A DNA stretch of 64,000 bases from Deltaproteobacteria bacterium (GTDB taxonomy: Bacteria > Desulfobacterota > GWC2-55-46 > UBA9637). Shown piece after piece: positions 1 to 64,000 of this stretch. The notes below the pieces were generated by a model. It was not told the DNA's origin. It saw only the letters and a program-made list of their open reading frames with translations, and did no database searches. Made by a program: the position numbers and the translations under genes. Positions within the stretch are counted from its first letter, which is position 1; the number at the start of each line of letters is the position of its first letter. Location: positions 15,155-79,154 of the forward strand of contig JACRML010000009.1 in NCBI GenBank assembly GCA_016214995.1, in the 5' to 3' direction.

Positions 1-1092
1 TTTGATATAAGAGGTTACAGGAGTAAAACAGGCGGAGAAATACAGGGGTTTAATTTTTCAAGAAAGCTCAGAAAACTAAAATCTTCACGACTTGACAGGG
101 CGACAAAGCTTTTATTAACCGCAATTGACGAGGCGCTTCTTGAGGCAGGGCTTGAAAATGCTTTGCCTGCAGATACCGGTATTTTTTTTGGCACAACACT
201 TGGGGGTATGCTGTCAGGAGAGCTATACCACCGAAATATAGTTTTGGGCAAAAAGGCACGGCCTTCTCTCCTCCTTGATTACCTTGCCCATTATCAGGGC
301 ATTCACATTTCCAAAGAGTACGGTCTGAATCATACAGCATTCACTATATCCAATGCCTGCGCCTCCGGCACAAATGCAATAGGGTTTGCATATAACGAGA
401 TTCGTACAGGCGTTGTGAATACTGCGCTTGCGGGTGGATATGACACAATGTGTGAGTTTACATTTGCAGGTTTTAATTCGCTTCAGGCTGTTACTCAGAC
501 TCTTTGCAGGCCGTTTGATAAAAAGCGTGATGGCCTTGTGTTAGGAGAAGGTGTGGGCATTGTGGTGCTTGAAGAGATGTCCAGCGCTGTTTTAAGAAAT
601 GCAAATATCCTTGCAGAGGTTATTGGATACGGTGAATCAAGCGATGCATTCCATATAACCAGACCAGAACCAGAAGGAAGCGGCGCTGCGCTTGCCATAT
701 CCCGTGCATTGACATCTGCAGGTATTGATGCATTGGATATTGACTATATAAATGCCCATGGCACAGGCACACCGTATAATGATGTGATGGAGGCAAAGGC
801 TATTCAAAAGATCTTTGGCGCAGCAGGCAAAAATATACCCGTAAGTTCTGTAAAGTCTATGATTGGTCATCTCCTTGGCGGTGCAGGTGCTGTGGAGGCT
901 GTTATTACCGTAATGGCAATTAATAATGGGATATTACCGCCGAACATCAACTATGAAACCCCTGATCCAGAATGCCATCTCAATATTGTCCATAAGCCAG
1001 GACAGAAAACAAGCATAAAAAGGGCAATTTCAAATTCATTCGGTTTTGGCGGGGCAAATGCTGCAATAGTATTTCAGAGCGTCAATTCATGA
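1..1092 (+). CDS. beta-ketoacyl-ACP synthase, FabF/FabB-like (5' partial; frame open from window start)
   Basis: Open frame from nt 1 with no stop. Catalytic motifs are present: TISNACASGTNAIG (active Cys), NAHGTGTPYND, SMIGHLLGGAG. 4-nt ATGA overlap with the next gene. Confidence 0.85.
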   Translation, partial: FDIRGYRSKTGGEIQGFNFSRKLRKLKSSRLDRATKLLLTAIDEALLEAGLENALPADTGIFFGTTLGGMLSGELYHRNIVLGKKARPSLLLDYLAHYQGIHISKEYGLNHTAFTISNACASGTNAIGFAYNEIRTGVVNTALAGGYDTMCEFTFAGFNSLQAVTQTLCRPFDKKRDGLVLGEGVGIVVLEEMSSAVLRNANILAEVIGYGESSDAFHITRPEPEGSGAALAISRALTSAGIDALDIDYINAHGTGTPYNDVMEAKAIQKIFGAAGKNIPVSSVKSMIGHLLGGAGAVEAVITVMAINNGILPPNINYETPDPECHLNIVHKPGQKTSIKRAISNSFGFGGANAAIVFQSVNS

Positions 1093-2264
1093 CAAAGGAA
1101 TTTGTTATAACCGGCATAGGCATTGTAAGCGCGGCTGGTATAGGAAAAGATGAATTCTGGGATGCAGCAATAAACGGCAAATCAGGGATTAAGGAGATAA
1201 GCCATTTTGACACAAGCAGATACAAAAGCCATCTTGGCGGAGAGATAAGGGATTTTGACCTTGACGCAATCTTTTCTGACAGGAGATTCAGAAGGGTTGC
1301 AAATATATCAAAATACTCCCTTGCATCAAGCAAGCTTGCAGTAGATGATGCGGGTCTTGATTCAAACAAATGGGATGGTATAAAGGTCGGTCTTGTTGTC
1401 GGTGTTACGCATGGTGCCATTAATTATACCAGAGAATTCCATGCCGCGATGGTAAAGGATGGGCCGGCAGCCGTGAGCCCCATGCTTTTTTCTGACTCTG
1501 TGTTAAATGCCCCTGCGGGAAATGTTTCTATTGCATTTAACATAAAAGGTGCAGCCCATACGATTATAGGCGGTATGCCAACGGGCCTTGATGCCATTGC
1601 TTATGCGATAAAGATTATGCAGAGTAATAATCTTGATATGTGCATAGCAGGCGGGACAGAAGAGATTGACAGTATTGTCTTTGATAGCTATGCAAGACTC
1701 AGACTGCTTTCACCAAACAGTGGAAAACCAGAAGGGATTAAACCTTTTGGTATTGACAGAAACGGTTTTGTGGTTGGCGAGGGTGCCTGTATGCTTGTGC
1801 TTGAGGAAAAAAAGGCAGCAATTGAGCGCATGGCAAGAATTTACGCCGGCATTCATTCTGTTGATACAGCACTGCACATAAACCCAGCCCAATCTAACAA
1901 AACTTTTAGAGATATTGACACTGAAGCGACATATATAGCTGCCGGAGCAAATGGAACTTCAAAAGACAATATTGAAGCAAAAGTGCTTCAAGCTGTTTCT
2001 GCAAAAAGGCCTTTTATAGGAAATATAAAACCTATTACAGGAGAATGCTTCGCAGCAGGCAGTGCTATGCAGACCGCTTTAGCGGCTATGGTCATTCATA
2101 AAGGCATTATACCGCCTTCAAGGGTCGGCTATGATTTAATACCTGAAATAGATTGGGCCAGATTTAATCCTTATGCAGAAAATGCAGAGGTTGAGACAGC
2201 TATGGTAAGCTCAATAGGTTTGGAAGGAGAAGGTTCTTTTCTTGTATTGAAAAAAGTAAATTGA
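1089..2264 (+). CDS. KS-like protein lacking active-site Cys (chain-length-factor / KS-beta-like)
   Basis: KS N-terminal signature (VITGIGIVSAAG...) but the active-site position reads NAPAGNVSIAF with no Cys. Translationally coupled to the upstream KS, as in KS/CLF pairs. Confidence 0.7.
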   Translation: MTKEFVITGIGIVSAAGIGKDEFWDAAINGKSGIKEISHFDTSRYKSHLGGEIRDFDLDAIFSDRRFRRVANISKYSLASSKLAVDDAGLDSNKWDGIKVGLVVGVTHGAINYTREFHAAMVKDGPAAVSPMLFSDSVLNAPAGNVSIAFNIKGAAHTIIGGMPTGLDAIAYAIKIMQSNNLDMCIAGGTEEIDSIVFDSYARLRLLSPNSGKPEGIKPFGIDRNGFVVGEGACMLVLEEKKAAIERMARIYAGIHSVDTALHINPAQSNKTFRDIDTEATYIAAGANGTSKDNIEAKVLQAVSAKRPFIGNIKPITGECFAAGSAMQTALAAMVIHKGIIPPSRVGYDLIPEIDWARFNPYAENAEVETAMVSSIGLEGEGSFLVLKKVN

Positions 2265-2337
2265 AAATTGAAAAATGCAAATTGTAAAACGGAAAAACAG
2301 TTAAAATTTACAATTTAAAATTTGCAATCTTCATTTT

Positions 2338-2646
2338 ACACCCAAAAATAGACATTGATTTTTGGGGAAACCTGTAAGTTGGCTGTTAGACAACACACCC
2401 CTAAATCCCCTCTCGAGAGGGGACTAAAGGGGTGTGTTATTTGCTACGAGCCGTAACCCACCCCTTCCCCTCCTTGGAGGGGATAAAGGGGTGGGTTGTG
2501 AGGAACAAAAATTGGCCGATAACGAAGTATGCCTGTCCCCGAGTGTCTCTATCGGGGAGCAGCCAAATCGGCTGGCTCCACTTGCTGCGAAGCGATTGCA
2601 AGTGGAAGATGTAAAATAGCGAGGTTTTTAATCGCTATTTTACGGT
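2338..2646 (-). repeat. ~300-bp structured intergenic repeat, copy A (reverse orientation relative to copies B and C)
   Basis: Ends with the ccaaaaat-N8-atttttgg hairpin and the gtaaaatagcga..tcgctattttac hairpin. Shares the core cttccacttgcaatcgcttcgcagcaagtggag / gccgatttg with 12909-13254 and 25081-25373. Confidence 0.8.
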
Positions 2647-2650
2647 TACA

Positions 2651-3805
2651 ATGGAGCGGAGCGACATGGCTGTAGCCTTTGAAAATATAAAAACAGGTAT
2701 TGATATATTAAGACAATTCTTGGTTCCAAAGATGTTTACGGTCAAACTTCTTGAGTTTGCAGAAAGTGAGGGAATACTTTCTGTTATGCGAGAGACAGGC
2801 AATTCTCCGGTAAGGACATTCGGGGGTGGGTCTGACAATTTGTGGACACGAGAAGAGTTTTATAGCGCTGTTCATAGGAGGCTGGGGTATGAGACAGGGA
2901 ATGCTGTAAGGAAAAGAATGTTGGCAATTCTGCTGGATTTTCTTGAAGAGTGTGGTCATATTTCTCAGAAAAAACCTGGCATTTATACATATAATGCAGA
3001 TGCCAAGACAACGTCGCCCCTTTCCAGCGAAGACATGGAGGTAATGAGAGAAATATTTGGTGATCAGTCTATGTTTTTTGATAAGTGTATAGAATATGCA
3101 GGTGATTTTCTAAAAGGAAAGAATTATCTTTTTGGCTTTAATAAGGGTATGGAAGATGTATGGAATAGGTTTCTTGGCAATTATGAATTTAGTTTCGCAA
3201 GGGATGTGCTTCTTAAGCTGATGACTGTCGATACAATACCGGATTGCAATATATTGGACCTTTGCTACGGGACAGGACATGGTCTGGAGCGTATATGCAG
3301 GGATTTCCCTGACGCGGATATCACAGCAATAGATTTTACAGATGATATGAGACCGTTTGCAATGTCAAGGCTTGGCAAAGTTGCTTCAAAGGTCAAATGG
3401 ATTGACGCCGGCAGATGGAATGGCTTTGGAAGTAATCTTCCTTTTGAGGTCATGGTTTTTGATATGATATTCTTCTCGTGTGGTGACCCATATATACCAG
3501 AGCATTTGCGTGAGGGTGTATACAGGGATATATTCAGGGTTTTGAAACCAGGTGGAATCTTAGGTGTGATTGCGTGGGGTTATCCTGACAGGTCCAAAAG
3601 ACATATACAGAATGAATGGGTAAGAAGGGGTATATATATTCATGACTTCGCCGAAAGTGTGTGCAATGGATGGCATGGCTTCCGTGATATCGACAGCACC
3701 ATAAAAATGACCAGAAAAATAGGTTTTGTGGGCGCCAATGCCGTTTTTAATAATTTTTATATGCTTGATTCAGCTGTGTGGATGTTTAAAAGACCTGAGG
3801 TATGA
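2651..3805 (+). CDS. class I SAM-dependent methyltransferase with an N-terminal domain of unknown function (alternative start ATG 2666, with GGAG RBS)
   Basis: Motif I ILDLCYGTGHGL; Rossmann-like MT core; 4-nt overlap with the downstream KS. Confidence 0.7.
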   Translation: MERSDMAVAFENIKTGIDILRQFLVPKMFTVKLLEFAESEGILSVMRETGNSPVRTFGGGSDNLWTREEFYSAVHRRLGYETGNAVRKRMLAILLDFLEECGHISQKKPGIYTYNADAKTTSPLSSEDMEVMREIFGDQSMFFDKCIEYAGDFLKGKNYLFGFNKGMEDVWNRFLGNYEFSFARDVLLKLMTVDTIPDCNILDLCYGTGHGLERICRDFPDADITAIDFTDDMRPFAMSRLGKVASKVKWIDAGRWNGFGSNLPFEVMVFDMIFFSCGDPYIPEHLREGVYRDIFRVLKPGGILGVIAWGYPDRSKRHIQNEWVRRGIYIHDFAESVCNGWHGFRDIDSTIKMTRKIGFVGANAVFNNFYMLDSAVWMFKRPEV

Positions 3806-5043
3806 ACAGAGAGGTTGTTGTAACAGGCATGGGTATTCTATCTCCGCTTGAATCAGGGTGTGGGCTTGAAATATTCTGGCAAGAGTTATTGAAAGGAAAA
3901 AATGCGATAAAAGAGGTTAAATCTTTTGATGCAAAAAAATACGGATGCAATGTTGCCGGCGAGGTAGAAGGATTTGCGGATGCGATCAGCGATAAATGGA
4001 TTCGTTTTCTTGATTTGGCATTTAAACAGGCAATAGAAGATGCAAAACTTGTCCCCGAAATCTTTAATCGGGGAATTGATGCAAATGCTGTTCCTTTTGG
4101 TTTATCCGTTGGCACAGTGCTTGGAGGCATACTTGCCGGTCAGGAGGCATGGTTGCGTTCCCACGCGGAGCATGGGAACGAGGGAAATAGAGAGCAGGAG
4201 CTGCCTGAAAAATACCACCTCTTTTCAGGTGTGGATTATCTGGTCAAAAAATACGGTATTAATGGCCCGAATATGAGCATATCCACAGCCTGTGCTTCCG
4301 GCACAGATGCCATTGGAATAGCATACAGAAATATATTATGGGGAAAGGCCGATGTAATGATAGCAGGCGGAGCAGACACATTGAGCGAATTTGCCTTTGC
4401 CGGCTTTAACAGCCTTAAGGCCTTGACAAAAGATAAAGTAAGACCGTTTGATAAAAATAGAGACGGCCTTGCCCTTGGTGAAGGCGCCGCATTTTTAGTG
4501 TTGGAAGAGGCAAACCATGCTAAAAAAAGAAATGTAAAAATTTACGGCAAAATCATAGGCTATGCATCAAGATCAGACGCACATCATCTTACAGGGCCTG
4601 ATAAAGAGGGGAGGGGGCTGGCAGCGGCCATTAAAGCGGTGTTAAAAGAGGCAGACATATCAAAGCCTGTCTCCGAATGCTTTTATCGGGGAGTGGATTA
4701 TATAAATGCCCACGGCACAGGCACTGTGTATAACGATGCAATGGAGACTAAGGCGATAAAGCTCGCTTTTGGCAAATCCGCATACGAAATACCGATAAGT
4801 TCCATAAAGTCAATGATAGGTCACAGCTTCGGCGCAGGAGGCGCAATAGAGGCGGCGGCATGCCTTCTTGCCATCAAGAACGGCGCAATTCCTCCCACCA
4901 TAAACTATCAGGAAAAAGGCCCTGAATGCGACCTTGATTATGTGCCTAATATAGCGAGAAAGGCCGATGTCCAAACAGCCATTTCGCTCTCTGCCGGTTT
5001 CGGGGGGCAGAATGCGGCCATCCTTTTCAGCGCAGTGGAGTAG
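3802..5043 (+). CDS. beta-ketoacyl-ACP synthase (FabF/FabB-like, catalytic)
   Basis: ISTACASGTDAIG, NAHGTGTVYND, SMIGHSFGAGG; full-length 413 aa. Confidence 0.85.
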   Translation: MNREVVVTGMGILSPLESGCGLEIFWQELLKGKNAIKEVKSFDAKKYGCNVAGEVEGFADAISDKWIRFLDLAFKQAIEDAKLVPEIFNRGIDANAVPFGLSVGTVLGGILAGQEAWLRSHAEHGNEGNREQELPEKYHLFSGVDYLVKKYGINGPNMSISTACASGTDAIGIAYRNILWGKADVMIAGGADTLSEFAFAGFNSLKALTKDKVRPFDKNRDGLALGEGAAFLVLEEANHAKKRNVKIYGKIIGYASRSDAHHLTGPDKEGRGLAAAIKAVLKEADISKPVSECFYRGVDYINAHGTGTVYNDAMETKAIKLAFGKSAYEIPISSIKSMIGHSFGAGGAIEAAACLLAIKNGAIPPTINYQEKGPECDLDYVPNIARKADVQTAISLSAGFGGQNAAILFSAVE

Positions 5044-5114
5044 CTGATAATAAAATGTCAAAAATAGTTTTATTTTAAAGATAGCTGGAAGGGTAAGTAA
5101 GGCCGTTTAACGCT

Positions 5115-5801
5115 ATGTTTATGGATACAAAGATTTACATAACAGGCATGGGTATATGCAATGAAGTCCCAGCCAAGATAGAGACGCCAAAGGCAGTGAA
5201 GACCGTCATAAAGGCAGAGGAACTGGCTCTGGCCGCAGTGTCTGCGGCGTTCAAGCAAATTAGAACTTGGGAATTAGACACTGGCATTGTCTTCGGCATA
5301 GATAATGCCATAGATAGATGCAAGGCAGAGTTCTTTAAAGGCCTTCTCGCAGAGGGGCCTATCGGCGCAAGCCCGCTGCTGTTCCCTTACACAAGCCATA
5401 ATGTCATAACAGCCCAGGCGACCATTGCCTTTGGCATAAAGGGCGAAGACATCACGATTACCAGCGGGGCATCGTCTTTTATGAAGGCCATTGGATATGG
5501 CTTTGAGTTGCTGTATAGATGTGTAATGAAGTCGGTTATTGCAGGCGGTGTCTCCGAGAATGGGGCAATGGTTATTGTAATGGAGAGCCTTGCCCCTGAT
5601 GAATTAGGAATTAGGAATTGGGAATTAGAAATTAGTAATAACGGGATTATCCTAAAAGAGATTACAGGTTTTAAGAACCCTCTACAACAGGATGAGGCTA
5701 ATGTAAAATCAATAGAGGACTCTTTTCTTTTAGTGGAAGATTTTATTAAGGGGAAAAGTAAACTTGTTACAGAAGACTGGGTATTTCAAATTAAGGCTTG
5801 A
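5115..5801 (+). CDS. truncated KS-like (thiolase-fold N-terminal-like) protein without catalytic Cys; carries an in-frame heptamer-repeat insertion
   Basis: MFMDTKIYITGMGIC... resembles a KS N-terminus. The GSG-like motif has no Cys. (gaattag)n at 5601-5635 encodes LGIRNWELEISNN. Confidence 0.5.
   Translation: MFMDTKIYITGMGICNEVPAKIETPKAVKTVIKAEELALAAVSAAFKQIRTWELDTGIVFGIDNAIDRCKAEFFKGLLAEGPIGASPLLFPYTSHNVITAQATIAFGIKGEDITITSGASSFMKAIGYGFELLYRCVMKSVIAGGVSENGAMVIVMESLAPDELGIRNWELEISNNGIILKEITGFKNPLQQDEANVKSIEDSFLLVEDFIKGKSKLVTEDWVFQIKA
5601..5635. repeat. heptanucleotide tandem repeat (gaattag)n inside a CDS; a second short run lies at 5825-5842
   Basis: Direct reading: gaattaggaattaggaattgggaattagaaattag. 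Confidence 0.9.
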
Positions 5802-5841
5802 ATCTTGCGGCATAAATCCTTATAGTATTAGGAATTAGGAA

Positions 5842-7149
5842 ATGGACTTCATATCAGATATAGACAGAAAAGACATAAAGGACATATCAGTCATTCAGGC
5901 CGAACTCCTCAAAGAAACAGTTTTCTATCTTTACAAAAACTCTCCGTTTTACAGAAAGAAAATCGCCCGCATCCCATCTATCAAGTGCATAGAGGATATT
6001 AGCGGTCTGTCCATAACAACAAAGGAAGACCTTCAGATAGACAACTGGGGTTTCCTCTGTGTGCCTAAGAACAATCTTTCAGAGATCGTTGCAACTACAG
6101 GCACAACCGGCGCGCATGTGTTCATAGGGCTTGCCAAAAAAGACATGGATAGGCTTGCGGAGAATGAAAAGAGATGCTTTTCCTATACAGGCGCCACACC
6201 GGACGACCTTTTTCTGTTATCCATTACCATGGATAATCTCTTCATCGCTGGAATGGCATACTATTCAGGGCTTCAGAGGCTTGGCGCAGGGGTTATCCGT
6301 ATGGGGCCGCATACCCCCAAAAGGCAGCTTGAGCTTATACACAGCCTTAAGCCTACCGGCATCGTGGCAGTGCCGTCTTTCATAATCGCCATTTACAAGC
6401 AGGCAGAAAAGGACAGGATAGACCTTAAAAAATCAAGCCTCAAAAAGATTGTCCTCATAGGCGAGGCCATAAGGAATGCGGATTTTTCTTCCAATACTCT
6501 TGGAAAAATGGTAGAAAAATTAAGCACGGCAGAGAGCTACTCCACCTACGGCATTACTGAGGCGCAGGTTGCATTTTGCGAATGTCAGTGTCATAAAGGG
6601 CTGCACTCTCACCCCGACCTTGTTTACGCCGAGATATTGGATGATGCAGGCAATACAGTTAAGGATGGTGAAATAGGAGAGCTTGTTGTAACCACATTCC
6701 AGATAGAGGGCATGCCGCTTTTAAGATACAGGACAGGCGACATGACCTTTAAGATAAGCGACAGATGTGATTGCGGAAGGACATCTGCCCGCATAGGGCC
6801 AATCATCGGCCGTAAGGCACAGAAGCTTAAGATAAAGGGAACGACAGTCTATCCTAAGGCCATAGAGAACATCTTGCTGGAGATAGATGGTGTTGAGAAT
6901 TATGTGATTGAGGCATATACAGGGGATGACCAGGCAGACCATGTTATCGTAAAGGTGGGCTCGCTTAAGACTCAAGACTCAAGACTCAAGACACAAGACT
7001 TAAAAGATGCTGTTTGTGAAAATATTAAGGCAAAGATAAGGGTTACGCCGCAGATTGAGATTATGCTGCCGCAGGAAGTGGAAAAGATTTTATATGAGGG
7101 CGGCAGGAGGAAGCCAATGACATTTGTGGACAGAAGGGGAAAGAGTTAG
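5842..7149 (+). CDS. phenylacetate-CoA ligase-like (PaaK / coenzyme F390 synthetase family) adenylate-forming enzyme
   Basis: ATTGTTGAHVF (P-loop-like SSGTTG motif), LRYRTGD (YRTGD). In-frame (actcaag)n at 6967-7001 encodes SLKTQDSRLKTQDLKD. Confidence 0.75.
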   Translation: MDFISDIDRKDIKDISVIQAELLKETVFYLYKNSPFYRKKIARIPSIKCIEDISGLSITTKEDLQIDNWGFLCVPKNNLSEIVATTGTTGAHVFIGLAKKDMDRLAENEKRCFSYTGATPDDLFLLSITMDNLFIAGMAYYSGLQRLGAGVIRMGPHTPKRQLELIHSLKPTGIVAVPSFIIAIYKQAEKDRIDLKKSSLKKIVLIGEAIRNADFSSNTLGKMVEKLSTAESYSTYGITEAQVAFCECQCHKGLHSHPDLVYAEILDDAGNTVKDGEIGELVVTTFQIEGMPLLRYRTGDMTFKISDRCDCGRTSARIGPIIGRKAQKLKIKGTTVYPKAIENILLEIDGVENYVIEAYTGDDQADHVIVKVGSLKTQDSRLKTQDLKDAVCENIKAKIRVTPQIEIMLPQEVEKILYEGGRRKPMTFVDRRGKS

Positions 7150-7222
7150 CGGATAGCGGATAGGAAAAGCGCATAGCGGATAGAAAAAACTAAACTCTAA
7201 ACGCTCTACGCTAAACGCTAAT
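7149..7222. repeat. intergenic heptamer tandem repeats (tagcgga)n followed by (ctaaacg)n
   Basis: agcggatagcggatagg...catagcggatag...aaactctaaacgctctacgctaaacgctaa. Confidence 0.85.
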
Positions 7223-7238
7223 AAAAAAGGGGAAAATA

Positions 7239-8375
7239 ATGACGCTTAATTATGAAACCATCCACGGCCTGGATTTTACAAATGAGGAGATAACAGCCTG
7301 TCTTAAAAGAGGAGGACTTTTAACCCTTGAGCTGGAGTTTAGCAAGGTATGCAATCTTAAGTGCATATACTGTTATGCAAGCGCAGGCAATGCCATGTCT
7401 GATGAAATGACCCTTGCTGAAATAAAGAACGTTATAGACCAGGCAGCAGAACTTGGGGCAGAAAAGATAATTCTCCTTGGCGGCGGCGAGCCTCTTATGT
7501 ATGAGGACATCCCATTGGTTGTAGAATATATTCATAAAAAGGGGCTTAAACAAAGTATTTTCACAAATGGCATGCTTCTCACAAAAGAGCTTAGCGGTTT
7601 TTTGTTTGAACGAAATGTTTCGGTAGTTGTCAAACACAATAGCAATATCCCGGAGGTTCAGGATAAGCTGGGAGGCGTCAAAGGCGCTTACGACAAGATT
7701 CGGCATGGTTTTGAATATCTGCTGGAGGCAGGCTATCCCAATGGCGCAGCTCAGCTTGGCATACAGACTGTTATATGCCGGCAGAATTTAAAAGAGATTC
7801 CTGATATGTGGATATGGGCGCGGGAGAGAGGCATCATACCTTACTTTGAGATAATTACAAATCAGGGAAGGGCAAAAGAGCATAAAGAACTTCATGTCTC
7901 AAATGAAGAGATACGAAAGGTATTTGAGGAGCTTGAATATATAGATGAGACAAGATTTGGGCACAAATGGAGTCCGCATCCAACCATTGCATCATTTACA
8001 TGCAAGAGGCATCTATATTCATGTCTGGTAAACTCACAGGGTTATATTCAACCGTGCACAGGTATTGATATGCCTGTTGGAAATGTTAAACATGAGAAAT
8101 TAAAAGATATATTAAAGAAAAGCCCTGTAATCCAGAAACTAAGAAATATCTATGCCAATATTCAGGGCGAATGCAAGGCCTGCGAATTTGCCTTTGACTG
8201 TTACGGCTGCAGAGGGAATGCGTATCAGACCACCGGCAATTACCTTGCCCCTGACCCTGCATGCTGGCTGAACAAGAAAGCCAAACGACAAGCAGGCGCA
8301 AAAAAGCAAGCCGTTTCTGAGGTCCCGCTTGGCGGGGAGGGCAGCGTTGCAGTAGATACTACAATAAATTTCTAA
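7239..8375 (+). CDS. radical SAM enzyme with C-terminal SPASM-like Cys-rich domain
   Basis: CNLKCIYCYA (CxxxCxxC) at the N-terminus; C-terminal CKACEFAFDCYGCRGNAY and other Cys clusters. Confidence 0.8.
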   Translation: MTLNYETIHGLDFTNEEITACLKRGGLLTLELEFSKVCNLKCIYCYASAGNAMSDEMTLAEIKNVIDQAAELGAEKIILLGGGEPLMYEDIPLVVEYIHKKGLKQSIFTNGMLLTKELSGFLFERNVSVVVKHNSNIPEVQDKLGGVKGAYDKIRHGFEYLLEAGYPNGAAQLGIQTVICRQNLKEIPDMWIWARERGIIPYFEIITNQGRAKEHKELHVSNEEIRKVFEELEYIDETRFGHKWSPHPTIASFTCKRHLYSCLVNSQGYIQPCTGIDMPVGNVKHEKLKDILKKSPVIQKLRNIYANIQGECKACEFAFDCYGCRGNAYQTTGNYLAPDPACWLNKKAKRQAGAKKQAVSEVPLGGEGSVAVDTTINF

Positions 8376-8380
8376 TTTCT

Positions 8381-8415
8381 AAACCCCCACACCAAAGATT
8401 TTGGTGTGGGGGTTT
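8381..8415 (+). terminator. perfect 15-bp-stem hairpin after the SPASM radical-SAM gene (terminator or attenuator candidate)
   Basis: aaacccccacaccaaa-gatt-ttggtgtgggggttt followed by a weak T-rich tract. Confidence 0.45.
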
Positions 8416-8464
8416 AGGATTTCTTAATACCATGTCAACTTATTTAAGTCGTTCACTATAATTC

Positions 8465-9922
8465 ATGCAAATCCTCCTCATATCTGCCAACAGAGAAAAA
8501 ACCCCATACCCTGTATCTCCCATCGGGCTTGCATATATTGCGTCAGCCCTTATTAAGGACAACCACGATGTTGAGATACTTGACCTCTGTTTTGCAGAAG
8601 ATGTTATTTCAAGTCTGAAACAAACCATCGCAAGATTCAAGCCGGACATCATCGGCCTTTCCATCAGAAATATAGACAATCTTACATATCCAAAGAGCGT
8701 TTTTTACCTCCCTTATATTAAGTCTGTAGTTGATGAAATCAAACAAACCTGCCTGTCCCGTCGGGACGGCAGACAGGTGGATATTCCTCTTGTGATGGGC
8801 GGCTCTGGTTTTTCTCTCTTCCCTGAGGGTGTTTTAAGATACACAGGGCTTGAATTCGGCATAGTCGGAGAAGGGGAAAACGGCTTTTGCGAGTTTGTAA
8901 AAAGACAGGAAAGAAACAAGTGGGTTTATGATATTCCTAACCTGGCATATCTAAAAGGCGACAGATTTATTCAGAACCCGATAGCCTTCACAAGTGGTTT
9001 TTCAAAGCCTGATAGACTGTTTCTGGATAATGAAAGATATTTTCAATTTGGCGGAATGGCCAATATCCAGACTAAGAGGGGATGTCCCTTCAAGTGCATA
9101 TACTGCACATATCCATATCTTGACGGCAGCCGCATAAGATGCAGGGATGTGGATGATATAGTGGATGAAGTGGAGGAACTGGTTAATAAATACGGCATTG
9201 ACTATATATTTTTTGTTGACGACATATTTAACCAGCCTGTTGGCCATGCGATGGACATTTGCAGGGGCATCATAAAAAGGGGATTAAAAATAAACTGGAC
9301 ATGCTTTGCCACTCCAAAGGGCATGACACCGGAACTCTTAAGCCTTATGAAAGACGCAGGATGCATGGGCGTTGAATTCGGCACAGATGCTGCAAGCGCA
9401 GAGACGCTTCGCAGCATGGGTAAGTCATTTACCCCTGATGATGTGAGAAGGGTTTCCATCATGTGCGATGATGCAGGGCTTGAGGCTGCGCATTATCTTA
9501 TATTTGGCGGCCCAGGCGAAACAGAAAAGACGCTGGAGGAGTCCTTTGCGTTCATGGACGAGAATAACCCCAGGGCTGTAATTGCCATGACAGGCCTGAG
9601 GATTTATCCCAATACAGGGCTTGAAAAGATGAGCCTTGCACAAGGGGTTATAAAAAATGGCGAGGATATACTCCACCCCCATTTTTATATCTCTCCTGCA
9701 ATAGGTGAGGAAAGGCTTTTATCTATGGTCAAAGACCATGCCATCAGCCAGCCAAACTGGATAGTCCCTGGTTTGGATATAAGAAATTCAGAGGAGACAA
9801 TGACTGTCTTAAGAAAGTTCGGCAACAGAGGGCCTTTGTGGAATATGCTTAAAAAAAATGTCAAATACCAAAGTTCAAATGTCAAAACTTCAAAGTCAAA
9901 AGACTATGATGTATCTAAGTAA
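8465..9922 (+). CDS. B12-binding (class B) radical SAM enzyme
   Basis: N-terminal cobalamin-binding-like fold (MQILLISAN...VSPIGLAYIASAL..DVEILDL), then a radical SAM core RGCPFKCIYCTYP. The C-terminal tail is encoded by a heptamer-like repeat (9868-9905). Confidence 0.8.
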   Translation: MQILLISANREKTPYPVSPIGLAYIASALIKDNHDVEILDLCFAEDVISSLKQTIARFKPDIIGLSIRNIDNLTYPKSVFYLPYIKSVVDEIKQTCLSRRDGRQVDIPLVMGGSGFSLFPEGVLRYTGLEFGIVGEGENGFCEFVKRQERNKWVYDIPNLAYLKGDRFIQNPIAFTSGFSKPDRLFLDNERYFQFGGMANIQTKRGCPFKCIYCTYPYLDGSRIRCRDVDDIVDEVEELVNKYGIDYIFFVDDIFNQPVGHAMDICRGIIKRGLKINWTCFATPKGMTPELLSLMKDAGCMGVEFGTDAASAETLRSMGKSFTPDDVRRVSIMCDDAGLEAAHYLIFGGPGETEKTLEESFAFMDENNPRAVIAMTGLRIYPNTGLEKMSLAQGVIKNGEDILHPHFYISPAIGEERLLSMVKDHAISQPNWIVPGLDIRNSEETMTVLRKFGNRGPLWNMLKKNVKYQSSNVKTSKSKDYDVSK

Positions 9923-12902
9923 GAGGCTAAAGGCAAAAGGCTTTAGGTTTGTAATTTTTCTTTTCAACCTATTTTTCTTCAGCCTACAGCATGATATTTC
10001 CCACACAGCCAATCTTGACACCTCTTTTCAGTTTTCCACTATAGAAACAGAACATTTCTCCATCCACTTTCATCAGGGGCTTGAGGGTGCGGCTCACAAA
10101 GCTGCAGCTATTGCAGAGGAAGCGTACTATACGCTTGCCACAGGATTTAATTGGGAGCCAATGGAAAAGACGCAGATGGTCCTGATAGATAACTCCGACT
10201 TTACCAATGGCTGGGCAAAGGTGCTTCCCTATAATACGATTTACATACAGGTTGTGCCGCCGTTAGTAGACATGACAATAGGCGAATATGAAGACTGGCT
10301 CAAGATACTCATAATTCACGAATACAGTTATATACTCACAACTGACCCTGCAATGGGATATTCAAAAATAATGAGGCGCATATTCGGCAAGCCTCTTCCA
10401 GGAGGAGACCCCTTTTCCTTTCTTATGTTTATTGCTGCCGGGCCGCCGAATGTGTTTTTACCGAGATGGTGGCACGAGGGTATTGCAACATGGTCCGAGA
10501 CAGAGCATACAAAAGTAGGCAGAGGTAAAAGCACATATTATGAAATGATAATCAGAATGGCAGTTGCGGATGATAATATTCCGACAGTTGATAAGATAAA
10601 CGGTGAAGTCCCATACTGGCCTGATGGGCATATGCCCTATATATTTGGCCTAAGGCTTCAAAAATATATTGCAGATAAGTATGGTAGAGAGGCGCTGGGA
10701 AAGCTTAATTTAAAGCATGCCGGAAGATTCCCATATTTTTTAAACGGCGCACCCCAGAATTTGTTTGAAGGAGAAAGCTATATCTCCTTATATCGCGAGA
10801 TGGTGAAGGACTTAAAAACAGAAGAGAGGGAACAGATAGAGATATTAAAACAGGTGCCTTTTACACCATTTAAAATATTAAATATAAATGGTGAAATGCT
10901 TACCAATCCAAGATATTCTCCTGATGGCAGTATGATTGCATTCAATATGCGGGACCCACATGGGCATGAGGCAATTATGATAATGAACAAGGACGGTACA
11001 GATGTAGCAGGGTCTGTCAGAAGGCTTTATTCAGACCACATCATTGCATGGTCGCCGGACAGCGAATCTATATATTTCAGCCAGGCAGAGGTTAACAGAG
11101 GGTTTAATATCTATCAGGATTTATATTCGTATGACATAAAGAAGGCAAAGCTTAAAAGACTAACCCAGGGCCTTCGCATAAAAGAGCCTGATATATCGCC
11201 GGATGGGAAAAAAATTGCTGTTATTTTAAGCGACAGAGGCAATCAAAACCTTGCCCTCCTTACTTTTGAAAGATACAAACCCAAATTGGAAATAATCCTT
11301 CCTTCACCCCGCTTTGAAAAAGATAGGCTGCTGGGATTGCGGGTTTCTGGTCCAAGGTGGTCTCCGGATGGCAATTTTATTGCCTATTCTGTAACAACCA
11401 ATAATGGGAAGAGCAGCCTGTACATTTACGATACAATAGAAAAAACCCATAAACAACTCTTTGAAGATGCTGGGAACAATGCATATCTCACATGGTCAAG
11501 GGATAGTAAATATATTATCTATATGTCAGATAAGACGAGAGTATACAACCTTTTTGCATATTCAATGGAGCAAGACAGGCAGTATCAGATTACCCATATA
11601 CTTGGCGGCGCATTCCAGCCTGATGTTTCCACAGACGGCAAAGAGATTATTTTTTCCAGTTATAATTCCAGAGGTTTTAAGATTGCTAAAATTGAATATA
11701 ACCCTGAAAAGTGGATGACAATACCCAGTCCTACGATAAAGCCATATTGGAATGAGGAAAGTTCAGAGTTGAGAGTTGAGAGTTCGGAGTTGAAACCAAA
11801 AATCCAAAACCCGCAATCCGAAATTAAATCCGACTCTAATCCTTATTCGGCCCTTAATAGCCTCCTTCCCAGATTCTGGCTGCCTACACTTTCTAGTGAT
11901 CACGATGGCGCGGTAATTGGCGCTTTGACTTTTGGTCAGGATGTGCTTGGTTATAATACATATTATCTTAAATTGGATTATGGCGTTGAAAGCAGCGAGA
12001 TATACTACGATGCGGTATATATGAATGACTATATATATCCTACGCTGAGGCTGCGGACATACACAACACCTGTCTTATATTCGGATTTTCTTGAGAGAGG
12101 CGATTACTATGAATTAAACAGAAGTATTATTTTCAGCATGTCTCTGCCAATAAATTATTTAGAGTCGCACTACAGGTTTATTCTTGGCTATCATTTGCAA
12201 AAGCAGGAGGCATTAAGCGGCCTTACAAATAACAAGTTCAATGAGGTAGACGTATTTCATGGCCGTCGCGACAATGTATTCGCAGGCATTGAATTTTCCA
12301 ACAGTCTAAAATATCCATATTCCATAAGCCATGAAGAGGGTCGTAATATAAGTTTTTTATATAGATATTATAGCAAATACATAGGGAGTGATATTAATTC
12401 AAGGGAATACATTGCATCGTATTCGGAATATTTTCTCCTTCCCTTTTCAGGTTCAATGAGGCACAACGTAATTTATCTTAATCTTAAGGGTGCTGCATCG
12501 GATGGTGACAGGATAAACCAACAGGCATTTCAACTGGGCGGTTATTCTTCTCAATCAGAATTTCCCTTACGCGGTTATCCTTCAAGATTTGCAGCAGGGC
12601 AATATGTGGCTACAGGTACTTTGGAGTACCGTGCGCCTTTATGGTATATATTCCATGGTATAAATACAAAACCTTTTTTCTGGGACAGATTGCACGGCGC
12701 TGTTTTTACCGATGCAGGAGAGGTATGGGATGACACCAGAGATTTTTCATCTAGCAGATTAAAGGTAGGTGCTGGTATAGAGGTAAGACTTGATATGACC
12801 ATAGGTTACTTGCTGGAGATTACTCCTACCCTTGGTATTGCTCACGGCTTTAACCAGAACGGAGAGACACAGGTCTATTTTACCATATACACAAATCTTT
12901 AA
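9906..12902 (+). CDS. large secreted protein: signal peptide, TolB-like PD40 beta-propeller repeats, and a C-terminal Omp85/BamA-like beta-barrel-like region (start uncertain; the ORF is open from 9858)
   Basis: Multiple SPDG/SRDS...I.F/Y PD40-like repeats. C-terminus: RGYPSRF...GAVFTDAGEVW...GAGIEVRL...QVYFTIYTNL (Omp85-like). In-frame (agagttg)n at 11764-11794. Confidence 0.5.
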   Translation: MMYLSKRLKAKGFRFVIFLFNLFFFSLQHDISHTANLDTSFQFSTIETEHFSIHFHQGLEGAAHKAAAIAEEAYYTLATGFNWEPMEKTQMVLIDNSDFTNGWAKVLPYNTIYIQVVPPLVDMTIGEYEDWLKILIIHEYSYILTTDPAMGYSKIMRRIFGKPLPGGDPFSFLMFIAAGPPNVFLPRWWHEGIATWSETEHTKVGRGKSTYYEMIIRMAVADDNIPTVDKINGEVPYWPDGHMPYIFGLRLQKYIADKYGREALGKLNLKHAGRFPYFLNGAPQNLFEGESYISLYREMVKDLKTEEREQIEILKQVPFTPFKILNINGEMLTNPRYSPDGSMIAFNMRDPHGHEAIMIMNKDGTDVAGSVRRLYSDHIIAWSPDSESIYFSQAEVNRGFNIYQDLYSYDIKKAKLKRLTQGLRIKEPDISPDGKKIAVILSDRGNQNLALLTFERYKPKLEIILPSPRFEKDRLLGLRVSGPRWSPDGNFIAYSVTTNNGKSSLYIYDTIEKTHKQLFEDAGNNAYLTWSRDSKYIIYMSDKTRVYNLFAYSMEQDRQYQITHILGGAFQPDVSTDGKEIIFSSYNSRGFKIAKIEYNPEKWMTIPSPTIKPYWNEESSELRVESSELKPKIQNPQSEIKSDSNPYSALNSLLPRFWLPTLSSDHDGAVIGALTFGQDVLGYNTYYLKLDYGVESSEIYYDAVYMNDYIYPTLRLRTYTTPVLYSDFLERGDYYELNRSIIFSMSLPINYLESHYRFILGYHLQKQEALSGLTNNKFNEVDVFHGRRDNVFAGIEFSNSLKYPYSISHEEGRNISFLYRYYSKYIGSDINSREYIASYSEYFLLPFSGSMRHNVIYLNLKGAASDGDRINQQAFQLGGYSSQSEFPLRGYPSRFAAGQYVATGTLEYRAPLWYIFHGINTKPFFWDRLHGAVFTDAGEVWDDTRDFSSSRLKVGAGIEVRLDMTIGYLLEITPTLGIAHGFNQNGETQVYFTIYTNL

Positions 12903-12908
12903 GCATCA

Positions 12909-13254
12909 GTAAAATAGCGAAAACCTCTCTATTTTAATCACTTCGGGTCTAATTCCCCGAAGCTTGCTTCGTAATTTTTTTTGTATCAACAACAATTGTA
13001 GCTTCTGTGAGGTGTTTTCAGATACCCCGCAGCTTGCTGCGGGGTAGTTCATTCTTCCACTTGTAATTGCTTCGCAGCAAGTGGAGGCAGCCGATTTGCC
13101 CGACCCAAGCTTTGCTTGGGTGCCCCGAGTGCGTTATCGGCGCATTTTTGCTCCTCACCGTATCGGTGAACATACGGCTCGTCGCAAAAATTGTCCGCTG
13201 CCTAGTCTGGCAGCCAACTTGCAGGTTTCCCCAAAAATCAATGTCTATTTTTGG
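12909..13254 (+). repeat. ~300-bp structured intergenic repeat, copy B
   Basis: Same core and terminal ccaaaaatcaatgtctatttttgg hairpin as copies A and C; extra hairpins inserted near the 5' end. Confidence 0.8.
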
Positions 13255-13297
13255 AAGCATAATTGCCTTTTTGCCGAGGATATGGTATCAATAAAAT

Positions 13298-14032
13298 ATG
13301 GATAAGAGAGTTGTTCTTGTTACCGGAGGAAGCCGTGGTATTGGTGAGGCTATATCACTTGCGTTCGGTGAAAAGAGTAATATTATTATTGTAAATTACC
13401 TTTCAAACAGGGAAAGGGCAGAGTCAGTTGTATCAAAGATTAAAGTTTCCGGAGGTGACGCTGTTGCAATAAAGAGTGATGTTTCAAAGCAGGCTGAGGC
13501 TTTCAGGATGGTGGATGAAGTGGTGGAGAGATACGGCAGGCTTGATGTTCTGGTTAATAATGCAGGAATGGCAAAAGGTGGTTTATTGATGCTTTTGGAT
13601 GAAAAGGATTGGGATAGTGTTATTGATGCAAACCTCAAGAGTGTTTTTAACTGCTGCAAGGCTGCAAGCAGGCAGATGATATCGCAAAAGAAGGGCATCA
13701 TAATTAATGTATCTTCCCTTAGCGGAATTACAGGCCTTTCAGGACAGAGCGATTATTCTGCTGCAAAAGGCGGGGTAATAGCATTCACAAAGGCCATTGC
13801 AAAAGAGCTTGCGCAATTCGGCATACTGGTAAATGCAGTTGCGCCTGGTGTAATAAATACAGATATGATTGGCGATATTCCGAATATCGTCAAAAAATTT
13901 TTTTTAGAAGCAATACCTTTAAAGAGATTCGGCAAACCTGAAGAGGTAGCTGGTATCGTAAAATTTCTTGCCTCTCCTGATGCGAGCTATATAACCGGAG
14001 AGACTATTGTTGTAAGCGGCGGATTGCCGTAA
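13298..14032 (+). CDS. fabG: 3-oxoacyl-ACP reductase (short-chain dehydrogenase)
   Basis: [16 protein letters not shown], the S...YSAAK catalytic triad region, and the C-terminal GETIVVSGG typical of FabG. Confidence 0.85.
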
Positions 14033-14206
14033 AAAAACCGTGAATCGTGATCTTGTTCCGTGACCATGAAGAAAGAAGTTGAGAAGATGGGAAGTTAAGA
14101 AGTTGAAATGGTAAGTTTTTTCTCAACTTCTCAATTTCTTAATTTCTGCATTTTCACGGTTATAGACAACGGACATGGACAACGGTATTTTATAAGGGAG
14201 ATAACC

Positions 14207-14455
14207 GTGTCGGACATTAAAGAAAAACTTAAAGAGATGCTGGTCAAAAGGCTGAAACTCAAAATGACAGCGCAGGATATTAAGGATGATGTCCCGCTCT
14301 TTGGAGAGGGTGGGTTGGGCCTTGATTCTATAGATGCGTTGGAACTTGTTGTTGGATTGCAGAAGGAGTTTAATGTTGTCATCAATGATAAGTCTGTAGC
14401 AGAAAAGGTTCTGGTATCTGTGAATAGCATTGTAGGGTTTATTGAAGAAAAGTAG
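14207..14455 (+). CDS. acyl carrier protein (GTG start with GGGAG RBS; the ORF-track ATG at 14108 is unlikely)
   Basis: LGLDSIDALELV phosphopantetheine-attachment motif (DSL/DSI); ~82 aa. Confidence 0.8.
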   Translation: MSDIKEKLKEMLVKRLKLKMTAQDIKDDVPLFGEGGLGLDSIDALELVVGLQKEFNVVINDKSVAEKVLVSVNSIVGFIEEK

Positions 14456-14523
14456 CAGGTTTACAATCGGTATGTTTATTGGTGTGCTTAAAAGACGTCC
14501 ACAAATGGGCAATCGCAAGAATT

Positions 14524-14943
14524 ATGAAAAATAATCCTCTGGACAGCTTGCCTCACAGCTACCCATTCAGGTTTTTAGATAAAATCATTGAATTAAGCGA
14601 TAAAAGAGGTGTTGCAATAAAAAATGTGACTATGAATGAAGAATTTTTTCAAGGTCATTTTAAAGAAAACCCAATAATGCCTGGTGTTTTGATAATAGAG
14701 ACAATGGCACAACTGGCAGGGCTTATAATGAATTGCGGTAAGGAAGAAAATAAGATTGCCTACCTTGCCCAGGTAAAGAATATTAAATTTAAAAGGCCTG
14801 TTATCCCAGGCGACCAATTGAAAATTTCGGCTGAAATAGGGCAGGATTTTGGTTCACTGGCAAGTTTTTCAGTAGCAGTGCATATAGATAATAATGTTGC
14901 GGCAGAAGGTGAACTGGTGATGGCTGTCAGTAAGGGTACTTAA
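14524..14943 (+). CDS. fabZ: 3-hydroxyacyl-ACP dehydratase, FabZ/FabA-like hotdog fold (start uncertain; ORF opens at 14479)
   Basis: LPHSYPFRFLDKI...FFQGHF..NPIMPGVLIIE (FabZ signature H and E region). Confidence 0.75.
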   Translation: MKNNPLDSLPHSYPFRFLDKIIELSDKRGVAIKNVTMNEEFFQGHFKENPIMPGVLIIETMAQLAGLIMNCGKEENKIAYLAQVKNIKFKRPVIPGDQLKISAEIGQDFGSLASFSVAVHIDNNVAAEGELVMAVSKGT

Positions 14944-14964
14944 AAAACCAAAAGGAGGGCTAAA

Positions 14965-15321
14965 ATGGCAAGGAAAATATTCATGATGATATTTGCTGCA
15001 TCACTTTTATTTTCTCATATAGCTAATTCTCAGGATGCCTCATTTGATATCAAGGCTGCCAAAGATAGATGGGAGCCTTCATCTATCACAATAAAAAAAG
15101 GGGAGAAGGTCAGTATTAAGTTTATATCAGTTGATGTTGACCATGCTGTTGAGCTTGGCGAGTTTGGCTTGAAAAAAGTTCTCATACCCGAAAAGGATTC
15201 TGTTACTCTCGAGTTTACAGCAACTAAAACAGGCACATTTTCTTTTCCATGCATAAAATATTGCAGTTGGAGGCATCTGGTTGGCGCAAGGCCGAGATTG
15301 GAAATTAAGGTGGTAGAATGA
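14965..15321 (+). CDS. small secreted protein, possibly a cupredoxin-like fold (tentative)
   Basis: N-terminal signal peptide; beta-rich region with DHAVELG ... PCIKYCSWRH; no firm family assignment. Confidence 0.3.
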   Translation: MARKIFMMIFAASLLFSHIANSQDASFDIKAAKDRWEPSSITIKKGEKVSIKFISVDVDHAVELGEFGLKKVLIPEKDSVTLEFTATKTGTFSFPCIKYCSWRHLVGARPRLEIKVVE

Positions 15322-15677
15322 TTTTTTCCGTTGGCGTAGATATCGCGAGCATCGAGCGGTTAAAAAAATCTGTGTATAATAATGCCTTTCTTGACAGACT
15401 GCTTACTGATAACGAAAGGCAATATGTCTTTACAAAAAGGCATTCATACAGGCACATTGCAGGCAGATTTGCTGCAAAAGAGGCTGTTATGAAGGCATTA
15501 GGCACAGGTTGGAGTAAAGAGATTGGGTGGAGGGATATCGAAATTATAAATACGTCTTCTGGCAGACCTGTAGTACGGTTGCATTCAAACGTCGCCGTTG
15601 TTGCACATGGGAAAAAGGTTTTTTTAAGTCTTGCATATGCAAAGGATATTGCTTTGGCAGTTGCCATTGTAGAATGA
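15318..15677 (+). CDS. acpS: holo-ACP synthase (4'-phosphopantetheinyl transferase AcpS)
   Basis: MIFSVGVDIASIERL...RFAAKEAVMKALGTG, ~119 aa, typical AcpS. Confidence 0.8.
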   Translation: MIFSVGVDIASIERLKKSVYNNAFLDRLLTDNERQYVFTKRHSYRHIAGRFAAKEAVMKALGTGWSKEIGWRDIEIINTSSGRPVVRLHSNVAVVAHGKKVFLSLAYAKDIALAVAIVE

Positions 15678-15681
15678 TGTA

Positions 15682-16335
15682 ATGAAATATCTGATAGTAA
15701 TTCCTGCCTATAATGAAGAAAGATACATTGCTTCCCTCTTAAATAACCTTCCCGTTGTTACAAGAGACATCATAGTTGTTGATGATGGTTCAAAAGATGC
15801 CACATACCAGATTGTGCAGAAAATAGGCATTCCTGTAATCCGTCAGCCTCATCAGGGCAAAGGAGCTGCACTTAAGACCGGTTTTAAATATGCTATTGAA
15901 AACGGATATGACTGGGTAATTACAATAGATGGGGATGGTCAGCATGATTGGAAGGATATTCCTAGGTTTATTGAAACAATATCCAAAGGGGGCGCTGATG
16001 TGATTATCGGTTCAAGGATGGCTGATGTTGCAGCGATGCCGATAGTAAGAAGAGTTACAAACAAATTTATGTCCAGCCTATTGTCAAAATTGATAGGCCA
16101 TTATATAGCAGATACCCAGTGTGGTTTCAGAGCAATAAATTCAAAAGTTTTAAGGGATATTGTTCTTGAAACTTCGCATTATGACACAGAGTCTGAACTT
16201 CTTATAAAGGCGGGCAGGGCAAAGTATAATATCTCATCAATCCCTATCAGAACTATTTATAATGGTTCACAGAGTAATATAAATAAATTTGTAGATACTA
16301 TGCGTTTTGTAAAACTTTTATGGAAGGCATTGTGA
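15682..16335 (+). CDS. family 2 glycosyltransferase (dolichol-phosphate mannosyltransferase-like)
   Basis: IVVDDGSKDAT, DGDGQHD motifs of GT2/DPM1-like enzymes. Confidence 0.75.
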   Translation: MKYLIVIPAYNEERYIASLLNNLPVVTRDIIVVDDGSKDATYQIVQKIGIPVIRQPHQGKGAALKTGFKYAIENGYDWVITIDGDGQHDWKDIPRFIETISKGGADVIIGSRMADVAAMPIVRRVTNKFMSSLLSKLIGHYIADTQCGFRAINSKVLRDIVLETSHYDTESELLIKAGRAKYNISSIPIRTIYNGSQSNINKFVDTMRFVKLLWKAL

Positions 16336-17186
16336 CATCTATCAACCATCAACAAATTTATGTTTCCTGCAATATATGCGGTTCTTCCAACGAAAAACTT
16401 ATTACAACCCAAAATGGCTACAAGGTTGTTAAATGCATAGGTTGTGGTTTTGTATATGTGAATCCAAGGCCAACCAGTGAAACCCTTAAACAACTTTATC
16501 TGACATACCTGCCGGAAAAGATTGAAGACCCATTGCTGTGGGATACGTACATGAAAGATGTATTTGCAAAGGCTGCTAATATCTTGGTGAAACAGTTTCC
16601 TGATGGAGGAAAGATACTTGATATTGGCTGCGGCTACGGTTTTTTTCTTTCACGGATGAAAGCGAAAGGATGGCAGGTATATGGCATTGATGTGTCAGAA
16701 ACTGCTGTTTCTTATGCATCAGGCCATGGTCTGGATGTAGCATTAGGGACATTGGATAATGTCAAATATGAAGATAAATCATTTGATGTTGTAACATTAT
16801 TCTATGTGCTTGAGCATCTTCCTGACCCATTAAAGGCCATCCAGGAGATAAGAAGGATTTTAAATCCAAATGGGTTGTTATTACTGCGAGTGCCGCATAC
16901 AACACCAATAGTAAGGATATTATCTTTACTGGGCATAAAAAATAATCTGTATGACCCACCATTTCATTTAAACGATTTTTCTAATGTTGCTATTAAGGGT
17001 ATTTTGAAAATGGCCGGCTTCCATAATATACACACATTTATTGGGGGTGTTACAAGCCCTCCTGGCGCCGCAGTACGACTGACAACATTATTTTTCGGGC
17101 TGCTTGCAGAGGCGGTCTATCGCTTAAGCCTTGGGAAATTTCTTTTACCCGGGGTAGCAAAGACTACTATTGCAAAAAAAATATAA
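16320..17186 (+). CDS. class I SAM-dependent methyltransferase with N-terminal Zn-ribbon
   Basis: CNICGSS...CIGCG zinc ribbon; ILDIGCGYGFF motif I. Confidence 0.75.
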   Translation: MEGIVTSINHQQIYVSCNICGSSNEKLITTQNGYKVVKCIGCGFVYVNPRPTSETLKQLYLTYLPEKIEDPLLWDTYMKDVFAKAANILVKQFPDGGKILDIGCGYGFFLSRMKAKGWQVYGIDVSETAVSYASGHGLDVALGTLDNVKYEDKSFDVVTLFYVLEHLPDPLKAIQEIRRILNPNGLLLLRVPHTTPIVRILSLLGIKNNLYDPPFHLNDFSNVAIKGILKMAGFHNIHTFIGGVTSPPGAAVRLTTLFFGLLAEAVYRLSLGKFLLPGVAKTTIAKKI

Positions 17187-17210
17187 GAATAAGGCTGCTT
17201 ATCTTATTTT

Positions 17211-18662
17211 CTATGATACCTGTTTTAAAATCTCTCTTGCGGCCTTGAATCCGGAATATATTGCAGCTATTATACCGCCTCCAAGCCCGCTCCAATGTCC
17301 TGCAAGATAAAGGTTGTCAATTCCTGTCTTTATTGGCCTTAGCCATGGGACAGGCTGCCAGCCGTAGGCAGCGCCTCTGAAATTAGCGGTATATCTCTCA
17401 AGAGTTGCAGGGGTTGCAGCCTCTATGTGGATTGCGTTATCTTTAATGGTTGGAATAATCTTTTCAGCTCGCCTTATAATAATTTCAGAAAGCCTTTTCT
17501 TTTCTTCTTTCCATTTTTTGGTATATGTATAATCAGTCAGTTGATGTATGACAATGGAGTGGCTGTTTTGAGGCGCCATTGAATGATCGGTTATGCTCGG
17601 TATTGTAAGCCCGATTGGCGCGGCATCTGTGAATGAGTTTTTGAAGTCAAAGGCCTTTTCCATATCAAATGATGAAAAATATCCTATACTGGAAGAACTG
17701 CCAAGAAAACTCAAATCAGCCGCTGTGCCAATATATAATATAAAGAATGAAGGAGAGATTCCGTATTCATTGAATCTGTCTTGTGCCTCAGAAGAATGTC
17801 TGCCTCCGTTCAATAGGGAGAATGTTTCTGTATAATCAATATTAGATACAATAAAATGTGATGTATACTGAGTCCCGTCGGCTGTCGCTACACCAATAAC
17901 TTTGTTATCTTCCATAATAATCTCTGTTATCTCTTTTTTAAACAAAATATGTCCGCCTTTTTCCTTTATGCCTGTAGTCAATGTGTCCGGAAGTTTCTGA
18001 CATCCGCCCACAACCCTGTATGCACCTGATGTAAAATAACTCATCAAGGCTGCTGCCGTATTTATGACTGATATTTTAGATGGCGGAAGGCCGAGGAAGG
18101 AGCATCTGTCTGACAGGATGGACTTCAGCCTTTCATCATACAGATAGCTGTCCATCAGGCTTTTATATGTAAGCCCGCCATAATTTAGAAAGACAGATGG
18201 GAGAGCTGGTTTGTTTTTTTCATATTGTGCAATTCCAGTTAACCATCTGTTGATACCACTGTAGATGTTTCCCATTTCTTTAAAGAAGCTGTCTATGTTT
18301 TTTTCCGACGGAAATAATTCCTTAAGGTTTTCTATGTATGCATTTACATTGTTCCATGTCTTTATTCTCATTCCGGGGAAAACACTTTCTCTTATGGGGT
18401 CAATTTTAATGAAATCTATTTTATCCCCTATATCCAACTGCTGCAGCAGATATCTGACAGCCCCATTTTTATCCATGCCGCTGAAACAGTCAACTGCGCT
18501 GTCAAAGATAAAGCCCTTTCTCTTAAAAGAGGTAAGGTAGCCGCCCGGGTTTGCGTTTTTTTCAAGCACTAACACTTTGAGGCCTTTGCTTGCCAGAATT
18601 CCAGCGCAGGCTAGTCCACCTATACCGCTTCCGATTACTATGACATCGTAGTCTTTTTTCAT
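17211..18662 (-). CDS. FAD-dependent oxidoreductase, phytoene desaturase (CrtI)/amine-oxidase-like
   Basis: N-terminal YDVIVIGSGIGGLACAGILASKG...EKN..GG dinucleotide-binding motif; ~480 aa. Confidence 0.75.
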   Translation of the reverse strand: MKKDYDVIVIGSGIGGLACAGILASKGLKVLVLEKNANPGGYLTSFKRKGFIFDSAVDCFSGMDKNGAVRYLLQQLDIGDKIDFIKIDPIRESVFPGMRIKTWNNVNAYIENLKELFPSEKNIDSFFKEMGNIYSGINRWLTGIAQYEKNKPALPSVFLNYGGLTYKSLMDSYLYDERLKSILSDRCSFLGLPPSKISVINTAAALMSYFTSGAYRVVGGCQKLPDTLTTGIKEKGGHILFKKEITEIIMEDNKVIGVATADGTQYTSHFIVSNIDYTETFSLLNGGRHSSEAQDRFNEYGISPSFFILYIGTAADLSFLGSSSSIGYFSSFDMEKAFDFKNSFTDAAPIGLTIPSITDHSMAPQNSHSIVIHQLTDYTYTKKWKEEKKRLSEIIIRRAEKIIPTIKDNAIHIEAATPATLERYTANFRGAAYGWQPVPWLRPIKTGIDNLYLAGHWSGLGGGIIAAIYSGFKAAREILKQVS

Positions 18663-18816
18663 TATCCCAGAAAATGCAATAACATTTTCTTATAAACGCA
18701 ATCTTTGGCCAAATACTGCGTCAAAGCTGGCTGTCCAAATACTCACATACTTAAAACAGTATGCTCCGTTTTGTCCAGCCAGCTTTTCCTTGTCTTTGGC
18801 TCAAATCTTGCGTTTG

Positions 18817-18850
18817 CCCCGAAAAATAAAAACTAAATGCATTTTTCGGG
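18817..18850 (-). terminator. 10-bp-stem hairpin immediately 3' of the MMPL gene
   Basis: ccccgaaaaat...atttttcggg, abutting the stop of 18851..21334 on the minus strand. Confidence 0.35.
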
Positions 18851-21334
18851 TTATTCTTCAATATAATGCATAAGGGCTGGCAGGAGGAACAAGGCGCATA
18901 AGAGGCAGGCAATTACGCCTATTGTTATTATTGCCCCCAACGTTGCTATTCCACGAAACCCTGTTGTTACCAGAGACCCAAACCCTGCTATTGTTGTCAT
19001 GGCGCACATGACAACAGTTTTACCAGCATGTTTAACAGAGTCCTCAGCATTTTTGCGTTCCTCTTCAATATAGTCCTGCAGTATATAAATGCCATAATCC
19101 ACACCAATGCCAAACAGCAACGTTATTGCCCCTATGTTTATATAATTGAATTGTATTCCTGTGAATCCCATAAATCCAAGGGTCAGGATAAAGCCTGTGG
19201 CCAGCGGTATCTTGACAAGAAAGACCCTTTTTATGCTCTTAAACTGAAAATAGATAATAAAAAATATTATTATAAATGCAATTGTGGATGCAGCTACGCT
19301 TTCTCTTATAATAGAGGTCTTAAGATTTGCAAACATAATGGATGTGCCTGTAATATTAAATCCCTTGCCTAGCCCTTCAAGCTCTTTTTCTATAAGTGTT
19401 GTTTTTGCCTCACTCCACTGCTCGCTGTCCTGGTAAAGATAGGCAGCAATCTTCAACCTATCTTTGTTGTAAAAATATCTTATCTTTTTATCATTGCTGT
19501 CTTCAAGCGTCTTTAAGCCGAGCGGTTGTTTAATATCAATGGCATTTCCGATGCCCTTGATATAAGCTGCATATTGTTCGGCAACAACAAAACCATTTTC
19601 TTGTAATGCCTGTATAAATATCTTTTCCATTCTATCCGGGTCAATAGAATCTCTTATCTCTTTTAAAACAAAGATGGCTTCCATCTGCTTTGACAGAGGC
19701 GGCAGAAACATATTAAGGCCGCTGTGGCTGGATATAATCCCGGCCGATTGCCATTTGCCTATAAGGGTTTCAAGCTTATCATACCGGTCCATTAATCCTT
19801 CTTTATTTTCAGCCTCAATAATAATCATTAACGGATTTTTTTGCCTTCCAAAATGTTCGGCAATCTCTTTCTCAAGAAGCATAGCATGGCTTGTTTTTGG
19901 GCCCACGGCCTCAGGTCTGTTGTCAAATTTTATGCCTGACAATCCAATCAAGGATATTGCCAGCAGGGCTATGCTTACAAGAATAACTGCCCTTGGATAA
20001 TCTTTTACTATTTTGCCTATACCTTCCATGCCAATCCTTTGTTCTTTACTGCTGAACAATAGCCCTTTTTTGCGGGATTCTATAGCTATTATCAGCGATG
20101 TCATGATTATGAGTGAAGAAAAGAGACAGGCAAGTACGCCGATACCTGCTATAATTCCAAGCTGATAGAGGCCTTTAAAACTTGTAACCACTATGCTGAA
20201 AAATGCGGCAGATGTTGTTACAGCGCCTGCAACAACGCCAGGAGCGGTTTTTGTAAGGGCAGTGTAAAGCGAACATCTTAAATCTCCGGTTTTTATATAT
20301 TCTTCTTCGCACCTGTTGAAGATGTGGATTATATAATCTATGCCCAGGCCCATAAGCATGGCAGTAACAATGCTGCTTGCCATATTGAGATTTCCAAATA
20401 TAAGATATGCAATGCCAAGCGTCCATGAGAGGGCTGTTAAAAGTGTTAGCGCAGCTATTATCAGAACAAAAACCCTTTTCCTATACACAAATTGAAATAA
20501 AAAAAAGACCAGCAGTGTAGATGTAATTGCATTGATAATCACATCCTTCTGTATAGTGGCATGCGCCTCTATGGCAAAAGCATAAGGGCCGGCAAGCCCA
20601 AGCTGCAAATCATGGTTTTTCCCCATTTGTTTTTTTGTGTCTTCAAGTATATGGTCAATCTCGTTCTTAAACCTTTTCACAAATCCTATATCTCTGCTTG
20701 AGCCGGCTGGTTTTACAAAGATGATGAGCATTGAGTTGTTGTTGCTTATATAATAACCATGTTTGATATTGATTTTATCCATCCCTTGTCTAAACAGAGA
20801 GGAAAGCATAATGGAGCGGATATTGAGCGGGTCACGTACAATAAGTTCAGAATCAAGCGGCGTGCTGACTGGCGAGAGGAGCTGATTTTTGTTTTGTTTT
20901 ATCTGTCTTTCTATTCCTTGTTTTGTGAGCCTTGTCTTTAACTCTTCAAGTGCGTGCTTGTCCATATAGAGGGAGAAGTTTTTTATCATCATTTCTTTGT
21001 CTAACTGAACGATATTATAATCTACATATTCTATAAGAGGAGAGTCTTTAAGTCTCCTGCTAAGAGACTCTGTCAATTCAAAATATTCATCCACCTTTTT
21101 ATCTTTTGACTTAAGCACTACAATAAGATTATCCATGCTGCCAAAATCATTAAGGAAATTTACAAAGGTATCTATGGCAGGATTTTTTGCTGGCAGCGCA
21201 TCCAGAATATCGGTTTTTATATCTATCCTGAATATCAGAGCAGTGGTTAAAATTGTCAGGATGATTGAGGATACAAGTATAGCTTGGTGAAATCTAAAAA
21301 CGAATGAACTTATTTTTTTCAGGAGGTTTGTCAT
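18851..21334 (-). CDS. MMPL/RND-family lipid exporter (HpnN-like)
   Basis: 827 aa, two blocks of TM helices with large periplasmic loops, typical MMPL architecture. Confidence 0.75.
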   Translation of the reverse strand: MTNLLKKISSFVFRFHQAILVSSIILTILTTALIFRIDIKTDILDALPAKNPAIDTFVNFLNDFGSMDNLIVVLKSKDKKVDEYFELTESLSRRLKDSPLIEYVDYNIVQLDKEMMIKNFSLYMDKHALEELKTRLTKQGIERQIKQNKNQLLSPVSTPLDSELIVRDPLNIRSIMLSSLFRQGMDKINIKHGYYISNNNSMLIIFVKPAGSSRDIGFVKRFKNEIDHILEDTKKQMGKNHDLQLGLAGPYAFAIEAHATIQKDVIINAITSTLLVFFLFQFVYRKRVFVLIIAALTLLTALSWTLGIAYLIFGNLNMASSIVTAMLMGLGIDYIIHIFNRCEEEYIKTGDLRCSLYTALTKTAPGVVAGAVTTSAAFFSIVVTSFKGLYQLGIIAGIGVLACLFSSLIIMTSLIIAIESRKKGLLFSSKEQRIGMEGIGKIVKDYPRAVILVSIALLAISLIGLSGIKFDNRPEAVGPKTSHAMLLEKEIAEHFGRQKNPLMIIIEAENKEGLMDRYDKLETLIGKWQSAGIISSHSGLNMFLPPLSKQMEAIFVLKEIRDSIDPDRMEKIFIQALQENGFVVAEQYAAYIKGIGNAIDIKQPLGLKTLEDSNDKKIRYFYNKDRLKIAAYLYQDSEQWSEAKTTLIEKELEGLGKGFNITGTSIMFANLKTSIIRESVAASTIAFIIIFFIIYFQFKSIKRVFLVKIPLATGFILTLGFMGFTGIQFNYINIGAITLLFGIGVDYGIYILQDYIEEERKNAEDSVKHAGKTVVMCAMTTIAGFGSLVTTGFRGIATLGAIITIGVIACLLCALFLLPALMHYIEE

Positions 21335-21488
21335 AGGAATGGATTAAAGGAAGAAAAATAGAGCAGCCTCTTAAGGCCTGTAGCTACCTATTTGCTCGCT
21401 TGTGATGATACGCCATGAAGGATCTAAAATATAAAAAATCAATCATTGATAAATCTGTCCTTGGCAAAGGCCGCAGATTTCTCAAGGG

Positions 21489-22343
21489 TCAAATTGCTTC
21501 TCTTAAATATCTTATATCGCTTAGTCTGAATACCGGCCCTTCCTGACAAACATATACACTATTTATCTGGCAGTGGCCGCATTTGCCAAGCCCGCATTTC
21601 ATTCTTCTTTCCAACGATAAATAGATATCGTGGCCTGCAATCCTTTTATCTCCAAGGCTCATGATCACATATTTATACATAACCGGCGGCCCTACCACTA
21701 TTGCAACTGTCCTTGTTTCATCAATCTTTAATGGCGGAAGAAGCGTTGTTACAACGCCTGTGTGACCCTTCCATGCTGGGTGGGGTTTATCAATTGTTAT
21801 GATAGTATTGATATTGCTGCCTTGCTGCCATTGTGACAGTTCATCTTTAAAAAGTATCTCTTCAGGGTTTTTTACGCCGTAGAGCAGGTTTATTCTGCCG
21901 TAAGATGGACGCTCGGCAAGAACAGCCTTTATCAAAGACCTCATAGGTACAAGGCCTATACCGCCTGCAATAAAGAGCAAGTCTTTGTGCTTTAGGTTTT
22001 CAATAGGAAAGGTTTTTCCATAAGGCCCTCTGATCCACAACCTGTCTCCTTTCATCAGGTTGTGCAGGGCGTTTGTAAGATTTCCAACTGCCCTGACGCA
22101 TATTTCGAACATATTGTTTCTGTCAGGCGGAGATGATATGGATATGGGCGCCTCGCCATAGCCAGGAATGCAGAGCATGACAAACTGTCCCGGTGCATGA
22201 CCAAGTGGTTTTTTATCTTCAAGAGCTATTTTAAACAGCCTTTCCTTTTCAGTGAGTCTTGAAACCCGCTCTATCTTTGCAAGTCTTGATAGATATGGCG
22301 ATGGTATATCAGGAACGTTTATTTGATTCTTCGATAAGCTCAT
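21489..22343 (-). CDS. FAD/NAD(P)-binding oxidoreductase with C-terminal 2Fe-2S cluster (AsrB / sulfhydrogenase gamma HydG-like)
   Basis: Ferredoxin-reductase-like fold (RLFKIAL...GQFVML, LLFIAGGIGLVPMRS), C-terminal CGLGKCGHCQI. Confidence 0.65.
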   Translation of the reverse strand: MSLSKNQINVPDIPSPYLSRLAKIERVSRLTEKERLFKIALEDKKPLGHAPGQFVMLCIPGYGEAPISISSPPDRNNMFEICVRAVGNLTNALHNLMKGDRLWIRGPYGKTFPIENLKHKDLLFIAGGIGLVPMRSLIKAVLAERPSYGRINLLYGVKNPEEILFKDELSQWQQGSNINTIITIDKPHPAWKGHTGVVTTLLPPLKIDETRTVAIVVGPPVMYKYVIMSLGDKRIAGHDIYLSLERRMKCGLGKCGHCQINSVYVCQEGPVFRLSDIRYLREAI

Positions 22344-23427
22344 TCGTTACCTCAACGATATTGATATTGACCAGACATGTCCTGTTGCACCTGCCGCAGC
22401 CGACGCAAAACAACCCTCCAAATTTATCTACCTGATACTGAAACTTTCTATTAAATCTGTGCCTGAGTCTTTCTGCTCTTGTTTTTCTGAAATTATGGCC
22501 TCCTGCAACCTTTGCAAAGTCCTCCAAGAGGCATGCATCCCACACCCGGTACCTTTCTCCCTCTGTTAGATTGGCTTGGATATTATCTCTTACGTCAAAG
22601 CAGTAGCATGTTGGGCACACATTGTTGCATGAGCCGCATCCATAACAAATCTTGCCGACCTTTTCCCATACAGGGCTGTTATAGCTGCCTGAATAGATAA
22701 GAGGCAGACTGGATGCCTCTACGTTTATTGATGCAGCAAATAACTCGGCCTTTTTGTCTTTGAATTCAGCAATTTTTTTAATTTCTTTAGCCGTTGCCTT
22801 TCTGGTTTTTGTGTATTTGTGAAGCAGGTCTTTACCTCTTTGTGTTCCGATCTCCACTAAAAACCCAGCGTTCATATCGTGACCCCAGTTAAACGTCTGC
22901 CTATCTAAGTTGTCTAATTGGTTAGTTGTTCTGTTATTTTTTCTGTTTAGACCTCTAAGGGGGTGAAGAAAAATGTCAAAACCTGAGTCAACGTTCATTG
23001 TATTTACACTCTTGCAAAAGCAGTATTTATCTGGGATACAATCTATGCCTGCAATAAGAGTCTTTTCTCTTCTTTTGATATAATTTACATCAGATGGTCC
23101 ATAAGAAAAGACCCTGTCAAGAAGCCGTATCGCATGAATATCGCATGGATGCACGCCGAAAAGAACCTGATTATTTGCCTCTACAACTGGTTCCATGGCT
23201 GGATTCTCTCCATTCTTGAATGTTAAAAGAGTTTCTTTTGGCGGGAATAAATACTGTTTTGGCGATAAGTGGGTAGGGGTGTGGAGAAGGTTTAAGTCCT
23301 TGGGCGAAGCAATCTCAGCATACAGTGAGAAACCATCTTTTTTTACAGGGCCGTAAACCTTGAAATCTTTTAACAGGCCTGTTACAAAAGAGGCGATTTC
23401 TTTTTTAGAGAGGAATCTATATTCCAT
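22309..23427 (-). CDS. 4Fe-4S cluster protein (AsrA / sulfhydrogenase beta HydB-like)
   Basis: CYGCGSCNNVCPTCYC and CVGCGRCNRTCLVN ferredoxin-type motifs; overlaps the downstream AsrB-like gene by 35 nt. Confidence 0.6.
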   Translation of the reverse strand: MEYRFLSKKEIASFVTGLLKDFKVYGPVKKDGFSLYAEIASPKDLNLLHTPTHLSPKQYLFPPKETLLTFKNGENPAMEPVVEANNQVLFGVHPCDIHAIRLLDRVFSYGPSDVNYIKRREKTLIAGIDCIPDKYCFCKSVNTMNVDSGFDIFLHPLRGLNRKNNRTTNQLDNLDRQTFNWGHDMNAGFLVEIGTQRGKDLLHKYTKTRKATAKEIKKIAEFKDKKAELFAASINVEASSLPLIYSGSYNSPVWEKVGKICYGCGSCNNVCPTCYCFDVRDNIQANLTEGERYRVWDACLLEDFAKVAGGHNFRKTRAERLRHRFNRKFQYQVDKFGGLFCVGCGRCNRTCLVNINIVEVTNELIEESNKRS

Positions 23428-23463
23428 ATAAGATAAAAGTTTCAGGTTTCAAGATACAAGTTG

Positions 23464-23489
23464 CCAGAAAATGCAAATGCATTTTCTGG
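23464..23489. promoter_or_regulatory. perfect 26-bp palindrome 37-62 nt upstream of the AsrA-like gene (operator candidate), flanked by heptamer-type inverted repeats
   Basis: ccagaaaatgcaaatgcattttctgg is its own reverse complement. Confidence 0.4.
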
Positions 23490-23553
23490 GCTTAAACCTT
23501 TCAACGTTTGTCTTATAACTTGCGACCTGAAACTTGCAACTTGGAACTTCCTA

Positions 23554-23910
23554 TTATTCTTCATGTTTTTTGAAATTATATAACAAAACCAAACCATCTT
23601 TAATTGTGATTTCAAGAGTTATTGTTGTAACACGGCTTTGCCTTTCATTTACTATAAATTCTCCAAAATATGTAGGTGTCCTCTTTTCAATATAGGTATA
23701 AATTAATATTTCGGTACCATCTGCTTTTGAATCTGTCTTTGTGGGGTTTCCAAAGGTGTCAGTAATGACATTTTTTGTTGTTATCCCGGGTTTTATCTCT
23801 TCAGCCTGCTCCTTTGTTATTTTACTGCCCTCTGATCGAATCTTTGTGGATGATATTGATGCGCAGGCTGTAATTGCGATTGATATGAGTATAATTGTGA
23901 TAATCCTTTT
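23554..23910 (-). CDS. small lipoprotein (signal peptide with lipobox-like ITAC)
   Basis: MKRIITIILISIAITACAS...; no recognisable domain. Confidence 0.5.
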   Translation of the reverse strand, partial: KRIITIILISIAITACASISSTKIRSEGSKITKEQAEEIKPGITTKNVITDTFGNPTKTDSKADGTEILIYTYIEKRTPTYFGEFIVNERQSRVTTITLEITIKDGLVLLYNFKKHEE

Positions 23911-23951
23911 CATCACTCCTCCTACGATAATATATAACATAGCTGTTTTCC

Positions 23952-25028
23952 TTATGCCATTTCAACAGCATTCCGCAGCTTGTTTTTTACCCTATACATG
24001 GCCTGGTCGGCCATTTGAATAAGTTGTGATCCTTCATGTGCATCATCTGGTATGGAAGCGACGCCAAAACTGGCAGTCAAATGGAGATTTAATCCGTCAT
24101 CCTGTAAAAAGATGTGTTTAGCAATTCTTATCCTTAATTTTTCTGCAATCTGATATGCTTGCTGTTTAGATGTTTGCGGCATTACTATCACAAACTCATC
24201 GCCGCCGTATCTGCACGCAATATTAACCTTCCGCAGGCCATTGGAAATTAGTTTTGATATTTCGGTCAGGAGTTTGCTGCCCATCAGGTGTCCATGGGCA
24301 TCGTTTACCTCCTTAAATTTATCAAGGTCAATAAAAATCATGGCAAGATTGCTATTATACCGCTTTGCCCTTTCCACCTCATAATCCAGGAATCGGTATA
24401 GGTGTCTTGCATTATACAGCTTTGTCAGGTCATCTGTTATTGTTAATTCCTGAATCTTTTGGAAAAATTTAGCATTTTCTATTGCAATTGCGGTATAGTC
24501 AGCAAGGGTGGTAAGAACAAGGAGGTCTTCCTCTTTGAAACCGCCCGGCTCAGACATCTTATTTATAAGCTCTATTACGCCAAGACATTTTTCTCTGCTT
24601 TTTAAAGGCACAGCTATTATTGATTTTGTAGTAAATTTACTGGATTCATCTACCTTCTTACAGAATCTGGGGTCTTTATTAACATCCGGCACAAGGAGGG
24701 GCGTCCTTTCTTTGGCCACCCAGCCGGCTATTCCTTCTCCCACCTTTACTCTTAGATTTTTTATCTTGTCCGCGCCTTCTCCCACAGCTATCTCAAAAGA
24801 AAGTTCATTTTTTTCATCATCCACAAGGAGGAGAGACCAATTTTTAGGCTGAAGCAGTTCGCTTACCTTTTCCATTACAATATTCAAAATTTCCTTTAAA
24901 TCCAGGGTTGAGGTAATTGCCTTGCCTAATTCACTAAATGTGGTGAGCTGTTTAAGTCTCTGGCTGTGCTCTGAAGCAAAGGTAGATTCGGGCATTGTTT
25001 CTACGATCTCTTTTTCAATATGGGCCAT
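23952..25028 (-). CDS. GAF domain-containing diguanylate cyclase (GGDEF)
   Basis: RYGGDEFVIVMP GGDEF motif; N-terminal GAF-like region. Confidence 0.8.
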   Translation of the reverse strand: MAHIEKEIVETMPESTFASEHSQRLKQLTTFSELGKAITSTLDLKEILNIVMEKVSELLQPKNWSLLLVDDEKNELSFEIAVGEGADKIKNLRVKVGEGIAGWVAKERTPLLVPDVNKDPRFCKKVDESSKFTTKSIIAVPLKSREKCLGVIELINKMSEPGGFKEEDLLVLTTLADYTAIAIENAKFFQKIQELTITDDLTKLYNARHLYRFLDYEVERAKRYNSNLAMIFIDLDKFKEVNDAHGHLMGSKLLTEISKLISNGLRKVNIACRYGGDEFVIVMPQTSKQQAYQIAEKLRIRIAKHIFLQDDGLNLHLTASFGVASIPDDAHEGSQLIQMADQAMYRVKNKLRNAVEMA

Positions 25029-25080
25029 ATTTCTTAAAAGTTATCGTATTTAATGGGGAAAATCAAGGAATAATCTGTCT

Positions 25081-25373
25081 GTAAAATAGCGATTGAACCG
25101 GTGCTATTTTACATCTTCCACTTGCAATCGCTTCGCAGCAAGTGGAGCCAGCCGATTTGCTCGCCCCAATCTTTGCTTGGGTGCCCCGATTTAGTTATCG
25201 GCTATTTTTGCTCCTCACCGTATCCTTCCCCTGTTCCTCTCCATGAGGGGGATAAAGGGGGAGGGCTGGTCGTAAATAACACACCCCTTTAGTCCCCTCT
25301 CGAGAGGGGATTTAGGGGTGTGTTGTCTGGCAGTCAACTTGCAGGTTTTCCCAAAAATCAAGGTCTATTTTGT
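25081..25373 (+). repeat. ~300-bp structured intergenic repeat, copy C
   Basis: gtaaaatagcgattgaaccggtgctattttac hairpin, core cttccacttgcaatcgcttcgcagcaagtggag, G-rich palindromes, terminal ccaaaaatcaaggtctattttgtgg. Confidence 0.8.
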
Positions 25374-26227
25374 GGTTGTTTTAACACCATCTGTTTGTAG
25401 GCTTGCTGCAACCTCATGGTTAATGCACCAACCTTTCCACTACCGATCAATTTATCTCCTATCTTTACAAGGGGAATAATTTCCATTATGGAATTGGTAA
25501 GAAATGCCTCCTGGCTGTTTTTAAAATCTGTTTTAGTTAAAGAAATTTCACCGATTTTTATGCCTTGTTTTTTTGCCAGTTCAATCACAAGCCTTCGTGT
25601 AATTCCAGCGAGAATACCATCTTTTACTGGAGGAGTTTTAATGCCTTTTCCATCAAAAAGAAATATATTTGTGATAGCCCCCTCCAGTACTTTGCCACTG
25701 TTGGTAAATATTCCCTCTTGCATTCTGCTTTTATTAGCCTCAATCAACCCCATAATATTTGCCAGAAGGTTTAAAGATTTTACGTGGGGGAGGGGTCTTG
25801 TTTTATTGCTTAAAAAAACAGCGCCCATACCTTTGTACTGATAATGCTCAATCTTTTTTATATCCAACTGTTTTGCTATGATTACTATGCTAGGTTTCAA
25901 CGATTTGGAAGGCATTAATCTGCCATAATCCATGCCCCTTGTTATGATTACTTTTATATAGGCATCACCAATTGTTAGTTTATTTAGTTCAAGTAATTTC
26001 TGAAGAGAGTCTGACAAATATTTTTTGTTTTGTCTGAAGAGTATCTCAATTGTTCTGGCGCCCTCTATTAAACGTTCCAAATGAAGGTCTAGAGCAAATA
26101 TCGTTCCATTGTATGAACGTATTGTTTCAAAAAGCCCGTCTCCATAAGTAAACCCTCTATCAAATATGGATACCGATGCCTTATCAGATGCCAAAAATCG
26201 GCCGTTCAGGAAAACGATGTTGTTCAT
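25358..26227 (-). CDS. pabC: class IV aminotransferase fold: aminodeoxychorismate lyase (PabC)-like
   Basis: Fold-type IV PLP-enzyme signature (GDGLFETIR...; E..TN.F). Sits directly after pabB-like. Confidence 0.6.
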   Translation of the reverse strand: MNNIVFLNGRFLASDKASVSIFDRGFTYGDGLFETIRSYNGTIFALDLHLERLIEGARTIEILFRQNKKYLSDSLQKLLELNKLTIGDAYIKVIITRGMDYGRLMPSKSLKPSIVIIAKQLDIKKIEHYQYKGMGAVFLSNKTRPLPHVKSLNLLANIMGLIEANKSRMQEGIFTNSGKVLEGAITNIFLFDGKGIKTPPVKDGILAGITRRLVIELAKKQGIKIGEISLTKTDFKNSQEAFLTNSIMEIIPLVKIGDKLIGSGKVGALTMRLQQAYKQMVLKQPQNRP

Positions 26228-26310
26228 AAGAATCTGGGATGCGGGAGATGGGGTGTGGGACGTGGTAAAAGATTTTCCTGCTTCCTAGCTCCTACTTCCT
26301 ACCTCCTGTC

Positions 26311-27726
26311 TTAAATGATTGCCTTAAAAAATGCATTGGCCTTCAGCATGGTTTCTTCATACTCTTCCTCTGGATTAGAATCAGCGACAATACCGCCTCC
26401 GACATTTAGATACAATCGATTGTCTTTTAAGACAGCGGTTCTTATGGCCATTGACAAATCCATATTGCCGCAAAAATCCATATATCCAATTGCCCCTGTG
26501 TATATGCCGCGTGGTACTGGTTCCAGTTCTTCTATTATTTCCATTGCCCTTATCTTGGGGGCGCCTGTTACCGAGCCGCCAGGAAATACAGATTTTATAC
26601 AATCTACAGGTGTTATTCCGTTTTTTATCTTTCCTTTAACCGTGGACATCATGTGATGAAGTGTAGCATAAGTATCTATTTTTTGCAGAGGCCGTACCTC
26701 TATTGACCCATATTCGCAAATTTTCCCCAAATCATTTCTCTCTAAATCTACAATCATTATATGTTCTGCCAGTTCCTTGCGGCTTTGCTTAAGCTCTTTA
26801 ATAAAAATTTTATCCTCTTTTGTGTTTTTACCTCTCGGCCTTGTGCCTTTTATCGGACATGTTTCTGCAATGCCGTTATTGAGTTTAAACAATCTTTCCG
26901 GCGAGTTGGATATTACCTGAAACTCCCCGTAATTAAGGAATGCCCCAAATTGAGCAGGGTTTATTTTTCTCAACTTTGAATAGAAAAGAAGATGGTCTCC
27001 ATGGAAATCCATGGTAAGTCTTTGAGACAAATTTGCCTGATATATATCGCCAGAGGCAATATAGCTTTGCGCTTGTTTAATTGCATTCATATAATCATCT
27101 TTGGTAAAATTTGATTTAATACAAGTTATGGGGTTAGGGTGTTCCAGCTGCTGCTCCCTGTTCGCTGTTCCCATGTCCCGGCTACAGGCCCCCAGCCCCC
27201 TAAAAAACTGGTTTATCTTTTCTTTGGCCAGCAACTTTTTTATACTGCTGCCTTTTTCCGGAAGGGCGGATGCAATAACATAGCCCTTATTTATCTTGTG
27301 GTCGTATGCAAAAATGGTATCATATAGGCCTAAAATACAATCAGGAATATTTGGCTCCGCAGTGCGTTTTTCCGGAAGCCGCTCTAATTGGTTTTTTAAT
27401 TCATATCCAAAATAACCAACAGCGCCGCACTGAAAGGGAAACCCGAATTCCTCCTTGTTCCATCCTTTACTAAATGGGGGAGGGAAAGGATTAAATTCAT
27501 TGAGTAAAGAGGTTAAGGCAGAGAATATGCTGCCTGCTAAGATTCTACATGTAGAATCTTTATTAATCTCTACCTTATTATCATATGCTTTGAGTAAAAC
27601 AAATGGGTTTGCGCCTGCAAAGGAATACCTGCTTAAACCGCAGCTATCCAGGAAAAAGGAGTACGGCTGAGAATATAACTTACGAAATACATCTATTGGA
27701 TTCATATTACACAGCTCCATCAGCAT
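26311..27726 (-). CDS. pabB: aminodeoxychorismate synthase / anthranilate synthase component I (chorismate-binding)
   Basis: C-terminal chorismate-binding motifs (PGGSVTGAPK.RAMEII..LE...RGIYTGAIGY). Alternative start at 27705. Confidence 0.7.
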   Translation of the reverse strand: MLMELCNMNPIDVFRKLYSQPYSFFLDSCGLSRYSFAGANPFVLLKAYDNKVEINKDSTCRILAGSIFSALTSLLNEFNPFPPPFSKGWNKEEFGFPFQCGAVGYFGYELKNQLERLPEKRTAEPNIPDCILGLYDTIFAYDHKINKGYVIASALPEKGSSIKKLLAKEKINQFFRGLGACSRDMGTANREQQLEHPNPITCIKSNFTKDDYMNAIKQAQSYIASGDIYQANLSQRLTMDFHGDHLLFYSKLRKINPAQFGAFLNYGEFQVISNSPERLFKLNNGIAETCPIKGTRPRGKNTKEDKIFIKELKQSRKELAEHIMIVDLERNDLGKICEYGSIEVRPLQKIDTYATLHHMMSTVKGKIKNGITPVDCIKSVFPGGSVTGAPKIRAMEIIEELEPVPRGIYTGAIGYMDFCGNMDLSMAIRTAVLKDNRLYLNVGGGIVADSNPEEEYEETMLKANAFFKAII

Positions 27727-27785
27727 AAGAAACAGGTTATAATTTTTTTATAGACAGGTCAAGGATTGGATTTAGGATTTTATTT

Positions 27786-29249
27786 ATGGCTCTTGACTTT
27801 ATTTATAGGGTAGGGATTAAATTGATTAAATTTTTAAACAATCTTGGGCTAAAAACGAAACTCTTACTCATGATGCTAACCCTTTGCATTATATCTATCG
27901 GCCTGTTATTCATCTTGTATAATATAGCAGAAAAGAAGCTGATAGTATCTGTAAAAAGATATACAGAGGAGCTTTCATCTGCTATTCAAGTAAGCGTAGA
28001 GCACATGACAGCGGAGGATATAGAAGGAAATGAGGAGATGCTCAAAGAATATGTAAGCCAGTTTAAAAAAAGAGGGATAAGAGAAATTTCAATTCTTAAC
28101 AACGAAATGAAGGTAATTGCCAGTTCTAATCCCCAAAAAATAGGACAGGCAATTGATATGAAAGGGAAAAAAGCGGGAAATACGGAAATTGGCCACAATT
28201 ACCTTTCAGCAGCAGAAAGCCAGCGAAGCTACGATATTATGCTGCCGGTAATAATAGGCTATGAACAACTTGGGTTTGTTCATGTAGCCGTGAGATTTGA
28301 CGATTTTGCAGATATTTTAAGGTCTAATAACTATAAAAGACTTATAGGTACCAGCCTTGTATTTGCAATAGGTATAGCCATATCTATCTTTCTATCAATG
28401 AAATATGTTAGGCCGATAAACAATCTGGCAAAGGCAACGCAAAGGATTACAGCTGGCGATCTGCAGGAAATTCCTGAGGTTAGTGGAAGTGGTGATATCG
28501 GCAACCTGACGAAAAATTTTAATGAGATGGTTAAGGGCTTGAGAGAAAATAAAAAGCTGGAAGAAAAGCTTAATGCGGCTGAGCATCTTTCCAAAATAGG
28601 GCAGCTTGCATCCGGCATAGCCCACGAAATAAGAAATCCGTTGAACTTTATAAATTTAAGCATTGACTATTTAAAAAATGAATATCAGCCTGAGGATTCT
28701 AAAAAAGGAGAAGAGTTTCATGGTTTGGTATCAGGTATCAAGGCGGAGATCAGCAGGCTTAACAACATGATTGATAATTTTCTGGATTACGGCAAACCTC
28801 TTACATTAAGACTGGAAAGATTTTTTGTTGAAGATATAATTCAAGAAGTGCTTGCCATTGCTGATTGCAGAATCAGGGAGCAGCAATTGGAGTTAAAAAC
28901 AAACTTTTCAAAAGATATTCCAGCCGTAAACCTTGACAGACAGCAAATAAAGGCATGTTTCGTGAATATAACATTGAACGCAATCCAGGCAATGTCTTGC
29001 GGCGGCAAACTGTCAGTTACAACTGCCTTAAACAATGGGTTTATTACGGTAGAACTGGAAGATACGGGAGAGGGGATTGCGGAGGATCACTTGACAAAAA
29101 TATTTGAACCATACTTCACAACCAAAACAGCCGGGATTGGATTGGGGCTTGCTATTACCAAAAGAATTATAGAAGAACACAAAGGAAGGATTGACATAAA
29201 GAGCAAGCAGGGAAATGGCACTACTGTGTCAGTAGAATTTCCAATTTAA
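27786..29249 (+). CDS. sensor histidine kinase (TM sensor, HAMP, HisKA, HATPase_c)
   Basis: SGIAHEIRNPLNFI H-box; DTGEGI/GLGL G-boxes. Confidence 0.8.
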   Translation: MALDFIYRVGIKLIKFLNNLGLKTKLLLMMLTLCIISIGLLFILYNIAEKKLIVSVKRYTEELSSAIQVSVEHMTAEDIEGNEEMLKEYVSQFKKRGIREISILNNEMKVIASSNPQKIGQAIDMKGKKAGNTEIGHNYLSAAESQRSYDIMLPVIIGYEQLGFVHVAVRFDDFADILRSNNYKRLIGTSLVFAIGIAISIFLSMKYVRPINNLAKATQRITAGDLQEIPEVSGSGDIGNLTKNFNEMVKGLRENKKLEEKLNAAEHLSKIGQLASGIAHEIRNPLNFINLSIDYLKNEYQPEDSKKGEEFHGLVSGIKAEISRLNNMIDNFLDYGKPLTLRLERFFVEDIIQEVLAIADCRIREQQLELKTNFSKDIPAVNLDRQQIKACFVNITLNAIQAMSCGGKLSVTTALNNGFITVELEDTGEGIAEDHLTKIFEPYFTTKTAGIGLGLAITKRIIEEHKGRIDIKSKQGNGTTVSVEFPI

Positions 29250-29449
29250 TACAAACGTACAAAAAATTGTTACATTAGTGGATAGCCGCGGGCTTTGGCC
29301 TGCGCTATTTATGCACCCATAAATGGTGCGGCTACCAAACGATGTCATTTTATTTATTTTATTGCGTTTGTGTTAATAGCACTGCCTTTTACAGGCAACG
29401 ACTTAGTTGGAAATAGACCACAATGCTACATTTAAATAAAGGAGAACAG

Positions 29450-30868
29450 ATGAAGGAAGGCAATATACTGGTAGTTGATGATGAAAAGGGGCAAAGGGAC
29501 ATTTTAAAAACAATCCTTGCCAATCAGGGTTATGAGGTCTTAACCAGTACCAACGGCATAGAGGCATTAAGGCTTTTTAAAGAGGCTCCCTTTGATGTAG
29601 TCTTAACTGATTTGAAGATGCCTGGATTGAATGGAGTTGAACTTCTGCAGAATATTCTTAAAGAGAAAACCACTGCAAGCGTTGTAATAATGACTGCTCA
29701 CGGCACCATTAATTCTGCTGTAGAGGCAATGAAACTTGGGGCATTTGATTATCTGGTCAAACCCTTTGATATAGACGAACTGCTGGTTGTTGTAAAAAAG
29801 GCAGCTGAGAAAACAAATCTCTTAAAAGAAAATACTATTTTAAGAGAACAATTGGAAGAGAGATTTGCTTTAGACAGCATAGTCGGCAAAAGCGGGGTTA
29901 TGCAGGATGTATTCAGAATCTTAAAAAAGGTCTGCGCAAGCAATTCTACAGTCATCATATATGGAGAGAGTGGAACAGGCAAGGAACTTATAGCGAAGGC
30001 CGTTCATTACAACAGCCAAAGAAGGAATAACCCATTTATGGCAGTAAACTGTGCCGCTATTCCAGAAACATTATTAGAAAGCGAACTCTTTGGATATGAA
30101 AAAGGCGCATTTACAGGGGCAAATGCAAGAAAGATAGGGCTCTTTGAAACAGCTAATGGAGGCACGCTTTTTTTAGATGAGATAGGAGAACTACCTTTTA
30201 CCTTACAGGCAAAGCTCCTCAGGGTGCTTCAGGAAAGAGAGATAAGAAGGCTTGGCGGGAAAGATAATATTAAAATATATGCAAGGATAATTGCAGCTAC
30301 CAATAAGAAATTAGAGGATGAGATAAAAAGGGGGAGGTTTAGAGAAGACCTTTTCTACAGATTAAATGTCATTGCCGTTAAACTGCCTGCACTCAGAGAC
30401 AGGTCAGAAGATATTCCTGAACTTGCCGACCATTTTATAAAAAAACACACCAAAACCCTCAATAAGAAGATGACAAGAATCTCAAAAGATGCAATGGCTC
30501 TGCTTATAAATTATCACTGGCCCGGCAATGTGAGACAGCTGGAATCCGCAATAGAGAGTGCGATACTGCTTGCTGACGATGGTGCCGAGATAGATGCAAA
30601 TCTTCTTCCGCATGAGGTTGCCAATCAGGTTTATCAAACTAACAGAGTTTATCAAACTAACAGAATAGATTTTGGAATACCAGATATTCCACATGGGGGG
30701 ATATCATTTAAGGAATTGGAAAAAGAATTGATAATAAAGGCTATGGAAAAAACAGGCTGGGTTATTGCAAAGGCAGCTCAACTCCTTGGTATGAGTTACA
30801 AAACGTTTCAGTACAGGCTAAACAAATTTGGCATCAAAAGAGAATCAGAAACTATACAGAAAAACTAA
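29450..30868 (+). CDS. sigma-54-dependent response regulator (NtrC family: REC, AAA+ sigma-54 activator, Fis-type HTH)
   Basis: VVDDE...D (receiver), GESGTGKE Walker A, GAFTGA motif, C-terminal HTH. AAGGAG RBS before ATG 29450. Contains an 18-bp in-frame tandem duplication at 30629-30664. Confidence 0.85.
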   Translation: MKEGNILVVDDEKGQRDILKTILANQGYEVLTSTNGIEALRLFKEAPFDVVLTDLKMPGLNGVELLQNILKEKTTASVVIMTAHGTINSAVEAMKLGAFDYLVKPFDIDELLVVVKKAAEKTNLLKENTILREQLEERFALDSIVGKSGVMQDVFRILKKVCASNSTVIIYGESGTGKELIAKAVHYNSQRRNNPFMAVNCAAIPETLLESELFGYEKGAFTGANARKIGLFETANGGTLFLDEIGELPFTLQAKLLRVLQEREIRRLGGKDNIKIYARIIAATNKKLEDEIKRGRFREDLFYRLNVIAVKLPALRDRSEDIPELADHFIKKHTKTLNKKMTRISKDAMALLINYHWPGNVRQLESAIESAILLADDGAEIDANLLPHEVANQVYQTNRVYQTNRIDFGIPDIPHGGISFKELEKELIIKAMEKTGWVIAKAAQLLGMSYKTFQYRLNKFGIKRESETIQKN

Positions 30869-30975
30869 CCGGATACCTTAAATAAGGCAGCGGATATTCC
30901 AAATAAGGTAGTAAGAAGGAGAATATAATTCTGTTACACCAACCAACTTCTTGATTTTACTTATATAATTTATAT

Positions 30976-30991
30976 TGGCATAATTAATGCA
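30976..30991 (+). promoter_or_regulatory. candidate sigma-54 (-24/-12) promoter upstream of the small secreted NPC-repeat protein
   Basis: TGGCATAATTAATGCA: GG and GC are spaced exactly as in the TGGCAC-N5-TTGC consensus. Lies ~45 nt upstream of ATG 31036 and just downstream of the NtrC-type activator. Confidence 0.45.
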
Positions 30992-31035
30992 TAAATCTTC
31001 ATGAAAACTTACTCAATGAAAGGGGGTGAAAATTC

Positions 31036-31416
31036 ATGAAGAAAGTATTGACATTATTAGTAGCATTAACAATTGCTGTAGCAGTGAGCGGTATGGCCTT
31101 TGCAGGAGAGAAAAAGGCAGCAGAGCCAGCAGCCAAAGCAGAGGCAAAAAATCCTTGCGCAGCAAAGAATCCCTGCGGTATGAAAAATCCGTGTGCCGCT
31201 AAGGCAGTTACAAAGGGAGAGGGTGAAGTAACAGCAATTGATGCCAAGGCAAAGACAGTAACTGTTAAGACAAAAAAGGGTGAAGTTATAATATCCATCA
31301 GCGATGCTTCCAACATTACTGTTGGCAAGGAGGCCAAGGATATCAAAGATGTAAAGGTTGGCGATAAGATAAAGGTAACTGTTATAAAGCCAGCAAAGAA
31401 AGAAGAAAAGAAGTAA
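31036..31416 (+). CDS. small secreted Lys/Ala-rich protein with triple NPC(A/G)xK repeat and a beta-rich C-terminal domain
   Basis: Signal peptide MKKVLTLLVALTIAVAVSGMAFA; NPCAAKNPCGMKNPCAAK; strong RBS aaggggg. Confidence 0.6.
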   Translation: MKKVLTLLVALTIAVAVSGMAFAGEKKAAEPAAKAEAKNPCAAKNPCGMKNPCAAKAVTKGEGEVTAIDAKAKTVTVKTKKGEVIISISDASNITVGKEAKDIKDVKVGDKIKVTVIKPAKKEEKK

Positions 31417-31484
31417 TATTGATTTAGCATGGCGGTTATTCCGTCTGTTTCTATCTTTAAAAAATGGAAAGGTGGTGAAAATTC

Positions 31485-31706
31485 ATGAAGAAATTTTTGG
31501 TACTCTTGGTAGCATTAACAGTTACTGTAGTATTTAGCGGCATGACCTTTGCGGCAGAAGAGAAGAAGGCAGCAGAGCCAGCTAAAGCAGCAGAGCCAAC
31601 TAAAGCAGCAGAGCCAGCTAAGAAAAAAGAAGGAAAGAAAGTAAAGAAGGCAAAGAAAGCAAAGAAAGAAGAGAAGAAAGAAGAGAAAAAAGAAGAAAAG
31701 AAATAA
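31485..31706 (+). CDS. paralogous small secreted lysine-rich protein (KKEEKK tail)
   Basis: Near-identical RBS/start context and signal peptide to 31036; AEPAK repeats; (KKEEKK)n C-terminus. Confidence 0.5.
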   Translation: MKKFLVLLVALTVTVVFSGMTFAAEEKKAAEPAKAAEPTKAAEPAKKKEGKKVKKAKKAKKEEKKEEKKEEKK

Positions 31707-31749
31707 GGACACAAATAAACTCAAGGATTAGAAGCCTTGGGTTATGTTT

Positions 31750-31932
31750 TTAAAAGGCTGAAAGGCATTGTCGCGCAATGGCAATGCCTTTTAATATGTA
31801 GGTTTTAACATTTTCAAAAATAAATTCCAAAGATTTGCTTAACCCATTGAATTTAGCAAGGCAACGTTTTGTAAAACCCCAGAAAGTTTCAATGCCGTTT
31901 ATATAAAGTATTTTTATTAACAAAATACACAC
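31750..31932 (-). pseudogene. C-terminal remnant of a DDE transposase (IS1595/ISXO2-like 'NxIE.FW..KR' E-region)
   Basis: Peptide NGIETFWGFTKRCLAKFNG matches the conserved glutamate region of DDE transposases. Only ~60 aa, with no upstream ORF. Confidence 0.35.
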
Positions 31933-33426
31933 TCACTCCTTATCAATCTGTGCCTTCTGTAATCTGCCGCTAAAGTCCCTGTAAATTACCTTCCACTTGG
32001 TGAACATGTCAATTGCCCCGCCTCTTCCACCGGCTTCTCTGTGGCCAAGCCCGCTCTTTTTTGTGCCGCCAAAAGGCAGTTGAATCTCAGCGCCGATAGT
32101 AGATGCGTTTATATAAACAAGCCCTGTATCTAAATCCCTTTCTGCAACGGCAGAGTTGTTCACATCTTGCGTGTATATTGCAGATGAAAGGCCGTATTTC
32201 ACATCGTTTACAATTCTTATGGCATCTTCCAACCCATGTGCCTTTATTACAGATACAACAGGGCCGAATATCTCTTCCTGTGCAATTCGCATCTTTTGTT
32301 TTACATTGGCAAATATGGTTGGTTCTATGAAATAACCGTTGGCACACACCCCTTTTTTATATGTCGTGCCTCCGATAACTAGCTTTGCACCTTCTTTCTT
32401 GCCAATTTCAATATAGTTTAATATTTTCTGCATCTGCGATTTATTTATTACAGGCCCCACATCAGTTATTTTTAAAAGGCCATTACCGAGCCTTAACTTT
32501 GAAACAGCTTTTGTGAACATGTTAAGAAACTTATTGTAAACTGCCTCATGTACTACCACCCGGCTTGCCGCCGTGCACCTCTGACCTGTTGTGCCGAAGC
32601 CTCCCCAGATTGCACCTTCAACAGCTAGGTCAAGCATTGCATCATCCATAACAATAATGGCGTTTTTGCCGCCCATCTCACAAGAGATCTCTTTATCCAA
32701 GGTACTGCACATCTTTGCAAGTTTCTCTCCAATAGCAGTTGACCCTGTGAAAGAAACGCCGTCAACCTTTGGATGTGTTGCAAGATATTCACCGATTTCT
32801 TCCCCTGTTCCGTGGACAAGGTTTAAAACGCCGTCTGGAATACCTGCCTCAACAAGTATTTCTACCAATTTTGTAGCGCATACAGGCGTATAGCTTGATG
32901 GTTTAAATACAACCGTATTGCCGCTGACAAGCGCAGGAAATATCTTCCATGCAGGTATGGCTGTAGGAAAGTTCCACGGCGTAATCATGGCAAAAACGCC
33001 GATTGGAACACGGATGGATTTGCAGTCTTTATTGGGCAATTCAGATGGCACGGTTTCACCTGAAAGTCTTCGCCCCTCGCTACCCATGTAGTATGCCATA
33101 TCTATTGCCTCCTGCACATCCCCGAGGCCTTCTGCCAATACCTTGCCCATTTCACGCGTAACAAGCGTGCCTAATTCCTGCTTTCTTTTGTTAAGCATTT
33201 CTGCGGCCCTTAGGATAATTTCACCCCTCTTGGGAGCGGGGATAAGTCGCCATTTATTGTATAGATTGCTGGCCGCAGAGATGGCTGCATCTATATCACT
33301 TTGACCGGAACGAGGAATAATGCCTATTGTGTCCGATGTATCTGCGGGGTTGATGCTTTTAAGGGTCTTTCCATCAGCTGAATCTATCCATTTACCGTTA
33401 ATAAAATTTTTTATCTTTTCAGTCAT
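31933..33426 (-). CDS. NAD(P)-dependent aldehyde dehydrogenase
   Basis: ALDH motifs [14 protein letters not shown], catalytic GQRCTAASR. Confidence 0.85.
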
Positions 33427-33856
33427 GTTAGTTCCTCTTTTTTTAGATAAGACTGCCTCCGATAAATTCGGCCAAAGGCAAAGTCTTTTTTTGTTGTGGG
33501 TAAACCCTAATATTGTTTACTTTTATACCATCTTTTTTTCATGTTTGCAGTTTACTAAATATAGCAGATGGAATATGTACTGGCAAGTAAAAGTAGAATT
33601 TAAAGACTGAGATTTATATGGTTGGTAGTGTAAAACTTATTGATTTCTTTTATCAGATGATATATATAACAATACTAAATCTATCGCAATGATCATAAAA
33701 TAATGATAAGGCCCTTAACTATTTTACCTCGTTAGAAAGAAAGCCCCGCTTTTTGGACTGGGTAAAATATGATAGCGATGATGGGATCTAAAGCGCCACC
33801 CTGATTTTTAACCGGTTTTACAAAAAAACAAAATCTATTTTTAAGAAGGAGCATCT

Positions 33857-34471
33857 ATGTTTCAGAGACATCAAGATATTGTTAGCAGATTGCTGGTGGT
33901 AATTCTCATGATACCATCTCTTATTTTTACATATTATGCTATATGTCTTTCAGCAGAAAAAACCAAAGGAGACAGTAAAATGGAAAAATTAAAGAACGTC
34001 CATGCGGTGCTTCAAACAAAATTCGGCAGCATTGAGATAAAATTTTATCCGGATGTTGCTCCAAATCATGTGAAAAACTTTATAAAACTTGGTAAGGAAG
34101 GCTTTTATGATGGCACCATATTCCACAGGGTTATACCCGGCTTTATGATTCAGGGAGGTGATCCTAATACAAAGGGGCCGGATAAGAATATTTATGGCAC
34201 CGGCGGGCCGGGTTACAATGTAAAGGCTGAATTTAATACGATAAGCCATAAGAGGGGTATAGTATCAATGGCGAGGGCAAAACATCCTGATAGTGCCGGG
34301 TCTCAGTTTTTTATAGTTGTTAAAGATTCTCCGTTTCTTGACAACCAGTATACTGTCTTTGGCGAGGTTGTGAAAGGAATGGAGGCAGTGGATAAGATTG
34401 TCAATCTTCCCAGAGATTCAAGAGATCTTCCGGATGAAAGGGTTGATATGACGGTCAAGATAACAGAGTGA
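33857..34471 (+). CDS. ppiB: cyclophilin-type peptidyl-prolyl cis-trans isomerase (secreted)
   Basis: FHRVIPGFMIQGGDP...SMAR...SQFFI cyclophilin signature; N-terminal signal/TM. Confidence 0.85.
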   Translation: MFQRHQDIVSRLLVVILMIPSLIFTYYAICLSAEKTKGDSKMEKLKNVHAVLQTKFGSIEIKFYPDVAPNHVKNFIKLGKEGFYDGTIFHRVIPGFMIQGGDPNTKGPDKNIYGTGGPGYNVKAEFNTISHKRGIVSMARAKHPDSAGSQFFIVVKDSPFLDNQYTVFGEVVKGMEAVDKIVNLPRDSRDLPDERVDMTVKITE

Positions 34472-34598
34472 TGACAGGTTTACTCAAAATCCTAAATCGG
34501 ATTTTGGAGTTTCCTTTAATCTTGACATGCTTCACCCCTTCTCTTATATTTATCATCAAAAAGAGCGCATAGTATTTGTGATTTACTGATACAGAGCC

Positions 34599-35459
34599 AT
34601 GCCATCCATAAAAAATAATAATCAGAAGCTAGATAAATCATTAGAACAAATTATAAAGGAAAGATTTGTTCATAGTCTGTCTAATATCGTCTATGACAAG
34701 GTTGCAACTCTATGGCATATTGATAAAGAATCTGAAAAGTTCATGGCACGAATGGCTGTGAATGTTGTTGTAGGGATTTTTTGTTTGGAATATCTTTCGC
34801 ATATTAATTCATTGATAAGGGAAAAAGCCAAGATAAAAGAAAATATTACAGCAATAGATCTATCAGACGAAGATTTAATGGCTAAAGTAAAGACTATTAT
34901 TTCTCATAACGAAGAGGCGGAGTCCATTTTTAAGAATGCAGCCAGCCGGTTAAAAGAAATTATAGATTCAGTAGATATAAAAACCCTGGAAGATTTAACA
35001 AAAATAGCTCATACAGGCGATTACCTTTTATCTTCCTTACAGGATATGAAAGATTCCAGTCATAGTGAATATGCAATATGGCTATCTTCAATTCCCCATT
35101 ATTATGAAAAGGATTTAAAACATCTCGGCCTTATTAAAACGGCGAGAGGTGAATGGAATAACTATACTGAACCTTTTTGGAGTGAACAATCTCTTTCAGA
35201 ACTTTTTCACTTTGAAAAGATACATTCTGACCACCGTATTAATCTTAATGCACAACTAGTGCCGGAAACAGCAAAAGAAGGCTATTTCCCTTGTACCAGA
35301 GCAAATCCAACAGAAGGCAACCGACTTTTAAAAGGCAAAAACAAAAGGATTTATTCAGACCCAGTTAGAAAACTTACTTCAAAAAAGCCAAACTCTTCTG
35401 ATGATAAAGCAGTGGCTTTATCATCGCGGCCTTCTGACAGGGCAAGGATAAGGAGCTAA
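34599..35459 (+). CDS. hypothetical protein (AT-rich, no recognisable domain), first of three tightly linked unknown genes
   Basis: 286-aa ORF with upstream RBS-like sequence; K/E/N-rich; basic low-complexity C-terminus. Confidence 0.5.
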   Translation: MPSIKNNNQKLDKSLEQIIKERFVHSLSNIVYDKVATLWHIDKESEKFMARMAVNVVVGIFCLEYLSHINSLIREKAKIKENITAIDLSDEDLMAKVKTIISHNEEAESIFKNAASRLKEIIDSVDIKTLEDLTKIAHTGDYLLSSLQDMKDSSHSEYAIWLSSIPHYYEKDLKHLGLIKTARGEWNNYTEPFWSEQSLSELFHFEKIHSDHRINLNAQLVPETAKEGYFPCTRANPTEGNRLLKGKNKRIYSDPVRKLTSKKPNSSDDKAVALSSRPSDRARIRS

Positions 35460-35462
35460 TGT

Positions 35463-35885
35463 TTGCACATTAAAGAGAAAATCCAAGGTATTGATTTCCT
35501 ATTGAAGAAAATATGTGCAAACAGGAACCCTGCTTTTGTATCGAATGCAAAGTCAAGGAATGTAGAGATGAAAAGGAAGGTACGGTATTCCTTTGATATC
35601 CCACGTGAAGCCAACAAGAGATTTTCTGTGGTTGTCAAAGACAAGGTTTCGTTTGGTAGTGGCAAGGGACCGTTTGATATAGAGATAGTGGTAATTGGTT
35701 TTGTCTTCCTTAAAGATGAAATGAGGGCATCGCAAATAAAGACCCCGCTACGAGATAACGGCAACGCGAATTTTCTTGTAAATCAATGTTTACCGCACAC
35801 ATCGGCTGCTGTTGCTTATCTTACTGACAGAATGGGGTTTAACCCGATCATTCTTGCCCCCAAATATCCAGCCTCGTCAATCTAA
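35463..35885 (+). CDS. hypothetical protein (140 aa), second gene of the unknown triad
   Basis: Starts 4 nt after the upstream stop; no recognisable motifs. Confidence 0.4.
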   Translation: MHIKEKIQGIDFLLKKICANRNPAFVSNAKSRNVEMKRKVRYSFDIPREANKRFSVVVKDKVSFGSGKGPFDIEIVVIGFVFLKDEMRASQIKTPLRDNGNANFLVNQCLPHTSAAVAYLTDRMGFNPIILAPKYPASSI

Positions 35886-35901
35886 AAGGAGGGATAAAGA
35901 T

Positions 35902-36636
35902 TTGCATGTAGACTTTCCGGTTGATGAAAGATCTCTTAGGTATATAGAAGCCATGGAGAACGATCCGGATATAAAAGCAATTATTTCAATTCTTTTGGAT
36001 AAACGAAAACAAGATTTTCATAATTATGCATCTATAATATGTTTTTGCTATAAAGAAGAAGACCTCATAAACCTGCCTGATGTCAAATACCTTCCTGATA
36101 AGGTCAAAGCATGGATCAAGCGAAAAAGTTTTGACCACGATACTAATTATCTTACATTTTTTAAACACTTGTTTTCACTTTACTCTGGTTTTGTCCAGAC
36201 ATACGAAGGGTGGGATAAGCTTGGTAAACATAGGAGTGTAATTCCAGAATCATATGTCTATCATAGGATAAAGGAGAGGTATGCCTCAAAGCCGGAAGTT
36301 AAAGTTGGAAAAGAATGTTTTGTCGTTATAGACGGCTGGAGCAGCCATATAGACAGAACCAAAGATGAGGGACAAAAGGTTGACATAGGTGTGTGGGACT
36401 ACATAGCGCAGCATGGAGAGGCGTATGAGGTAAAGGTCAAGGTTTATATCAAAGAAAAGGAGCATCAGCTTGAATTTCTTGAAACAATAAGGAAACTATC
36501 AAATAAGAGGATAGATGTCTTTCTTGCAAGTTTTGCCCCGAAGCATGTTATACTACAACATCTCAAGTCTTTTTTCCCTGGCAGGGATTTGAGCCAGATA
36601 AATATTTTGGGAGTAGATGAACTGCAGAATATTTAG
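35902..36636 (+). CDS. hypothetical protein (244 aa; TTG start with AAAGGAGGG RBS), third gene of the unknown triad
   Basis: In-frame TTG 7 nt after a strong SD. The longer ORF from 35812 overlaps the upstream gene. No recognisable domain. Confidence 0.45.
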
Positions 36637-36712
36637 GTGGAAATGTAGAATTCAATTTTTCTATTTTGACCTTCGACTTTCGCATTTTGTATTGCATATT
36701 TCTAGAGATTTT

Positions 36713-37099
36713 ATGAAAAAAGAGGTGATAAATACTAATGATGCTCCTAAGGCAATAGGGCCATATTCACAGGCTGTAAAGGCAAATGGTTTTATATTTG
36801 TTTCAGGCCAAATACCAATAGATCCTGCTACAAGTGAAATTGTAAAAGGAGATATCGTAGAGCAGACCAGACAGGTTCTAAAAAACATAAACAGTATCCT
36901 TGAGGGTGCCGGCGCTGGTCTTAGCGATGTTGTAAAAACAACTGTTTACCTAAAGGATTTAAAAGATTTTGGTGATATGAATCGGATATATGGTGAGTTT
37001 TTTACAGCCACTTTTCCTGCAAGGGCAACTATAGAGGCAAGCAATCTGCCAAAAGGTGTTGATGTTGAGATAGATGCAATAGCTGTGGCTAAGTGTTGA
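36713..37099 (+). CDS. ridA: RidA/YjgF-family reactive-intermediate deaminase
   Basis: [12 protein letters not shown]...[10 protein letters not shown]....TTVYL...ARA..E.. typical RidA, 128 aa. Confidence 0.85.
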
Positions 37100-37166
37100 G
37101 TGTTGAGCGATCAGTAGCGAGTTGTTTTTTTACTAATCACTGAACACTGACCACTTTTCACTGTTG

Positions 37167-37358
37167 TTATGCTGCCTTTGTTACAGCACCAGACCTCATA
37201 CATCTAGTGCAGATACGTATCCTTTTTGTTTGCCCCTTGTAAATAACCCTTGCTGTCTGAAGATTAGGGTTTCTGCGTCTTCTAGTCTTATTATTTGCAT
37301 GGCTTACATTGTTGCCAAAATCAGGGCCTTTACCACATATTGCACAAACCATAGACAT
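37167..37358 (-). CDS. rpmB: 50S ribosomal protein L28
   Basis: [34 protein letters not shown] matches the L28 N-terminus. Confidence 0.8.
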
Positions 37359-37670
37359 GTCTACAACCTCCGTAGAATAATAATCTAAAATGTTTACCAT
37401 ATCTTGTAGCCGATTGCAAGTGTTTTTATAAAATGCTTCTAATCAGGATGTTAAAAAACTCTCTCTATGTCATTCCCGAAGTTTTTATCGGGAATCTAGT
37501 TGTTGTAAAATAAACACCTTATGGATTCCAGTTCTCCGTCTTCACGAGGACAAGTTTCGTGGAAATGACAACTTTCGGTGCAAATATATATCTTTTCAAC
37601 AACCTTTTCTTTTGGCAGAATATTCTTAAGGCCCAGAAATAGGCATTGATTTTTATGGTTAAGGGATAAA

Positions 37671-38255
37671 ATGACAGGGAAAAGGATCGTCCTTCTTATC
37701 ATATGCTTTGTGGTTTTGTCGCTGCTATTATTAGTGTATCTGGACTTTGCAAAAGATACTGCTGAATACAAAGAGGATGGCAACAAGGCAGATGCAATAG
37801 TTGTACTTACTGGAGGCCGTGGTAGGCTTGACAATGGTCTTGAGCTTTTTCAAGAAGGAATGGCAGCCTATCTTATAATTGCTGGCGTGGATAAAGATGC
37901 AAGTTTTGAATCCATATTTTTTAAAAGGGCTGGGCATCCATCTAAAAGGCAGATTTGGTTAGACACAAAAAGAGTTATCTTAGAAAAAAATTCTACAAGC
38001 ACATACGAGAATGCCGAAGAGATAAAAAAGATTATTGAAATCATGAATATAAAATCAATAATCCTTATAACCTCGTTTTATCACATGAAAAGGGCATCCT
38101 ATATTTTCCGCCGTATATTGCCTGCAGAGGTAGATATACATCTTTATCCTATTTCAACCCCGAATTTTGATGAAAGGAGATGGTGGAGGGGTAGAGGACC
38201 CATTCTGTTAGCTGTAGAGTTTTTAAAGTTCTATTGGTATAGATTCTGGATATAA
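37671..38255 (+). CDS. DUF218 (YdcF/SanA/ElyC-like) membrane-anchored protein
   Basis: N-terminal TM; AIVVLTGGRGRLDNGLELFQEG...YLIIAG motif of DUF218. Confidence 0.7.
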   Translation: MTGKRIVLLIICFVVLSLLLLVYLDFAKDTAEYKEDGNKADAIVVLTGGRGRLDNGLELFQEGMAAYLIIAGVDKDASFESIFFKRAGHPSKRQIWLDTKRVILEKNSTSTYENAEEIKKIIEIMNIKSIILITSFYHMKRASYIFRRILPAEVDIHLYPISTPNFDERRWWRGRGPILLAVEFLKFYWYRFWI

Positions 38256-38261
38256 AAGAAC

Positions 38262-38335
38262 AGTCATTAGTCAAGAGTCAGAAGCAGTAGGTTTTTAGCT
38301 TCTGACTTTTGACTTTTTATGACTTCTGACTGTTA
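38262..38335. repeat. inverted heptamer-repeat hairpin (agtcaag/agtcaga ... cttctgac/tttgact)
   Basis: agtcaagagtcagaagcagtaggtttttagcttctgacttttgactt. Confidence 0.8.
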
Positions 38336-38614
38336 TTCCGGCAGTTTATACCCTTTGCCTGCAAACTGGATATTTGCAGGGTCTTCACATCGTGGCGGAG
38401 ATACAGCATGTACACCGCCGCATTTCGGACATTTAGCCACAAAGGTTTTCATAACAAACTTTTCGCCACAGCCCTGGCATTTAGCATCTAATCCCCCACC
38501 TGGGATAGGGGCATTTCTTACACCGCCTCCATGTGCGTTATAGACAAACTCAACCAATTCCAAGCCTTCTGAAAAAGGTCCTGCACCAGTAGAGCAGCTT
38601 CCGCAATCACCCAT
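38333..38614 (-). CDS. Cys-rich zinc-ribbon protein (FmdB-like, tentative)
   Basis: CQGCGEKF...CPKCGG paired CxxC motifs; Gly-rich segment. Confidence 0.4.
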   Translation of the reverse strand: MGDCGSCSTGAGPFSEGLELVEFVYNAHGGGVRNAPIPGGGLDAKCQGCGEKFVMKTFVAKCPKCGGVHAVSPPRCEDPANIQFAGKGYKLPE

Positions 38615-38797
38615 TTGAAACCTCCTGTTATTTTATTCTCTTTTCCACGCATTTCGGTGGAATGGTGGATATTTTAACGTATCTCTTTCTAAAAATCAAA
38701 ACATTTTAAGCGGGGGGTATGCTGTAAAAGGGCAGGTTGCTATATGTTTATACTTATGGTATGTTAAATATATTCATAACTCTGGAGGTCAGGACTC

Positions 38798-39274
38798 ATG
38801 AGCAAGAAAGCAATGACAGATATAGATAAGGCTATATGCACAGCGATTCAGGATGACATACCATTGGAACCTAGCCCGTTTGAAATCCTTGCTAAAAAGG
38901 TTGGCATATCCGAGGATGAGTTTATAAAAAAGGCCAATGAATTTCTTGATAAGGGATATATCAGAAGATTTGGCGCCGCAATCCGCCACAGAAAAGCAGG
39001 AATAACCGCTAATGGCATGGGTGTATGGATTGTGCCGGATGCTGACAGAGAAAGGGCCGGTAAAATCATGGCGACTTTTAAAGAGGTGAGCCACTGTTAC
39101 GAAAGACCGATTTTTGAGGGCTGGCCATATAATCTTTTTACCATGATACACGGCAGGACAAAAGAAGACTGTTATGAAGTAGCCAAAAAGATTTCAGAGG
39201 CAACAGGGATAAAAGAGTATAAACTTCTTTTTAGCTCGCAGGAGTTTAAGAAAGAAAGCATGGTATATTTTTGA
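38798..39274 (+). CDS. Lrp/AsnC-type protein, siroheme decarboxylase (AhbA/AhbB, NirDL)-like
   Basis: N-terminal HTH_AsnC-like (DIDKAICTAIQDDIPLEPSPFEILAKKVGISE) plus a C-terminal AsnC-type domain of the same size as AhbA/B. Confidence 0.5.
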   Translation: MSKKAMTDIDKAICTAIQDDIPLEPSPFEILAKKVGISEDEFIKKANEFLDKGYIRRFGAAIRHRKAGITANGMGVWIVPDADRERAGKIMATFKEVSHCYERPIFEGWPYNLFTMIHGRTKEDCYEVAKKISEATGIKEYKLLFSSQEFKKESMVYF

Positions 39275-39284
39275 AAAACAGGTT

Positions 39285-39360
39285 GAGACTGAGATTAAGG
39301 TTGAGAAAAACTGGTTTTAACCTTGACCTTAACCTTAGCCTTGACCTTAACCTTTACTCA
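39285..39360. repeat. inverted tandem hexamer/heptamer hairpin (aaggttgag)n ... (aaccttRR)n
   Basis: ggttgagactgagattaaggttgag...aaccttgaccttaaccttagccttgaccttaacctt. Confidence 0.8.
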
Positions 39361-40256
39361 TGGAAGAATCAGACAGACTGCTTGATGAGTTCCTCAACCA
39401 CTTAACCGTTGAAAAAGGCCTTTCAAAAAACACTATTGAGGCATACAGCCGAGATATTATTAAATACATATCGTTTCTGGAATCTGGCAACATATCGCCG
39501 TTTAAGGCAAATCCTTCCCATATAGTTTCTTTCCTCTCTAAGCTCAAACAAAATAATATTTCAACAAGATCTTATGCCAGAAATCTGGTTGCCGTCAGGA
39601 TGTTCTATAAATTTCTCATGCGGAACAATCAAATATTAACCATGCCCACCGCCGGGGTGGATATGCCAAAACTTGCCTCAAGACTTCCGGAGGTGTTAAG
39701 TATTGAAGAAGTTGGCAGGCTGTTGGAAATGCCAAAAACGGAAGATTGTCTGGGTTTGAGAGACAAGGCAATGCTTGAAACCCTTTATGCAACTGGAGTG
39801 AGGGTTACTGAACTGATTTCTATAAAACTAAACGACTTAAACCTTCAGACAGGATACATTGTTACGTATGGCAAAGCTTCTAAAGAAAGGATTGTGCCTC
39901 TTGGCGAAACCGCAATGGCATATATAAGAAAATATATTGACTCATCAAGGTCAATGCTTTTAAAAAATAGAATGAGCGAATATCTTTTTGTAACCTCAAG
40001 GAGCAAAAGGCTTACAAGGCAGGCATTCTGGGCGCTTATAAAAAGATATGCCTTGCTTGCAGGGATTTCAAAAAACAAGGTAAAGCCCCACGCGCTGCGC
40101 CACTCTTTTGCAACGCACCTATTGGAAAGAGGAGCGGATTTACGGTCTATCCAGACAATGCTCGGTCATTCAGATATTTCCACTACACAGATATATACCC
40201 ATGTAAAGACAGAACAACTCAAATCAATTCATAAGAAAAGTCATCCGAGAGGGTAA
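39360..40256 (+). CDS. xerD: tyrosine site-specific recombinase XerC/XerD
   Basis: HALRHSFATHLLERGADLRSIQTMLGHSDISTTQIYTHV (R-H-R-Y catalytic region). Confidence 0.8.
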   Translation: MEESDRLLDEFLNHLTVEKGLSKNTIEAYSRDIIKYISFLESGNISPFKANPSHIVSFLSKLKQNNISTRSYARNLVAVRMFYKFLMRNNQILTMPTAGVDMPKLASRLPEVLSIEEVGRLLEMPKTEDCLGLRDKAMLETLYATGVRVTELISIKLNDLNLQTGYIVTYGKASKERIVPLGETAMAYIRKYIDSSRSMLLKNRMSEYLFVTSRSKRLTRQAFWALIKRYALLAGISKNKVKPHALRHSFATHLLERGADLRSIQTMLGHSDISTTQIYTHVKTEQLKSIHKKSHPRG

Positions 40257-40331
40257 TGAGCCTTGCTCCATATGCAAATTTTGAATTGAAAAATAGTAAT
40301 ATACTTAAATTCACCATTTACAATATTAATT

Positions 40332-41225
40332 ATGGAACTTAAGTTTCTTGAAATATTCTGCAAGGTTGTTGAGCTAAAGAGTTTTTCAAAAGCCGCCTCA
40401 GAGCTTTTTTTGACTCAGCCTACAATAAGCAATCACATAAAGACACTTGAGTATGCGGCCGGAATACAATTCCTTGACCGCCTCGGCAGGAATGTCCTGC
40501 CAACAAAGGCAGGTGAGATTTTATACAGGTATGCAAAGGAGATTGTAAAGCTTAAAAGCAATGCAATTCAGGAACTCAATGAATTTATGGGAAATGTAAA
40601 GGGCAGCCTGATTATCGGCGGCAGCACAATACCCGGAGAATATATTTTGCCGGAATATATTGCTAAATTCAAAATGGCGCATCCTGATGTTGCAGTAACC
40701 CTGAAACTTGGTGATACTCAGGATATAATTGATATGATAATGGATGGCACTGTAGAAATTGGTGTTATTGGCTCAAAGCCAGTCAATGAAAGAATAGATA
40801 GCAGAGAATTTATAGAAGATGAACTTGTGCTTGTTGCCCCTACTAAACATTTTAAAGGAATAAGAAACCAGGTAGGTATAAGAGATTTAGAAAAATTGCC
40901 TCTTATCATGAGAGAAAAGGGTTCTGGCTCAAGAAAGGCATTGGAACAAACCTTAAAAAAGAACGGCATCAACATAGAAGAGCTAAATATAGCAGCGGAG
41001 GTGGGCTCTACCGAGGCAGTCAAGCAGTCTGTCAGGGCTGGCATTGGTATCTCATTTGTTTCCCGATTTGCCGTAAAAGATGAAATACCGCGCAAAACAT
41101 TGAGAAAAATATCCGTTGTTAATGGTTTTAATATCTCACGGCATTTCTATATAGCTACAGATAAGGCAAGGGCCATATCCCCAATTTGCCAGGCATTCAT
41201 AAACAATCTTTTAAATTTGCACTGA
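40332..41225 (+). CDS. LysR-family transcriptional regulator
   Basis: N-terminal HTH LKFLEIFCKVVELKSFSKAASELFLTQPTISNHIKTLE; LysR substrate-binding domain. Confidence 0.8.
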   Translation: MELKFLEIFCKVVELKSFSKAASELFLTQPTISNHIKTLEYAAGIQFLDRLGRNVLPTKAGEILYRYAKEIVKLKSNAIQELNEFMGNVKGSLIIGGSTIPGEYILPEYIAKFKMAHPDVAVTLKLGDTQDIIDMIMDGTVEIGVIGSKPVNERIDSREFIEDELVLVAPTKHFKGIRNQVGIRDLEKLPLIMREKGSGSRKALEQTLKKNGINIEELNIAAEVGSTEAVKQSVRAGIGISFVSRFAVKDEIPRKTLRKISVVNGFNISRHFYIATDKARAISPICQAFINNLLNLH

Positions 41226-41345
41226 AAAATACCCAGCTACTCTACTAACCTCCGATCAATAGAAAACCCATTTTATATTCAAAAAATCAATTTGACATAT
41301 TTGCTATTTCTATATTAATTTAAATGATATGATAAGTAACATAAA

Positions 41346-41425
41346 TTTGTAGTCTGCCGATTTATCGGCGATTTTAAAATACGCCCACGGGGTACCCAAC
41401 CGAAGGTTGGGTCGGGCAAACTACA
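41346..41425 (+). ncRNA. structured element with outer 10-bp stem and two internal hairpins, upstream of the transglutaminase-like gene; shares words in reverse orientation with the 300-bp repeat family
   Basis: gtagtctgcc...ggcaaactac outer stem; gccgatttatcggc and cccaaccgaaggttggg hairpins; ttgggtcgggcaaa is the reverse complement of tttgcccgacccaa in the repeat core. Confidence 0.3.
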
Positions 41426-41466
41426 TCTACTTATTTTTATAGTCCACTATAACATGGGAGGTAGTT

Positions 41467-42513
41467 ATGCTTAAAAAGATTATTCTTGCATTAACGATAA
41501 TGCCCTTTATTTTGGGCATTGCATATGCAAAGGAAAGGCAGGGGGAGGTTATATTTGAAATAAATATTGATGCACCTGAAGACTCTCAGGATGTGAGACT
41601 ATGGCTGCCGTATCCTATATCGGATAATGAACAAACCATAGAGGATGTAAAGATTGACGGCAATTTTTCCAAAAGCGGCATATATGGTCAGAAGCAGGAG
41701 GGCGATATGGCCCTTTATGCAGAATGGACTCAATCTGTAAAAGAGAGGACTCTCAAATTATCTTTCAAGGCATCAGCCGTAGAAAGGGTTAAAAAGGATT
41801 TTCCTGCAAAAGTTCCTTCACAGGAATCCGGCATGCCTGTTGAGATTAAAGAATATGTCAAAGGCTCCCAGTTCATACCAACAGATGGTAAAATTAAAGA
41901 AATAGCAATGAAAATTACCAAAGGGAGGAAAACCATAAAGGCCAGGGCAGAGGCTATCTATGATTGGGTTATTGAGAATACCTTCAGAGACCCCGATATC
42001 AAGGGGTGTGGCACAGGAGATGTGGAAAGAATCATTGCGGAAAAGAGCGGTAAATGTGCTGATATAAGCGGCGTATACGTAGCCCTTGCAAGGGCAGCGG
42101 GCGTGCCTGCAAGGGAGGTCTGGGGTTTGAGGCTTGGGAAAAAGCCTGAGGAGGATATGACAGGTGGACACCACTGCTGGGCCGAGTTTTATATGCCGAG
42201 CTACGGCTGGGTTCCTGTTGACCCTGCTGATGTGAGAAAGGCTATGCTTACAGGAAAACTGGAATTAAAGGACGCAAAAACAAAAGAGTATCGGGATTAC
42301 TACATTGGCGCAGTTGACGAATACAGGATTGTTCTGAGCAGAGGGACAAAGGGTTATTACCTGAGCCCTGCACAGAAAGAAGCGCCGCTATCTTATGGCT
42401 TTATGTATCCCTATGCAGAGATTGATGGCAAGGGAGTAGAGTGGCTTGCTGGTCAAAAGGAGTTAAAATATAAAATTACATTTAAAGAGATAGCCTCTGT
42501 GAGTTCTCGGTGA
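41467..42513 (+). CDS. secreted transglutaminase-like cysteine protease domain protein
   Basis: Signal peptide; GKCADISGVYVALARAAGVPAR...GGHHCWAEFY...WVPVDPAD (Cys-His-Asp core). Confidence 0.75.
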   Translation: MLKKIILALTIMPFILGIAYAKERQGEVIFEINIDAPEDSQDVRLWLPYPISDNEQTIEDVKIDGNFSKSGIYGQKQEGDMALYAEWTQSVKERTLKLSFKASAVERVKKDFPAKVPSQESGMPVEIKEYVKGSQFIPTDGKIKEIAMKITKGRKTIKARAEAIYDWVIENTFRDPDIKGCGTGDVERIIAEKSGKCADISGVYVALARAAGVPAREVWGLRLGKKPEEDMTGGHHCWAEFYMPSYGWVPVDPADVRKAMLTGKLELKDAKTKEYRDYYIGAVDEYRIVLSRGTKGYYLSPAQKEAPLSYGFMYPYAEIDGKGVEWLAGQKELKYKITFKEIASVSSR

Positions 42514-43025
42514 AGTCATCTATAATAAGATCAATTAAATTCTTATTTTTTTATAGTCTTGCTATAGGGCCTCATTATTTCTGTCATTCCATACCCCCGA
42601 TCAAGTCGAGGGCATGCTTGATGCGGAATCCGGTTTTTTTGTTTTCCTGGATCCCTGCTTTCGCAGGAATGACGGCATACGACTAAAGTTGTTTTGATTT
42701 AGATACCATGCGGTTTTGCCCAGGGCAGTTCATTTTCTTCTATATATCTTTTTTACCCGCAGTTGAAAGTAGACAGGGTTGCGGCTAGCATTCTGTTCAA
42801 GCCAAGATATTCCGAACCTAAAAGTGCAGCTATTGCCTATTATAATCTATAAGAGGATGAAAAGTTGTTTTTTCATCCTACCGATTTGTTATATTCCATC
42901 AAAATCAGAAGGTTTTATGCCTTACAGTGTGCTGTAGATGATATTTGAAATTGTGCGAGCTCGTACAAAATCAAAGTCTATTTTTGGGTGACCTTAAATT
43001 CTTGCATATCAAATAATTTTATGTT

Positions 43026-43058
43026 AGTTAGATAGCTCAATCCTATCATAAAATGAGC
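43026..43058. promoter_or_regulatory. 7-bp inverted repeat TAGCTCA-N14-TGAGCTA immediately upstream of the ZIP transporter start (metalloregulator operator candidate)
   Basis: gatagctcaatcctatcataaaatgagcta abutting ATG 43066. Confidence 0.35.
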
Positions 43059-43065
43059 TATAAAA

Positions 43066-43761
43066 ATGATTGAAAATTATGTTTTATACGGATTATTTGC
43101 CGGCTTTGTTACGCTTATAGCAGGTTTGCTTCCGCTTTTTATTGATTTCAAAGGTATTCGCTACATCATTGCTGTTTCTGCAGGGGTCGTTATCGCCACA
43201 GTTTTTTTGGACCTCCTTCCTGAGACAAACCTTAAAAATAATACATGGACACTTGTCCTCGGTTTTCTTTCATTCTATGTAATTGGAAAACTTACAGTGC
43301 TTCATTCATGTGGAGAGATGGAATGCGAGCAGCACAGTATGAATATGGTTTCCATATTTGGAATGGCTCTGGATAATATCATTGATGGTGTTGCTATAAC
43401 AGTTGGATACCTTACCGACCCCCATCTGGGGCTTGTAATAACCGTTGCGGTAATCATCCACGAGATACCGCAGGATATTACATCAACCATTATTATGAAG
43501 GGTCTTGGTTACAGTACCAGGAAGATGCTTTTGCCCATCCTATTTGCGGCAGTCTCTTATCCTGTCGGCGCATACATAGCAGTCTTTATCCCAAAGACAT
43601 TTCACGAACCTGTTATTGCATTTATTGCAGGGGCATTCATTTATATAGGTGTGGGCGACTTATTGCTTGAGGCGCACAAAAAGTTTAATATAAATGTGAT
43701 ACTATCTGTTTTATCCGGTTTTGCGTTAGTATTTATGGTTGAAGCAGTTATGGGACATTGA
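43066..43761 (+). CDS. ZIP-family divalent metal transporter (ZupT-like)
   Basis: Eight TM segments with the HEIPQD signature of ZIP transporters. Confidence 0.75.
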   Translation: MIENYVLYGLFAGFVTLIAGLLPLFIDFKGIRYIIAVSAGVVIATVFLDLLPETNLKNNTWTLVLGFLSFYVIGKLTVLHSCGEMECEQHSMNMVSIFGMALDNIIDGVAITVGYLTDPHLGLVITVAVIIHEIPQDITSTIIMKGLGYSTRKMLLPILFAAVSYPVGAYIAVFIPKTFHEPVIAFIAGAFIYIGVGDLLLEAHKKFNINVILSVLSGFALVFMVEAVMGH

Positions 43762-43849
43762 AAGTTGTAATTCCGCATTGCGTCTATCATCCTGGGATGG
43801 TAAGTATCGCAATGCTGAAGTGTAGGAGTTGGCGTCAACCCTTTAGACA

Positions 43850-44731
43850 ATGAAATTTGAACTTAAGCCATATAACCTTAATGCTACTGATAAGGAATTA
43901 TTATATGATCTTATAAAAATAGCCAAAGAGCTAAAAACAGAAAAGCTTAAAATGAGGGATTATGATAGAAAGGGAAGATTTTCTGGAGGGACTATTGCAA
44001 GAAGATTTGGAAGTTGGAATAATGCTTTAGGAAAAGCAGGATTAGAAATAACTCGGAAATCTAATCTTACAGATGAAGAATTGCTTGAAGACATGAAAAG
44101 AGTTGCCAAAGAAATAGCCCCTCAGAGGTTGACTCAAAGTAGTTATAGTAATAAAGGGAAATTCACTACTCAAACGATTGGTGAACGATTAGGTTGGAAC
44201 AATGCCTTAATCAAAATAGGATTAGAAGTGACTGTTCAGCAAAATATTACAGAGGAAGAATTATATAAAAATCTTGAAGAAACTTGGATTAAACTTGGAA
44301 GGCAGCCCGGCAGAAGAGACATGATAAAACCTTTTTCAAAATATTCCGAAAGACCTTATATTAATAAATTTCGAACATGGCGAAAGGCTTTGGAATCATT
44401 CGTTGAATTCATAAATGCAGAAAAACATATTCAAGAAAATGAAGACAATGAAATTTTAAAAGAGGTTAAAGAAATCGAAACGAAAAATCAACCTTACATT
44501 CATAAAACTAAACGAGACATTAATTTAAGACTTCGTTTTCTCGTAATGAGACGTGATAATTTTAAATGTGTCAATGATGGTCGCTCTCCAGCTACGCATA
44601 TTGGAATTACTCTGCATGTTGATCATATTATACCGTGGTCTAAAAATGGCGAGACAGTTTTAGAAAACTTACAGACACTTTGCTCTGATTGTAATTTAGG
44701 GAAAAGCAACATGGATATGTATGAGAATTAA
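43850..44731 (+). CDS. HNH endonuclease with two tandem N-terminal ~60-aa repeat modules
   Basis: C-terminal HVDHIIPWSKNGETVLENLQTLCSDCNLGK (HNH); N-terminal repeats GGTIARRFGSWNNALGKAGLEITRKSNLTDEEL / TQTIGERLGWNNALIKIGLEVTVQQNITEEEL. Confidence 0.7.
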   Translation: MKFELKPYNLNATDKELLYDLIKIAKELKTEKLKMRDYDRKGRFSGGTIARRFGSWNNALGKAGLEITRKSNLTDEELLEDMKRVAKEIAPQRLTQSSYSNKGKFTTQTIGERLGWNNALIKIGLEVTVQQNITEEELYKNLEETWIKLGRQPGRRDMIKPFSKYSERPYINKFRTWRKALESFVEFINAEKHIQENEDNEILKEVKEIETKNQPYIHKTKRDINLRLRFLVMRRDNFKCVNDGRSPATHIGITLHVDHIIPWSKNGETVLENLQTLCSDCNLGKSNMDMYEN

Positions 44732-44865
44732 TATGACAAGTTGGTAATTAGTAGTTGAGTTGGCCTTTTCAAGCAAACGGTTTGCTGTAAAAATTTCCCT
44801 TAATAAAAAAATCCCCCTTAATAAAGGGGCATAAAGGGGGTTGTAACAGGCCATGCAGCAAAGTA

Positions 44866-45330
44866 ATGGCAACCCCCTGGCCCCCTTCTCTAAGGGGGAA
44901 TAAACTACAGGATGGCCAGGGGGTTGTTGTGAAAATCCGCTATAACCCTAAATTGAAATCCTTTTCAAGGCAGCTCAGAAACAACAGCACATTATCTGAA
45001 GCGCTGCTGTGGAATCAGTTAAAAGCCCGAAAGATAAAGGGCTATCAATTCATGAGGCAGAAACCGATAGATGAGTATATTGTTGATTTTTATTGCAGCA
45101 AACTAAAACTTGTAATAGAAATAGATGGTGAGAGCCATAGTGAAAAAGCAGATGCTGACTTGAAAAGGCAGAAACGGCTTGAGGCAACAGGTTTGAGTGT
45201 TTTGAGATTTTTTGATCGAGATGTTAAGAAGAATATAGAAGGTGTGGTAAGTGTCATTGGGAAATGGATTGAGGACAACTCGTTAAAAGGGGAATACCCC
45301 CCCCCTACCCCCTTTATTAAGGGGGAATAA
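44866..45330 (+). CDS. DUF559 endonuclease-domain protein (Vsr/restriction-endonuclease-like fold); possible GTG start at 44929
   Basis: LSEALLWNQLKARKIKGYQFMRQKPIDEYIVDFYC...VIEIDGESHS....D..R...L...G..VLRF matches the DUF559 pattern. Flanked by inverted repeats at 44812-44830 and 45306-45324. Confidence 0.7.
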   Translation: MATPWPPSLRGNKLQDGQGVVVKIRYNPKLKSFSRQLRNNSTLSEALLWNQLKARKIKGYQFMRQKPIDEYIVDFYCSKLKLVIEIDGESHSEKADADLKRQKRLEATGLSVLRFFDRDVKKNIEGVVSVIGKWIEDNSLKGEYPPPTPFIKGE

Positions 45331-45390
45331 AGGCCAAAATATCGGAAACGCAAAAAAAGGTGTATTGCCACGCAGAGAAAGGACTATAGG

Positions 45391-46713
45391 ATGATTGAAA
45401 GATATTCCAGAAAAGAGATGGCAAAAATATGGGAGCCGGAGAACAGATTTAAAAAATGGCTCGATGTGGAGATTGCAGCATGTGAGGCATGGGCAAAACT
45501 AGGTGAGATTCCAAAGAAGGCTCTCAATAACATCAAGACGAGGGCTGATTTTAACATCCAAAGAATAGACGAGATTGAAAAAACGGTAAAGCACGATGTT
45601 ATCTCGTTTCTGACCTCTGTTGCGGAATTTGTCGGGCCTGATTCAAGATATATCCACCGGGGGCTTACCTCATCCGATATCCTTGACACATCCCTTGCCC
45701 TTCTTTTGAGAGAGGCTGCGGATTTGATTATTGCAGATATAAAGAAATTGATGGAGGCAATAAAAAAGCGGGCGTTTGAACATAAACATACGGTGATGAT
45801 AGGTCGTTCTCACGGAATCCATGCGGAGCCTATAACCTTCGGGCTCAAGATGGCGCTCTGGTATGGGGAGATGAAGAGAAATCTTGTAAGGATGCAGAGG
45901 GCGAAAGAGATTGTTTCCTATGGTAAACTTTCCGGTGCAGTAGGTACATTTGCAAATATTCCGCCGTTTGTTGAGGAGTATGCGTGTAAAAAACTTGGAC
46001 TCAAGCCCGCGCCTATTTCAACTCAAATTATCCAGCGTGACAGGCACGCAGAATATTTTACAACACTGGCCATCATTGCGTCGTCTATTGAAAAATTTGC
46101 TGTAGAGATAAGACATCTCCAGAGAACAGAGGTTCTGGAGACTGAAGAACCGTTTACTGTGGGGCAGAAAGGCTCGTCAGCCATGCCGCACAAGAGAAAC
46201 CCTGTTTTGTCTGAAAACCTGACAGGCCTTGCAAGGCTTGTAAGAGGCTATGCAAGCGCGGCAATGGAGAATATTCCGCTCTGGCATGAGAGGGATATAA
46301 GCCATTCATCAGTTGAAAGGGTGATTGCACCTGACGCAACAATCCTTGTTGACTTTATGCTGTCAAGGGCAACAGGGCTTATCAAAGATTTGGTTGTCTA
46401 TCCTGAAAATATGAAAGAGAACCTGAATAAACTTAAAGGCCTCCTCTTTTCCCAAACAGTCCTCATCGCCCTTACGGAAAAGGGCGTGAGCAGGGAAGAT
46501 GCGTATCAACTGGTTCAGAGAAATGCCATGAAGGTATGGGGAGAAATACAGGGGGCAAGGAGGAGTCAAGGGGTCAAGGGATTGAAAGATGCTTTGCTCA
46601 AAGACAGGGATGTTACAGCGCGGCTTTCAAAAAAAGAGATTGATGCATGTTTTGATATTTCAAGGCATGTGAAGAATGTTGATTATATATTTAAGAGGGT
46701 GTTTAAGGATTAG
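45391..46713 (+). CDS. purB: adenylosuccinate lyase
   Basis: MIERYSRKEM..IW....R...WL.VE.A N-terminus; SSAMPHKRNP lyase signature. Confidence 0.9.
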   Translation: MIERYSRKEMAKIWEPENRFKKWLDVEIAACEAWAKLGEIPKKALNNIKTRADFNIQRIDEIEKTVKHDVISFLTSVAEFVGPDSRYIHRGLTSSDILDTSLALLLREAADLIIADIKKLMEAIKKRAFEHKHTVMIGRSHGIHAEPITFGLKMALWYGEMKRNLVRMQRAKEIVSYGKLSGAVGTFANIPPFVEEYACKKLGLKPAPISTQIIQRDRHAEYFTTLAIIASSIEKFAVEIRHLQRTEVLETEEPFTVGQKGSSAMPHKRNPVLSENLTGLARLVRGYASAAMENIPLWHERDISHSSVERVIAPDATILVDFMLSRATGLIKDLVVYPENMKENLNKLKGLLFSQTVLIALTEKGVSREDAYQLVQRNAMKVWGEIQGARRSQGVKGLKDALLKDRDVTARLSKKEIDACFDISRHVKNVDYIFKRVFKD

Positions 46714-46721
46714 TAAAAAAA

Positions 46722-46792
46722 AGTCAAAAGTGATAAGTCAGAAGTCAGAAGAAAACCAAGAACTCCTTTTGACTCTTGACTCCTGACTTGTA
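46722..46792. repeat. inverted heptamer-repeat hairpin between purB and purC
   Basis: gtcaaaagtgataagtcagaagtcagaag...cttttgactcttgactcctgacttg. Confidence 0.8.
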
Positions 46793-46808
46793 TCTATGGA
46801 GGTTTTAA

Positions 46809-47513
46809 ATGAAGCGGCTTGAAAAACTTTACGAGGGCAAGGCAAAGGTTCTTTATGCTACAGATAATCCTGATTTGTTGATACAATATTTCAAGGATGA
46901 GGCTACTGCCTTTGACGGTAAAAAGAAAGGGATTATTCAGGAAAAGGGGATATTGAACAATAAAATATCCTCCAGGATTTTTCAATATCTTGAAGATAAG
47001 GGCATCCCGACTCATTTTGTAGAGAGGCCGTCTGATAGAGAAATGCTTGTGAAAAGGCTGGAGATTATCCCCATAGAGGTTGTTGTAAGAAACATAGCCG
47101 CAGGAAGTCTTGCCAAGAGGATGGGCGTTGAAGAGGGGACGCCGCTCAAAAAGACGATTCTGGAATTTTATTACAAAAGCGATCCGCTCGGCGACCCCAT
47201 GATAAACGATTTTCATATCGAGGCATTCGGTCTGGCGCAGAAATTTGAGGTGGATGTATTAAAGGAAATGGGGCTGGAGATAAACGGCTATCTCTCAAAG
47301 TTTTTTGATGAGCGGGGTATAACCCTCGTGGATTTTAAACTTGAATTCGGACGGCACAAAGGGCAGATACTGCTCGGCGATGAAATAACTCCGGACGGAT
47401 GCAGGCTATGGGATAAACAGACCAAAGAGAAGATGGACAAGGACAGATTCAGGCGCGATCTGGGCAAGATAGAGGAGGCGTATCAGGAAGTGTGCCAAAA
47501 GGTGCTGGGATAA
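46809..47513 (+). CDS. purC: phosphoribosylaminoimidazole-succinocarboxamide synthase
   Basis: LYEGKAKVLY, GKKKG, RLEIIPIEVVVRN, LVDFKLEFG SAICAR synthetase motifs. Confidence 0.9.
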   Translation: MKRLEKLYEGKAKVLYATDNPDLLIQYFKDEATAFDGKKKGIIQEKGILNNKISSRIFQYLEDKGIPTHFVERPSDREMLVKRLEIIPIEVVVRNIAAGSLAKRMGVEEGTPLKKTILEFYYKSDPLGDPMINDFHIEAFGLAQKFEVDVLKEMGLEINGYLSKFFDERGITLVDFKLEFGRHKGQILLGDEITPDGCRLWDKQTKEKMDKDRFRRDLGKIEEAYQEVCQKVLG

Positions 47514-47575
47514 AGAGTGGCCAGTATGTTGAAAATTGACCAGCAAATTACCAGTTTAAAGGAATGATTAGTTAT

Positions 47576-48733
47576 ATGTCATTATCAAAAAATAAAAGAG
47601 CAATTCTTGCCCTTGCAGACGGCACGGTATTTGAAGGTTTTTCATTCGGTGGAGAAGGTGAAGCAATGGGCGAAGTGGTTTTCAATACCTCTATGTGCGG
47701 GTATCAGGAAGTTCTTACCGACCCATCCTATAAAGGTCAAATTGTTTCCATGACCTATACCCAGATAGGAAATTATGGCGTGGCTGAAGAGGATATAGAA
47801 TCAAATAAGCTATGGCTTGAGGGTTTTATAGTAAAGGAGTATTGCCCTTATCCGAGCAACTGGAGGGTGAAAGAGACGCTGGATAGTTATTTAAAGAAAA
47901 ATAAGATTGTTGGTATTCAGGGTGTAGATACAAGGGCGCTTACGAGGCATTTAAGGGACAGCGGTGCCATGAATGGGGTTATATCAACCGTAGATTTAAA
48001 CCCGGCAAATCTTGTTAAAAAGGCAAATAAATTTCCCTCAATGGCAGGGCTTGACCTTGCAAAAGAGGTTACCTGCAAGGAGCCTTATAAATGGAATCAA
48101 GGACTCTGGGATTTGGACAAAGGTTATCCCACCTCCCACCTCCCACCCCGCACCTCCTACAAAGTGGTTGCCTATGATTTTGGTATGAAATTAAACATAT
48201 TACGAAATCTTATTAATGTTGAGTGTGATGTTACAGTTGTGCCGGCTTCAACATCTGCCGAAGATGTTTTAAAGATGAATCCTGACGGTATATTCCTTTC
48301 TAACGGCCCCGGCGATCCGGATGCTGTTACCTACGCCATAGAAAATGTGCGGAAGCTGATTGGAAAAAAACCAATATTTGGTATTTGTCTAGGCCATCAG
48401 ATACTTGGTTTAGCGCTTGGCGGAAAGACATATAAACTTAAATTTGGCCATCACGGCGGGAATCAGCCTGTTATGGATTTGACCACCAACAAGGTTGAAA
48501 TCACTGCCCAGAATCATGGTTTTGCAGTAAATGTGGATTCCTTGAAAGGTATTGCTGAACTTACACATATCAATCTTAATGATAAAACTGTGGAGGGTCT
48601 GGCGCATACAAAACTGCCACTCTTCTCTGTGCAGTATCATCCCGAGGCATCTCCTGGGCCGCACGATTCTTCGTATCTATTCAGGCGCTTTGTTGACATG
48701 ATGGAGGGTAGGTGGAATTTCAAGGGTATATAG
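47576..48733 (+). CDS. carA: carbamoyl-phosphate synthase small (glutamine amidotransferase) subunit, with in-frame heptamer insertion
   Basis: N-terminal CPSase_sm domain; GATase catalytic GICLGHQ; (cccacct)n at 48127-48160 encodes [10 protein letters not shown]. Confidence 0.9.
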
Positions 48734-49347
48734 AAAGACTGAAGACAGCTTTTATATCCGATATGTATGCGGATGAGATAAAAAAGGCAAAGCAGGAATT
48801 TATTGCTCACGGAGGCGAACTGGGCAGCGAGATAGACGGATATGAAGAAGCCTTGGACATCTTCTTTGACTGGTATCTCTTTGAAAGACCTCAACTGCGT
48901 GAAGGCCTTACCCCGTTGATATTGTTCTCAAGGAGCAATGACCTTTCAGATGAAGATAGAAAGATATATTCAGACTTTTTAGGTTATACCTACTCCATAT
49001 TCATTATAAGAAAGAGCGCTTCTAATGTTAAGGTGATGGATATATTCAGCAAGAAAAAATATCTGGTGGCCGGCGTTCCTGCGGCAGTGCTGGAGAAGGG
49101 GGATATGGCGGAGGCCAGGCTTTTGTTGTTCCGAGGGGAATACAGGTTTTCAGGCGCTTTCTGCTTTTATCCGGAAAGCATCCATTCAATTATCAAGACA
49201 GAGGCAGCGCAAGCAAGAAAGACAGGGGCGGAAAACTTTCTTCCTTTAATCAGGAAGTTCAGAAGGCTGAAAACCGTGTGGAGTAGATGCTCAAGAATGG
49301 ATGTGAAAAAGATTTATACGCTCATGGAGGAAGGACGGCTTGCGTAA
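48712..49347 (+). CDS. hypothetical protein (211 aa) at the start of an island inserted between carA and carB
   Basis: RBS-like aggtgg 4 nt upstream; overlaps the carA end by 22 nt; no recognisable domain. Confidence 0.45.
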
Positions 49348-49454
49348 GGGGGGTATGAATTCAGGAACAGCCTCTGTTTCGCCGGAATATTCGAGAGCAG
49401 GTTGAAACCTGTTCTATACGTAAGAGATTCGTATACGATAAGGAGGAAGCCTTT

Positions 49455-49643
49455 ATGGAAACGGTAAAACAGGAAGTAAGCAACCTTCTCGCCAGATTGC
49501 CCGACAATTGCTCATTGGAGGATGTTCAGTATCATCTTTATGTTCTTCAGAAGATTGAACGAGGGTTGAAGGATGTTGCGGAAGGAAAAGTTTACACGCA
49601 AGAAGAGGTTGAGAAGAGGATGGCGAAATGGCTCGGAAAGTAA
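49455..49643 (+). CDS. type II antitoxin (ParD/RelB-like, partner of a ParE/RelE toxin)
   Basis: 62 aa; GGAGG RBS; 16-nt overlap with the downstream ParE-like gene. Confidence 0.6.
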   Translation: METVKQEVSNLLARLPDNCSLEDVQYHLYVLQKIERGLKDVAEGKVYTQEEVEKRMAKWLGK

Positions 49644-49945
49644 TCTGGTCTTATGAAGCTACAAAAGACCTTGATGCTCTTGCCGAATACATAGCGCGGG
49701 ATTCTTCGTTTTACGCCGCTGCATTTACCCAAGAAATTTTGGATGCCAGCCGCACACTCAATGAACTTTCTGAACGAGGACGTGTCGTTCCGGAACTTGA
49801 CGAAGACAACATTAGAGAACTTTTTATCCGAGAATATCGTCTCATTTACAGCATAGAACGACCACATGTTGTAATTCTGGCTCTTGTGCATGGAGCGAGA
49901 GATTTGAAAGTGTTATGGGAAAAGGAGAACAGGGACCTATCGTGA
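49628..49945 (+). CDS. ParE/RelE-family type II toxin
   Basis: ...IREYRLIYSIERPHVVILALVHGARD, characteristic of the ParE/RelE fold; 105 aa. Confidence 0.7.
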   Translation: MARKVIWSYEATKDLDALAEYIARDSSFYAAAFTQEILDASRTLNELSERGRVVPELDEDNIRELFIREYRLIYSIERPHVVILALVHGARDLKVLWEKENRDLS

Positions 49946-50002
49946 ACCATGTCCCCCTCTGGAGGGGGCAGGGGGAGGATGTTTTTGCAATGATGACAGG
50001 CA

Positions 50003-50617
50003 ATGAAAACTATTGGACATATGCAAATTAATAGCAACCTATCTATTGAAACTACACGGAAGAAAGCTCTTGAGAGAATGCAAAAAGGCATAATTGCCTA
50101 TAAATTGTCCAATCTTGGATGGGATGTTTCGGAACATTATGGAGACGGATTTGATTTATTATGTTTGCGAAATCAAGATGGGACTCAGGAGATTGCAAGA
50201 AAGATAGAATTAAAGGCTGTTGACCTTAAATCTTATTCAAGAGAAGCAAAAAATAAATCTCATTCAAGAAAAGCAAAAAGTTTTTCCCAAGCCATATCAC
50301 CCAATGAAATTGTTGCATCTACCCACATAATAATCTCTATTTTTAATGAGATTGAACTCAAAGGACACTTTGTTATGTCTATTCGACAAGTCTTCAATGC
50401 AGTAAAAAAGAAGAAGACATCAAAATTTAAAAAGTACAAATCTTTTTCAGAATTTCAAAAGGCTGCATGGAAGGTTTCTCAAAAAAAGGTATTGCGTCGG
50501 AAAGGTAACAAGAAAAAATTACCCAGATTGAGCTTGGATATAGGATGTACCTTTAAGAAGTTTAATAAAGGTGACTGGGAGTTGGACACTTTCAAGGACA
50601 AATGGGATAATTTATAA
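50003..50617 (+). CDS. PD-(D/E)xK nuclease-like protein (YraN/Hjc-like core) with lysine-rich C-terminal extension
   Basis: LSNLGWDV...GDGFDLLCL...IARKIELKAV matches the E..D..ExK arrangement of YraN/Hjc-type nucleases; AT-rich gene. Confidence 0.45.
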   Translation: MKTIGHMQINSNLSIETTRKKALERMQKGIIAYKLSNLGWDVSEHYGDGFDLLCLRNQDGTQEIARKIELKAVDLKSYSREAKNKSHSRKAKSFSQAISPNEIVASTHIIISIFNEIELKGHFVMSIRQVFNAVKKKKTSKFKKYKSFSEFQKAAWKVSQKKVLRRKGNKKKLPRLSLDIGCTFKKFNKGDWELDTFKDKWDNL

Positions 50618-50688
50618 AATAATCATTTGTTGGAATTGCTATGCAGGGTGGCATAGCCCACCATCCTAAATAAATCAAGGAGTTCGCT

Positions 50689-52485
50689 TTGCCAAAACGG
50701 ACAGACATAAAAAAGATCTTAATAATCGGCGCGGGGCCGATTATCATCGGCCAGGCGTGCGAATTCGATTATTCCGGCACTCAGGCGTGCAAGGCTTTGA
50801 AGGAGGAGGGGTATGAGGTTGTGCTCATCAACTCAAATCCGGCAACCATTATGACCGACCCCGGTTTTGCGGACAAAACCTACATTGAGCCGATTACGCC
50901 GGAGATTGTTGAGAAGATAATTGAAAAGGAAAGACCGGATGCGTTGCTGCCGACTATGGGTGGACAGACCGCGCTCAATACTGCGGTGGCTTTGGCGGAG
51001 TCAGGTGTTCTGGAAAAATATAAGGTTGAACTTATCGGCGCAAAACTTCCGGCAATAAAAAAGGCGGAGGACAGGGAACTCTTTAAAGAGGCGATGAAAC
51101 GGATCGGTCTTGAAGTTCCAGCCAGCGGTTATGCCAAGACGCTTACTGATGCGCAGAGCATCATGGAGGAGATGAGCTATCCTGCAATCATCCGGCCATC
51201 CTTTACCCTTGGCGGAACAGGCGGCGGCATTGCCTACAACAGCGAGGAATTCAAGGACATGGTGCAATACGGTCTTGACGCAAGCCCTTACAGCGAACTG
51301 CTGATTGAAGAATCTGTTATAGGCTGGAAGGAATATGAGCTTGAGGTGATGAGGGATACTAAAGACAATGTGGTAATTATCTGCTCTATTGAAAATTTTG
51401 ACCCGATGGGCGTTCACACCGGCGATTCCATAACCGTTGCACCCGCGCAGACGCTCACGGATAAAGAATATCAGATTATGCGTGATGCAGCGTTAAAGAT
51501 TATCCGGGAGATTGGCGTTGATACCGGCGGCTCCAATATCCAGTTTTCCCTGAATCCCGACAACGGCAAGATGTATGTGATAGAGATGAATCCCCGCGTC
51601 TCCCGTTCATCCGCGCTTGCGAGCAAGGCAACCGGCTTTCCCATTGCAAAGATTGCGGCAAAATTGGCAGTGGGTTATACCCTTGATGAGATACCGAATG
51701 ACATAACAAAAAAGACGCCGGCATGTTTTGAGCCTACCATTGATTATGTTGTCACAAAGATTCCGAGATTCACCTTTGAAAAATTTCCGCAGGCTGACTC
51801 AACCCTTACAACACAGATGAAGTCTGTGGGTGAAGTAATGGCAATAGGCAGAACATTTAAAGAATCTCTGCAAAAGGCGCTCAGGTCTCTTGAGATAGGA
51901 AGCTATGGCTTTGAGATAAAGAAATCGGTAAGATATGAGAAACCCGGTGATTATATAGAAGTAATTAAGGAAAAACTCAGAGTGCCTAATTGGGAAAGGC
52001 TTTGGTATATAGGGGATGCATTCAGATGCGGCGTGACTGTTGATGAGATATTTGAGTTGTCAAAAATAGATAGATGGTTTTTGCATAATATAAGGGAGAT
52101 TGTGGAGTTTGAGGAGGATATCAGAAGTCAGAAGTCAGAAGTCAGAAGTCAGAAGCAAGAAAAAAATCTTGCCTCTTGCCCCTTGCCTCTTGCCTCCGAT
52201 TTATTACGGCAGGCAAAGGAACTTGGGTTTTCTGACAGGCGAATAGCCCGGCTTCTATCAACAGGAAAGAAGTTAGGCGGCAAAAGGTGCGATGTTCCTT
52301 CTGGCAAAGATTTAGAAGTAAAAGAACATGAAATCAGAAAAAAAAGAATTGATGCCGGTATCCTGCCTGCCTATAAAACAGTTGATACCTGCGGCGCAGA
52401 ATTTGAGGCGTTTACGCCGTATCTGTATTCAACTTATGAAAAACCATACTATAAGATTCAAAATTCAAAATTCAAAATTCCTTGA
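50689..52485 (+). CDS. carB: carbamoyl-phosphate synthase large subunit, N-terminal half (split carB), with heptamer insertions
   Basis: [28 protein letters not shown]...; ATP-grasp 1 and oligomerisation domain; (agaagtc)n and (cttgcct)n at 52121-52198; C-terminal tail encoded by (aaaattc)n. Confidence 0.9.
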
Positions 52486-54224
52486 ATATTGAATCTGGAA
52501 TCTTGAATTCTGCTGAAAGCAGATATGACTGCGAAGCAAATCCTACCAACCGCAAGAAGGTGATAATCCTCGGCAGCGGGCCGAACAGAATAGGTCAGGG
52601 CATTGAGTTTGACTATTGCTGTGTGCATGCATCATTTGCTTTAAAAGAAGAAGGGATTGAAACAATCATGGTTAACTGTAATCCTGAGACTGTTTCAACA
52701 GATTATGACACATCGGACAGGCTTTATTTTGAGCCCCTTACATTTGAAGATGTTATGAATATAATTGAAAAGGAAAAACCGTATGGCATTATTGTCCAAT
52801 TTGGCGGGCAAACTCCCCTGAAACTTGCAGTGCCTCTTGAAAAGGCAGGGGTGAAAATACTTGGCACATCCCCTGATTCAATTGATATTGCAGAAGACAG
52901 GGAGAGATTTGATAAACTCCTTACAAAACTAAATTTAAAAAGACCTGAAAGCGGTGTGGCCCGCTCAATTGATGAAGCAATTAATATTGCATTGGAAATT
53001 GGCTATCCTGTAATGGTCAGGCCGTCGTATGTTCTCGGCGGCAGGGCAATGGAAATAGTTTACACAGAGGATAGCTTGAAAGGTTATATGACAAGGGCAG
53101 TGGAGGCATCTCCCGAACATCCTGTGCTTATTGATAAGTTCTTGAATAATGCGACAGAGGTTGATGTTGACTGTATAAGTGATGGAAAGGATGTTGTTAT
53201 TGGCGGGATTATGGAGCATATTGAAGAGGCAGGCATTCATTCGGGCGATTCAGCTTGCTCCATACCGCCACACTCTCTTAACCCGAAGGTAATTGGCAAC
53301 ATAAGAAAGCAAACAATAGCCATGGCAAAAGAGTTGAATGTTGTCGGTTTGATGAATGTTCAGTTTGCAGTGAAAAAAAATCCCCCCATACCCCCCTTTG
53401 AAAAAGGGGGGATTGAGGAGGGATTAAACAAGGGTCAAGGGTCAGAAAAATACGAAATATATGTGCTTGAGGTCAATCCCAGGGCGTCAAGGACTGTGCC
53501 GTTTGTAAGCAAGGCCATAGGCAAGCCTTTGGCAAAAATTGCGGCAAAGGTAATGATAGGCAAGACACTCAAAGAACTTGGATTTACAAAAGAGGTTGTG
53601 CCGCAGCACACATCGGTCAAGGAATCGGTATTCCCATTTATAAAATTCCCTGGTGTTGATACTATACTCGGCCCTGAGATGAAATCAACAGGCGAGGTTA
53701 TGGGCATAGATGCGGATTTCGGCAAGGCCTTTGCCAAGGCGCAGATTGCGGCAGGGACTAAACTCCCTTTAAAAGGCACAGTATTTATCAGCGTTAAAGA
53801 TGATGATAAAGATGAGGTTATACCGGCTGCAAAGAAATTAGAGGGCATGGGCTTTAAAATCATTGCAACAAGCGGGACTGCGCAGCATCTGAAAGCAAAA
53901 GGGGTTAATGCAGAATTTGTGTATAAGGTTGGCGAGGGCAGGCCGCATATAGTGGACAAAATAAAGAGCGGCGAGATAGCAATGGTGATAAACACATCTT
54001 TTGGGGCAAAGTCTGTGGCAGATTCATATTCAATAAGACGTTCAGCCCTCGTGTATAATGTTCCATATTTTACAACCGTTGCCGGCGCAAAGGCCGCGGC
54101 ACAGGGTATAACATCGTTAATCAGAGAGGGGCTTAAGGTAAAACCGATACAGGAATATCATAAGGCGAGTCAAGAGTCAAAAGTCAAGAGTCAAAGAAAT
54201 CTTTTACTTATAACTTCTGACTAA
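52482..54224 (+). CDS. carB: carbamoyl-phosphate synthase large subunit, C-terminal half (split carB; TTG start overlapping the upstream stop as TTGA)
   Basis: [25 protein letters not shown]...; ATP-grasp 2 and MGS-like domain; C-terminus encoded by (agtcaag)n at 54167-54196. Confidence 0.85.
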
Positions 54225-54228
54225 CGAA

Positions 54229-54300
54229 GCTGTTGACAAAGTCATCAACAGCCTTGATTACACAGATTAGAAAAAATGATTACACAGATATTTCAAGGAG
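54229..54300 (+). promoter_or_regulatory. ~60-bp element with repeated TGTGTAATC/GATTACACA motifs upstream of recG; reverse-complement copy at 63160-63230
   Basis: gctgttgacaaagtcatcaacagccttgattacacagattagaaaaaatgattacacagat; additional ggtgtaatc and tctgtgtaatc copies at 54303-54335. Confidence 0.6.
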
Positions 54301-54393
54301 TTTTAATCGGTGTAATCTAATCTTTAATCTGTGTAATCAGAGATTGTTGAGTTTGTCAACAATCTCTAATGACCTATCACTTGTTATTCTCAT

Positions 54394-56952
54394 ATGGATT
54401 CAACCGCACACGATCCATTTTTTCAAATCATTTCAAACCTTCTCAAGCCGTTATTGTTTGCATCAAAAGATAATTTTGCCCATCTGTCTGCAGTAAAGGA
54501 TATTGAACCCCTTGTGCAAAATCTTTGCCGTCAGGCCCTGGCTTTTCCCATATCAGAGAATAATGTCAAAGAACTTCAAAATGTGTTTGAAGGTTTTGAT
54601 TCATTGGCACTGGAGGGAAAGAAAGATAAGATAAGAAAAGCGCTGGAAATTATTAAAGTAATCAGCAATCAGTGGTCAGTGGTCAGTATATTTGCTGAAA
54701 GCCGAAAGCTGAATGTTGAATGCTACTCTTTAGATGAGATAAAAACCAGATTATCCAAAATTTCAACTCCTCTCAAGGCAGTTAAAGGCATCGGGCCGAA
54801 ACTGGGTGAGGTGTTCAGAAAAAAAGGATTAGAGACCGTGGAAGATATTTTATACTGGCTGCCCATCAGATACGAAGACAGGCGGCAGATAAAAAAGATT
54901 GCCCAATTGAGATTCGGGGTAAGAGAGGTTGCCTCCGGTGAGATAATGGCTATGAGGGAGGTTTTTTACGGCAGGCGCAAAGTCTTTGAGATTAGTATGG
55001 GTGACGGGAGCGGGTTTTTAAGACTGAAATGGTTTAATTACAGGCTTCCGCTTATAAAAAAGAGATATAAGATTGCCCAGAGATTGGTGGTCTATGGAGA
55101 GATTGGAAGCTTTGGCGGACAGAAAGAGATAATCCACCCTGATGTGGATATTTTCGAAAAGGATGAGGAACTGGATGCTATTAACTTTAATGCCATTGTA
55201 CCGGTCTATTCACAAATCGGGAATTTGCATCAGAAGACTTTGCGGAAGATAATGAGAAAGATAGTTGAAGAATATGTGTGTTGCGCAACCGGCGCTGTGC
55301 CTTCGTATATGCTGAAACGTTACGGGCTCATGGAATTGCCAAATGCTTTGGCTGAGGCCCATAAACCCAACTCCAAATTCCCAACTCCTAACCCAGAACT
55401 GTCCAAAGGCTGGCTGCCGAAAAAGAGCCTTGTATTTGATGAATTGTTTTGTCTTGAGATTGGGCTTGCGTTAAAAAAAGGCAATACGGAGAGAGAAAGC
55501 GGTATTGCGTTCACTGTGGGGACAGATTTGAAATCTCTCCCCATGGTTGAAAATTTTAAAAATATGCTGCCATTTGAATTAACCACGGCGCAGGAGAGGG
55601 TTGTCTCTGAGATAAAAAGGGATATGGCGGCACCTCATCCCATGAATCGCCTGATACAGGGCGATGTTGGCTCAGGCAAGACAGTTGTTGCATTCATTGC
55701 CAGCCTCATTGCCATTGAAAATAATTATCAATCTGCAATCATGGCTCCGACAGAGATACTTGCTGAGCAGCATTATCTTAATATCCATAGATACGCAGAT
55801 GGCATTGGCATAAGGATTGCATTTTTAAGCGGCAGCCTTACAAAATCTGAGAAGACAGGAATTCTGGATGGTATAAAAACAGGGAGGATAGACCTTGCCA
55901 TAGGCACTCATGCGCTTATTCAGGAGGATGTGGAATTTAAAAAGCTTGGCCTTGTAATTGTGGATGAGCAGCACAGATTTGGCGTTATGCAGAGGGCAAT
56001 GCTGAAAAAAAAGGGGCAAGGGGTAAGCCTGTCCCCGCAGGCATTAAGCAGGGAGGGCAAGGGGCAAGAAAGAAGTGGACTTGACTCCGGCTGCTTGACC
56101 CTGACCCCTGATGTATTAGTTATGACCGCCACACCGATACCGAGGACATTGGCCATGACCGTTTTTGGCGACCTTGATGTTTCGGTTATTGATGAATTGC
56201 CGCCAGGGAGAAGGCCGATTAAAACAAAGGCTCTCAGAGGAAATGGAAGAGATCAGGTTTATAAGATTATAAGAGGAGAACTTGCAAAAGGGAGGCAGAG
56301 CTATATTGTCTATCCGCTTATAGAGGAGTCGGAGGAGCTTGATTTAAGAGATGCTACGAAGATGGCAGAGCATTTGCAGAAGGATATATTCCATGAGTAT
56401 AAGATTGGTCTTTTGCATGGACGGATAAAGGCAGAGGAAAAGGAAAATATTATGAAGGCCTTTAAGTCAAAAGAAATAAATATACTCGTATCTACAACGG
56501 TTATAGAAGTTGGAATAGATGTGCCGAATGCAACAGTTATGGTAATTGAACATGCGGAACGGTTCGGCCTTTCACAGCTTCATCAACTCCGGGGCAGAGT
56601 GGGAAGGGGAGATCACAACTCGTATTGTATTCTCCTTGCTGATAAAATTGGCTCCGACGATTCCTACAAAAGATTAAAGGTTATGGAAGAGACTAATGAC
56701 GGTTTCAGAATAGCAGAAGAGGATTTGAATATCCGAGGGCCAGGAGATTTTCTCGGCACAAGGCAGTCCGGGCTCCCTGATTTCAGGGTTGCCAACCTTT
56801 TAATAGATGCTTCAATACTTCAGAAGGCTAGGGATGAGGCATTCAATATAATAAAAATAGACCCAGCCCTTGTAATGCCGGAGCATGCGGCTTTAAAGGA
56901 GATTGTAAAGATGCGCTGGAAGGGAAGGATGGAACTGGCACAAATTGGGTAG
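54394..56952 (+). CDS. recG: ATP-dependent DNA helicase RecG (with N-terminal extension and an in-frame G-rich repeat insertion)
   Basis: Wedge region LKAVKGIGPKLGEVF..LPIRYED; helicase motifs GDVGSGKT, VDEQHRFGV, TATPIPRTL; insertion at ~56010-56110 (ggcaagg repeats). Confidence 0.9.
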   Translation: MDSTAHDPFFQIISNLLKPLLFASKDNFAHLSAVKDIEPLVQNLCRQALAFPISENNVKELQNVFEGFDSLALEGKKDKIRKALEIIKVISNQWSVVSIFAESRKLNVECYSLDEIKTRLSKISTPLKAVKGIGPKLGEVFRKKGLETVEDILYWLPIRYEDRRQIKKIAQLRFGVREVASGEIMAMREVFYGRRKVFEISMGDGSGFLRLKWFNYRLPLIKKRYKIAQRLVVYGEIGSFGGQKEIIHPDVDIFEKDEELDAINFNAIVPVYSQIGNLHQKTLRKIMRKIVEEYVCCATGAVPSYMLKRYGLMELPNALAEAHKPNSKFPTPNPELSKGWLPKKSLVFDELFCLEIGLALKKGNTERESGIAFTVGTDLKSLPMVENFKNMLPFELTTAQERVVSEIKRDMAAPHPMNRLIQGDVGSGKTVVAFIASLIAIENNYQSAIMAPTEILAEQHYLNIHRYADGIGIRIAFLSGSLTKSEKTGILDGIKTGRIDLAIGTHALIQEDVEFKKLGLVIVDEQHRFGVMQRAMLKKKGQGVSLSPQALSREGKGQERSGLDSGCLTLTPDVLVMTATPIPRTLAMTVFGDLDVSVIDELPPGRRPIKTKALRGNGRDQVYKIIRGELAKGRQSYIVYPLIEESEELDLRDATKMAEHLQKDIFHEYKIGLLHGRIKAEEKENIMKAFKSKEINILVSTTVIEVGIDVPNATVMVIEHAERFGLSQLHQLRGRVGRGDHNSYCILLADKIGSDDSYKRLKVMEETNDGFRIAEEDLNIRGPGDFLGTRQSGLPDFRVANLLIDASILQKARDEAFNIIKIDPALVMPEHAALKEIVKMRWKGRMELAQIG

Positions 56953-58069
56953 ATTAGCAAAAAGACTAAATCAAATTTATAACAAATTAAGCCAGGGAGA
57001 TGAGAAAGGTTTTTTATACTATTCTGCCTTTCTGCCATTATACTTTTTCTCTCTTCTTTACGGTATAGGAGTTAGAGTTAGATTTTTCCTCTACCTCATC
57101 GGTTTGTTTAAGACCAGAAAACTTGATTGTAAGGTCATCTCTATTGGTAATATAACCGTAGGTGGGAGCGGCAAAACGCCTATGGCAATATTTCTTGCTG
57201 AGAAGTTCAGAGAAAAAGGCAAAAAAGTCGTTATCCTGAGCAGGGGTTACAATGGAAAGATAAAAGATATTGGTGTTGTCTCTGATGGAGAGAATATACT
57301 ATTAGGTCCTGAGGATGCAGGAGATGAGCCGTATTTGATGGCTGCAAAGTTGAAAACCATTCCTGTGATAGTCGGCAGAGACCGTTACACGACTGGTCTT
57401 TATGCCATTGAAAGATTCAAGCCCGATGTTATTATCCTTGATGACGGTTTTCAGCATATAAGGCTATATAGGGATGTGGATATTGTTCTTATTGATTTGA
57501 GAAAGGGATTTGGCAATGGACATCTTTTCCCATTGGGTACGTTAAGGGAACCATTTAGCGGACTTAAACGGGGAACATTTTTTTTGATGAAAGGGATAAG
57601 ACCACTCTTTGAGAAAAATGCCAGCCAACTATTTATCTCGCTTATAAAAGGGTTGGCTAAAGCCAGACCAAATGGCGCAATAGAACATTGCCTTGGTTAT
57701 TTCACTTATGAATCAAAAAACATTTGCAATCTTTTTGATAACGACAGATTGGATGTAAGTATTCTAAAAAACAAAAGAGTTATTGCGCTCTCCGGAATAG
57801 CGGATCCAAAATCTTTTAAGCATACATTAGAAGGGCTGGGAGCCTCAGTAATAAAAGAAATTGCCTTGCCTGACCATTATGCATACACCCATAAAGATAT
57901 ACAAATAATTGCCAGAGAGGCGGAGGGTGTGGATATGGTGATTACTACTATGAAGGATGCTGTAAAATTGAAAAGCTTTTCAATAGAACATCTGCCAATC
58001 TATGCCCTTGATATAGAGGTGGAGATAGAAGGTGTAGAAATATTTGAGAAAGTTGCAGGACTCCATTGA
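56945..58069 (+). CDS. lpxK: tetraacyldisaccharide 4'-kinase
   Basis: VISIGNITVGGSGKTP P-loop typical of LpxK; overlaps recG by 8 nt. Confidence 0.8.
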   Translation: MGRLAKRLNQIYNKLSQGDEKGFLYYSAFLPLYFFSLLYGIGVRVRFFLYLIGLFKTRKLDCKVISIGNITVGGSGKTPMAIFLAEKFREKGKKVVILSRGYNGKIKDIGVVSDGENILLGPEDAGDEPYLMAAKLKTIPVIVGRDRYTTGLYAIERFKPDVIILDDGFQHIRLYRDVDIVLIDLRKGFGNGHLFPLGTLREPFSGLKRGTFFLMKGIRPLFEKNASQLFISLIKGLAKARPNGAIEHCLGYFTYESKNICNLFDNDRLDVSILKNKRVIALSGIADPKSFKHTLEGLGASVIKEIALPDHYAYTHKDIQIIAREAEGVDMVITTMKDAVKLKSFSIEHLPIYALDIEVEIEGVEIFEKVAGLH

Positions 58070-58998
58070 CGGTGCTTCAAAGATTTATAGTGCAATGTTT
58101 AAAGGTTTTATGCTGGTTTATCGGCCACATACCTCTGGGATTTGCCCTATGGTCTGGCAGAGTTCTGGGGAGGCTTGGTTTTTATCTGGATAAAAAACAC
58201 AGCATGATTACAATCAATAACCTTGCCGCTTCCTTTAAAGATGAGAAAACATCCAACCATATAAATAGCATAGCAAAAAAAGTTTTTGAAAATCTTGGTA
58301 TGAACCTTATGGAGTTTTTCAGGCTTCCCTGGCTTAAAAAAGAAGATTTGACAGGATATGTTGAGACAGAAGGATTTGGAAATTTTGAGAGGGCATGCAA
58401 TAAAGGAAAGGGAGTTATATTTCTTACAGGCCATTTTGGAAACTGGGAGTTAATGGCCATGTTCTATGCATTAAAAGGTTATCCGGTGGATATAGTGGTA
58501 AGAGATTTAGACAGCCCTATTGTAGATGAATTTGTGAGATGGGTAAGGGCAATGGCCGGAAACAGGATAATTTCAAAAGGACGTTCCATGAGAGAACTGA
58601 TTAGAACATTGTCAAGAGGAGGCATTGCAGGGGTTTTGCTGGATCAGAATGTTACATGGAGCGAAGGTGTGTTTGTATATTTTTTTGACAGGCTTGCCTG
58701 CACCAACAAGGGGACTGCCCTCTTGGCTGCGGCAAGCGGTGCGGCGGTTGTTCCGACCTTTATTGTGAGGCATGAGAATAGACACAAGGTTATTATAGGG
58801 GAAGAAATTGTAATTAAAACCACGGCAAATAGGGCAGCAGACCAGTTGGAGAATACGGCATTATTTACAAAGGTTATAGAAGATTTTATCAGGCAATATC
58901 CTGACCAATGGTTCTGGCTGCATCAGAGATGGAAGAGTAGGCCTGAAAATGACCCAAACAAGGGCACAGAAAAGGCGGCAATGATACAATCAAAATAA
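58066..58998 (+). CDS. lipid A biosynthesis acyltransferase (LpxL/HtrB-family lysophospholipid acyltransferase)
   Basis: LTGHFGNWEL (H-x4-E/D acyltransferase motif); ~310 aa; located after lpxK. Confidence 0.7.
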   Translation: MTVLQRFIVQCLKVLCWFIGHIPLGFALWSGRVLGRLGFYLDKKHSMITINNLAASFKDEKTSNHINSIAKKVFENLGMNLMEFFRLPWLKKEDLTGYVETEGFGNFERACNKGKGVIFLTGHFGNWELMAMFYALKGYPVDIVVRDLDSPIVDEFVRWVRAMAGNRIISKGRSMRELIRTLSRGGIAGVLLDQNVTWSEGVFVYFFDRLACTNKGTALLAAASGAAVVPTFIVRHENRHKVIIGEEIVIKTTANRAADQLENTALFTKVIEDFIRQYPDQWFWLHQRWKSRPENDPNKGTEKAAMIQSK

Positions 58999-59148
58999 CA
59001 GCAAGGGGTAGTAGGTTGAAGAAAGAGCTTACTGCTGCGGGTGCAAATGAGTGATGCAAATGAGTTGCATAAATATCTTTATTTGCTATACTATAGAAAC
59101 ATTTATAATTTCCACAAAAATCAATGTCTATTTTTGGGAGAGGATACC

Positions 59149-59823
59149 TTGTTGCTATTTATAAAAATTACGACAACGTTTTTAATGTTTTTAATTGCTG
59201 TTCTGTTTGTAGAAGGTGTTTGTTTGCAGCAGGCAATTGCTGATATTTACACCTATACAGATGAAAAAGGTGTTATGCATTTTTCCAATGTCCCTACCTC
59301 TCCCAAATACCGCCTGAAATGGAGAGAGATTCATTTTGATTACAAAAGGTTGTCATCGGGTATGTACGATGGGCTTATAACCGAAGTATGCATGAAGCAT
59401 GACCTCGACCCGTTACTGGTAAAGGCCGTTATAAAGGCAGAATCAGATTTTGATCCAACGGCTGTATCTGCAAAGGGGGCAAAAGGTTTAATGCAGCTTA
59501 TGCCGACAACTGCCGGCGATATGGGGATTAATGATATATACGACCCGGAGAATAATATAGAGGGCGGTGTAAAATATCTTAAACGTCTTATGGGAATATT
59601 CAAATCTGATTTAAGATTGGTAGTTGCCGCCTATAATGCAGGTGAAAATACGGTTATAAAATATAAAAACATTCCGCCATTTAAAGAGACCCGGGAATAT
59701 GTTGAAAAGGTATTTAAACATCTCAATAGTTATGAGCGGATGAGCCGCGGTAGAAGGTTTTCTCCTCAGAAAGCAAACTCTTCTGATACGACAATAACTG
59801 CTGAATCAACGAATCCTTACTGA
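59149..59823 (+). CDS. lytic transglycosylase (SLT domain) with DUF4124-like N-terminus; likely TTG/ATG start ~59149-59185 (ORF opens at 59041 but covers a repeat fragment)
   Basis: AESDFDPTAVSAKGAKGLMQLMPTTA (SLT E-S motif region); signal peptide LLLFIKITTTFLMFLIAVLF. Confidence 0.7.
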   Translation: MLLFIKITTTFLMFLIAVLFVEGVCLQQAIADIYTYTDEKGVMHFSNVPTSPKYRLKWREIHFDYKRLSSGMYDGLITEVCMKHDLDPLLVKAVIKAESDFDPTAVSAKGAKGLMQLMPTTAGDMGINDIYDPENNIEGGVKYLKRLMGIFKSDLRLVVAAYNAGENTVIKYKNIPPFKETREYVEKVFKHLNSYERMSRGRRFSPQKANSSDTTITAESTNPY

Positions 59824-59843
59824 CCGAATGAAGGGAAGCAATC

Positions 59844-60446
59844 TTGAGCTTGCCAAAAAGTGAGCTTTTAAAATCTGTCCAGAAATACAAGACATGGAAT
59901 ATCCCGAATATGATTTCTATATTTAGGATACTTACAGCCCCTGTCCTTATAGTGATTCTCTCATCTCCTGATACTGATGAAAAAAACAGCATCATTGCAG
60001 CCATTGTGTTTGCCGTTGCCGCTCTGACTGATTGGTTAGATGGCTATCTTGCAAGAAAGATGGGGGTAGAAACTACCTTCGGCAAGTTTTTAGACCCACT
60101 GGCGGATAAGCTTCTGATTGTTTCATGTCTTGTTATGCTTATACCACTTGGAAGGGCCCCTGCATGGATGGTAGCTCTTATTATAGGAAGAGAGATAGCA
60201 GTTACCGGATTAAGGGGCATAGCATCAGTTGAAGGGGTTATAATCGCCGCTGGCAGGCTTGGGAAATACAAGACAATATTTCAGATAGCATCTGTTACAA
60301 CGCTTTTAGTGCACTACAAATTTTTAGAAATAGATTTTCAAACCTTAGGAATGGTTTTTCTCTGGGTTGCCCTTATTTTTACCATTTGGTCCGGTGTGGA
60401 TTACTTTGTAAAATTTTTACGAAAGGCAATGATAGGAGAGCCATAG
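59844..60446 (+). CDS. pgsA: CDP-diacylglycerol--glycerol-3-phosphate 3-phosphatidyltransferase
   Basis: DWLDGYLARKMGVETTFGKFLDPLADK CDP-alcohol phosphatidyltransferase signature. Confidence 0.85.
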   Translation: MSLPKSELLKSVQKYKTWNIPNMISIFRILTAPVLIVILSSPDTDEKNSIIAAIVFAVAALTDWLDGYLARKMGVETTFGKFLDPLADKLLIVSCLVMLIPLGRAPAWMVALIIGREIAVTGLRGIASVEGVIIAAGRLGKYKTIFQIASVTTLLVHYKFLEIDFQTLGMVFLWVALIFTIWSGVDYFVKFLRKAMIGEP

Positions 60447-60526
60447 TGCAAAATTTTCTAGTCTGATGTATTGAAGCTTTAACCCAAAAAATGCAGTTGA
60501 ATTTTTTGACCCTTTGATGCTGGATT

Positions 60527-62266
60527 CTATCGCAGTCTGATACCGGTTTCCAATTCTATATTTTCCTTTCCATATCTTATCGTTAAATGTCCTTTTTCAT
60601 TAACGCAAAATGTTATATAAACATCTTCATTTACAGGTTCTTTGAATGACAAGGTTACAATGTTAAAGCCCTTTAATTCTATATCTTTAGTCTGTTTTAT
60701 TTCTTGTTTTATAAATTCTACACCTGATTCCATTACCCATCTTCTCGTAACCATACTTTCAGGGACTTCAAATAATTCCAGATATATTTCATTTTGTATG
60801 CCTAATGTCCTTGCAGGTGCGAGCTTGAAGGTTTTTTCTAACGGTAAAGATTCGCCGCTTTCAAATATAAGTTTATAAGAATGTGGGACATCCTTATTTT
60901 TTGTTGTGTAACGGACGGCATATGCCATTCCTATATGTCTATCTATGATGACATTCCTTGTACCGTATAGTGCTGCTCCTCGTACAACAGCAGACAGAGG
61001 GCTGTGGTCATAGACAGCATTTTGTTCACGAAGTTTAGGGAAGATGTGGTCTATTTTTTCTTTGAATGAAGGTATCTGAGAGGAACCTCCTGTCAATAGA
61101 ACGGTTTCTATCATATCCTTTCTTATGCCTATCTTTTCTGCCTTCCGTATAGTATACGATATTGCACGGTCGATAATCTTATAAAAATCATGTTTGGCCA
61201 GTATATCCTCAAGGTCATCTCTTGATACCTTACATACCTCGAGCCCATTCCATTCAAACGGTGCTATCTTATATTCCGAGAGCGCTATCTTTATCTCTTC
61301 TGCTTTAAGTATGAGTTTGTCATAGAGGGTAGATTCTTTATCGGATATCCCTATCTTTTTTGATAGATACTCTGCAAGCCAGATATCTATGTCATGGCCG
61401 CCAAGCGTCTTTGCTCTGTCAGGTTTAGCTATTACATGAATTTCGTCGATATTTAATCTCAGTATCATTGTATTGTGGGTGCAGCCTCCGAAATCTATAA
61501 GCACGACAATCTTATCCCTTTCTTCAGCTACCTGATAACCAATGGCTGCTGCAAGCGGCTCTTCGATAAATTCTATCTTTACGCCTTTAAAAATATTTTC
61601 CGCAATCTCTTTCATTGTTTTTCTGTAGTTTTGAAAACCAACCGGCACTGTAAGATAGAGCATATCTGCTATACTGCTTGAGAAAAATAAAAACCGTCCA
61701 GCAGTAATTGCCTTTTTAAGATGCCGATAAAGCATACGGATATAACTCTCCATATACTCCTTGCTCTTTGGATTGCCGTCCATCAGCATCTTTTTTATAT
61801 CGGTTATAGGAGATTTTCCCATGGCCTCCATGCCGATAGAATTTGCATTAGCACTTAAGAGAGTTGGTATACTATATGTATCACCAAAACGTTTTGATAT
61901 GGAGTCTAATAAGATGAAATCAGGCTGTGCTGTTTGGCTTCGCCTCATAATAACCGTATTGGTTGCTCCGAGGTCTATAGCAATGCAATCTTTTGGCGTA
62001 ATCTTTTCATTAATTGATGGATAGTGGCCGTAAGAAACAGGGTGGTGTTCGCTTACAAATGCAGGCCGTTCTATCTCTTTTCCGTGATATGCGGTGCGGA
62101 GGCCTTCCATGTGGCCGACTATCTTCCTGGCAGCCAGCCTTAATTCTAATGGTTGAATCCAGATATGGGTGTAAGGCTGGAGGGTTTCTACCAGCCGTAT
62201 ATCATTTAACTGCAATCCTGATCGTTCTATTTCTTTAGCAAGAGCCATGGCAGTCAAACCTGCCAA
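60527..62266 (-). CDS. non-canonical Hsp70-like (actin/ASKHA-fold) ATPase with ~100-aa N-terminal extension
   Basis: Phosphate-1 IAIDLGATNT, phosphate-2 VLIDFGGCTHNT, adenosine motif VLLTGGSSQIP (Hsp70 pattern); 579 aa; no canonical DnaK substrate-binding/lid. Confidence 0.6.
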   Translation of the reverse strand: MAGLTAMALAKEIERSGLQLNDIRLVETLQPYTHIWIQPLELRLAARKIVGHMEGLRTAYHGKEIERPAFVSEHHPVSYGHYPSINEKITPKDCIAIDLGATNTVIMRRSQTAQPDFILLDSISKRFGDTYSIPTLLSANANSIGMEAMGKSPITDIKKMLMDGNPKSKEYMESYIRMLYRHLKKAITAGRFLFFSSSIADMLYLTVPVGFQNYRKTMKEIAENIFKGVKIEFIEEPLAAAIGYQVAEERDKIVVLIDFGGCTHNTMILRLNIDEIHVIAKPDRAKTLGGHDIDIWLAEYLSKKIGISDKESTLYDKLILKAEEIKIALSEYKIAPFEWNGLEVCKVSRDDLEDILAKHDFYKIIDRAISYTIRKAEKIGIRKDMIETVLLTGGSSQIPSFKEKIDHIFPKLREQNAVYDHSPLSAVVRGAALYGTRNVIIDRHIGMAYAVRYTTKNKDVPHSYKLIFESGESLPLEKTFKLAPARTLGIQNEIYLELFEVPESMVTRRWVMESGVEFIKQEIKQTKDIELKGFNIVTLSFKEPVNEDVYITFCVNEKGHLTIRYGKENIELETGIRLR

Positions 62267-63125
62267 TTATTTCAATATATTCAAATCTCTTTTTGACGGT
62301 GTAAAACTCCAGGGCCTGTTTTATTATCTGTTGGAGCAAAGGAAAGAATTCCGCCGTTTTTGGAATCTCCTGCAAAATATCAATTAATGCATGCTCTCTT
62401 GCAAACTGGTCATGTATGATGCTTGCTGCCTTGAAGGCCTCTGCCATTGCCTGCTTATATAAAGACAGATATTCTTCTGTTTTAGGGAGCTCTTTGGCTA
62501 TATAGAGAAGCGCATATTCCCTATAGTATGGTTCCTTTATGACACCTACGGCATCTATGGCCAGTTGAATTGCCTCTTTATAAAGATTTATAAATTCGCC
62601 TGTTTTGGGAAGCTCGCTGGCAATGCCAAGAAGTGTATATCTTCTATAAAAAGCGATATCACTTGACTTTGGAAGCTCCCATGCAATCTGATCCAGCGAG
62701 GCCTTTTTGCGATGAGGTGTCTCCGCAAGGTCAAGAAGCAGCCTCATTGCATAGATGCGCAGTTTTGTAAATTCTTCTGTTTGAGGAAGCTCCTTTGAAA
62801 TACGGAGAAGTTTGGTTTTTCTGTTTATCGGCTCTGTAATACCGTCTGCTGCCTCAATGGCCGATTCCGCTGCTTTTGAATATAAGGGCAGAAAATCCTT
62901 TACTGCCGGAATTTCTTTTAAGAAATCAAAAAGGACGTTTCTCTTCTCTTCAGGGTTCTCTAGTTTATTTATGACATCAAAGGTAAGCTGAAATAGAGGA
63001 ATAGCCTCAGACGTTTTTGGCAATTCTTTAATAACACGAAAAAGAATATCCATTTTCTCTTTAGAGTCTGAAGAATTGTGTAGGGCGTCTATTGTGTGTT
63101 TTATATGATTTTCCAGTTCTAGCAT
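62235..63125 (-). CDS. alpha-helical repeat protein with ~7 copies of a ~37-aa 'L..I.KELPKT.EF..LYK.A...A' repeat; translationally overlaps the Hsp70-like gene
   Basis: Repeats ISKELPQTEEF, IASELPKTGEF, IAKELPKTEEY, LQEIPKTAEF, etc.; 32-nt overlap with the downstream gene. Confidence 0.5.
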   Translation of the reverse strand: MLELENHIKHTIDALHNSSDSKEKMDILFRVIKELPKTSEAIPLFQLTFDVINKLENPEEKRNVLFDFLKEIPAVKDFLPLYSKAAESAIEAADGITEPINRKTKLLRISKELPQTEEFTKLRIYAMRLLLDLAETPHRKKASLDQIAWELPKSSDIAFYRRYTLLGIASELPKTGEFINLYKEAIQLAIDAVGVIKEPYYREYALLYIAKELPKTEEYLSLYKQAMAEAFKAASIIHDQFAREHALIDILQEIPKTAEFFPLLQQIIKQALEFYTVKKRFEYIEIIGRFDCHGSC

Positions 63126-63159
63126 CTTTCATTCATCCTAAACTCTAAGAGCTTGTTGA

Positions 63160-63230
63160 AAAACTTAACAATCTCTGTGTAATCATTTTTTATAATCTGT
63201 GTAATCAAGGCTGTTGATGACTTTTTCAGC
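63160..63230 (-). promoter_or_regulatory. second copy (reverse complement) of the TGTGTAATC-rich element, 35-100 nt upstream of the helical-repeat/Hsp70-like operon
   Basis: aacaatctctgtgtaatcattttttataatctgtgtaatcaaggctgttgatgactttttcagcagc; ~92% identical to the reverse complement of 54229-54300. Confidence 0.6.
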
Positions 63231-63801
63231 AGCCTGCTAATTTACTGAAACCTGTTTTGGTAATAACACCGTCCTTTCCAATGATAACCTCTACCTTTCC
63301 CGGCATACAAAAATCTATCTTACTGTAACGGCTGCTAAGGAAGTAAAATCTTTGGTTTGTTGAACCCCTTGCCAGAAGCGTAGTTTCTTTTTTTGATGCT
63401 ACATATCTGCCGTCTATCAGGACATCAATAAATCCGAGGCATAATCGGCACTCTGGTTTTTTTTCCAACTCTTTATAGGTAAACCCTGTATATACAACCG
63501 TGGAAAGCCCGTAGGTCTTTCTCGCTATTTTTAAAAGCTCATACAGACCATACGGCTGCATGAACGGTTCACCGCCACTTATTGTTATACCTTCTATACC
63601 ATTTAAAGGATATTTCTTTAATAGCTCGTCAGGCGAGTAAGGGTTGATTGTTTGAAATGAGTGAGTATCAGGATTAAAGCAGCCATGGCAATTTTTGTCG
63701 CAGCCCTGGAAAAAGAGCACCATTCTATTCCCTGGCCCGTTTACCTTTGAGATTGGTATTATAGAGTGTATGTTTATGTTGATGGGTATCGCATTAGGCA
63801 T
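63226..63801 (-). CDS. glycyl-radical-enzyme activating radical SAM protein, NrdG-like (anaerobic RNR activase; QueE-like not excluded)
   Basis: FFQGCDKNCHGCFNPDT (CxxxCxxC in the NrdG/PflA-type context); 191 aa. Confidence 0.5.
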   Translation of the reverse strand: MPNAIPININIHSIIPISKVNGPGNRMVLFFQGCDKNCHGCFNPDTHSFQTINPYSPDELLKKYPLNGIEGITISGGEPFMQPYGLYELLKIARKTYGLSTVVYTGFTYKELEKKPECRLCLGFIDVLIDGRYVASKKETTLLARGSTNQRFYFLSSRYSKIDFCMPGKVEVIIGKDGVITKTGFSKLAGC

Positions 63802-63817
63802 CTTAAAATTAGTGTGG

Positions 63818-64000
63818 CTATCTCTCTGTGTCTACCTTAACCCGCACCTCTCTATCAAGTTCGCCTTTTTCAGTGAAGCTTTCCATTTTACCGAGCACCT
63901 TTGTTAAATGCTCTGCCACCTCCTTACAGTCTTTAAATACGCTTGAGTCTATCTCTATTTTGCCATCAGGAGTTATTCTTATTCTTATCTCTTTATCCAC
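63818..64000 (-). CDS. hypothetical protein, probably 5'-truncated by the window edge
   Basis: Open frame running to the window end; no recognisable motif. Confidence 0.25.
   Translation of the reverse strand: MDKEIRIRITPDGKIEIDSSVFKDCKEVAEHLTKVLGKMESFTEKGELDREVRVKVDTER

Follow-up and report, generated by a model that had tools for sequence, protein, structure and literature searches.

A deltaproteobacterial counterpart of the Kuenenia kuste3349-3335 operon and its proposed role in specialised lipid synthesis

A gene cluster at the start of a 64,000-nucleotide stretch of DNA (the window), taken from the MAG of an uncultured "Deltaproteobacteria bacterium", is by sequence comparison an orthologue of the Kuenenia kuste3349-3335 operon. 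Its host does not belong to the anammox bacteria. The cluster family has been known since 2009. With moderate confidence we propose that it encodes a dedicated type-II FAS/PKS-like line, which would make a specialised lipid or glycolipid, methylated and partly unsaturated, rather than a ladderane.

Results

All of the genes named in the first-pass annotation are real open reading frames with significant Pfam or NCBIfam matches, and they lie where it had placed them (Table 1). The span that it gave for the cluster has to be extended, however, as the cluster continues past position 1 and the window cuts it on the left. The reading frame of KS1 is already open at base 1, with ~40 aa missing. The genes found further upstream in Kuenenia (ATP-grasp, secreted protein and deacetylase/DUF3473) would, if present here at all, lie outside the window. 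A 75-aa open reading frame at 13067-13294 was rejected as spurious because it sits inside a repeat element.

Table 1. Genes of the cluster, with their positions in the window and the basis of each assignment
Gene	Position	Strand	Basis
KS1, catalytic ketosynthase (kuste3349 type)	1-1092	+	Pfam ketoacyl-synt N and C domains
CLF-like ketosynthase without catalytic triad (kuste3348 type)	1089-2264	+	triad Met/Gly/Glu
MT1, AmxMT1-type SAM methyltransferase (kuste3347 type)	2651-3805	+	PDB 8HD2 match
KS2, catalytic ketosynthase (kuste3346 type)	3802-5043	+	intact Cys-His-His triad
tKS, truncated CLF-like protein (kuste3345 type)	5115-5801	+	hhalign against CLF family
PaaK/FlxY-like adenylate-forming ligase (kuste3344 type)	5842-7149	+	NCBIfam FlxY_rubin
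SPASM radical SAM enzyme (kuste3343 type)	7239-8375	+	Pfam Radical_SAM and SPASM
B12-binding radical SAM enzyme (kuste3342 type)	8465-9922	+	TIGR04072 rSAM_ladder_B12
PD40 beta-propeller/Omp85-type outer-membrane protein	9906-12902	+	Pfam PD40, Omp85
FabG-type ketoreductase (kuste3341 type)	13298-14032	+	TIGR01830
Dedicated ACP (kuste3340 type)	14108-14455	+	Pfam PP-binding
FabZ-type dehydratase (kuste3339 type)	14479-14943	+	NF000582
Small secreted cupredoxin-like protein	14965-15321	+	Pfam Cupredoxin_1
AcpS, holo-ACP synthase	15318-15677	+	TIGR00516
GT2 glycosyltransferase, catalytic domain only (kuste3335 type)	15682-16335	+	Pfam Glycos_transf_2
MT2, class I SAM methyltransferase (kuste3338 type)	16320-17186	+	Pfam Methyltransf_23, Methyltransf_11
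CrtI/CrtISO-like FAD oxidoreductase (kuste3336 type)	17211-18662	-	Pfam Amino_oxidase
MMPL/HpnN-like RND exporter (kuste3337 type)	18851-21334	-	Pfam MMPL

The resemblance to anammox ladderane-candidate clusters that had been noted earlier reflects true orthology, with the order from kuste3349 to kuste3338 matched one-to-one. The region is collinear with the anammox loci (L009, L012-L014) and with the Kuenenia tags as published, the first 12 genes following the identical order KS-CLF-MT-KS-tKS-ligase-rSAM-rSAM-FabG-ACP-FabZ-MT. Cluster proteins are 30-61% identical to those of Brocadia and Jettenia. Compared with Kuenenia kuste3352-kuste3335 (Rattray 2009, PMC2649909; Javidpour 2016, PMC4790861), families and order are the same from KS1 (3349) to MT2 (3338), and counterparts of MMPL (3337), the CrtI-like gene (PDH, 3336) and GT2 (3335) are also present as reciprocal best hits, in rearranged positions. 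Relative to the operon, the genes for MMPL and the CrtI-like flavoprotein run in the opposite direction, on the minus strand, while GT2, which is without its C-terminal extension, precedes MT2. Further differences from Kuenenia are the inclusion of AcpS, the insertion of the PD40/Omp85 and cupredoxin genes, and two intra-operon gaps of ~390 bp, each an insertion of an intergenic repeat.

The same gene order recurs in ~25 independent loci, which represent at least four phyla and make the arrangement more than chance. Besides the anammox bacteria, Nitrospirota, Methylomirabilales and further Delta MAGs carry the operon; it contains no anammox-specific gene, and the anammox copies nest among those of Nitrospirota. 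In all related loci, linkage of the radical SAM and methyltransferase genes to the cluster is retained. That homologous clusters occur in deltaproteobacteria, as the annotation stated, has also been published (PMC2649909). The cupredoxin-like protein and the PD40/Omp85 giant had been counted as parts of the cluster; both genes are present, but they are lineage-specific insertions outside the conserved core. The PD40/Omp85 protein occupies the same position only in L002, L003, L005, L007 and L062, and its family is widespread elsewhere under the NCBI name 'BamA/TamA family outer membrane protein'. The cupredoxin-like protein, which carries a CX3CX3H motif, occurs only in L007 among 80 loci.

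Two catalytic ketosynthases had been claimed, and the Cys-His-His triad is indeed intact in both. KS1 carries the motifs ACASG, HGTGT and GHLLG and is 60% identical to its Jettenia and Brocadiaceae orthologues. KS2, the start of which overlaps the end of MT1 by ATGA, is 50-54% identical to anammox and Nitrospirota orthologues and scores 378 bits on TIGR03150 (fabF), under the 494-bit cutoff. A Cys-less CLF-like partner coupled by ATGA to a ketosynthase was likewise found as described, KS1 having C/H/H and the overlapping CLF M/G/E at the triad positions. The best PDB match of CLF is chain C of 9s5h (E 8e-55), which shows the Val/Asn/Glu triad known from amxFabFmut and, like CLF, a TGEC motif. 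Against FabF and amxFabF structures CLF scores 158-190 bits, and against ApeO (6smo_B) 98 bits. The protein previously described as a truncated KS is related to the CLF family by hhalign (probability 99%, E 8e-18, CLF columns 62-256). This protein, tKS, is without an active-site Cys and is kept in 21 loci; its counterpart kuste3345 is annotated 'unknown'. Its best PDB match is again 9s5h chain C (E 1.8e-6), compared with E 0.5 for ApeC (6smo_C). These matches identify CLF and tKS as triad-less relatives of amxFabFmut. The amxFabF2/amxFabFmut heterodimer is reported to decarboxylate malonyl-ACP in vitro and to act like a KS/CLF pair.

MT1 matches AmxMT1 of Brocadia fulgida (PDB 8HD2) over nearly its full length (E 4.6e-72), and on this alignment we assign it as the orthologue of the crystallised enzyme, for which ACP binding and a PKS C-methyltransferase-like pocket have been described. 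The MT1 family is rare (82 clusters), with all named matches coming from MAGs. MT2 has an N-terminal CxxC...CxxC motif and is 45-51% identical to anammox and Nitrospirota orthologues. In the SPASM radical SAM enzyme, which is 56-60% identical to its orthologues in the same two groups, the CX3CX2C motif is at residues 38-45 and is accompanied by a C-terminal Cys cluster. The B12 radical SAM enzyme (CX3CX2C at residues 207-214) scores 411 bits on TIGR04072 rSAM_ladder_B12, over the 360-bit equivalog cutoff, and is 52-54% identical to Brocadia and Jettenia proteins. As its next-best families, BzaD, TsrM and PhpK, are all methyltransferases and are its nearest characterised relatives, it is probably a methylase. 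The ligase scores 472 bits on NCBIfam FlxY_rubin (E 1.6e-141, cutoff 520) compared with 197-233 bits on PaaK models, and its best PDB matches are PaaK structures.

FabG scores 285 bits on TIGR01830 (cutoff 298) and 254 bits on FlxB_rubin_SDR. Homology in the ACP begins at residue 33, and the gene probably starts near 14200 instead; the protein carries the motif GLDSID and scores 39 bits on TIGR00517, under the 70-bit cutoff. FabZ scores 151 bits on NF000582 (cutoff 113), with the His and Glu of GHF...IETMAQ present. It aligns at 101.6 bits with canonical FabZ (4h4g) and at 87.8 bits with amxFabZ (8ayc), and its ApeI-like score of 22.9 is under the 28.5 cutoff. AcpS scores 88 bits on TIGR00516, over the 60-bit cutoff, and is also found within the cluster in four Nitrospirota loci (L011, L016, L017, L022). 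Among NCBIfam models GT2 comes closest to polyprenyl-phosphate sugar transferases (AglJ, PpgS), in each case under cutoff, and its anammox and Nitrospirota orthologues are 337-379 aa long. The CrtI-like flavoprotein scores 191 bits on TIGR02730 (cutoff 587), and in 10 loci it and the PDH gene are reciprocal best hits, 42-46% identical. MMPL scores 244 bits on TIGR03480 HpnN, under cutoff, and has reciprocal best hits in 10 loci, to which it is 34-38% identical. The cluster encodes no enoyl reductase, and the window no thioesterase or acyltransferase for chain release or attachment.

Discussion

The observations concern gene content, the state of the active sites, orthology and conserved linkage; from them we infer a reaction order and a product. 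The assembly line would be self-contained and work on its own ACP, which AcpS would convert to the holo form. The starter may come from decarboxylation of malonyl-ACP by a KS/CLF heterodimer, as in amxFabF2/amxFabFmut, or it may be a carboxylic acid activated by the PaaK/FlxY-like ligase. Against this proposal, the ligase could equally activate downstream instead of priming. The two ketosynthases with their triad-less partners (KS1 with CLF, KS2 with tKS) would then extend the chain to defined lengths, each unit being reduced by FabG and dehydrated by FabZ. It is possible that the ACP-bound chain is tailored by MT1 and the B12 radical SAM enzyme, with further changes made by the SPASM enzyme and the CrtI-like flavoprotein, and that GT2 and MT2 provide a head-group or anchor step. 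Finally the MMPL/HpnN-like pump would export the product in the direction of the outer membrane. Also within the window are lpxK and a gene for a lipid A acyltransferase, so the organism is diderm, which fits this route of export. Further points count against the proposal. A thioesterase or acyltransferase to release or attach the chain is missing from the window. FabZ and AcpS exceed housekeeping equivalog cutoffs, and part of the set could thus serve bulk fatty-acid synthesis too. When Kuenenia genes were expressed heterologously no new lipid was reported, and both radical SAM proteins went undetected.

The alternative that deserves most attention, although we regard it as unlikely, is a pigment of the aryl-polyene/flexirubin type, in which the FlxY-like ligase would load an aromatic acid, KS/CLF, FabG and FabZ would build the polyene, its decoration would fall to the B12 radical SAM enzyme and the methyltransferases, and GT2 and MMPL would anchor and export it. 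The two kinds of cluster have much in common: ketosynthases with CLF-like partners, one of them short, a FlxY/PaaK-like ligase whose best family is the flexirubin one, a FabG-like ketoreductase related to FlxB, a dedicated ACP, methyltransferase, GT2 and MMPL, and neither has an enoyl reductase. BzaD and TsrM, moreover, methylate aromatic carbons. The aryl-polyene affinity raised by the annotation is nevertheless distant only. Both flexirubin matches fall under cutoff, the dehydratase is a canonical FabZ and not of the ApeI/ApeP type, and the ketosynthases and CLF are nearer FabF than ApeO/ApeC. tKS has no significant match to ApeC. Neither the window nor the related loci contain an ammonia-lyase or chorismate-lyase to supply a starter, and a LolA-like protein, a thioesterase and a second dehydratase are missing, whereas two radical SAM enzymes, AmxMT1 and the CrtI-like flavoprotein are additions here. 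Anammox bacteria, Methylomirabilis, Nitrospira and certain sulfate reducers are reported to contain mid-chain methyl fatty acids. The taxa that carry the cluster (anammox, Methylomirabilales, Nitrospirota and Delta lineages) overlap these producers, and three methyltransferase-type enzymes are present. In this reading the B12 radical SAM enzyme or MT2 with the flavoprotein would install a methyl branch of the 10-methyl-C16 type. We consider this very unlikely, as such a system would have no use for two KS/CLF pairs, a ligase, GT2 or an exporter, and the literature lists no methyl-branched acids among the major lipids of D. psychrophila.

Ladderane synthesis, with its concatenated cyclobutanes, was the role first proposed for the Kuenenia operon, kuste3335-3352 being one of four candidate clusters, and two radical SAM enzymes with a desaturase-like flavoprotein could in principle cyclise a chain. 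We nevertheless hold it to be highly improbable. The operon is shared with Nitrospirota, Methylomirabilales and many Delta MAGs that are not known ladderane makers, D. psychrophila, in which the homologous cluster includes DP1853 and DP1855, makes no ladderanes (literature), and current work assigns the synthesis to the anammox-exclusive Cluster I, kuste3603-3608. The presence of the operon described here in so many non-anammox bacteria would instead point to some other tailored envelope lipid. Least probable of all is a housekeeping FAS-II operon that gained its neighbours by chance. FabZ and AcpS are over their cutoffs and FabG is just under, but KS1, KS2 and the ACP score far under the equivalog cutoffs for FabF and AcpP, and fabH, fabD, fabI and acc had no match among the scanned ORFs of the window. 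The radical SAM, methyltransferase, ligase and CLF genes also keep their order across phyla, and Kuenenia has a separate canonical set (kustd1386-1389). The earlier description of a specialised cluster is therefore upheld over a housekeeping set, there being no fabH/fabD/fabI context among the scanned ORFs and the radical SAM and methyltransferase linkage being retained.

The specialised lipid line that we favour has the same types of module as Cluster I (amxACP, amxFabZ, amxFabF2/amxFabFmut, PDH, B12 rSAM), namely a ketosynthase paired with a triad-less protein, FabZ, an ACP of its own, and both a B12 radical SAM enzyme and a CrtI-like flavoprotein. amxFabFmut of Cluster I is the closest PDB relative of our CLF, with the His-to-Glu change of the 'TGEC' motif in both. 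However, Cluster I has six genes and is reported as exclusive to ladderane producers, whereas the type described here is different, much larger and not exclusive, and its FabZ is nearer the canonical enzyme than amxFabZ. Cluster I itself is absent from the window, which has a different architecture and a Delta MAG host. Another relative is formed by the 'Type B' clusters of Geobacterales/Syntrophaceae (for example L047, L056 and L067), which share a TIGR04072-like B12 radical SAM enzyme (44-47% identity), ACP, FabG, a KS/CLF pair, FabZ and GT2. These clusters are without the ligase, a SPASM radical SAM orthologue, MT1, tKS and MT2, and carry several B12 radical SAM genes in tandem, with 2-4 extra paralogues.

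Gene content and extent of the cluster

ORF listing together with Pfam and NCBIfam scans recovered every gene that the first-pass annotation had named, each at its assigned position, in DNA of ~41% G+C. Four of the encoded proteins are identical to NCBI entries in the range MBI5047549-62, which belong to a 91,314-bp contig of a MAG labelled "Deltaproteobacteria bacterium". On the plus strand the cluster runs through KS1, a CLF-like KS (CLF), a methyltransferase (MT1), KS2, a truncated KS-like protein (tKS), a PaaK-like ligase, a SPASM radical SAM (rSAM) enzyme and a B12 rSAM enzyme, followed by a PD40/Omp85 protein of ~1000 aa, FabG, ACP, FabZ, a cupredoxin-like protein, AcpS, GT2 and a second methyltransferase (MT2). 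A CrtI-like flavoprotein (PDH) and an MMPL transporter are encoded on the minus strand. We observed ATGA overlaps at KS1/CLF, MT1/KS2 and cupredoxin/AcpS. The Cys-His-His triad is intact in both KS1 and KS2. The triad positions of CLF are occupied by Met, Gly and Glu, and in tKS the active-site Cys is replaced by Ala and the C-terminal domain is absent. Each of the two KS enzymes of the window thus has its own dead partner, as both CLF and tKS lack the triad. Both rSAM proteins carry CX3CX2C, and the SPASM protein has an additional C-terminal Cys cluster.

The extent first proposed, 1-21334, held at its right end only; the KS1 frame is open at base 1, so the cluster extends leftwards beyond the window. 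Exact-protein look-ups gave no sequence beyond that edge, two proteins having no record and a third matching only a 1980-bp Logan contig. To the right of MMPL lie genes for an AsrB-like FNR, a 4Fe-4S protein, a GGDEF protein, PabC/PabB-like enzymes and regulators, with the housekeeping genes purB, purC, carA, carB, recG, lpxK and a lipid A acyltransferase farther on. None of the FNR, 4Fe-4S, GGDEF, PabC and PabB genes, nor a 128-aa ORF, is conserved beside the cluster in 80 related loci, which sets the right boundary at ~21.3 kb. The AsrB-like FNR and 4Fe-4S genes were rejected as cluster parts, as were the PabB/PabC-like genes, each set being found nearby in 0 of the 80 loci. The AsrB-like FAD/NAD/Fe-S reductase and 4Fe-4S dicluster protein genes overlap and adjoin the MMPL gene, and their products could act as electron donors to the rSAM enzymes or the flavoprotein.

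Scanning for Rfam families and tRNAs gave no match anywhere in the window, the empty Rfam result indicating that it contains no cobalamin or SAM riboswitch, and a promoter scan performed at chance level. The SPASM and B12 rSAM genes are separated by 89 bp, and this spacer contains a very strong hairpin (20-bp stem) followed by a T-rich tail; internal termination, attenuation and RNA stabilisation are possible roles. In the ACP ORF ~33 codons precede the first ACP homology and the ACPs of relatives are 83-99 aa long; translation probably begins close to 14200, at a codon other than ATG.

Coordinates of features in the window and in related loci (L numbers) of other genomes
Feature	Sequence	Position	Strand
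Intergenic repeat	window	2338-2643	+
Intergenic repeat	window	25081-25379	-
Intergenic repeat, partial	window	13053-13254	-
Repeat fragments	window	59109-59140; 42967-42990; 41381-41420	
75-aa ORF	window	13067-13294	
Hairpin	window	8377-8419	
ACP ORF	window	14108-14455	
Cupredoxin-like protein	window	14965-15321	
AsrB-like reductase and 4Fe-4S dicluster protein	window	21489-23427	-
XerC/D-like tyrosine recombinase	window	39360-40256	
HNH endonuclease	window	43850-44731	
carB, two overlapping genes	window	50689-52485; 52482-54224	
Additional B12 rSAM, KS2-tKS interval	L007	5417-6910	
SGL-like protein, KS2-tKS interval	L003	5844-6839	
Upstream hydrophobic ORF	L016	2400-2600	
Upstream hydrophobic ORF	L003	~794-1036	
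Upstream hydrophobic ORF	L012	~2352-2531	

Orthology with the anammox operon

Relatives were sought in one genome per GTDB species, which gave 485 stretches; the best 80 of these 485 loci were fetched and compared by tblastn and reciprocal-best-hit clustering. The window gene order recurs in ~25 loci among these best 80, the common order being KS1-CLF-MT1-KS2-tKS-ligase-SPASM-B12-FabG-ACP-FabZ-(AcpS)-MT2-MMPL-PDH-GT2, and the operon is usually preceded by genes for an ATP-grasp protein, a secreted protein and a polysaccharide deacetylase/DUF3473 protein. The published Kuenenia list maps one-to-one onto this order: kuste3349 FabF, 3348 non-canonical FabF, 3347 SAM methylase, 3346 FabF, 3345 unknown, 3344 phenylacetyl-CoA ligase, 3343 and 3342 radical SAM, 3341 FabG, 3340 ACP, 3339 FabZ, 3338 SAM methylase, 3336 phytoene-desaturase-like and 3335 glycosyltransferase (PMC4790861, PMC2649909). 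Given this match to Kuenenia and to the relatives, the resemblance to anammox ladderane-candidate clusters noted in the first-pass annotation is one of orthology.

The anammox carriers are Brocadia, Jettenia and Brocadiaceae, with 30-61% identity per protein. Outside anammox bacteria we found the operon in Dissulfurispiraceae, Thermodesulfovibrionales, other Nitrospirota, one Methylomirabilales MAG and several Delta and Thermodesulfobacteriota MAGs. The deltaproteobacterial homologues mentioned at first reading are present among our loci, and Rattray et al. had already noted synteny with Desulfotalea psychrophila, Geobacter and Pelobacter (PMC2649909). With 411 bits the B12 rSAM exceeds the 360-bit cutoff of TIGR04072 ("lipid biosynthesis B12-binding/radical SAM protein"); its homologues are 52-54% identical in Brocadia and Jettenia and occur also in Nitrospirota and many Delta MAGs.

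Using the percentage identity of concatenated KS2, ligase, SPASM and B12 proteins, the window groups with Delta MAGs (63-77%) and is ~53% identical to a clade that holds the Brocadia/Jettenia and Nitrospirota copies. Within this clade the anammox copies L012, L013 and L014 nest among L011, L021, L018 and L020 of Nitrospirota at 66-72%, exceeding the identity of some Nitrospirota-Nitrospirota pairs. This nesting suggests, at the level of protein identity, horizontal transfer of the operon between the two phyla. Mis-binning of individual MAGs could possibly produce it too, but the same pattern is seen in many independent MAGs.

Lineage-specific insertions and rearrangements

The window cluster is a new member of this known family, with lineage-specific insertions and a rearranged 3' end. 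Compared with the anammox and Nitrospirota order, PDH and MMPL have switched to the minus strand and GT2 lies ahead of MT2; GT2 is 217 aa long, against 337-379 aa in those groups. Among the best 80 of 485 loci the PD40/Omp85 protein follows the B12 rSAM only in the window's clade (L002, L003, L005, L007 and L062). Its family, named "BamA/TamA family outer membrane protein" by NCBI, has >2700 relatives, including proteins ~50% identical in Geomonas, Pelobacteraceae and Nitrospirota, and shows no linkage to the cluster in other clades; we therefore regard it as an insertion rather than a core part, and rejected it as a cluster-specific novelty. The cupredoxin gene is shared, in the same 80 loci, with L007 only. 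The small secreted protein it encodes has a CX3CX3H motif reminiscent of CuA sites and weak matches to CtaC and the NosZ C-terminus, with the usual Met apparently replaced.

A palindrome-rich, MITE/REP-like intergenic repeat of ~300 bp occupies both of the odd ~390-bp gaps within the operon. A further copy separates the GGDEF gene from the PabC-like gene and shares 80% identity over 310 bp. In the closest relative, L003, the CLF-MT1 spacing is just 64 bp and the repeat is absent. The 75-aa ORF inside the repeat has no homologue and was rejected as spurious. Insertions seem to be tolerated between KS2 and tKS: L007 carries one more B12 rSAM gene here, and in L003 the interval encodes a protein with weak similarity to SMP-30/gluconolactonase (SGL) and a lipoprotein-like N-terminus.

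The tKS and AmxMT1 families

The tKS is the counterpart of kuste3345, annotated as "unknown", and is conserved in 21 loci among the best 80 of 485. Aligned to the CLF family with hhalign it gave a probability of 99% and an E of 8e-18 over CLF columns 62-256, and on this profile evidence tKS/kuste3345 is a truncated CLF paralogue. Its best PDB match, 9s5h_C, is also that of CLF. In this chain the triad residues are replaced by Val, Asn and Glu, the substitutions published for kuste3606/amxFabFmut, and its partner, chain B, has Cys-His-His. Judged by these residues, 9s5h looks like the amxFabF heterodimer of a preprint whose text gives no PDB code (bioRxiv 10.64898/2026.05.19.726425).

The family of AmxMT1, the crystallised kuste3347-type methyltransferase to which MT1 is orthologous, was called almost without relatives in 2009. 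We found 82 clusters among 5.8 billion proteins, all source-named matches coming from MAGs; by homology the family clearly exists outside anammox bacteria, and is rare. Relatives also share a hydrophobic ORF of ~60-80 aa immediately upstream of KS1, a region beyond the left edge of the window; it probably contains two transmembrane segments. It occupies the position of Kuenenia kuste3350, listed as a '66-aa putative ACP'; the ACP motif is absent from the ORF in the relatives.

Proposed pathway and alternatives

Taking the published data with the broad non-anammox distribution found here, we consider it fairly probable that the cluster encodes a dedicated type-II FAS/PKS-like line working on its own ACP, with the general mechanism as proposed; we infer its steps and product. 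Priming would occur by KS/CLF decarboxylation of malonyl-ACP, an activity shown for amxFabFhet, or through the ligase, and the chain would be extended by the two KS/partner pairs with FabG and FabZ and no enoyl reductase. Tailoring would fall to AmxMT1, for which a C-MT-like pocket and ACP binding have been reported, the SPASM rSAM, the CrtI-like flavoprotein and the B12 rSAM, whose nearest characterised families (BzaD, TsrM and PhpK) are all methylases. A head-group step would then be left to GT2 and MT2, and export of the product to the HpnN-like MMPL pump.

An aryl-polyene or flexirubin-type pigment pathway would share the missing enoyl reductase, and is favoured by a FlxB-like FabG and by the ligase, whose best family is FlxY (472 bits, cutoff 520). 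However, KS, CLF and dehydratase are FabF/FabZ-like rather than Ape-like and a starter-supply gene is absent, making this reading rather unlikely. A sole housekeeping FAS-II set without conserved linkage, the case which the first-pass annotation had named as its refutation, is not supported. FabZ and AcpS do pass housekeeping cutoffs, but KS and ACP fall below equivalog cutoffs, no scanned window ORF matched fabH, fabD or fabI, and the linkage to rSAM and methyltransferase genes is kept across phyla. A pathway to mid-chain methyl-branched fatty acids draws on a presumed phyletic overlap between producers of such acids and the cluster carriers, and the D. psychrophila lipid table argues against it; we regard it as very doubtful.

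We give similarly little credence to a cyclised lipid (cyclopropane, cyclobutane or other carbocyclic rings) made by the conserved 16-gene operon via the two rSAM enzymes. Were this true, the window lineage, Nitrospirota and Methylomirabilales would make overlooked ladderane-related or otherwise ring-bearing fatty lipids. Ladderane synthesis by the window cluster itself is very unlikely. Rattray et al. found no ladderanes in D. psychrophila, and one of that paper's reviewers remarked that this undermines ring closure as the role of kuste3342 and kuste3343 (PMC2649909). When the Kuenenia genes were expressed in E. coli no new lipid appeared, and kuste3336 had no CrtI activity (PMC4790861). antiSMASH is known to make "ladderane" calls in Desulfobacterota and other phyla.

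Implications for ladderane biosynthesis

Several candidate clusters are in play for ladderane biosynthesis. Because the kuste3335-3352-type operon is common, gene for gene, to many non-anammox bacteria, it is probably not the ladderane pathway. That the sharing includes the supposedly anammox-specific AmxMT1 and kuste3345 (the truncated CLF), and that the anammox copies nest among those of Nitrospirota, likewise argues for a different, more widespread lipid as its product. This narrows the search to Cluster I (kuste3603-3608), the anammox-exclusive cluster to which current structural work assigns ladderane synthesis. Cluster I is absent from the 64-kb window, and the window FabZ is closer to canonical FabZ than to amxFabZ of that cluster. 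The best PDB match of the window ACP is 9ls6, an unnamed ACP, so the protein could not be linked to amxACP. The value of the window cluster is comparative, the family being already known; it points to a conserved, rSAM-tailored envelope lipid that could be pursued in organisms easier to work with than anammox bacteria.

A second variant was observed in L047, L056, L067 and other Geobacterales/Syntrophaceae loci (L033-L081). It combines two to four extra tandem B12 rSAM paralogues with ACP, FabG, KS/CLF, FabZ and GT2, and lacks the ligase, a SPASM orthologue, AmxMT1, tKS and MT2.

Other features of the window

Downstream of carA, carB (carbamoyl-phosphate synthase large subunit) is split into two overlapping genes, with two ORFs without assignment between carA and carB. 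A gene for a XerC/D-like tyrosine recombinase has, <5 kb away, one for an HNH endonuclease that contains three 'HNH repeat' domains; the two may be a mobile-element remnant.

Follow-up and report, generated by a model that had tools for sequence, protein, structure and literature searches.

The window, by which we mean the whole 64 kb stretch of DNA analysed here, contains three full copies of a repeat of about 300 bp, all of which had been recognized to within a few bases in an earlier reading made from the letters alone (hereafter the sequence-only reading). Profile HMM placements are 2341-2645(-), 12908-13254(+) and 25080-25374(+), at E-values between 1e-57 and 1e-79. Copy wA (305 bp, 2341..2645, minus strand) lies antisense to both of its neighbours as identified by Pfam, a ketoacyl synthase gene (1089-2264) and a methyltransferase gene (2651-3805), and is bounded by the target-site duplication TTACA (left 2336..2340, right 2646..2650). 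Copy wB (349 bp, 12907..13255, plus strand) stands in sense orientation between an Omp85/beta-propeller gene (9858-12902) and fabG (13298-14032) and is bounded by AGCAT (left 12902..12906, right 13256..13260), the left AGCAT overlapping the stop codon of the upstream gene. Copy wC (298 bp, 25079..25376, plus strand) has degenerate termini (CTGTAAAAT / TATTTTGTGG) and is antisense to a GGDEF gene (23952-25028, minus strand) and to a class IV aminotransferase gene (25358-26227, minus strand), whose ORF takes its last six codons and stop codon from the 3' end of wC. As had been noticed, the repeats are intergenic but inside operons, and they lengthen the intergenic spacers within operons of an unusual lipid-biosynthesis cluster.

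The common 5' hairpin, core and 3' module described in the sequence-only reading are found in the full copies. That reading had also placed G-rich palindromes in the middle of every copy, which is true of wA (P2 at 2393..2437 and P1 at 2456-2496, both minus strand) and of wC (P1 at 25224-25265 and P2 at 25279-25323, both plus strand) but not of wB, where a private insert of 114 nt follows the 5' hairpin instead (about 12937-13050). This insert carries two terminator-like hairpins, found in no other copy. In addition, wA carries module i3a and wB carries module i3b. The repeats have no coding capacity: their internal ORFs, rightly called spurious at the outset, reach at most 80 aa, are not conserved between copies, and as protein queries returned 3 and 5 database relatives, which all seem to be further copies or noise.

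Parts of the repeat also occur alone. The 18-nt core of the 3' hairpin (AAAATCAANGTCTATTTT, at most 2 mismatches) is present seven times in the window, against 0.11 expected. Two solo hairpins had been listed, at 42966-43000 and 59108-59150; both are seen (from 42967 and 59109), but the list was incomplete, and a third at 37632-37654(-) and a weak one at 33824-33841 can be added. The hairpin at 59109..59138 (plus strand, CCACAAAAATCAATGTCTATTTTTGGG) has no target-site duplication and immediately precedes an SLT transglycosylase gene (TTG at 59149), a ZIP transporter gene lies about 80 nt downstream of the partly degenerate one at 42967..42990 (plus strand), and that at 37632..37654 (minus strand, 2 mismatches) has CCTTAA on either side and lies 18 nt upstream of a DUF218 gene. 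A proposed core fragment at 41346-41425 does contain a repeat match of about 40 nt (41381-41420, 85%), but the matching part belongs to one of the optional nested modules (cccgacccaag..cttgggt), not to the invariant core. It is a solo copy of i3b (cccgacccaaCCttcGGttgggt, 41381..41420, minus strand), with both sides of one stem pair changed relative to the wB copy.

The family extends beyond the window. Ten further copies were found, at nine loci in three 'Deltaproteobacteria' groundwater MAGs and on one metagenome contig, giving 13 copies overall, of which three lie within the 64 kb window and at least six in MAG JACRNJ01. One of these (L003) is truncated, and the 12 others keep both ends and the same interior order. 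Outside the window the copies sit in both orientations between unrelated housekeeping genes (e.g., rplT/pheS and mutL/miaA). It should be noted that all further copies were retrieved with a pattern derived from the core, so that conservation of the core is partly by construction. Scanning metagenomes with this pattern returned only the one contig and a viral scan returned nothing, which suggests that the family is rare in public data. Assemblies made from short reads break off or leave gaps at the element, as a repeat in multiple copies would lead one to expect: contig L001 ends 28 nt inside it, and L014 has a run of 110 N exactly at the wB site.

Full copies measure 215-349 bp, with a basic form of about 219 bp, and thus fall below the 500 bp that delimits the miniature inverted-repeat transposable element, or MITE. 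Their ends form imperfect inverted repeats of 16 bp (CCGTAAAATAGCGATT / CCCAAAAATAGACATT) that match at 12 of 16 positions, a level reached at a rate of 8e-5 among random 16-mer pairs drawn from the window; similarity between the ends stops after about 16 bp. The terminal repeats are short as well as imperfect, a trait that we counted against the MITE reading. Of the 12 full copies, 8 have exact direct repeats of 5 bp or more at their flanks, compared with 3 of 132 mismatched flank pairs used as a control. They are TGTAA, AAGCAT, GCATGT, TTGAAT, TTTAA, TCTTGCC, ATTGAC and GCGATGTGC, all eight compatible with a 5-bp duplication around CC...GGG, some being longer than 5 bp. Four full copies (wC, L004, L005 and L011) show no clear target-site duplication.

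Comparison with related genomes reveals presence/absence polymorphism, orthologous sites being empty in L017, L019 and L021. The beta-propeller/fabG junction of L017 (GCA_035283945.1), orthologous to that of the window, spans 42 nt and has a single GAGCAT; it is a precise empty site of wB. With 12907-13260 (wB plus one AGCAT) taken out, the window aligns to L017 at 84% identity, gap-free at the junction. The orthologous ketoacyl synthase/methyltransferase junctions of L019 and L021 measure 0-8 nt, against 386 nt in the window, and MAG JACPZB01 carries the element at another locus (L008) with none at the lipid-cluster junctions. The L017 junction is the one precise empty site obtained: apart from the N run in L014, a different gene or spacer lies upstream of fabG in L012, L013, L015 and L018, which precludes the comparison there. 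Because presence or absence goes together with the target duplication, these sites indicate insertion rather than inheritance of a gene.

Taken together, the paired ends, the flanking and nested duplications, the empty site and the occurrence of copies in either orientation in several genomes make it very probable that the repeats are copies of a MITE, i.e., a small non-autonomous DNA transposon. This was one of three candidates proposed at the outset, and the other two, a REP/BIME-like element and a family of small RNAs, did not fare as well. The family is an ordinary one without earlier description; the family is new, the type of element well known. It has moved recently within a lineage of uncultured groundwater bacteria (Thermodesulfobacteriota/'Deltaproteobacteria' MAGs). 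A transposase with matching ends was looked for in the window, about 178 kb of related loci and the plasmid and phage collections and none came up, which counts against the MITE reading; mobilisation in trans is therefore inferred.

The existence of solo terminal hairpins and of the truncated copy L003, together with an IS5/IS1182-like transposase gene about 600 bp from the L005 copy, could be taken to mean that the repeats are decayed solo ends of a known insertion sequence and not a mobile miniature element. This is highly improbable given that 12 copies retain both ends and an identical interior order and that plasmid and phage records hold nothing similar to the element. The L005 transposase gene is flanked by different repeats (CCCTTGACA) and was therefore rejected as the partner transposase. 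Since both ends are hairpins, transposition of the IS200/IS605 type (hairpin ends, no duplication) was also considered, and was rejected because the target duplication is verified against an empty site. Likewise, a Tn3-derived TIME would have inverted repeats of about 38-40 bp with Tn3 homology, whereas similarity here stops at about 16 bp and blastn against plasmid-borne Tn3-family ends gave no match. The AT-rich duplications of 5 bp (or 6 bp) are those of TIMEs (TTACA, AGCAT, TTTAA, ATTGA and others), but they are not diagnostic because other IS families share them.

The short G+C-rich palindromes in a variable mosaic, the intergenic positions and the occurrence in both orientations also recall REP/BIME/REPIN-type elements spread by a RAYT (Y1/HUH) transposase. 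Such HUH/RAYT-type transposition is not expected to leave target duplications or precise empty sites. The whole unit has both, with 5-bp duplications, and it spans 219-349 bp against 20-40 bp for REPs. None of its palindromes begins with GTAG or CGTC, the tags described for REPs in PMC3733652, and there is no RAYT gene among the scanned ORFs of the window. The REP/BIME identity once suggested for the whole element can accordingly be given almost no weight, though its mosaic of nested palindromes does look BIME-like.

Predicted folding is extreme, as the sequence-only reading had anticipated, each copy folding into multiple stems far better than its shuffles (z = -5.6 to -9.9). These stabilities, the location of the copies inside operons, where they are probably transcribed, and the paired change that separates the solo module at 41381-41420 from its wB counterpart would fit a family of structured non-coding or cis-regulatory RNAs whose hairpins are selected as RNA. 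The Rfam and covariation checks proposed for that candidate did not support it. No Rfam family reached gathering score in the window, and on the copies themselves permissive thresholds gave only sub-threshold miRNA or snoRNA noise. RNAalifold gave a covariation term of +1.6, with nearly all stems invariant and the few changes breaking pairs; double changes affect 3 of 48 pairs, all in poorly aligned regions, while the terminal and core stems do not vary, the copies being too similar for a strong test. Consensus hairpin stems are nearly free of G-U pairs, so that both strands fold equally well, like DNA palindromes. The copies also lie in either orientation relative to host genes and their transcription, and their presence/absence with target duplication marks insertion, contrary to an inherited gene. 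Selection of the hairpins as RNA is hence very unlikely, and the repeats are not a new type of RNA gene.

Longer copies of the MITE carry nested palindromic modules, two types of which have their own 5-bp duplications: comparison with uninserted copies shows TCCAC and ACTTG duplicated at the borders of the inserted hairpins i2 and i6. This suggests nested transposition rather than slippage in module copy number. We propose that a transposase encoded elsewhere, presumably of the DDE type, binds the imperfect 16-bp terminal inverted repeats (CCGTAAAATAGCGATT ... AATGTCTATTTTTGGG), each terminus also forming part of a hairpin, and that insertion into AT-rich intergenic DNA, through a staggered cut of 5 bp, would generate the 5-bp duplication. 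Small palindromic units would then have been gained by nested insertion and the interior further reshaped by internal recombination, with composite copies remaining mobile. Nested insertion and recombination would account both for a middle that varies between copies and for folding predicted to be so extreme. For the host the consequences are probably close to neutral, amounting to an extra structured spacer in operon transcripts.

One further reading adds to the MITE reading and is compatible with it. A sigma-54-like -24/-12 motif (TGGCAG-N5-TTGCA) occurs near the 3' end in wB (TGGCAGccaacTTGCA, 13208..13223, plus strand, 75 nt upstream of the fabG ATG), in wC (TGGCAGtcaacTTGCA, 25328..25343, plus strand) and in L002, L011 and L007, and the MITE might thus also have a host function, providing an outward sigma-54 promoter that places downstream genes under enhancer-binding-protein control. 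By our estimate such a 10-position motif would arise by chance in a 219-bp consensus with an expectation of only ~1e-3. An NtrC-type sigma-54 activator is encoded in the window (29423-30868), two of the three copies aimed at a downstream gene retain the motif, and in wB the terminator-like hairpins precede it, so that a new promoter could be useful there. However, no more than 5 of 12 copies keep the motif intact. AA or GA replaces GG in wA, L004, L005, L006 and L010, and AC replaces GC in wA (where the equivalent reads TAACAG..TTACA) and L008; in L009 the motif is absent although the copy points at a gene, and in wC and L002 it is intact yet aimed antisense into genes. Orientation and motif integrity are not significantly associated (2/3 versus 2/8) and are confounded by subfamily descent, and the motif was spotted post hoc. 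We therefore regard this host function as improbable, and since 7 of 12 copies have a broken motif, we rejected the idea that a sigma-54 promoter is the primary explanation. Scans for sigma-70 promoters and intrinsic terminators found no consistent site common to the copies, and comparison of the 3' hairpin with an IHF site (AATCAAnGTCTAT versus WATCAANNNNTTR) leaves one mismatch in the TTR part.

A joint reading, in which the element is a mobile sigma-54 promoter cassette and its 27-29-bp CC...GG hairpins are transposable units in their own right, is likewise improbable from what the sequences offer. Were it true, the 3' module (TGGCAG-N5-TTGCA, then the terminal hairpin as 5' leader) would fire outward to control fabG-ACP-fabA of the lipid cluster at wB and miaA in a relative (L007), and copies aimed antisense into genes would have been inactivated by GG>AA or GC>AC mutations. 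The hairpins, which have 5-bp duplications of their own, would rank with the smallest known transposable units, building mosaics by nested insertion. An active motif would also provide an example of regulon rewiring by a MITE.

The importance of the family lies mainly in annotation, because its members yield spurious ORFs and break short-read assemblies (L001 and L014). Hence, we would suggest that they be masked and not annotated as regulatory RNAs. The family also represents a clean case of a MITE that is still moving while gaining nested mini-palindromes.

Prokaryotic MITEs are described in PMC10969869 as shorter than 500 bp, with short terminal inverted repeats, direct repeats and no transposase gene, as having AT-rich intergenic targets and as giving transcripts predicted to form very stable stem-loops. 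The element shares these traits with Correia of Neisseria, QMITE2 of Coxiella and MITEAba12 of Acinetobacter, and its possible promoter or IHF-like motifs have counterparts reported for Correia elements (PMC10969869). It differs from all three in that no sequence similarity was detected in the collections searched, that each terminus is embedded in its own hairpin and that the interior consists of stacked nested small palindromes. Correia elements duplicate TA. For QMITE2 the duplication is given as 7-9 bp (PMC10969869), compared with 5 bp here.

Like TIMEs as characterized in PMC4133298, the element combines similar size, AT-rich targets and 5- or 6-bp duplications with a mosaic non-autonomous tendency. 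TIMEs have inverted repeats of about 40 bp that match those of the Tn3 family and are usually found on plasmids, in a single copy (PMC4133298), unlike the present element, whose inverted repeats of about 16 bp begin with CC(G/C) and which has multiple copies on chromosomes. REP-type elements measure 20-40 bp and have GTAG/CGTC tags (PMC3733652) and are linked to RAYT transposases (PMC3116915). BIMEs, REPs and REPINs of Enterobacteria and Pseudomonas resemble the element as intergenic, hairpin-forming mosaics of short palindromes inside operons. Neither the ends nor the insertion products agree with these groups, in that Tn3 ends begin with GGGG and REPs make no target duplication, whereas the element moves as a whole unit with a 5-bp duplication. 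ERIC elements of Enterobacteria have insertion variants with optional internal insertions at fixed points. Modular small repeats and a variable number of internal modules are shared with BOX of Streptococcus pneumoniae (PMC3049150). The element is nevertheless unrelated to BOX and ERIC in sequence and host, and is set apart from them in that 5-bp duplications of their own accompany at least two module types.

Three full copies of the repeat, as claimed by the sequence-only reading, are real: by sequence reading, repeat detection, MAFFT and BLAST, the blocks common to them are 88-100% identical, and a profile HMM built on 12 copies places them at 2341-2645 on the reverse strand (wA) and at 12908-13254 (wB) and 25080-25374 (wC) on the forward strand. 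The common blocks comprise a 5' hairpin (GTAAAATAGCGA..TCGCTATTTTAC), a core (CTTCCACTTGCAATCGCTTCGCAGCAAGTGGAG-CAGCCGATTTG ... GTTATCGGC) and a 3' module terminating in CCCAAAAATCAAnGTCTATTTTTGGG. Every full window copy folds far more stably than shuffled controls (z = -5.6 to -9.9). For the 3' hairpin core, the window has seven occurrences where 0.11 would be expected; the seven include three solo copies and a weak solo match at 33824. Two of the solo copies, at 42967 and 59117, had already been noticed, and the third, on the reverse strand at 37636 (37632-37654), has CCTTAA on either side. What had been taken near 41400 for a reverse-orientation fragment of the core corresponds to no more than an optional 40-nt module. 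At wC, a class IV aminotransferase ORF (25358-26227, reverse strand) extends into the element at 25358-25376 and takes from it its last 6 codons (QPQNRP) and stop codon, so that the ORF's original C-terminus or stop was probably displaced by the insertion. A 71-nt AT-rich, partly palindromic stretch (2265-2335; tgcaaattgtaaa...tttacaatttaaaatttgca) separates wA from the KAS stop codon and may be an additional small insertion.

Several lines of evidence indicate transposition. The element begins and ends with CCGTAAAATAGCGATT ... AATGTCTATTTTTGGG, and its first 16 nt match the reverse complement of its last 16 at 12 positions (CCGTAAAATAGCGATT / CCCAAAAATAGACATT), a level that 16-mer pairs drawn at random from the window reach at a rate of 8e-5. 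In 8 of 12 copies the ends are abutted by exact direct repeats of 5-9 bp, as against 3 of 132 control pairings in which the 5' and 3' flanks came from different copies, and all eight are compatible with a 5-bp duplication around CC...GGG. For example, wA is bounded by TTACA (2336-2340 and 2646-2650) and wB by AGCAT (12902-12906 and 13256-13260). An empty site was found in GCA_035283945.1 (L017), where the orthologous interval from the beta-propeller gene to fabG is 42 nt and contains ...atctaTGAGCATaattgcc...; when 12907-13260 is removed from the window, the resulting sequence aligns to L017 at 84% identity, gap-free at the junction. Likewise, the KAS/methyltransferase junction that holds wA measures 0-8 nt at two orthologous loci (L019 and L021), the former belonging to MAG JACPZB01, in which the element is present at another locus (L008). 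None of the orthologous loci L012-L021 contains a copy by the profile HMM. The element has no coding capacity, its internal ORFs being at most 80 aa long and varying from copy to copy.

Prokaryotes were scanned with a 24-base core pattern, using one genome per species. Nine loci lie in three 'Deltaproteobacteria bacterium' MAGs from NC groundwater (JACQEJ01, JACRNJ01 with six loci, and JACPZB01), and a JGI metagenome scan added one contig; a viral scan found none, nor were there plasmid or phage matches. The nearest relatives by window-protein homologues are labelled Thermodesulfobacteriota. In other genomes the element occurs in both orientations, flanked by unrelated housekeeping genes: between rplT and pheS, between mutL and miaA, between two periplasmic binding protein genes, between a thioesterase gene and nnr/yjeF, and upstream of an RF-1-domain gene. 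Two assemblies break down at the element: in an ENA contig, about 100 Ns stand at the position that wB occupies in the window (L014, 3862-3960), and a Logan contig stops 28 nt inside the 3' hairpin (L001, 1-28).

In an alignment of the 12 full copies, L002 and L011 represent the basic form, about 219 bp long, from which longer copies differ by discrete blocks. These are a 114-nt insert in wB, a 27-nt hairpin CCTTGACAAATTATAATTTGTCAAGGG bounded by duplicated TCCAC (L005, L006), one or two 28-29-nt hairpins CCCTTGACA..TGTCAAGG, each bounded by duplicated ACTTG (L004-L007, L010), two alternative hairpins between GCCGAT and ATCGGC, and two G-rich palindromes, P1 and P2. L007 and L008 resemble a wA-like copy that has undergone P1/P2 recombination. 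Block sharing is nested (P2, then the hairpin module i6, a second i6, and the module i2); composite copies therefore went on transposing after gaining inserts. At L005, an IS5/IS1182-like transposase ORF (5731-6870; DUF772 and DDE_Tnp_1) adjoins hairpins (CCCTTGACA...TGTCAAGGG; 5352-5437 and 5757-5789) that match in type the ones nested in that MAG's copies, and it may be the source of the nested mini-hairpins. A 55-bp derivative at L004 (4681-4735) keeps both tips (CCCAAAAATTGATTTTTGGG...AATAGCTATCTTACGG) with the interior almost gone and no clear target duplication. Together with the solo 27-bp 3' hairpins, it suggests persistence or movement of very short derivatives as well.

The sequence-only reading had also proposed a structured RNA. 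Rfam gave no match at gathering score, the remainder being far sub-threshold miRNA/snoRNA-like noise. The covariation check did not favour an RNA either: the RNAalifold term was +1.6, no variation occurs in the terminal and core stems, and occasional substitutions disrupt pairs. G-U pairs are almost absent from the consensus hairpins, so both strands fold alike, as DNA palindromes do. With mixed orientation and insertion polymorphism, these results leave a selected RNA gene without support. The other proposal, a REP/BIME-like element (or REPIN), fails on unit size, on the lack of the GTAG/CGTC tags described in PMC3733652, and on the presence of target duplications.

A host effect was considered through TGGCAG-N5-TTGCA in the 3' module, a good match to a sigma-54 -24/-12 promoter in wB, wC, L002, L011 and L007. 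The window codes for an NtrC-type activator, and in wB 75 nt separate the motif from fabG downstream, with two terminator-like hairpins preceding the motif. Of the 12 copies, 7 have a mutated motif or none, two intact ones point antisense into genes, and L009 points at a gene yet lacks it. A sigma-54 promoter role is an improbable, unproven addition to the MITE reading. No sigma-70 promoter or intrinsic terminator common to the copies was found.

The element is very probably a non-autonomous transposon, which would be moved in trans by a transposase making 5-bp staggered cuts. No partner was found among the window ORFs scanned, and the IS5/IS1182-like gene at L005 was rejected as it sits among CCCTTGACA hairpins, not the element's ends. 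Duplications of 5 bp are known for IS1380, Tn3, IS3 and a few others. The CC at the tips fits IS1380, but this is only a lead.

Other features of the window deserve mention. A second, unrelated repeat family occupies 54229-54370 and 63170-63233, with 64 nt 94% complementary (gctgttgacaaagtcatcaacagccttgattacacagatta...); the longer 54-kb copy looks like another MITE from its gttgacaaa ... tttgtcaac boundaries. Runs of AGTCAGA/AGTCAAG form inverted repeats directly 3' of gene ends (38254-38324, 46712-46788, 52111-52158, 54167-54200) and may represent a REP-like motif or a terminator specific to the lineage. Palindromes GTCATTCC...GGAATC / GGATCC..GGAATGAC lie in two long intergenic regions (37469-37575 and 42575-42690), and the spacer 42540-43000 is densely packed with several hairpins. 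An HNH endonuclease gene with three homing-endonuclease-associated repeats (43850-44731) is followed by two CCCCC..GGGGG palindromes at 44873 and 45300, 427 nt apart (44873-45331). The 'lipid cluster' (163-17186) encodes four ketoacyl synthases, methyltransferases, an AMP-binding enzyme, a B12-radical-SAM-like gene, an Omp85/beta-propeller protein, FabG, ACP, a FabA/ApeP-like dehydratase, cupredoxin, ACPS and a glycosyltransferase, and is syntenic in several Thermodesulfobacteriota-like contigs (L015, L017, L019). A region of short ORFs (31018-31703) holds repeats coding for Lys/Ala/Glu/Pro, some in tandem and others dispersed, and would encode a low-complexity, histone-H1-like or repeat protein.

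The repeats constitute a genuine MITE family that had not been described before, notable for its hairpin-embedded termini and growth via nested palindrome insertion and, as far as public data show, confined to a few Thermodesulfobacteriota-like MAGs from groundwater. The element resembles TIMEs in size and in a 5-6-bp AT-rich duplication (PMC4133298), but TIMEs need Tn3-like IRs of about 40 bp, which it lacks. With prokaryotic MITEs, the candidate of the sequence-only reading that is borne out, it shares the defining features summarised in section 2.1 of PMC10969869: terminal repeats, target duplications, empty sites and absence of coding capacity.

Follow-up and report, generated by a model that had tools for sequence, protein, structure and literature searches.

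The STRR (short tandemly repeated repetitive) sequences of heterocystous cyanobacteria belong to a wider class of heptanucleotide long simple sequence repeats, tandem 7-nt units present as many arrays per genome. Slippage was proposed as the origin of such heptamers by Mrazek 2007 (cited in PMC4679880 and PMC4692102). In the summary of that work given in PMC4679880, heptanucleotides represent the most common class of long simple sequence repeat in many bacteria, so the trait is wider than the heterocystous cyanobacteria with which the original prediction associated it. In marine Beggiatoaceae, and also in some Cyanobacteria and Bacteroidetes, direct repeats of TAACTGA form sets of 2-6 units beside start or stop codons, some of them inside ORFs at the ends of the protein; there is one dominant unit (169 sets), a single inverted arrangement was reported, and an insertion splitting a protein was explicitly weighed (MacGregor 2015, PMC4679880). 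The GGGAATC repeats of Xanthomonas and the GGGGAYT repeats of Nostoc are intergenic, G-rich, single-family heptamers that form G-quadruplexes and occasionally occur as inverted pairs capable of forming stem-loops. Their length and sequence vary extensively at the same intergenic site between close relatives (Rehm 2015, PMC4692102). Rickettsia palindromic elements, as presented in PMC10969869 (after Ogata 2000), are presumed mobile sequence families of about 150 bp that place in-frame hairpin DNA, with a conserved peptide, at fold-compatible positions of unrelated conserved metabolic genes. The REP, BIME and REPIN elements of enterobacteria and pseudomonads are imperfect palindromes just past stop codons inside operons. 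REP elements share one consensus across the genome and are paired with a cognate RAYT transposase.

In this work, a 64-kb stretch of DNA (the window) rich in heptamer arrays was compared with these systems. Like the cyanobacterial loci, it combines a high array density (2.5 per 10 kb, and 2.35 in eight such loci with the same detector) with an intergenic bias, and the unit classes AAGTCAG and ACTCCTG as well as a GTCA core are common to both. Unlike STRR, its arrays belong to a deltaproteobacterial MAG lineage, comprise many unit classes rather than few, are often inverted pairs forming hairpins and are in many cases translated inside housekeeping genes; in the window, no tandem copies of the classical units CCCCAGT, TTGGTCA or CAACAGT occur. 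Short arrays beside start and stop codons and at protein termini recall the TAACTGA system, although TAACTGA itself is absent from the window. Variation at the same site between close relatives is shared with the Xanthomonas and Nostoc repeats, whereas in the window the unit sequences are varied, are for the most part rich in A/T and purines, and frequently fall within coding sequence. As with the Rickettsia elements, hairpin-forming DNA lies in frame inside unrelated conserved metabolic genes at sites that suit the protein fold, but the heptamer hairpins have no consensus and appear to grow in place. A closer analogue is offered by the nested CCCC..GGGG palindromes of this genome. Imperfect palindromes just past stop codons within operons are a feature in common with REP elements; of the two REP hallmarks, neither a consensus nor a RAYT was seen (RAYT by Pfam scans of 50 of the 55 ORFs).

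Host lineage and repeat density

The host lineage is uncultured groundwater Deltaproteobacteria. The RecG and CoA ligase of the window are 100% identical to proteins from an NCBI record 'MAG: Deltaproteobacteria bacterium', which bears out the earlier view that the gene content is not cyanobacterial; synteny is with Geoalkalibacter and delta MAGs, and the heptamer trait is common to relatives from groundwater metagenomes.

About 23 period-7 arrays were found by Tandem Repeats Finder between 2246 and 54687. With a stricter detector, 16 period-7 arrays were counted in 64 kb compared with a mean of 0.43 (maximum 2) in 30 Markov shuffles, and periods 8-12 gave 0-1 arrays, confirming the pervasive 7-nt repeats originally described. 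Array density was 2.15 per 10 kb in five related species and 0.25 in 72 other bacteria. Among metagenome loci, it was 2.97 where the carB junction is extended and 0.25 where it is standard. At least 20 heptamer unit classes occur within the window. The GTCA core was present in 14 of 41 arrays against a null of 4.2%, decreasing to about 8-9 of about 33 once hairpin partners and orthologues were removed; the choice of repeat unit is non-random. Every coordinate and unit sequence named in the original prediction was found in the window, and the peptides it quoted are true in-frame translations, including that of the recG insert; its list was incomplete, as it lacked the pairs at 2246-2340 and 14073-14153 and the purB insert at 46546-46581 (Table 1). 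An assembly artefact was rejected as the source, since the arrays are shorter than a read and have equivalents in independent assemblies of relatives (ENA, JGI, NCBI, Logan). In one related species, the arrays were identical across four samples.

Table 1. Repeat arrays, inverted pairs and affected genes in the window.
Feature	Position	Strand	Context
Inverted pair ATTGAAA x6 / TTACAAT x5.7	2246..2340	+	Overlaps stop of KS-like gene 1089-2264; RNA fold z -2.2
GAATTAG x5.6 (LGIRNWELEISNN)	5601..5639	+	In frame, KS-like ORF 5115-5801; direct array only, no fold
ATTAGGA x2.1	5827..5841	+	Abuts CoA-ligase ATG (gap 0); contains AGGA, Shine-Dalgarno-resembling
AAGACTC x4.9 (SLKTQDSRLKTQDLKD)	6967..7000	+	In frame, CoA ligase 5842-7149
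Inverted pair TAGCGGA / CTAAACG	7147..7222	+	Fills 89-nt spacer between CoA-ligase and rSAM-SPASM genes; z -5.2
AATTTCT x2.3, then perfect 20-bp C5/G5 hairpin	8367..8422	+	Spacer between rSAM and B12-rSAM genes; z -7.2
Degenerate AAANNTC run	9861..9901	+	Across B12-rSAM tail and start of PD40/Omp85 gene
AGTTGAG x4.6 (ESSELRVESSELK)	11760..11791	+	In frame, PD40/Omp85 protein; beta-propeller/Omp85 linker; no fold
Inverted pair, period about 8, AGAAGTTG / TTCTCAAC	14073..14153	+	Spacer after fabG-like gene; z -4.8
Inverted pair AAGTTNC	23431..23553	-	Fills spacer of two minus-strand genes, 3-4 nt from each; z -7.3
TCCTACC-type direct array	26276..26307	-	3 nt from gene 26311-27726; no fold
AGTGTTG x2.3	37092..37107	+	Over stop codon of RidA-like gene
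Inverted pair AGTCARR / CTTYTGA	38262..38335	+	6 nt past DUF218 gene stop; z -6.7; not terminator-like
Inverted pair, 6-nt period, GGTTGA / TTAACC	39285..39360	+	Ends 5 nt before XerC/D-like recombinase ATG; z -5.4
purB in-frame insert IQGARRSQGVKG	46546..46581	+	GGGGCAA/GGGTCAA units; absent from L093 purB (86% identical)
Inverted pair AAAAGTC/AGAAGTC and TTGACTC	46719..46792	+	Between purB and purC; z -3.2
TCCCACC x4.4	48127..48157	+	carA inter-domain linker
carB as two ORFs	50689..54224	+	50689-52485 (598 aa) and 52482-54224 (580 aa)
carB site A: TCAGAAG x5 (perfect) and TCTTGCC x4.3	52121..52196	+	17-aa insert, oligomerisation domain
carB junction: inverted pair ATTCAAA x3.6 / CTTGAAT x4	52456..52508	+	N/C-half boundary; z -4.6
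carB site 4: nested C6/G6 palindrome, then CAAGGGT x2.3	53391..53444	+	
GAGTCAA x4	54167..54194	+	Forms C-terminal tail of CarB
TCAGTGG x2.7	54669..54687	+	recG N-terminal extension (SNQWSVVS)
recG 30-aa insert	56014..56110	+	Between helicase segments DEQH and TATP; z -2.2

Arrays at gene boundaries

Folding far stronger than in shuffles was observed for the segments at 7145, 14070, 23428 (minus strand), 38258, 39282 and 52450 (z -4.6 to -7.3), and inverted pairs folded more weakly at 2240 (z -2.2) and 46716 (z -3.2). None of the hairpins received a terminator-like call, and they are not intrinsic terminators; any part played in mRNA stability or translational coupling is putative. The strong folds uphold the original account of intergenic runs as hairpin-forming inverted pairs, except that the pair at 52460-52510 lies inside carB, where it holds the stop codon that splits the gene, and that the pair at 39285-39360 has a period of 6 (TTAACC/TTGACC by Tandem Repeats Finder). 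In L089 and L090, the CoA-ligase and rSAM-SPASM genes overlap (ATGA or TAATG), so the hairpin at 7147-7222 between these genes is an insertion, bordered by AGGGGAAAG...AGGGGAAAA. The rSAM and B12-rSAM genes are adjacent in the same two relatives. At least two inverted pairs are insertions at boundaries where the corresponding genes of relatives overlap. The B12-rSAM tail, previously listed as a heptamer insert, does carry a run, but merely a degenerate one.

Arrays within genes

The in-gene runs are lineage-specific, as had been proposed: the outgroup CarB, CarA, RecG and CoA-ligase sequences lack them. Their expected location in loops was also borne out, as they lie in linkers or loops when placement is judged against Pfam domains and E. 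coli CarB; the GAATTAG array, for example, lies outside the Pfam-matched stretch 83-147 of the KS-like ORF. No folding of in-gene direct arrays was seen. At the CoA-ligase site, where the window has AAGACTC x5, the orthologs carry AAAACTC x5 (L091) and CAGGGGT x7 (L089), and distant homologues lack the 5-6 aa. Almost every unit is changed between such orthologous arrays (AAGACTC vs AAAACTC), which points to concerted evolution. The carA linker arrays are also unlike, with ATCCCAT x4 in L087 in place of TCCCACC; the carA of L093 has ACTCCGA x4.4, and its linker peptide at the site of the window array is SLRTPNSEL, which differs. The carA array, listed earlier as an insert, replaces a linker of similar length and adds little to it. 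In recG, the array of the N-terminal extension corresponds to GTCAGTG x2.7 in L087 and AGCAGTC in L088. The 30-aa recG insert is made of degenerate GGGGCAA arrays facing CTTGACC arrays; it is present in L085, L086 and L087 and absent from L081, L088, L093 and L001.

The carB gene

In relatives, carB is single, with called genes of 1150, 1148 and 1122 aa and an uninterrupted frame of 1126 aa in L093. In the window, the TTG start of the second ORF overlaps the TGA stop of the first (TTGA); apart from this break, the two halves are intact, with 86% identity to L093. The frame-breaking stop (52483-52485) is inside the junction inverted pair and aligns just past residue 549 of E. coli CarB, where the oligomerisation and carbamoyl-phosphate domains meet. 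A single ORF is restored by the addition of 7 nt (one unit) or the removal of 14 nt. The extended junctions of all 18 other loci (L003, L081, L086 and 15 metagenome loci, with L087/L094 being one contig) are in frame with differing insert sequences, and the window alone is out of frame. The (TTCAAAA)3 upstream of Nostoc recF (bioRxiv 10.1101/2022.06.06.494920) has the same unit as the array at 52457. At site A, L093, L081 and L086 contain ATCAGAAAC/ATCAGGAAA...CTTTYRCC where the window has (TCAGAAG)5...(TCTTGCC)4. This alignment points to growth of the TCAGAAG x5 array from the seed ATCAGAAAC, which would have stayed unexpanded in the three relatives. Site 4 is AGGGTCA x3.6 in L081 and is absent in L093.

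Dispersed palindromes

A dispersed palindromic element does exist in this genome. Near-identical reverse copies are at 2398-2431 and 25285-25318, and 3 of its 8 copies are in ORFs; elements of this type are in frame within carB, recG and carA of relatives.

Origin of the arrays

We hypothesize, with moderate confidence, that the arrays are STRR-like heptanucleotide simple-sequence repeats generated on site and continually reshaped by slipped-strand mispairing that favours steps of 7 nt, a process that would be about ten times more active in the host lineage than in most bacteria. A local 7-mer, preferably with a GTCA or TCAG core, would be duplicated and then grow to 3-6 units, as seen at carB site A, and repeated contraction and re-expansion would then homogenise the units, so that orthologous arrays come to differ in nearly every unit while length is kept. 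Selection would retain in-gene arrays only in linkers, loops and tails and with a net length divisible by three, the persisting ones being translated as 7-aa-periodic low-complexity loops. Intergenic arrays would survive as inverted pairs that fill intercistronic spacers absent in relatives; their periodic arms could anneal in several alternative registers and probably lengthen in concert. An occasional step of plus or minus 7 would fall out of frame and, in this assembly, may have split carB at the half boundary. Between L081 and L083, two samples of one species that are 99.8% identical, a 7-nt indel (CTTTTCC/CTTTTAA) within deoC shortens the called gene from 227 to 186 aa. The seed, the concerted evolution and this indel favour slippage in the earlier alternative of slippage or a mobile mini-repeat, whereas the mobile part of it fits the nested CCCC..GGGG palindromes better than the heptamer arrays. 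On the other hand, several observations are not predicted by plain slippage. The GTCA bias means that units are not sampled at random from local 7-mers, and the window and its closest relative, L093, carry an identical perfect TCAGAAG x5 array at different positions of carB. Moreover, the genes around 7147-7222 overlap in relatives and thus offered no spacer in which to slip, and the flanks of this hairpin form an 8/9-nt direct repeat that looks like a target-site duplication.

The same observations, together with the unit classes in common with a cyanobacterium and the dispersed palindrome, would suit small mobile elements (MITE-, REPIN- or Rickettsia-palindromic-element-like) that insert at gene boundaries or permissive coding sites and diverge fast. 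We regard such an origin as unlikely. The heptamer arrays have no common termini, flanks or consensus among their many unit classes, carB site A has a local seed, and orthologous arrays evolve in place. The AGGGGAAA direct repeats of the 7147-7222 insertion double as the Shine-Dalgarno region needed by the downstream gene, so the duplication may be selected and not mechanistic. Furthermore, Pfam scans of 50 of the 55 ORFs (excluding those at 59041-63801) gave no transposase, RAYT or reverse transcriptase and turned up just a XerC/D-like recombinase, an HNH endonuclease and a DUF559 protein. Quite improbable in our judgement is that the repeats are selected functional elements whose hairpins serve to stabilise polycistronic mRNA, to direct its processing or to adjust translational coupling, even though hairpins begin 3-10 nt past stop codons, the distance from hairpin end to the next start is 0-17 nt in some cases, ATTAGGA x2 supplies AGGA directly at an ATG, the carB mid-point structure persists in 19 loci despite complete sequence change, and regulatory roles have been proposed (PMC4679880; bioRxiv 10.1101/2022.06.06.494920). 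Close relatives lack the spacers altogether, neither units nor structures are conserved from one locus to the next, direct arrays within genes show no folding, and the junction inserts of several relatives are unfolded (L093 z +1.7, L097 z +0.7); neither covariation evidence nor an Rfam family match was obtained for the repeats.

The original prediction also raised contingency-locus behaviour, in which the arrays would switch genes by phase variation and the carB break would be one such switch. A 7-nt unit does shift the reading frame, carB is one unit from being in frame, and the natural indel truncates deoC in a relative. Nevertheless, we consider this highly implausible: the genes hit are housekeeping (carA, carB, recG, purB) and not surface or virulence genes, the arrays are short (2-6 units) and identical in the four samples of one species, every one of the 18 other inserts at the carB junction keeps the reading frame, and copy number is kept between orthologous arrays of different species (recG TCAGTGG x2.7 in the window and L087; CoA ligase x5 in the window and L091). 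The carB break could also reflect an error of consensus or assembly, or a variant present in a minority, in which case the organism would have a single unbroken carB whose hairpin insert is in frame, as in its relatives. This is a possibility that we take seriously but doubt. It accords with the single gene in all relatives, with the otherwise intact halves, with a defect the size of one repeat unit, with relatives' contigs that break within such arrays, and with the lack of a Shine-Dalgarno-like purine run (AGGA/GGAG) just upstream of the TTG in the sequence read by eye; against it, array and hairpin together are only about 55 nt, which is under read length, and the same class of 7-nt indel is a real polymorphism between L081 and L083. 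Split carB genes are also viable in nature, as in Aquifex aeolicus and Methanocaldococcus jannaschii, where the gene is likewise broken at the junction of its two homologous halves. The window differs from these cases in that all relatives are unsplit, the second ORF has no visible ribosome-binding site, and the ORFs overlap at TTGA, with a single repeat unit separating them from an intact frame.

Period-7 arrays in the window and in other lineages

Tandem Repeats Finder located about 23 period-7 arrays (tandem runs of 7-nt units) between 2246 and 54687 in the window. With a stricter self-match detector 16 such arrays were counted, against a mean of 0.43 and a maximum of 2 in Markov shuffles, and next to none were seen for periods 8-12; period 7 specifically is more frequent than expected by chance in the window, as is characteristic of long simple sequence repeats. 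Every unit and coordinate named in the original prediction was found, and all the peptides quoted there are true in-frame ORF translations. One supposed heptamer pair (39285-39360) has a period of 6 nt by Tandem Repeats Finder, and a pair described as intergenic (52460-52510) lies inside carB. Two inverted pairs, i.e., facing arrays able to form a hairpin, and an insert in purB had been overlooked. Rfam at the gathering threshold and ARAGORN gave no matches over the whole window.

Positions of repeats and associated features in the window
Feature	Position	Unit or content
Lipid or polyketide-like gene cluster	163-17186	four KS-like genes, methyltransferases, phenylacetate-CoA-ligase-like enzyme, rSAM-SPASM, B12-rSAM, PD40+Omp85, FabG, FabA/Z, ACPS, GT2
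Inverted pair, overlooked	2246-2340
Nested palindrome	2398-2431
Nested palindrome	2467-2482
CoA ligase array	6967-7000	AAGACTC x5
Pair in first spacer	7147-7222	TAGCGGA/CTAAACG
Inverted pair, overlooked	14073-14153
Two genes on opposite strand	17211-21334	amine-oxidase-like oxidoreductase, MMPL transporter
Nested palindrome	25285-25318	reverse copy of 2398-2431
Small paralogous protein	31036-31416
Small paralogous protein	31485-31706	in-frame 18-nt repeats (AAEPAK)
Probable insertion before purB	43850-45330	HNH endonuclease with homing-endonuclease repeats, DUF559 (Vsr-like) gene
Nested palindrome	44813-44829
Nested palindrome	44881-44898
Nested palindrome	45308-45325
purB insert, overlooked	46546-46581
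Two genes before carB	49628-50617	ParE-toxin gene, unknown 204-aa ORF
Nested palindrome	49953-49968
Repeat in 204-aa ORF	50227-50279	27-nt x2
carB, first ORF	50689-52485
carB site A array	52121-52196	TCAGAAG x5 and TCTTGCC array
CarB 19-aa insert	52240-52300	residues about 522-540
carB junction pair	52456-52508	ATTCAAA/CTTGAAT
Array within carB junction	52457-52477	exactly (TTCAAAA)3
carB, second ORF	52482-54224
Nested palindrome	53391-53411
Hairpins in carB-recG spacer	54250-54380	GATTACACAGAT-type repeats

An identical detector was applied to all compared sets, and density is given as period-7 arrays per 10 kb. The window reached 2.5, five related species 2.15 and eight cyanobacterial loci 2.35, against 0.25 in 72 other bacterial loci (1.26 Mb), in which periods 8-9 amounted to about 0.03-0.05. 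Among metagenome loci the density was 2.97 in 14 with an extended carB junction and 0.25 in 65 with a standard one. The trait is therefore clade-wide and equal in strength to that of cyanobacteria.

The window had been predicted not to be cyanobacterial, which is correct in view of its gene content: a KS/CoA-ligase/radical-SAM/FabG/FabA lipid-type cluster, purine, pyrimidine and lipid A genes, and regulators. NCBI proteins labeled 'MAG: Deltaproteobacteria bacterium' match RecG and the CoA ligase of the window at 100% identity, and carA-carB-recG synteny is common to Geoalkalibacter and delta MAGs. The nearest CarB was only 69% identical among the matches listed in GTDB (one genome per species); these belong to Geoalkalibacter, delta MAGs, Thermodesulfovibrionales and Dadabacteria, and were used as an outgroup panel only. 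The matches listed there fell on conserved peptides and came from relatives of <=69% identity, so a family-specific CarB segment served as the query for the metagenome scan. Relatives with 70-90% protein identity were obtained from groundwater and sediment metagenomes (Rifle ANAN16, JGI, Hainich, Logan), and loci L081-L093 were fetched for comparison; with several species at this distance, the clade is an unusually clean comparative system. In the contig index, exact look-ups of carA and of the RecG with 100% identity found no record of a second assembly of the window's species. The oxidoreductase and MMPL transporter genes lie directly downstream of the lipid or polyketide-like cluster, whose CoA ligase has homologues in Brocadia and Nitrospirota MAGs.

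Comparison with known repeat systems

Heptanucleotide repeats have been known in cyanobacteria since 1990, and in Nostoc small dispersed repeats are embedded among heptamers. The consensus units of the cyanobacterial short tandemly repeated repetitive (STRR) sequences that Mazel described in 1990 are reportedly CCCCAGT (STRR1), TTGGTCA (STRR2) and CAACAGT (STRR3). The window resembles this system in having tandem heptanucleotide units dispersed at high copy and at similar density, but its host is deltaproteobacterial and not a heterocystous cyanobacterium. No tandem copy of these units occurs in the window at <=1 mismatch, the nearest match, TCAGTGG at 54672, having 2 mismatches across two units, and the Beggiatoaceae-type unit TAACTGA gave 0 matches at <=2 mismatches over two units. 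Unlike Rickettsia palindromic elements and MITEs, the heptamer hairpins have neither a shared consensus nor common terminal inverted repeats or flanks and comprise >20 unrelated unit classes; a shared consensus is seen only in separate CCCC..GGGG palindromes. No RAYT (IS200/IS605-like Y1 transposase) domain was found in the 50 of 55 listed window ORFs that were scanned, which are those outside 59041-63801. The repeats thus fail as classical STRR in unit consensus and host, as TAACTGA repeats in unit, and as MITE or REP elements in consensus. They belong with the STRR or long simple sequence repeats, here in a new host lineage, and are set apart by three traits: a large number of unit classes with a GTCA core, inverted pairs that form hairpins, and arrays that are often translated within housekeeping genes. 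No report of heptamer repeats in Deltaproteobacteria was found in the literature. Long simple sequence repeats, as cited from Mrazek (2007) in PMC4679880 and PMC4692102, are head-to-tail runs of 5-11-nt units that are longer and more frequent than chance; according to the same secondary accounts, heptanucleotides are their commonest class in many bacteria, with polymerase slippage as the rationale.

Inserts in essential genes and turnover of the arrays

The carB inserts were placed with Pfam and by alignment to the solved E. coli CarB (1BXR and others): they lie within the oligomerisation domain (site A), at the boundary that follows E. coli residue 549 (junction), in the second ATP-grasp domain at a position aligned to the E. 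coli FAVKNNEVY segment, where relatives and outgroups have a gap, and at the C-terminus. The carA array falls in the inter-domain linker, those of recG in the N-terminal extension and between helicase segments DEQH and TATP, and the Omp85-like one between the propeller and barrel domains. In-gene inserts were absent from all outgroups examined; the peptides are therefore not shared with unrelated orthologs and are lineage-specific, as had been proposed. Their presence varies inside the family: the recG insert occurs in the window, L085, L086 and L087, and is absent from L081, L088 and L093. The heptamer repeats thereby keep supplying the essential proteins CarA, CarB, RecG and PurB with new loops. 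The 19-aa insert in the CarB oligomerisation domain, which now has no obvious heptamer periodicity, is common to the window, L081, L086 and L093 and absent from L087 and the outgroups.

At carB site A, unexpanded relatives read ...ATCAGAAAC(C/A)GGGA(G/A)AACTTT(T/C)(A/G)CCTGATTTATTA and the window reads ...A(TCAGAAG)5CAAGAAAAAAA(TCTTGCC)4TCCGATTTATTA; the array grew out of pre-existing local sequence. The CoA ligase array corresponds to AAAACTC x5 in the 88%-identical ortholog L091, almost all units being altered at the same length, and to CAGGGGT x7 in L089, while distant homologues are devoid of these 5-6 residues. The carA linker array is TCCCACC in the window vs ATCCCAT in L087, and in L093 carA carries an ACTCCGA array and the linker has another peptide. 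Such differences between relatives in the CoA ligase and carA arrays indicate concerted evolution. L081 (16652) and L083 (about 14851), which represent a single related species in two samples at 99.8% identity, differ by a 7-nt indel (CTTTTCC/CTTTTAA) inside deoC that shortens the called gene from 227 to 186 aa. Other arrays are old: recG TCAGTGG x2.7 in the window is orthologous to GTCAGTG x2.7 in L087, carB CAAGGGT to AGGGTCA in L081, and arrays are unchanged across four samples of one species. Phase-variable contingency loci would vary in copy number between close strains and switch the frame or expression of a surface or adaptive gene. The deoC indel and the carB break described below may point to such behavior, for which a strain comparison had been suggested; however, species do not differ in copy number, and the affected genes have housekeeping roles. 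The retention of orthologous arrays and their identity in four samples argue against hypermutability.

GTCA was found in 14 of 41 family arrays vs 4.2% of random 7-mers (p = 6e-10, with non-independent arrays still counted) and by our own count in 7 of 28 cyanobacterial arrays, and two unit classes are common to the family and Aetokthonos. Moreover, a perfect TCAGAAG x5 occupies site A in the window and the carB junction in L093. This bias and the recurrence of one array at different carB sites are not explained by generic slippage.

Intergenic hairpins, palindromes and the origin of the repeats

Compared with dinucleotide shuffles, fold z-scores of -4.6 to -7.3 were obtained for the pairs at 7145, 14070, 23428(-), 38258, 39282 and 52450, and weaker ones at 2240 (-2.2) and 46716 (-3.2). 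The predicted hairpin formation by inverted pairs therefore holds strongly at six tested sites, of which the 52450 pair is inside carB, and only weakly at the other two. The in-gene direct arrays at 5601, 6967 and 11760 did not fold, and the site A pair was not significant as a hairpin (z -1.5). In a rough census a strong hairpin (z < -4.5) was present in 14 of 35 intergenic spacers, with mononucleotide shuffles and the best of several sliding windows, so that z is inflated for long spacers. Clearly 7-periodic arms were seen in only 4 of these 14, and the purB-purC pair is also 7-periodic with weaker folding; thus the heptamer hairpins are one subset of a hairpin-rich intergenic landscape. The carB-recG spacer is 169 nt long vs 14-61 nt in relatives and contains two strong non-periodic hairpins (z -7.1).

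In L089 and L090 the genes for the CoA ligase, rSAM and B12-rSAM enzymes overlap or directly follow one another (ATGA, TAATG), whereas in the window the same genes are set apart by 89-nt spacers, and the spacer hairpins are therefore insertions. The pair in the first spacer is flanked by AGGGGAAAG...AGGGGAAAA, and the second spacer carries a C5/G5 hairpin. In the closest relative the contigs end 20 nt past the CoA-ligase stop codon in two independent samples (L091, 2057-2076; L092, 1484-1503), inside a heptamer-like run TTGCGAA TGATGAA TTACGA, which suggests that assemblers break at hairpin arrays. Annotation of these MAGs calls for caution, since heptamer arrays are where contig breaks and frameshifted 'pseudogenes' accumulate.

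A second, clearly dispersed repeat consists of eight nested C4-6/G4-6 palindromes (e.g., ACACACCCCTAAATCCCCTCTCGAGAGGGGACTAAAGGGGTGTGT), three of them in ORFs. In relatives (L081, L086, L085, L096, L112) this type of element also occurs in the carB junction, recG and carA, where its in-frame translation gives PPFxKGG. The family resembles mobile palindromes of the REP or Rickettsia-palindromic-element kind and is separate from the heptamer arrays.

The data are best accounted for by slippage in place with a 7-nt step, clade-wide and biased in sequence; within genes the outcome would be filtered by selection on frame and fold, and between genes it would be tolerated as hairpins. The clade shows the seed before expansion, homogenising in place, hairpins between genes that overlap in relatives, and segregating 7-nt indels. 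Mobility, by which the repeats would arrive as elements, may explain part of the material; its strongest case is the separate palindrome family, together with the one insertion with a target-site-duplication-like duplication, the AGGGGAAAG/AGGGGAAAA flanks against the empty sites in L089 and L090, which is the single informative empty site. A selected RNA or protein-binding function may likewise apply in part. As intrinsic terminators the hairpins were rejected: a scan of 36500-56400 found 18 terminators vs 16.4 expected, none at heptamer hairpins, and the sequence 3' of the hairpins is A-rich or mixed by eye, whereas terminators need a G+C-rich stem and a U-tract. How heptanucleotide repeats arise, why the step is 7 nt and what the repeats do are long-standing questions for which this clade offers a comparative system. 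The non-random unit vocabulary (GTCA core) is common to the clade and cyanobacteria.

The HNH and DUF559 genes separate the Zip transporter gene from purB, its direct neighbor in L081, L086 and L087, and C/G palindrome copies occur immediately upstream of the DUF559 gene and near both ends of it; the stretch is probably an inserted selfish cassette. The ParE-toxin gene and the 204-aa ORF likewise separate the DUF7986 gene from carB, whereas in relatives these two are neighbors. The two small paralogous proteins have signal-peptide-like N-termini, and the second has a Lys/Glu-rich tail from AAG/AAA-rich 9-12-nt repeats.

Frame break in carB

In the window carB consists of two ORFs in different frames. 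The stop codon of the first falls on the top of the ATTCAAA/CTTGAAT hairpin and follows the residue that aligns with E. coli 549, and the second starts before CEANP, so the break lies at the junction of the homologous halves. All relatives have a single carB, with called genes of 1122-1150 aa and an uninterrupted 1126-aa frame in L093. The YSTYE-VIILG interval was the standard 36 nt in 63 of 78 metagenome loci and 54-159 nt in the other 15, of which 14 open with a PFY/PYY-type motif. Extended junctions in these 15 loci, L081, L086, L087 (the same contig as L094) and the Thermodesulfovibrionales locus L003 are all multiples of three. Their content differs each time: a heptamer pair in L087 (z -7.1), L096 and L127, a direct array in L093, a CCCC..GGGG palindrome in L081, L086 and L112, and a unique hairpin in L003. 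The insert of the window is the only out-of-frame one, and a gain of one ATTCAAA or a loss of two units would give a single CarB of 1180 or 1173 aa.

The break can be read as a real fission, a young pseudogene or a consensus error. The second ORF starts with a TTG overlapping the TGA, and by eye no Shine-Dalgarno-like purine run lies just upstream. A classic -1 frameshift was rejected as unsupported, since by eye no X XXY YYZ slippery site is present in the zero frame; with no A run longer than 4, slippage during transcription is unlikely too. A T4-gene-60-like bypass was likewise rejected, as it has geometry alone in its favor (CCU-UGA at the hairpin top and CCU 62 nt downstream in the C-half frame) and would remove the conserved CEAN. 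Split carB exists in Aquifex and Methanocaldococcus. It is plausible that repeats can break a multidomain gene exactly at a domain boundary and so provide a route to gene fission, for which the carB break is a candidate. A more far-reaching scenario, which we consider improbable, is that a dedicated, sequence-biased 7-nt expansion as in cyanobacteria (GTCA/TCAG units, not generic slippage) builds register-shiftable intergenic hairpins, remodels essential-enzyme linkers, keeps a clade-wide hairpin at the carB mid-point, and here has split carB where Aquifex and Methanocaldococcus have splits, giving a functional two-subunit enzyme, possibly by termination-reinitiation at the overlapping UUGA. 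The unit of the array within the carB junction, TTCAAAA, is also a heptamer that in Nostoc PCC 7120 is reported to precede several genes, recF among them (bioRxiv 10.1101/2022.06.06.494920).
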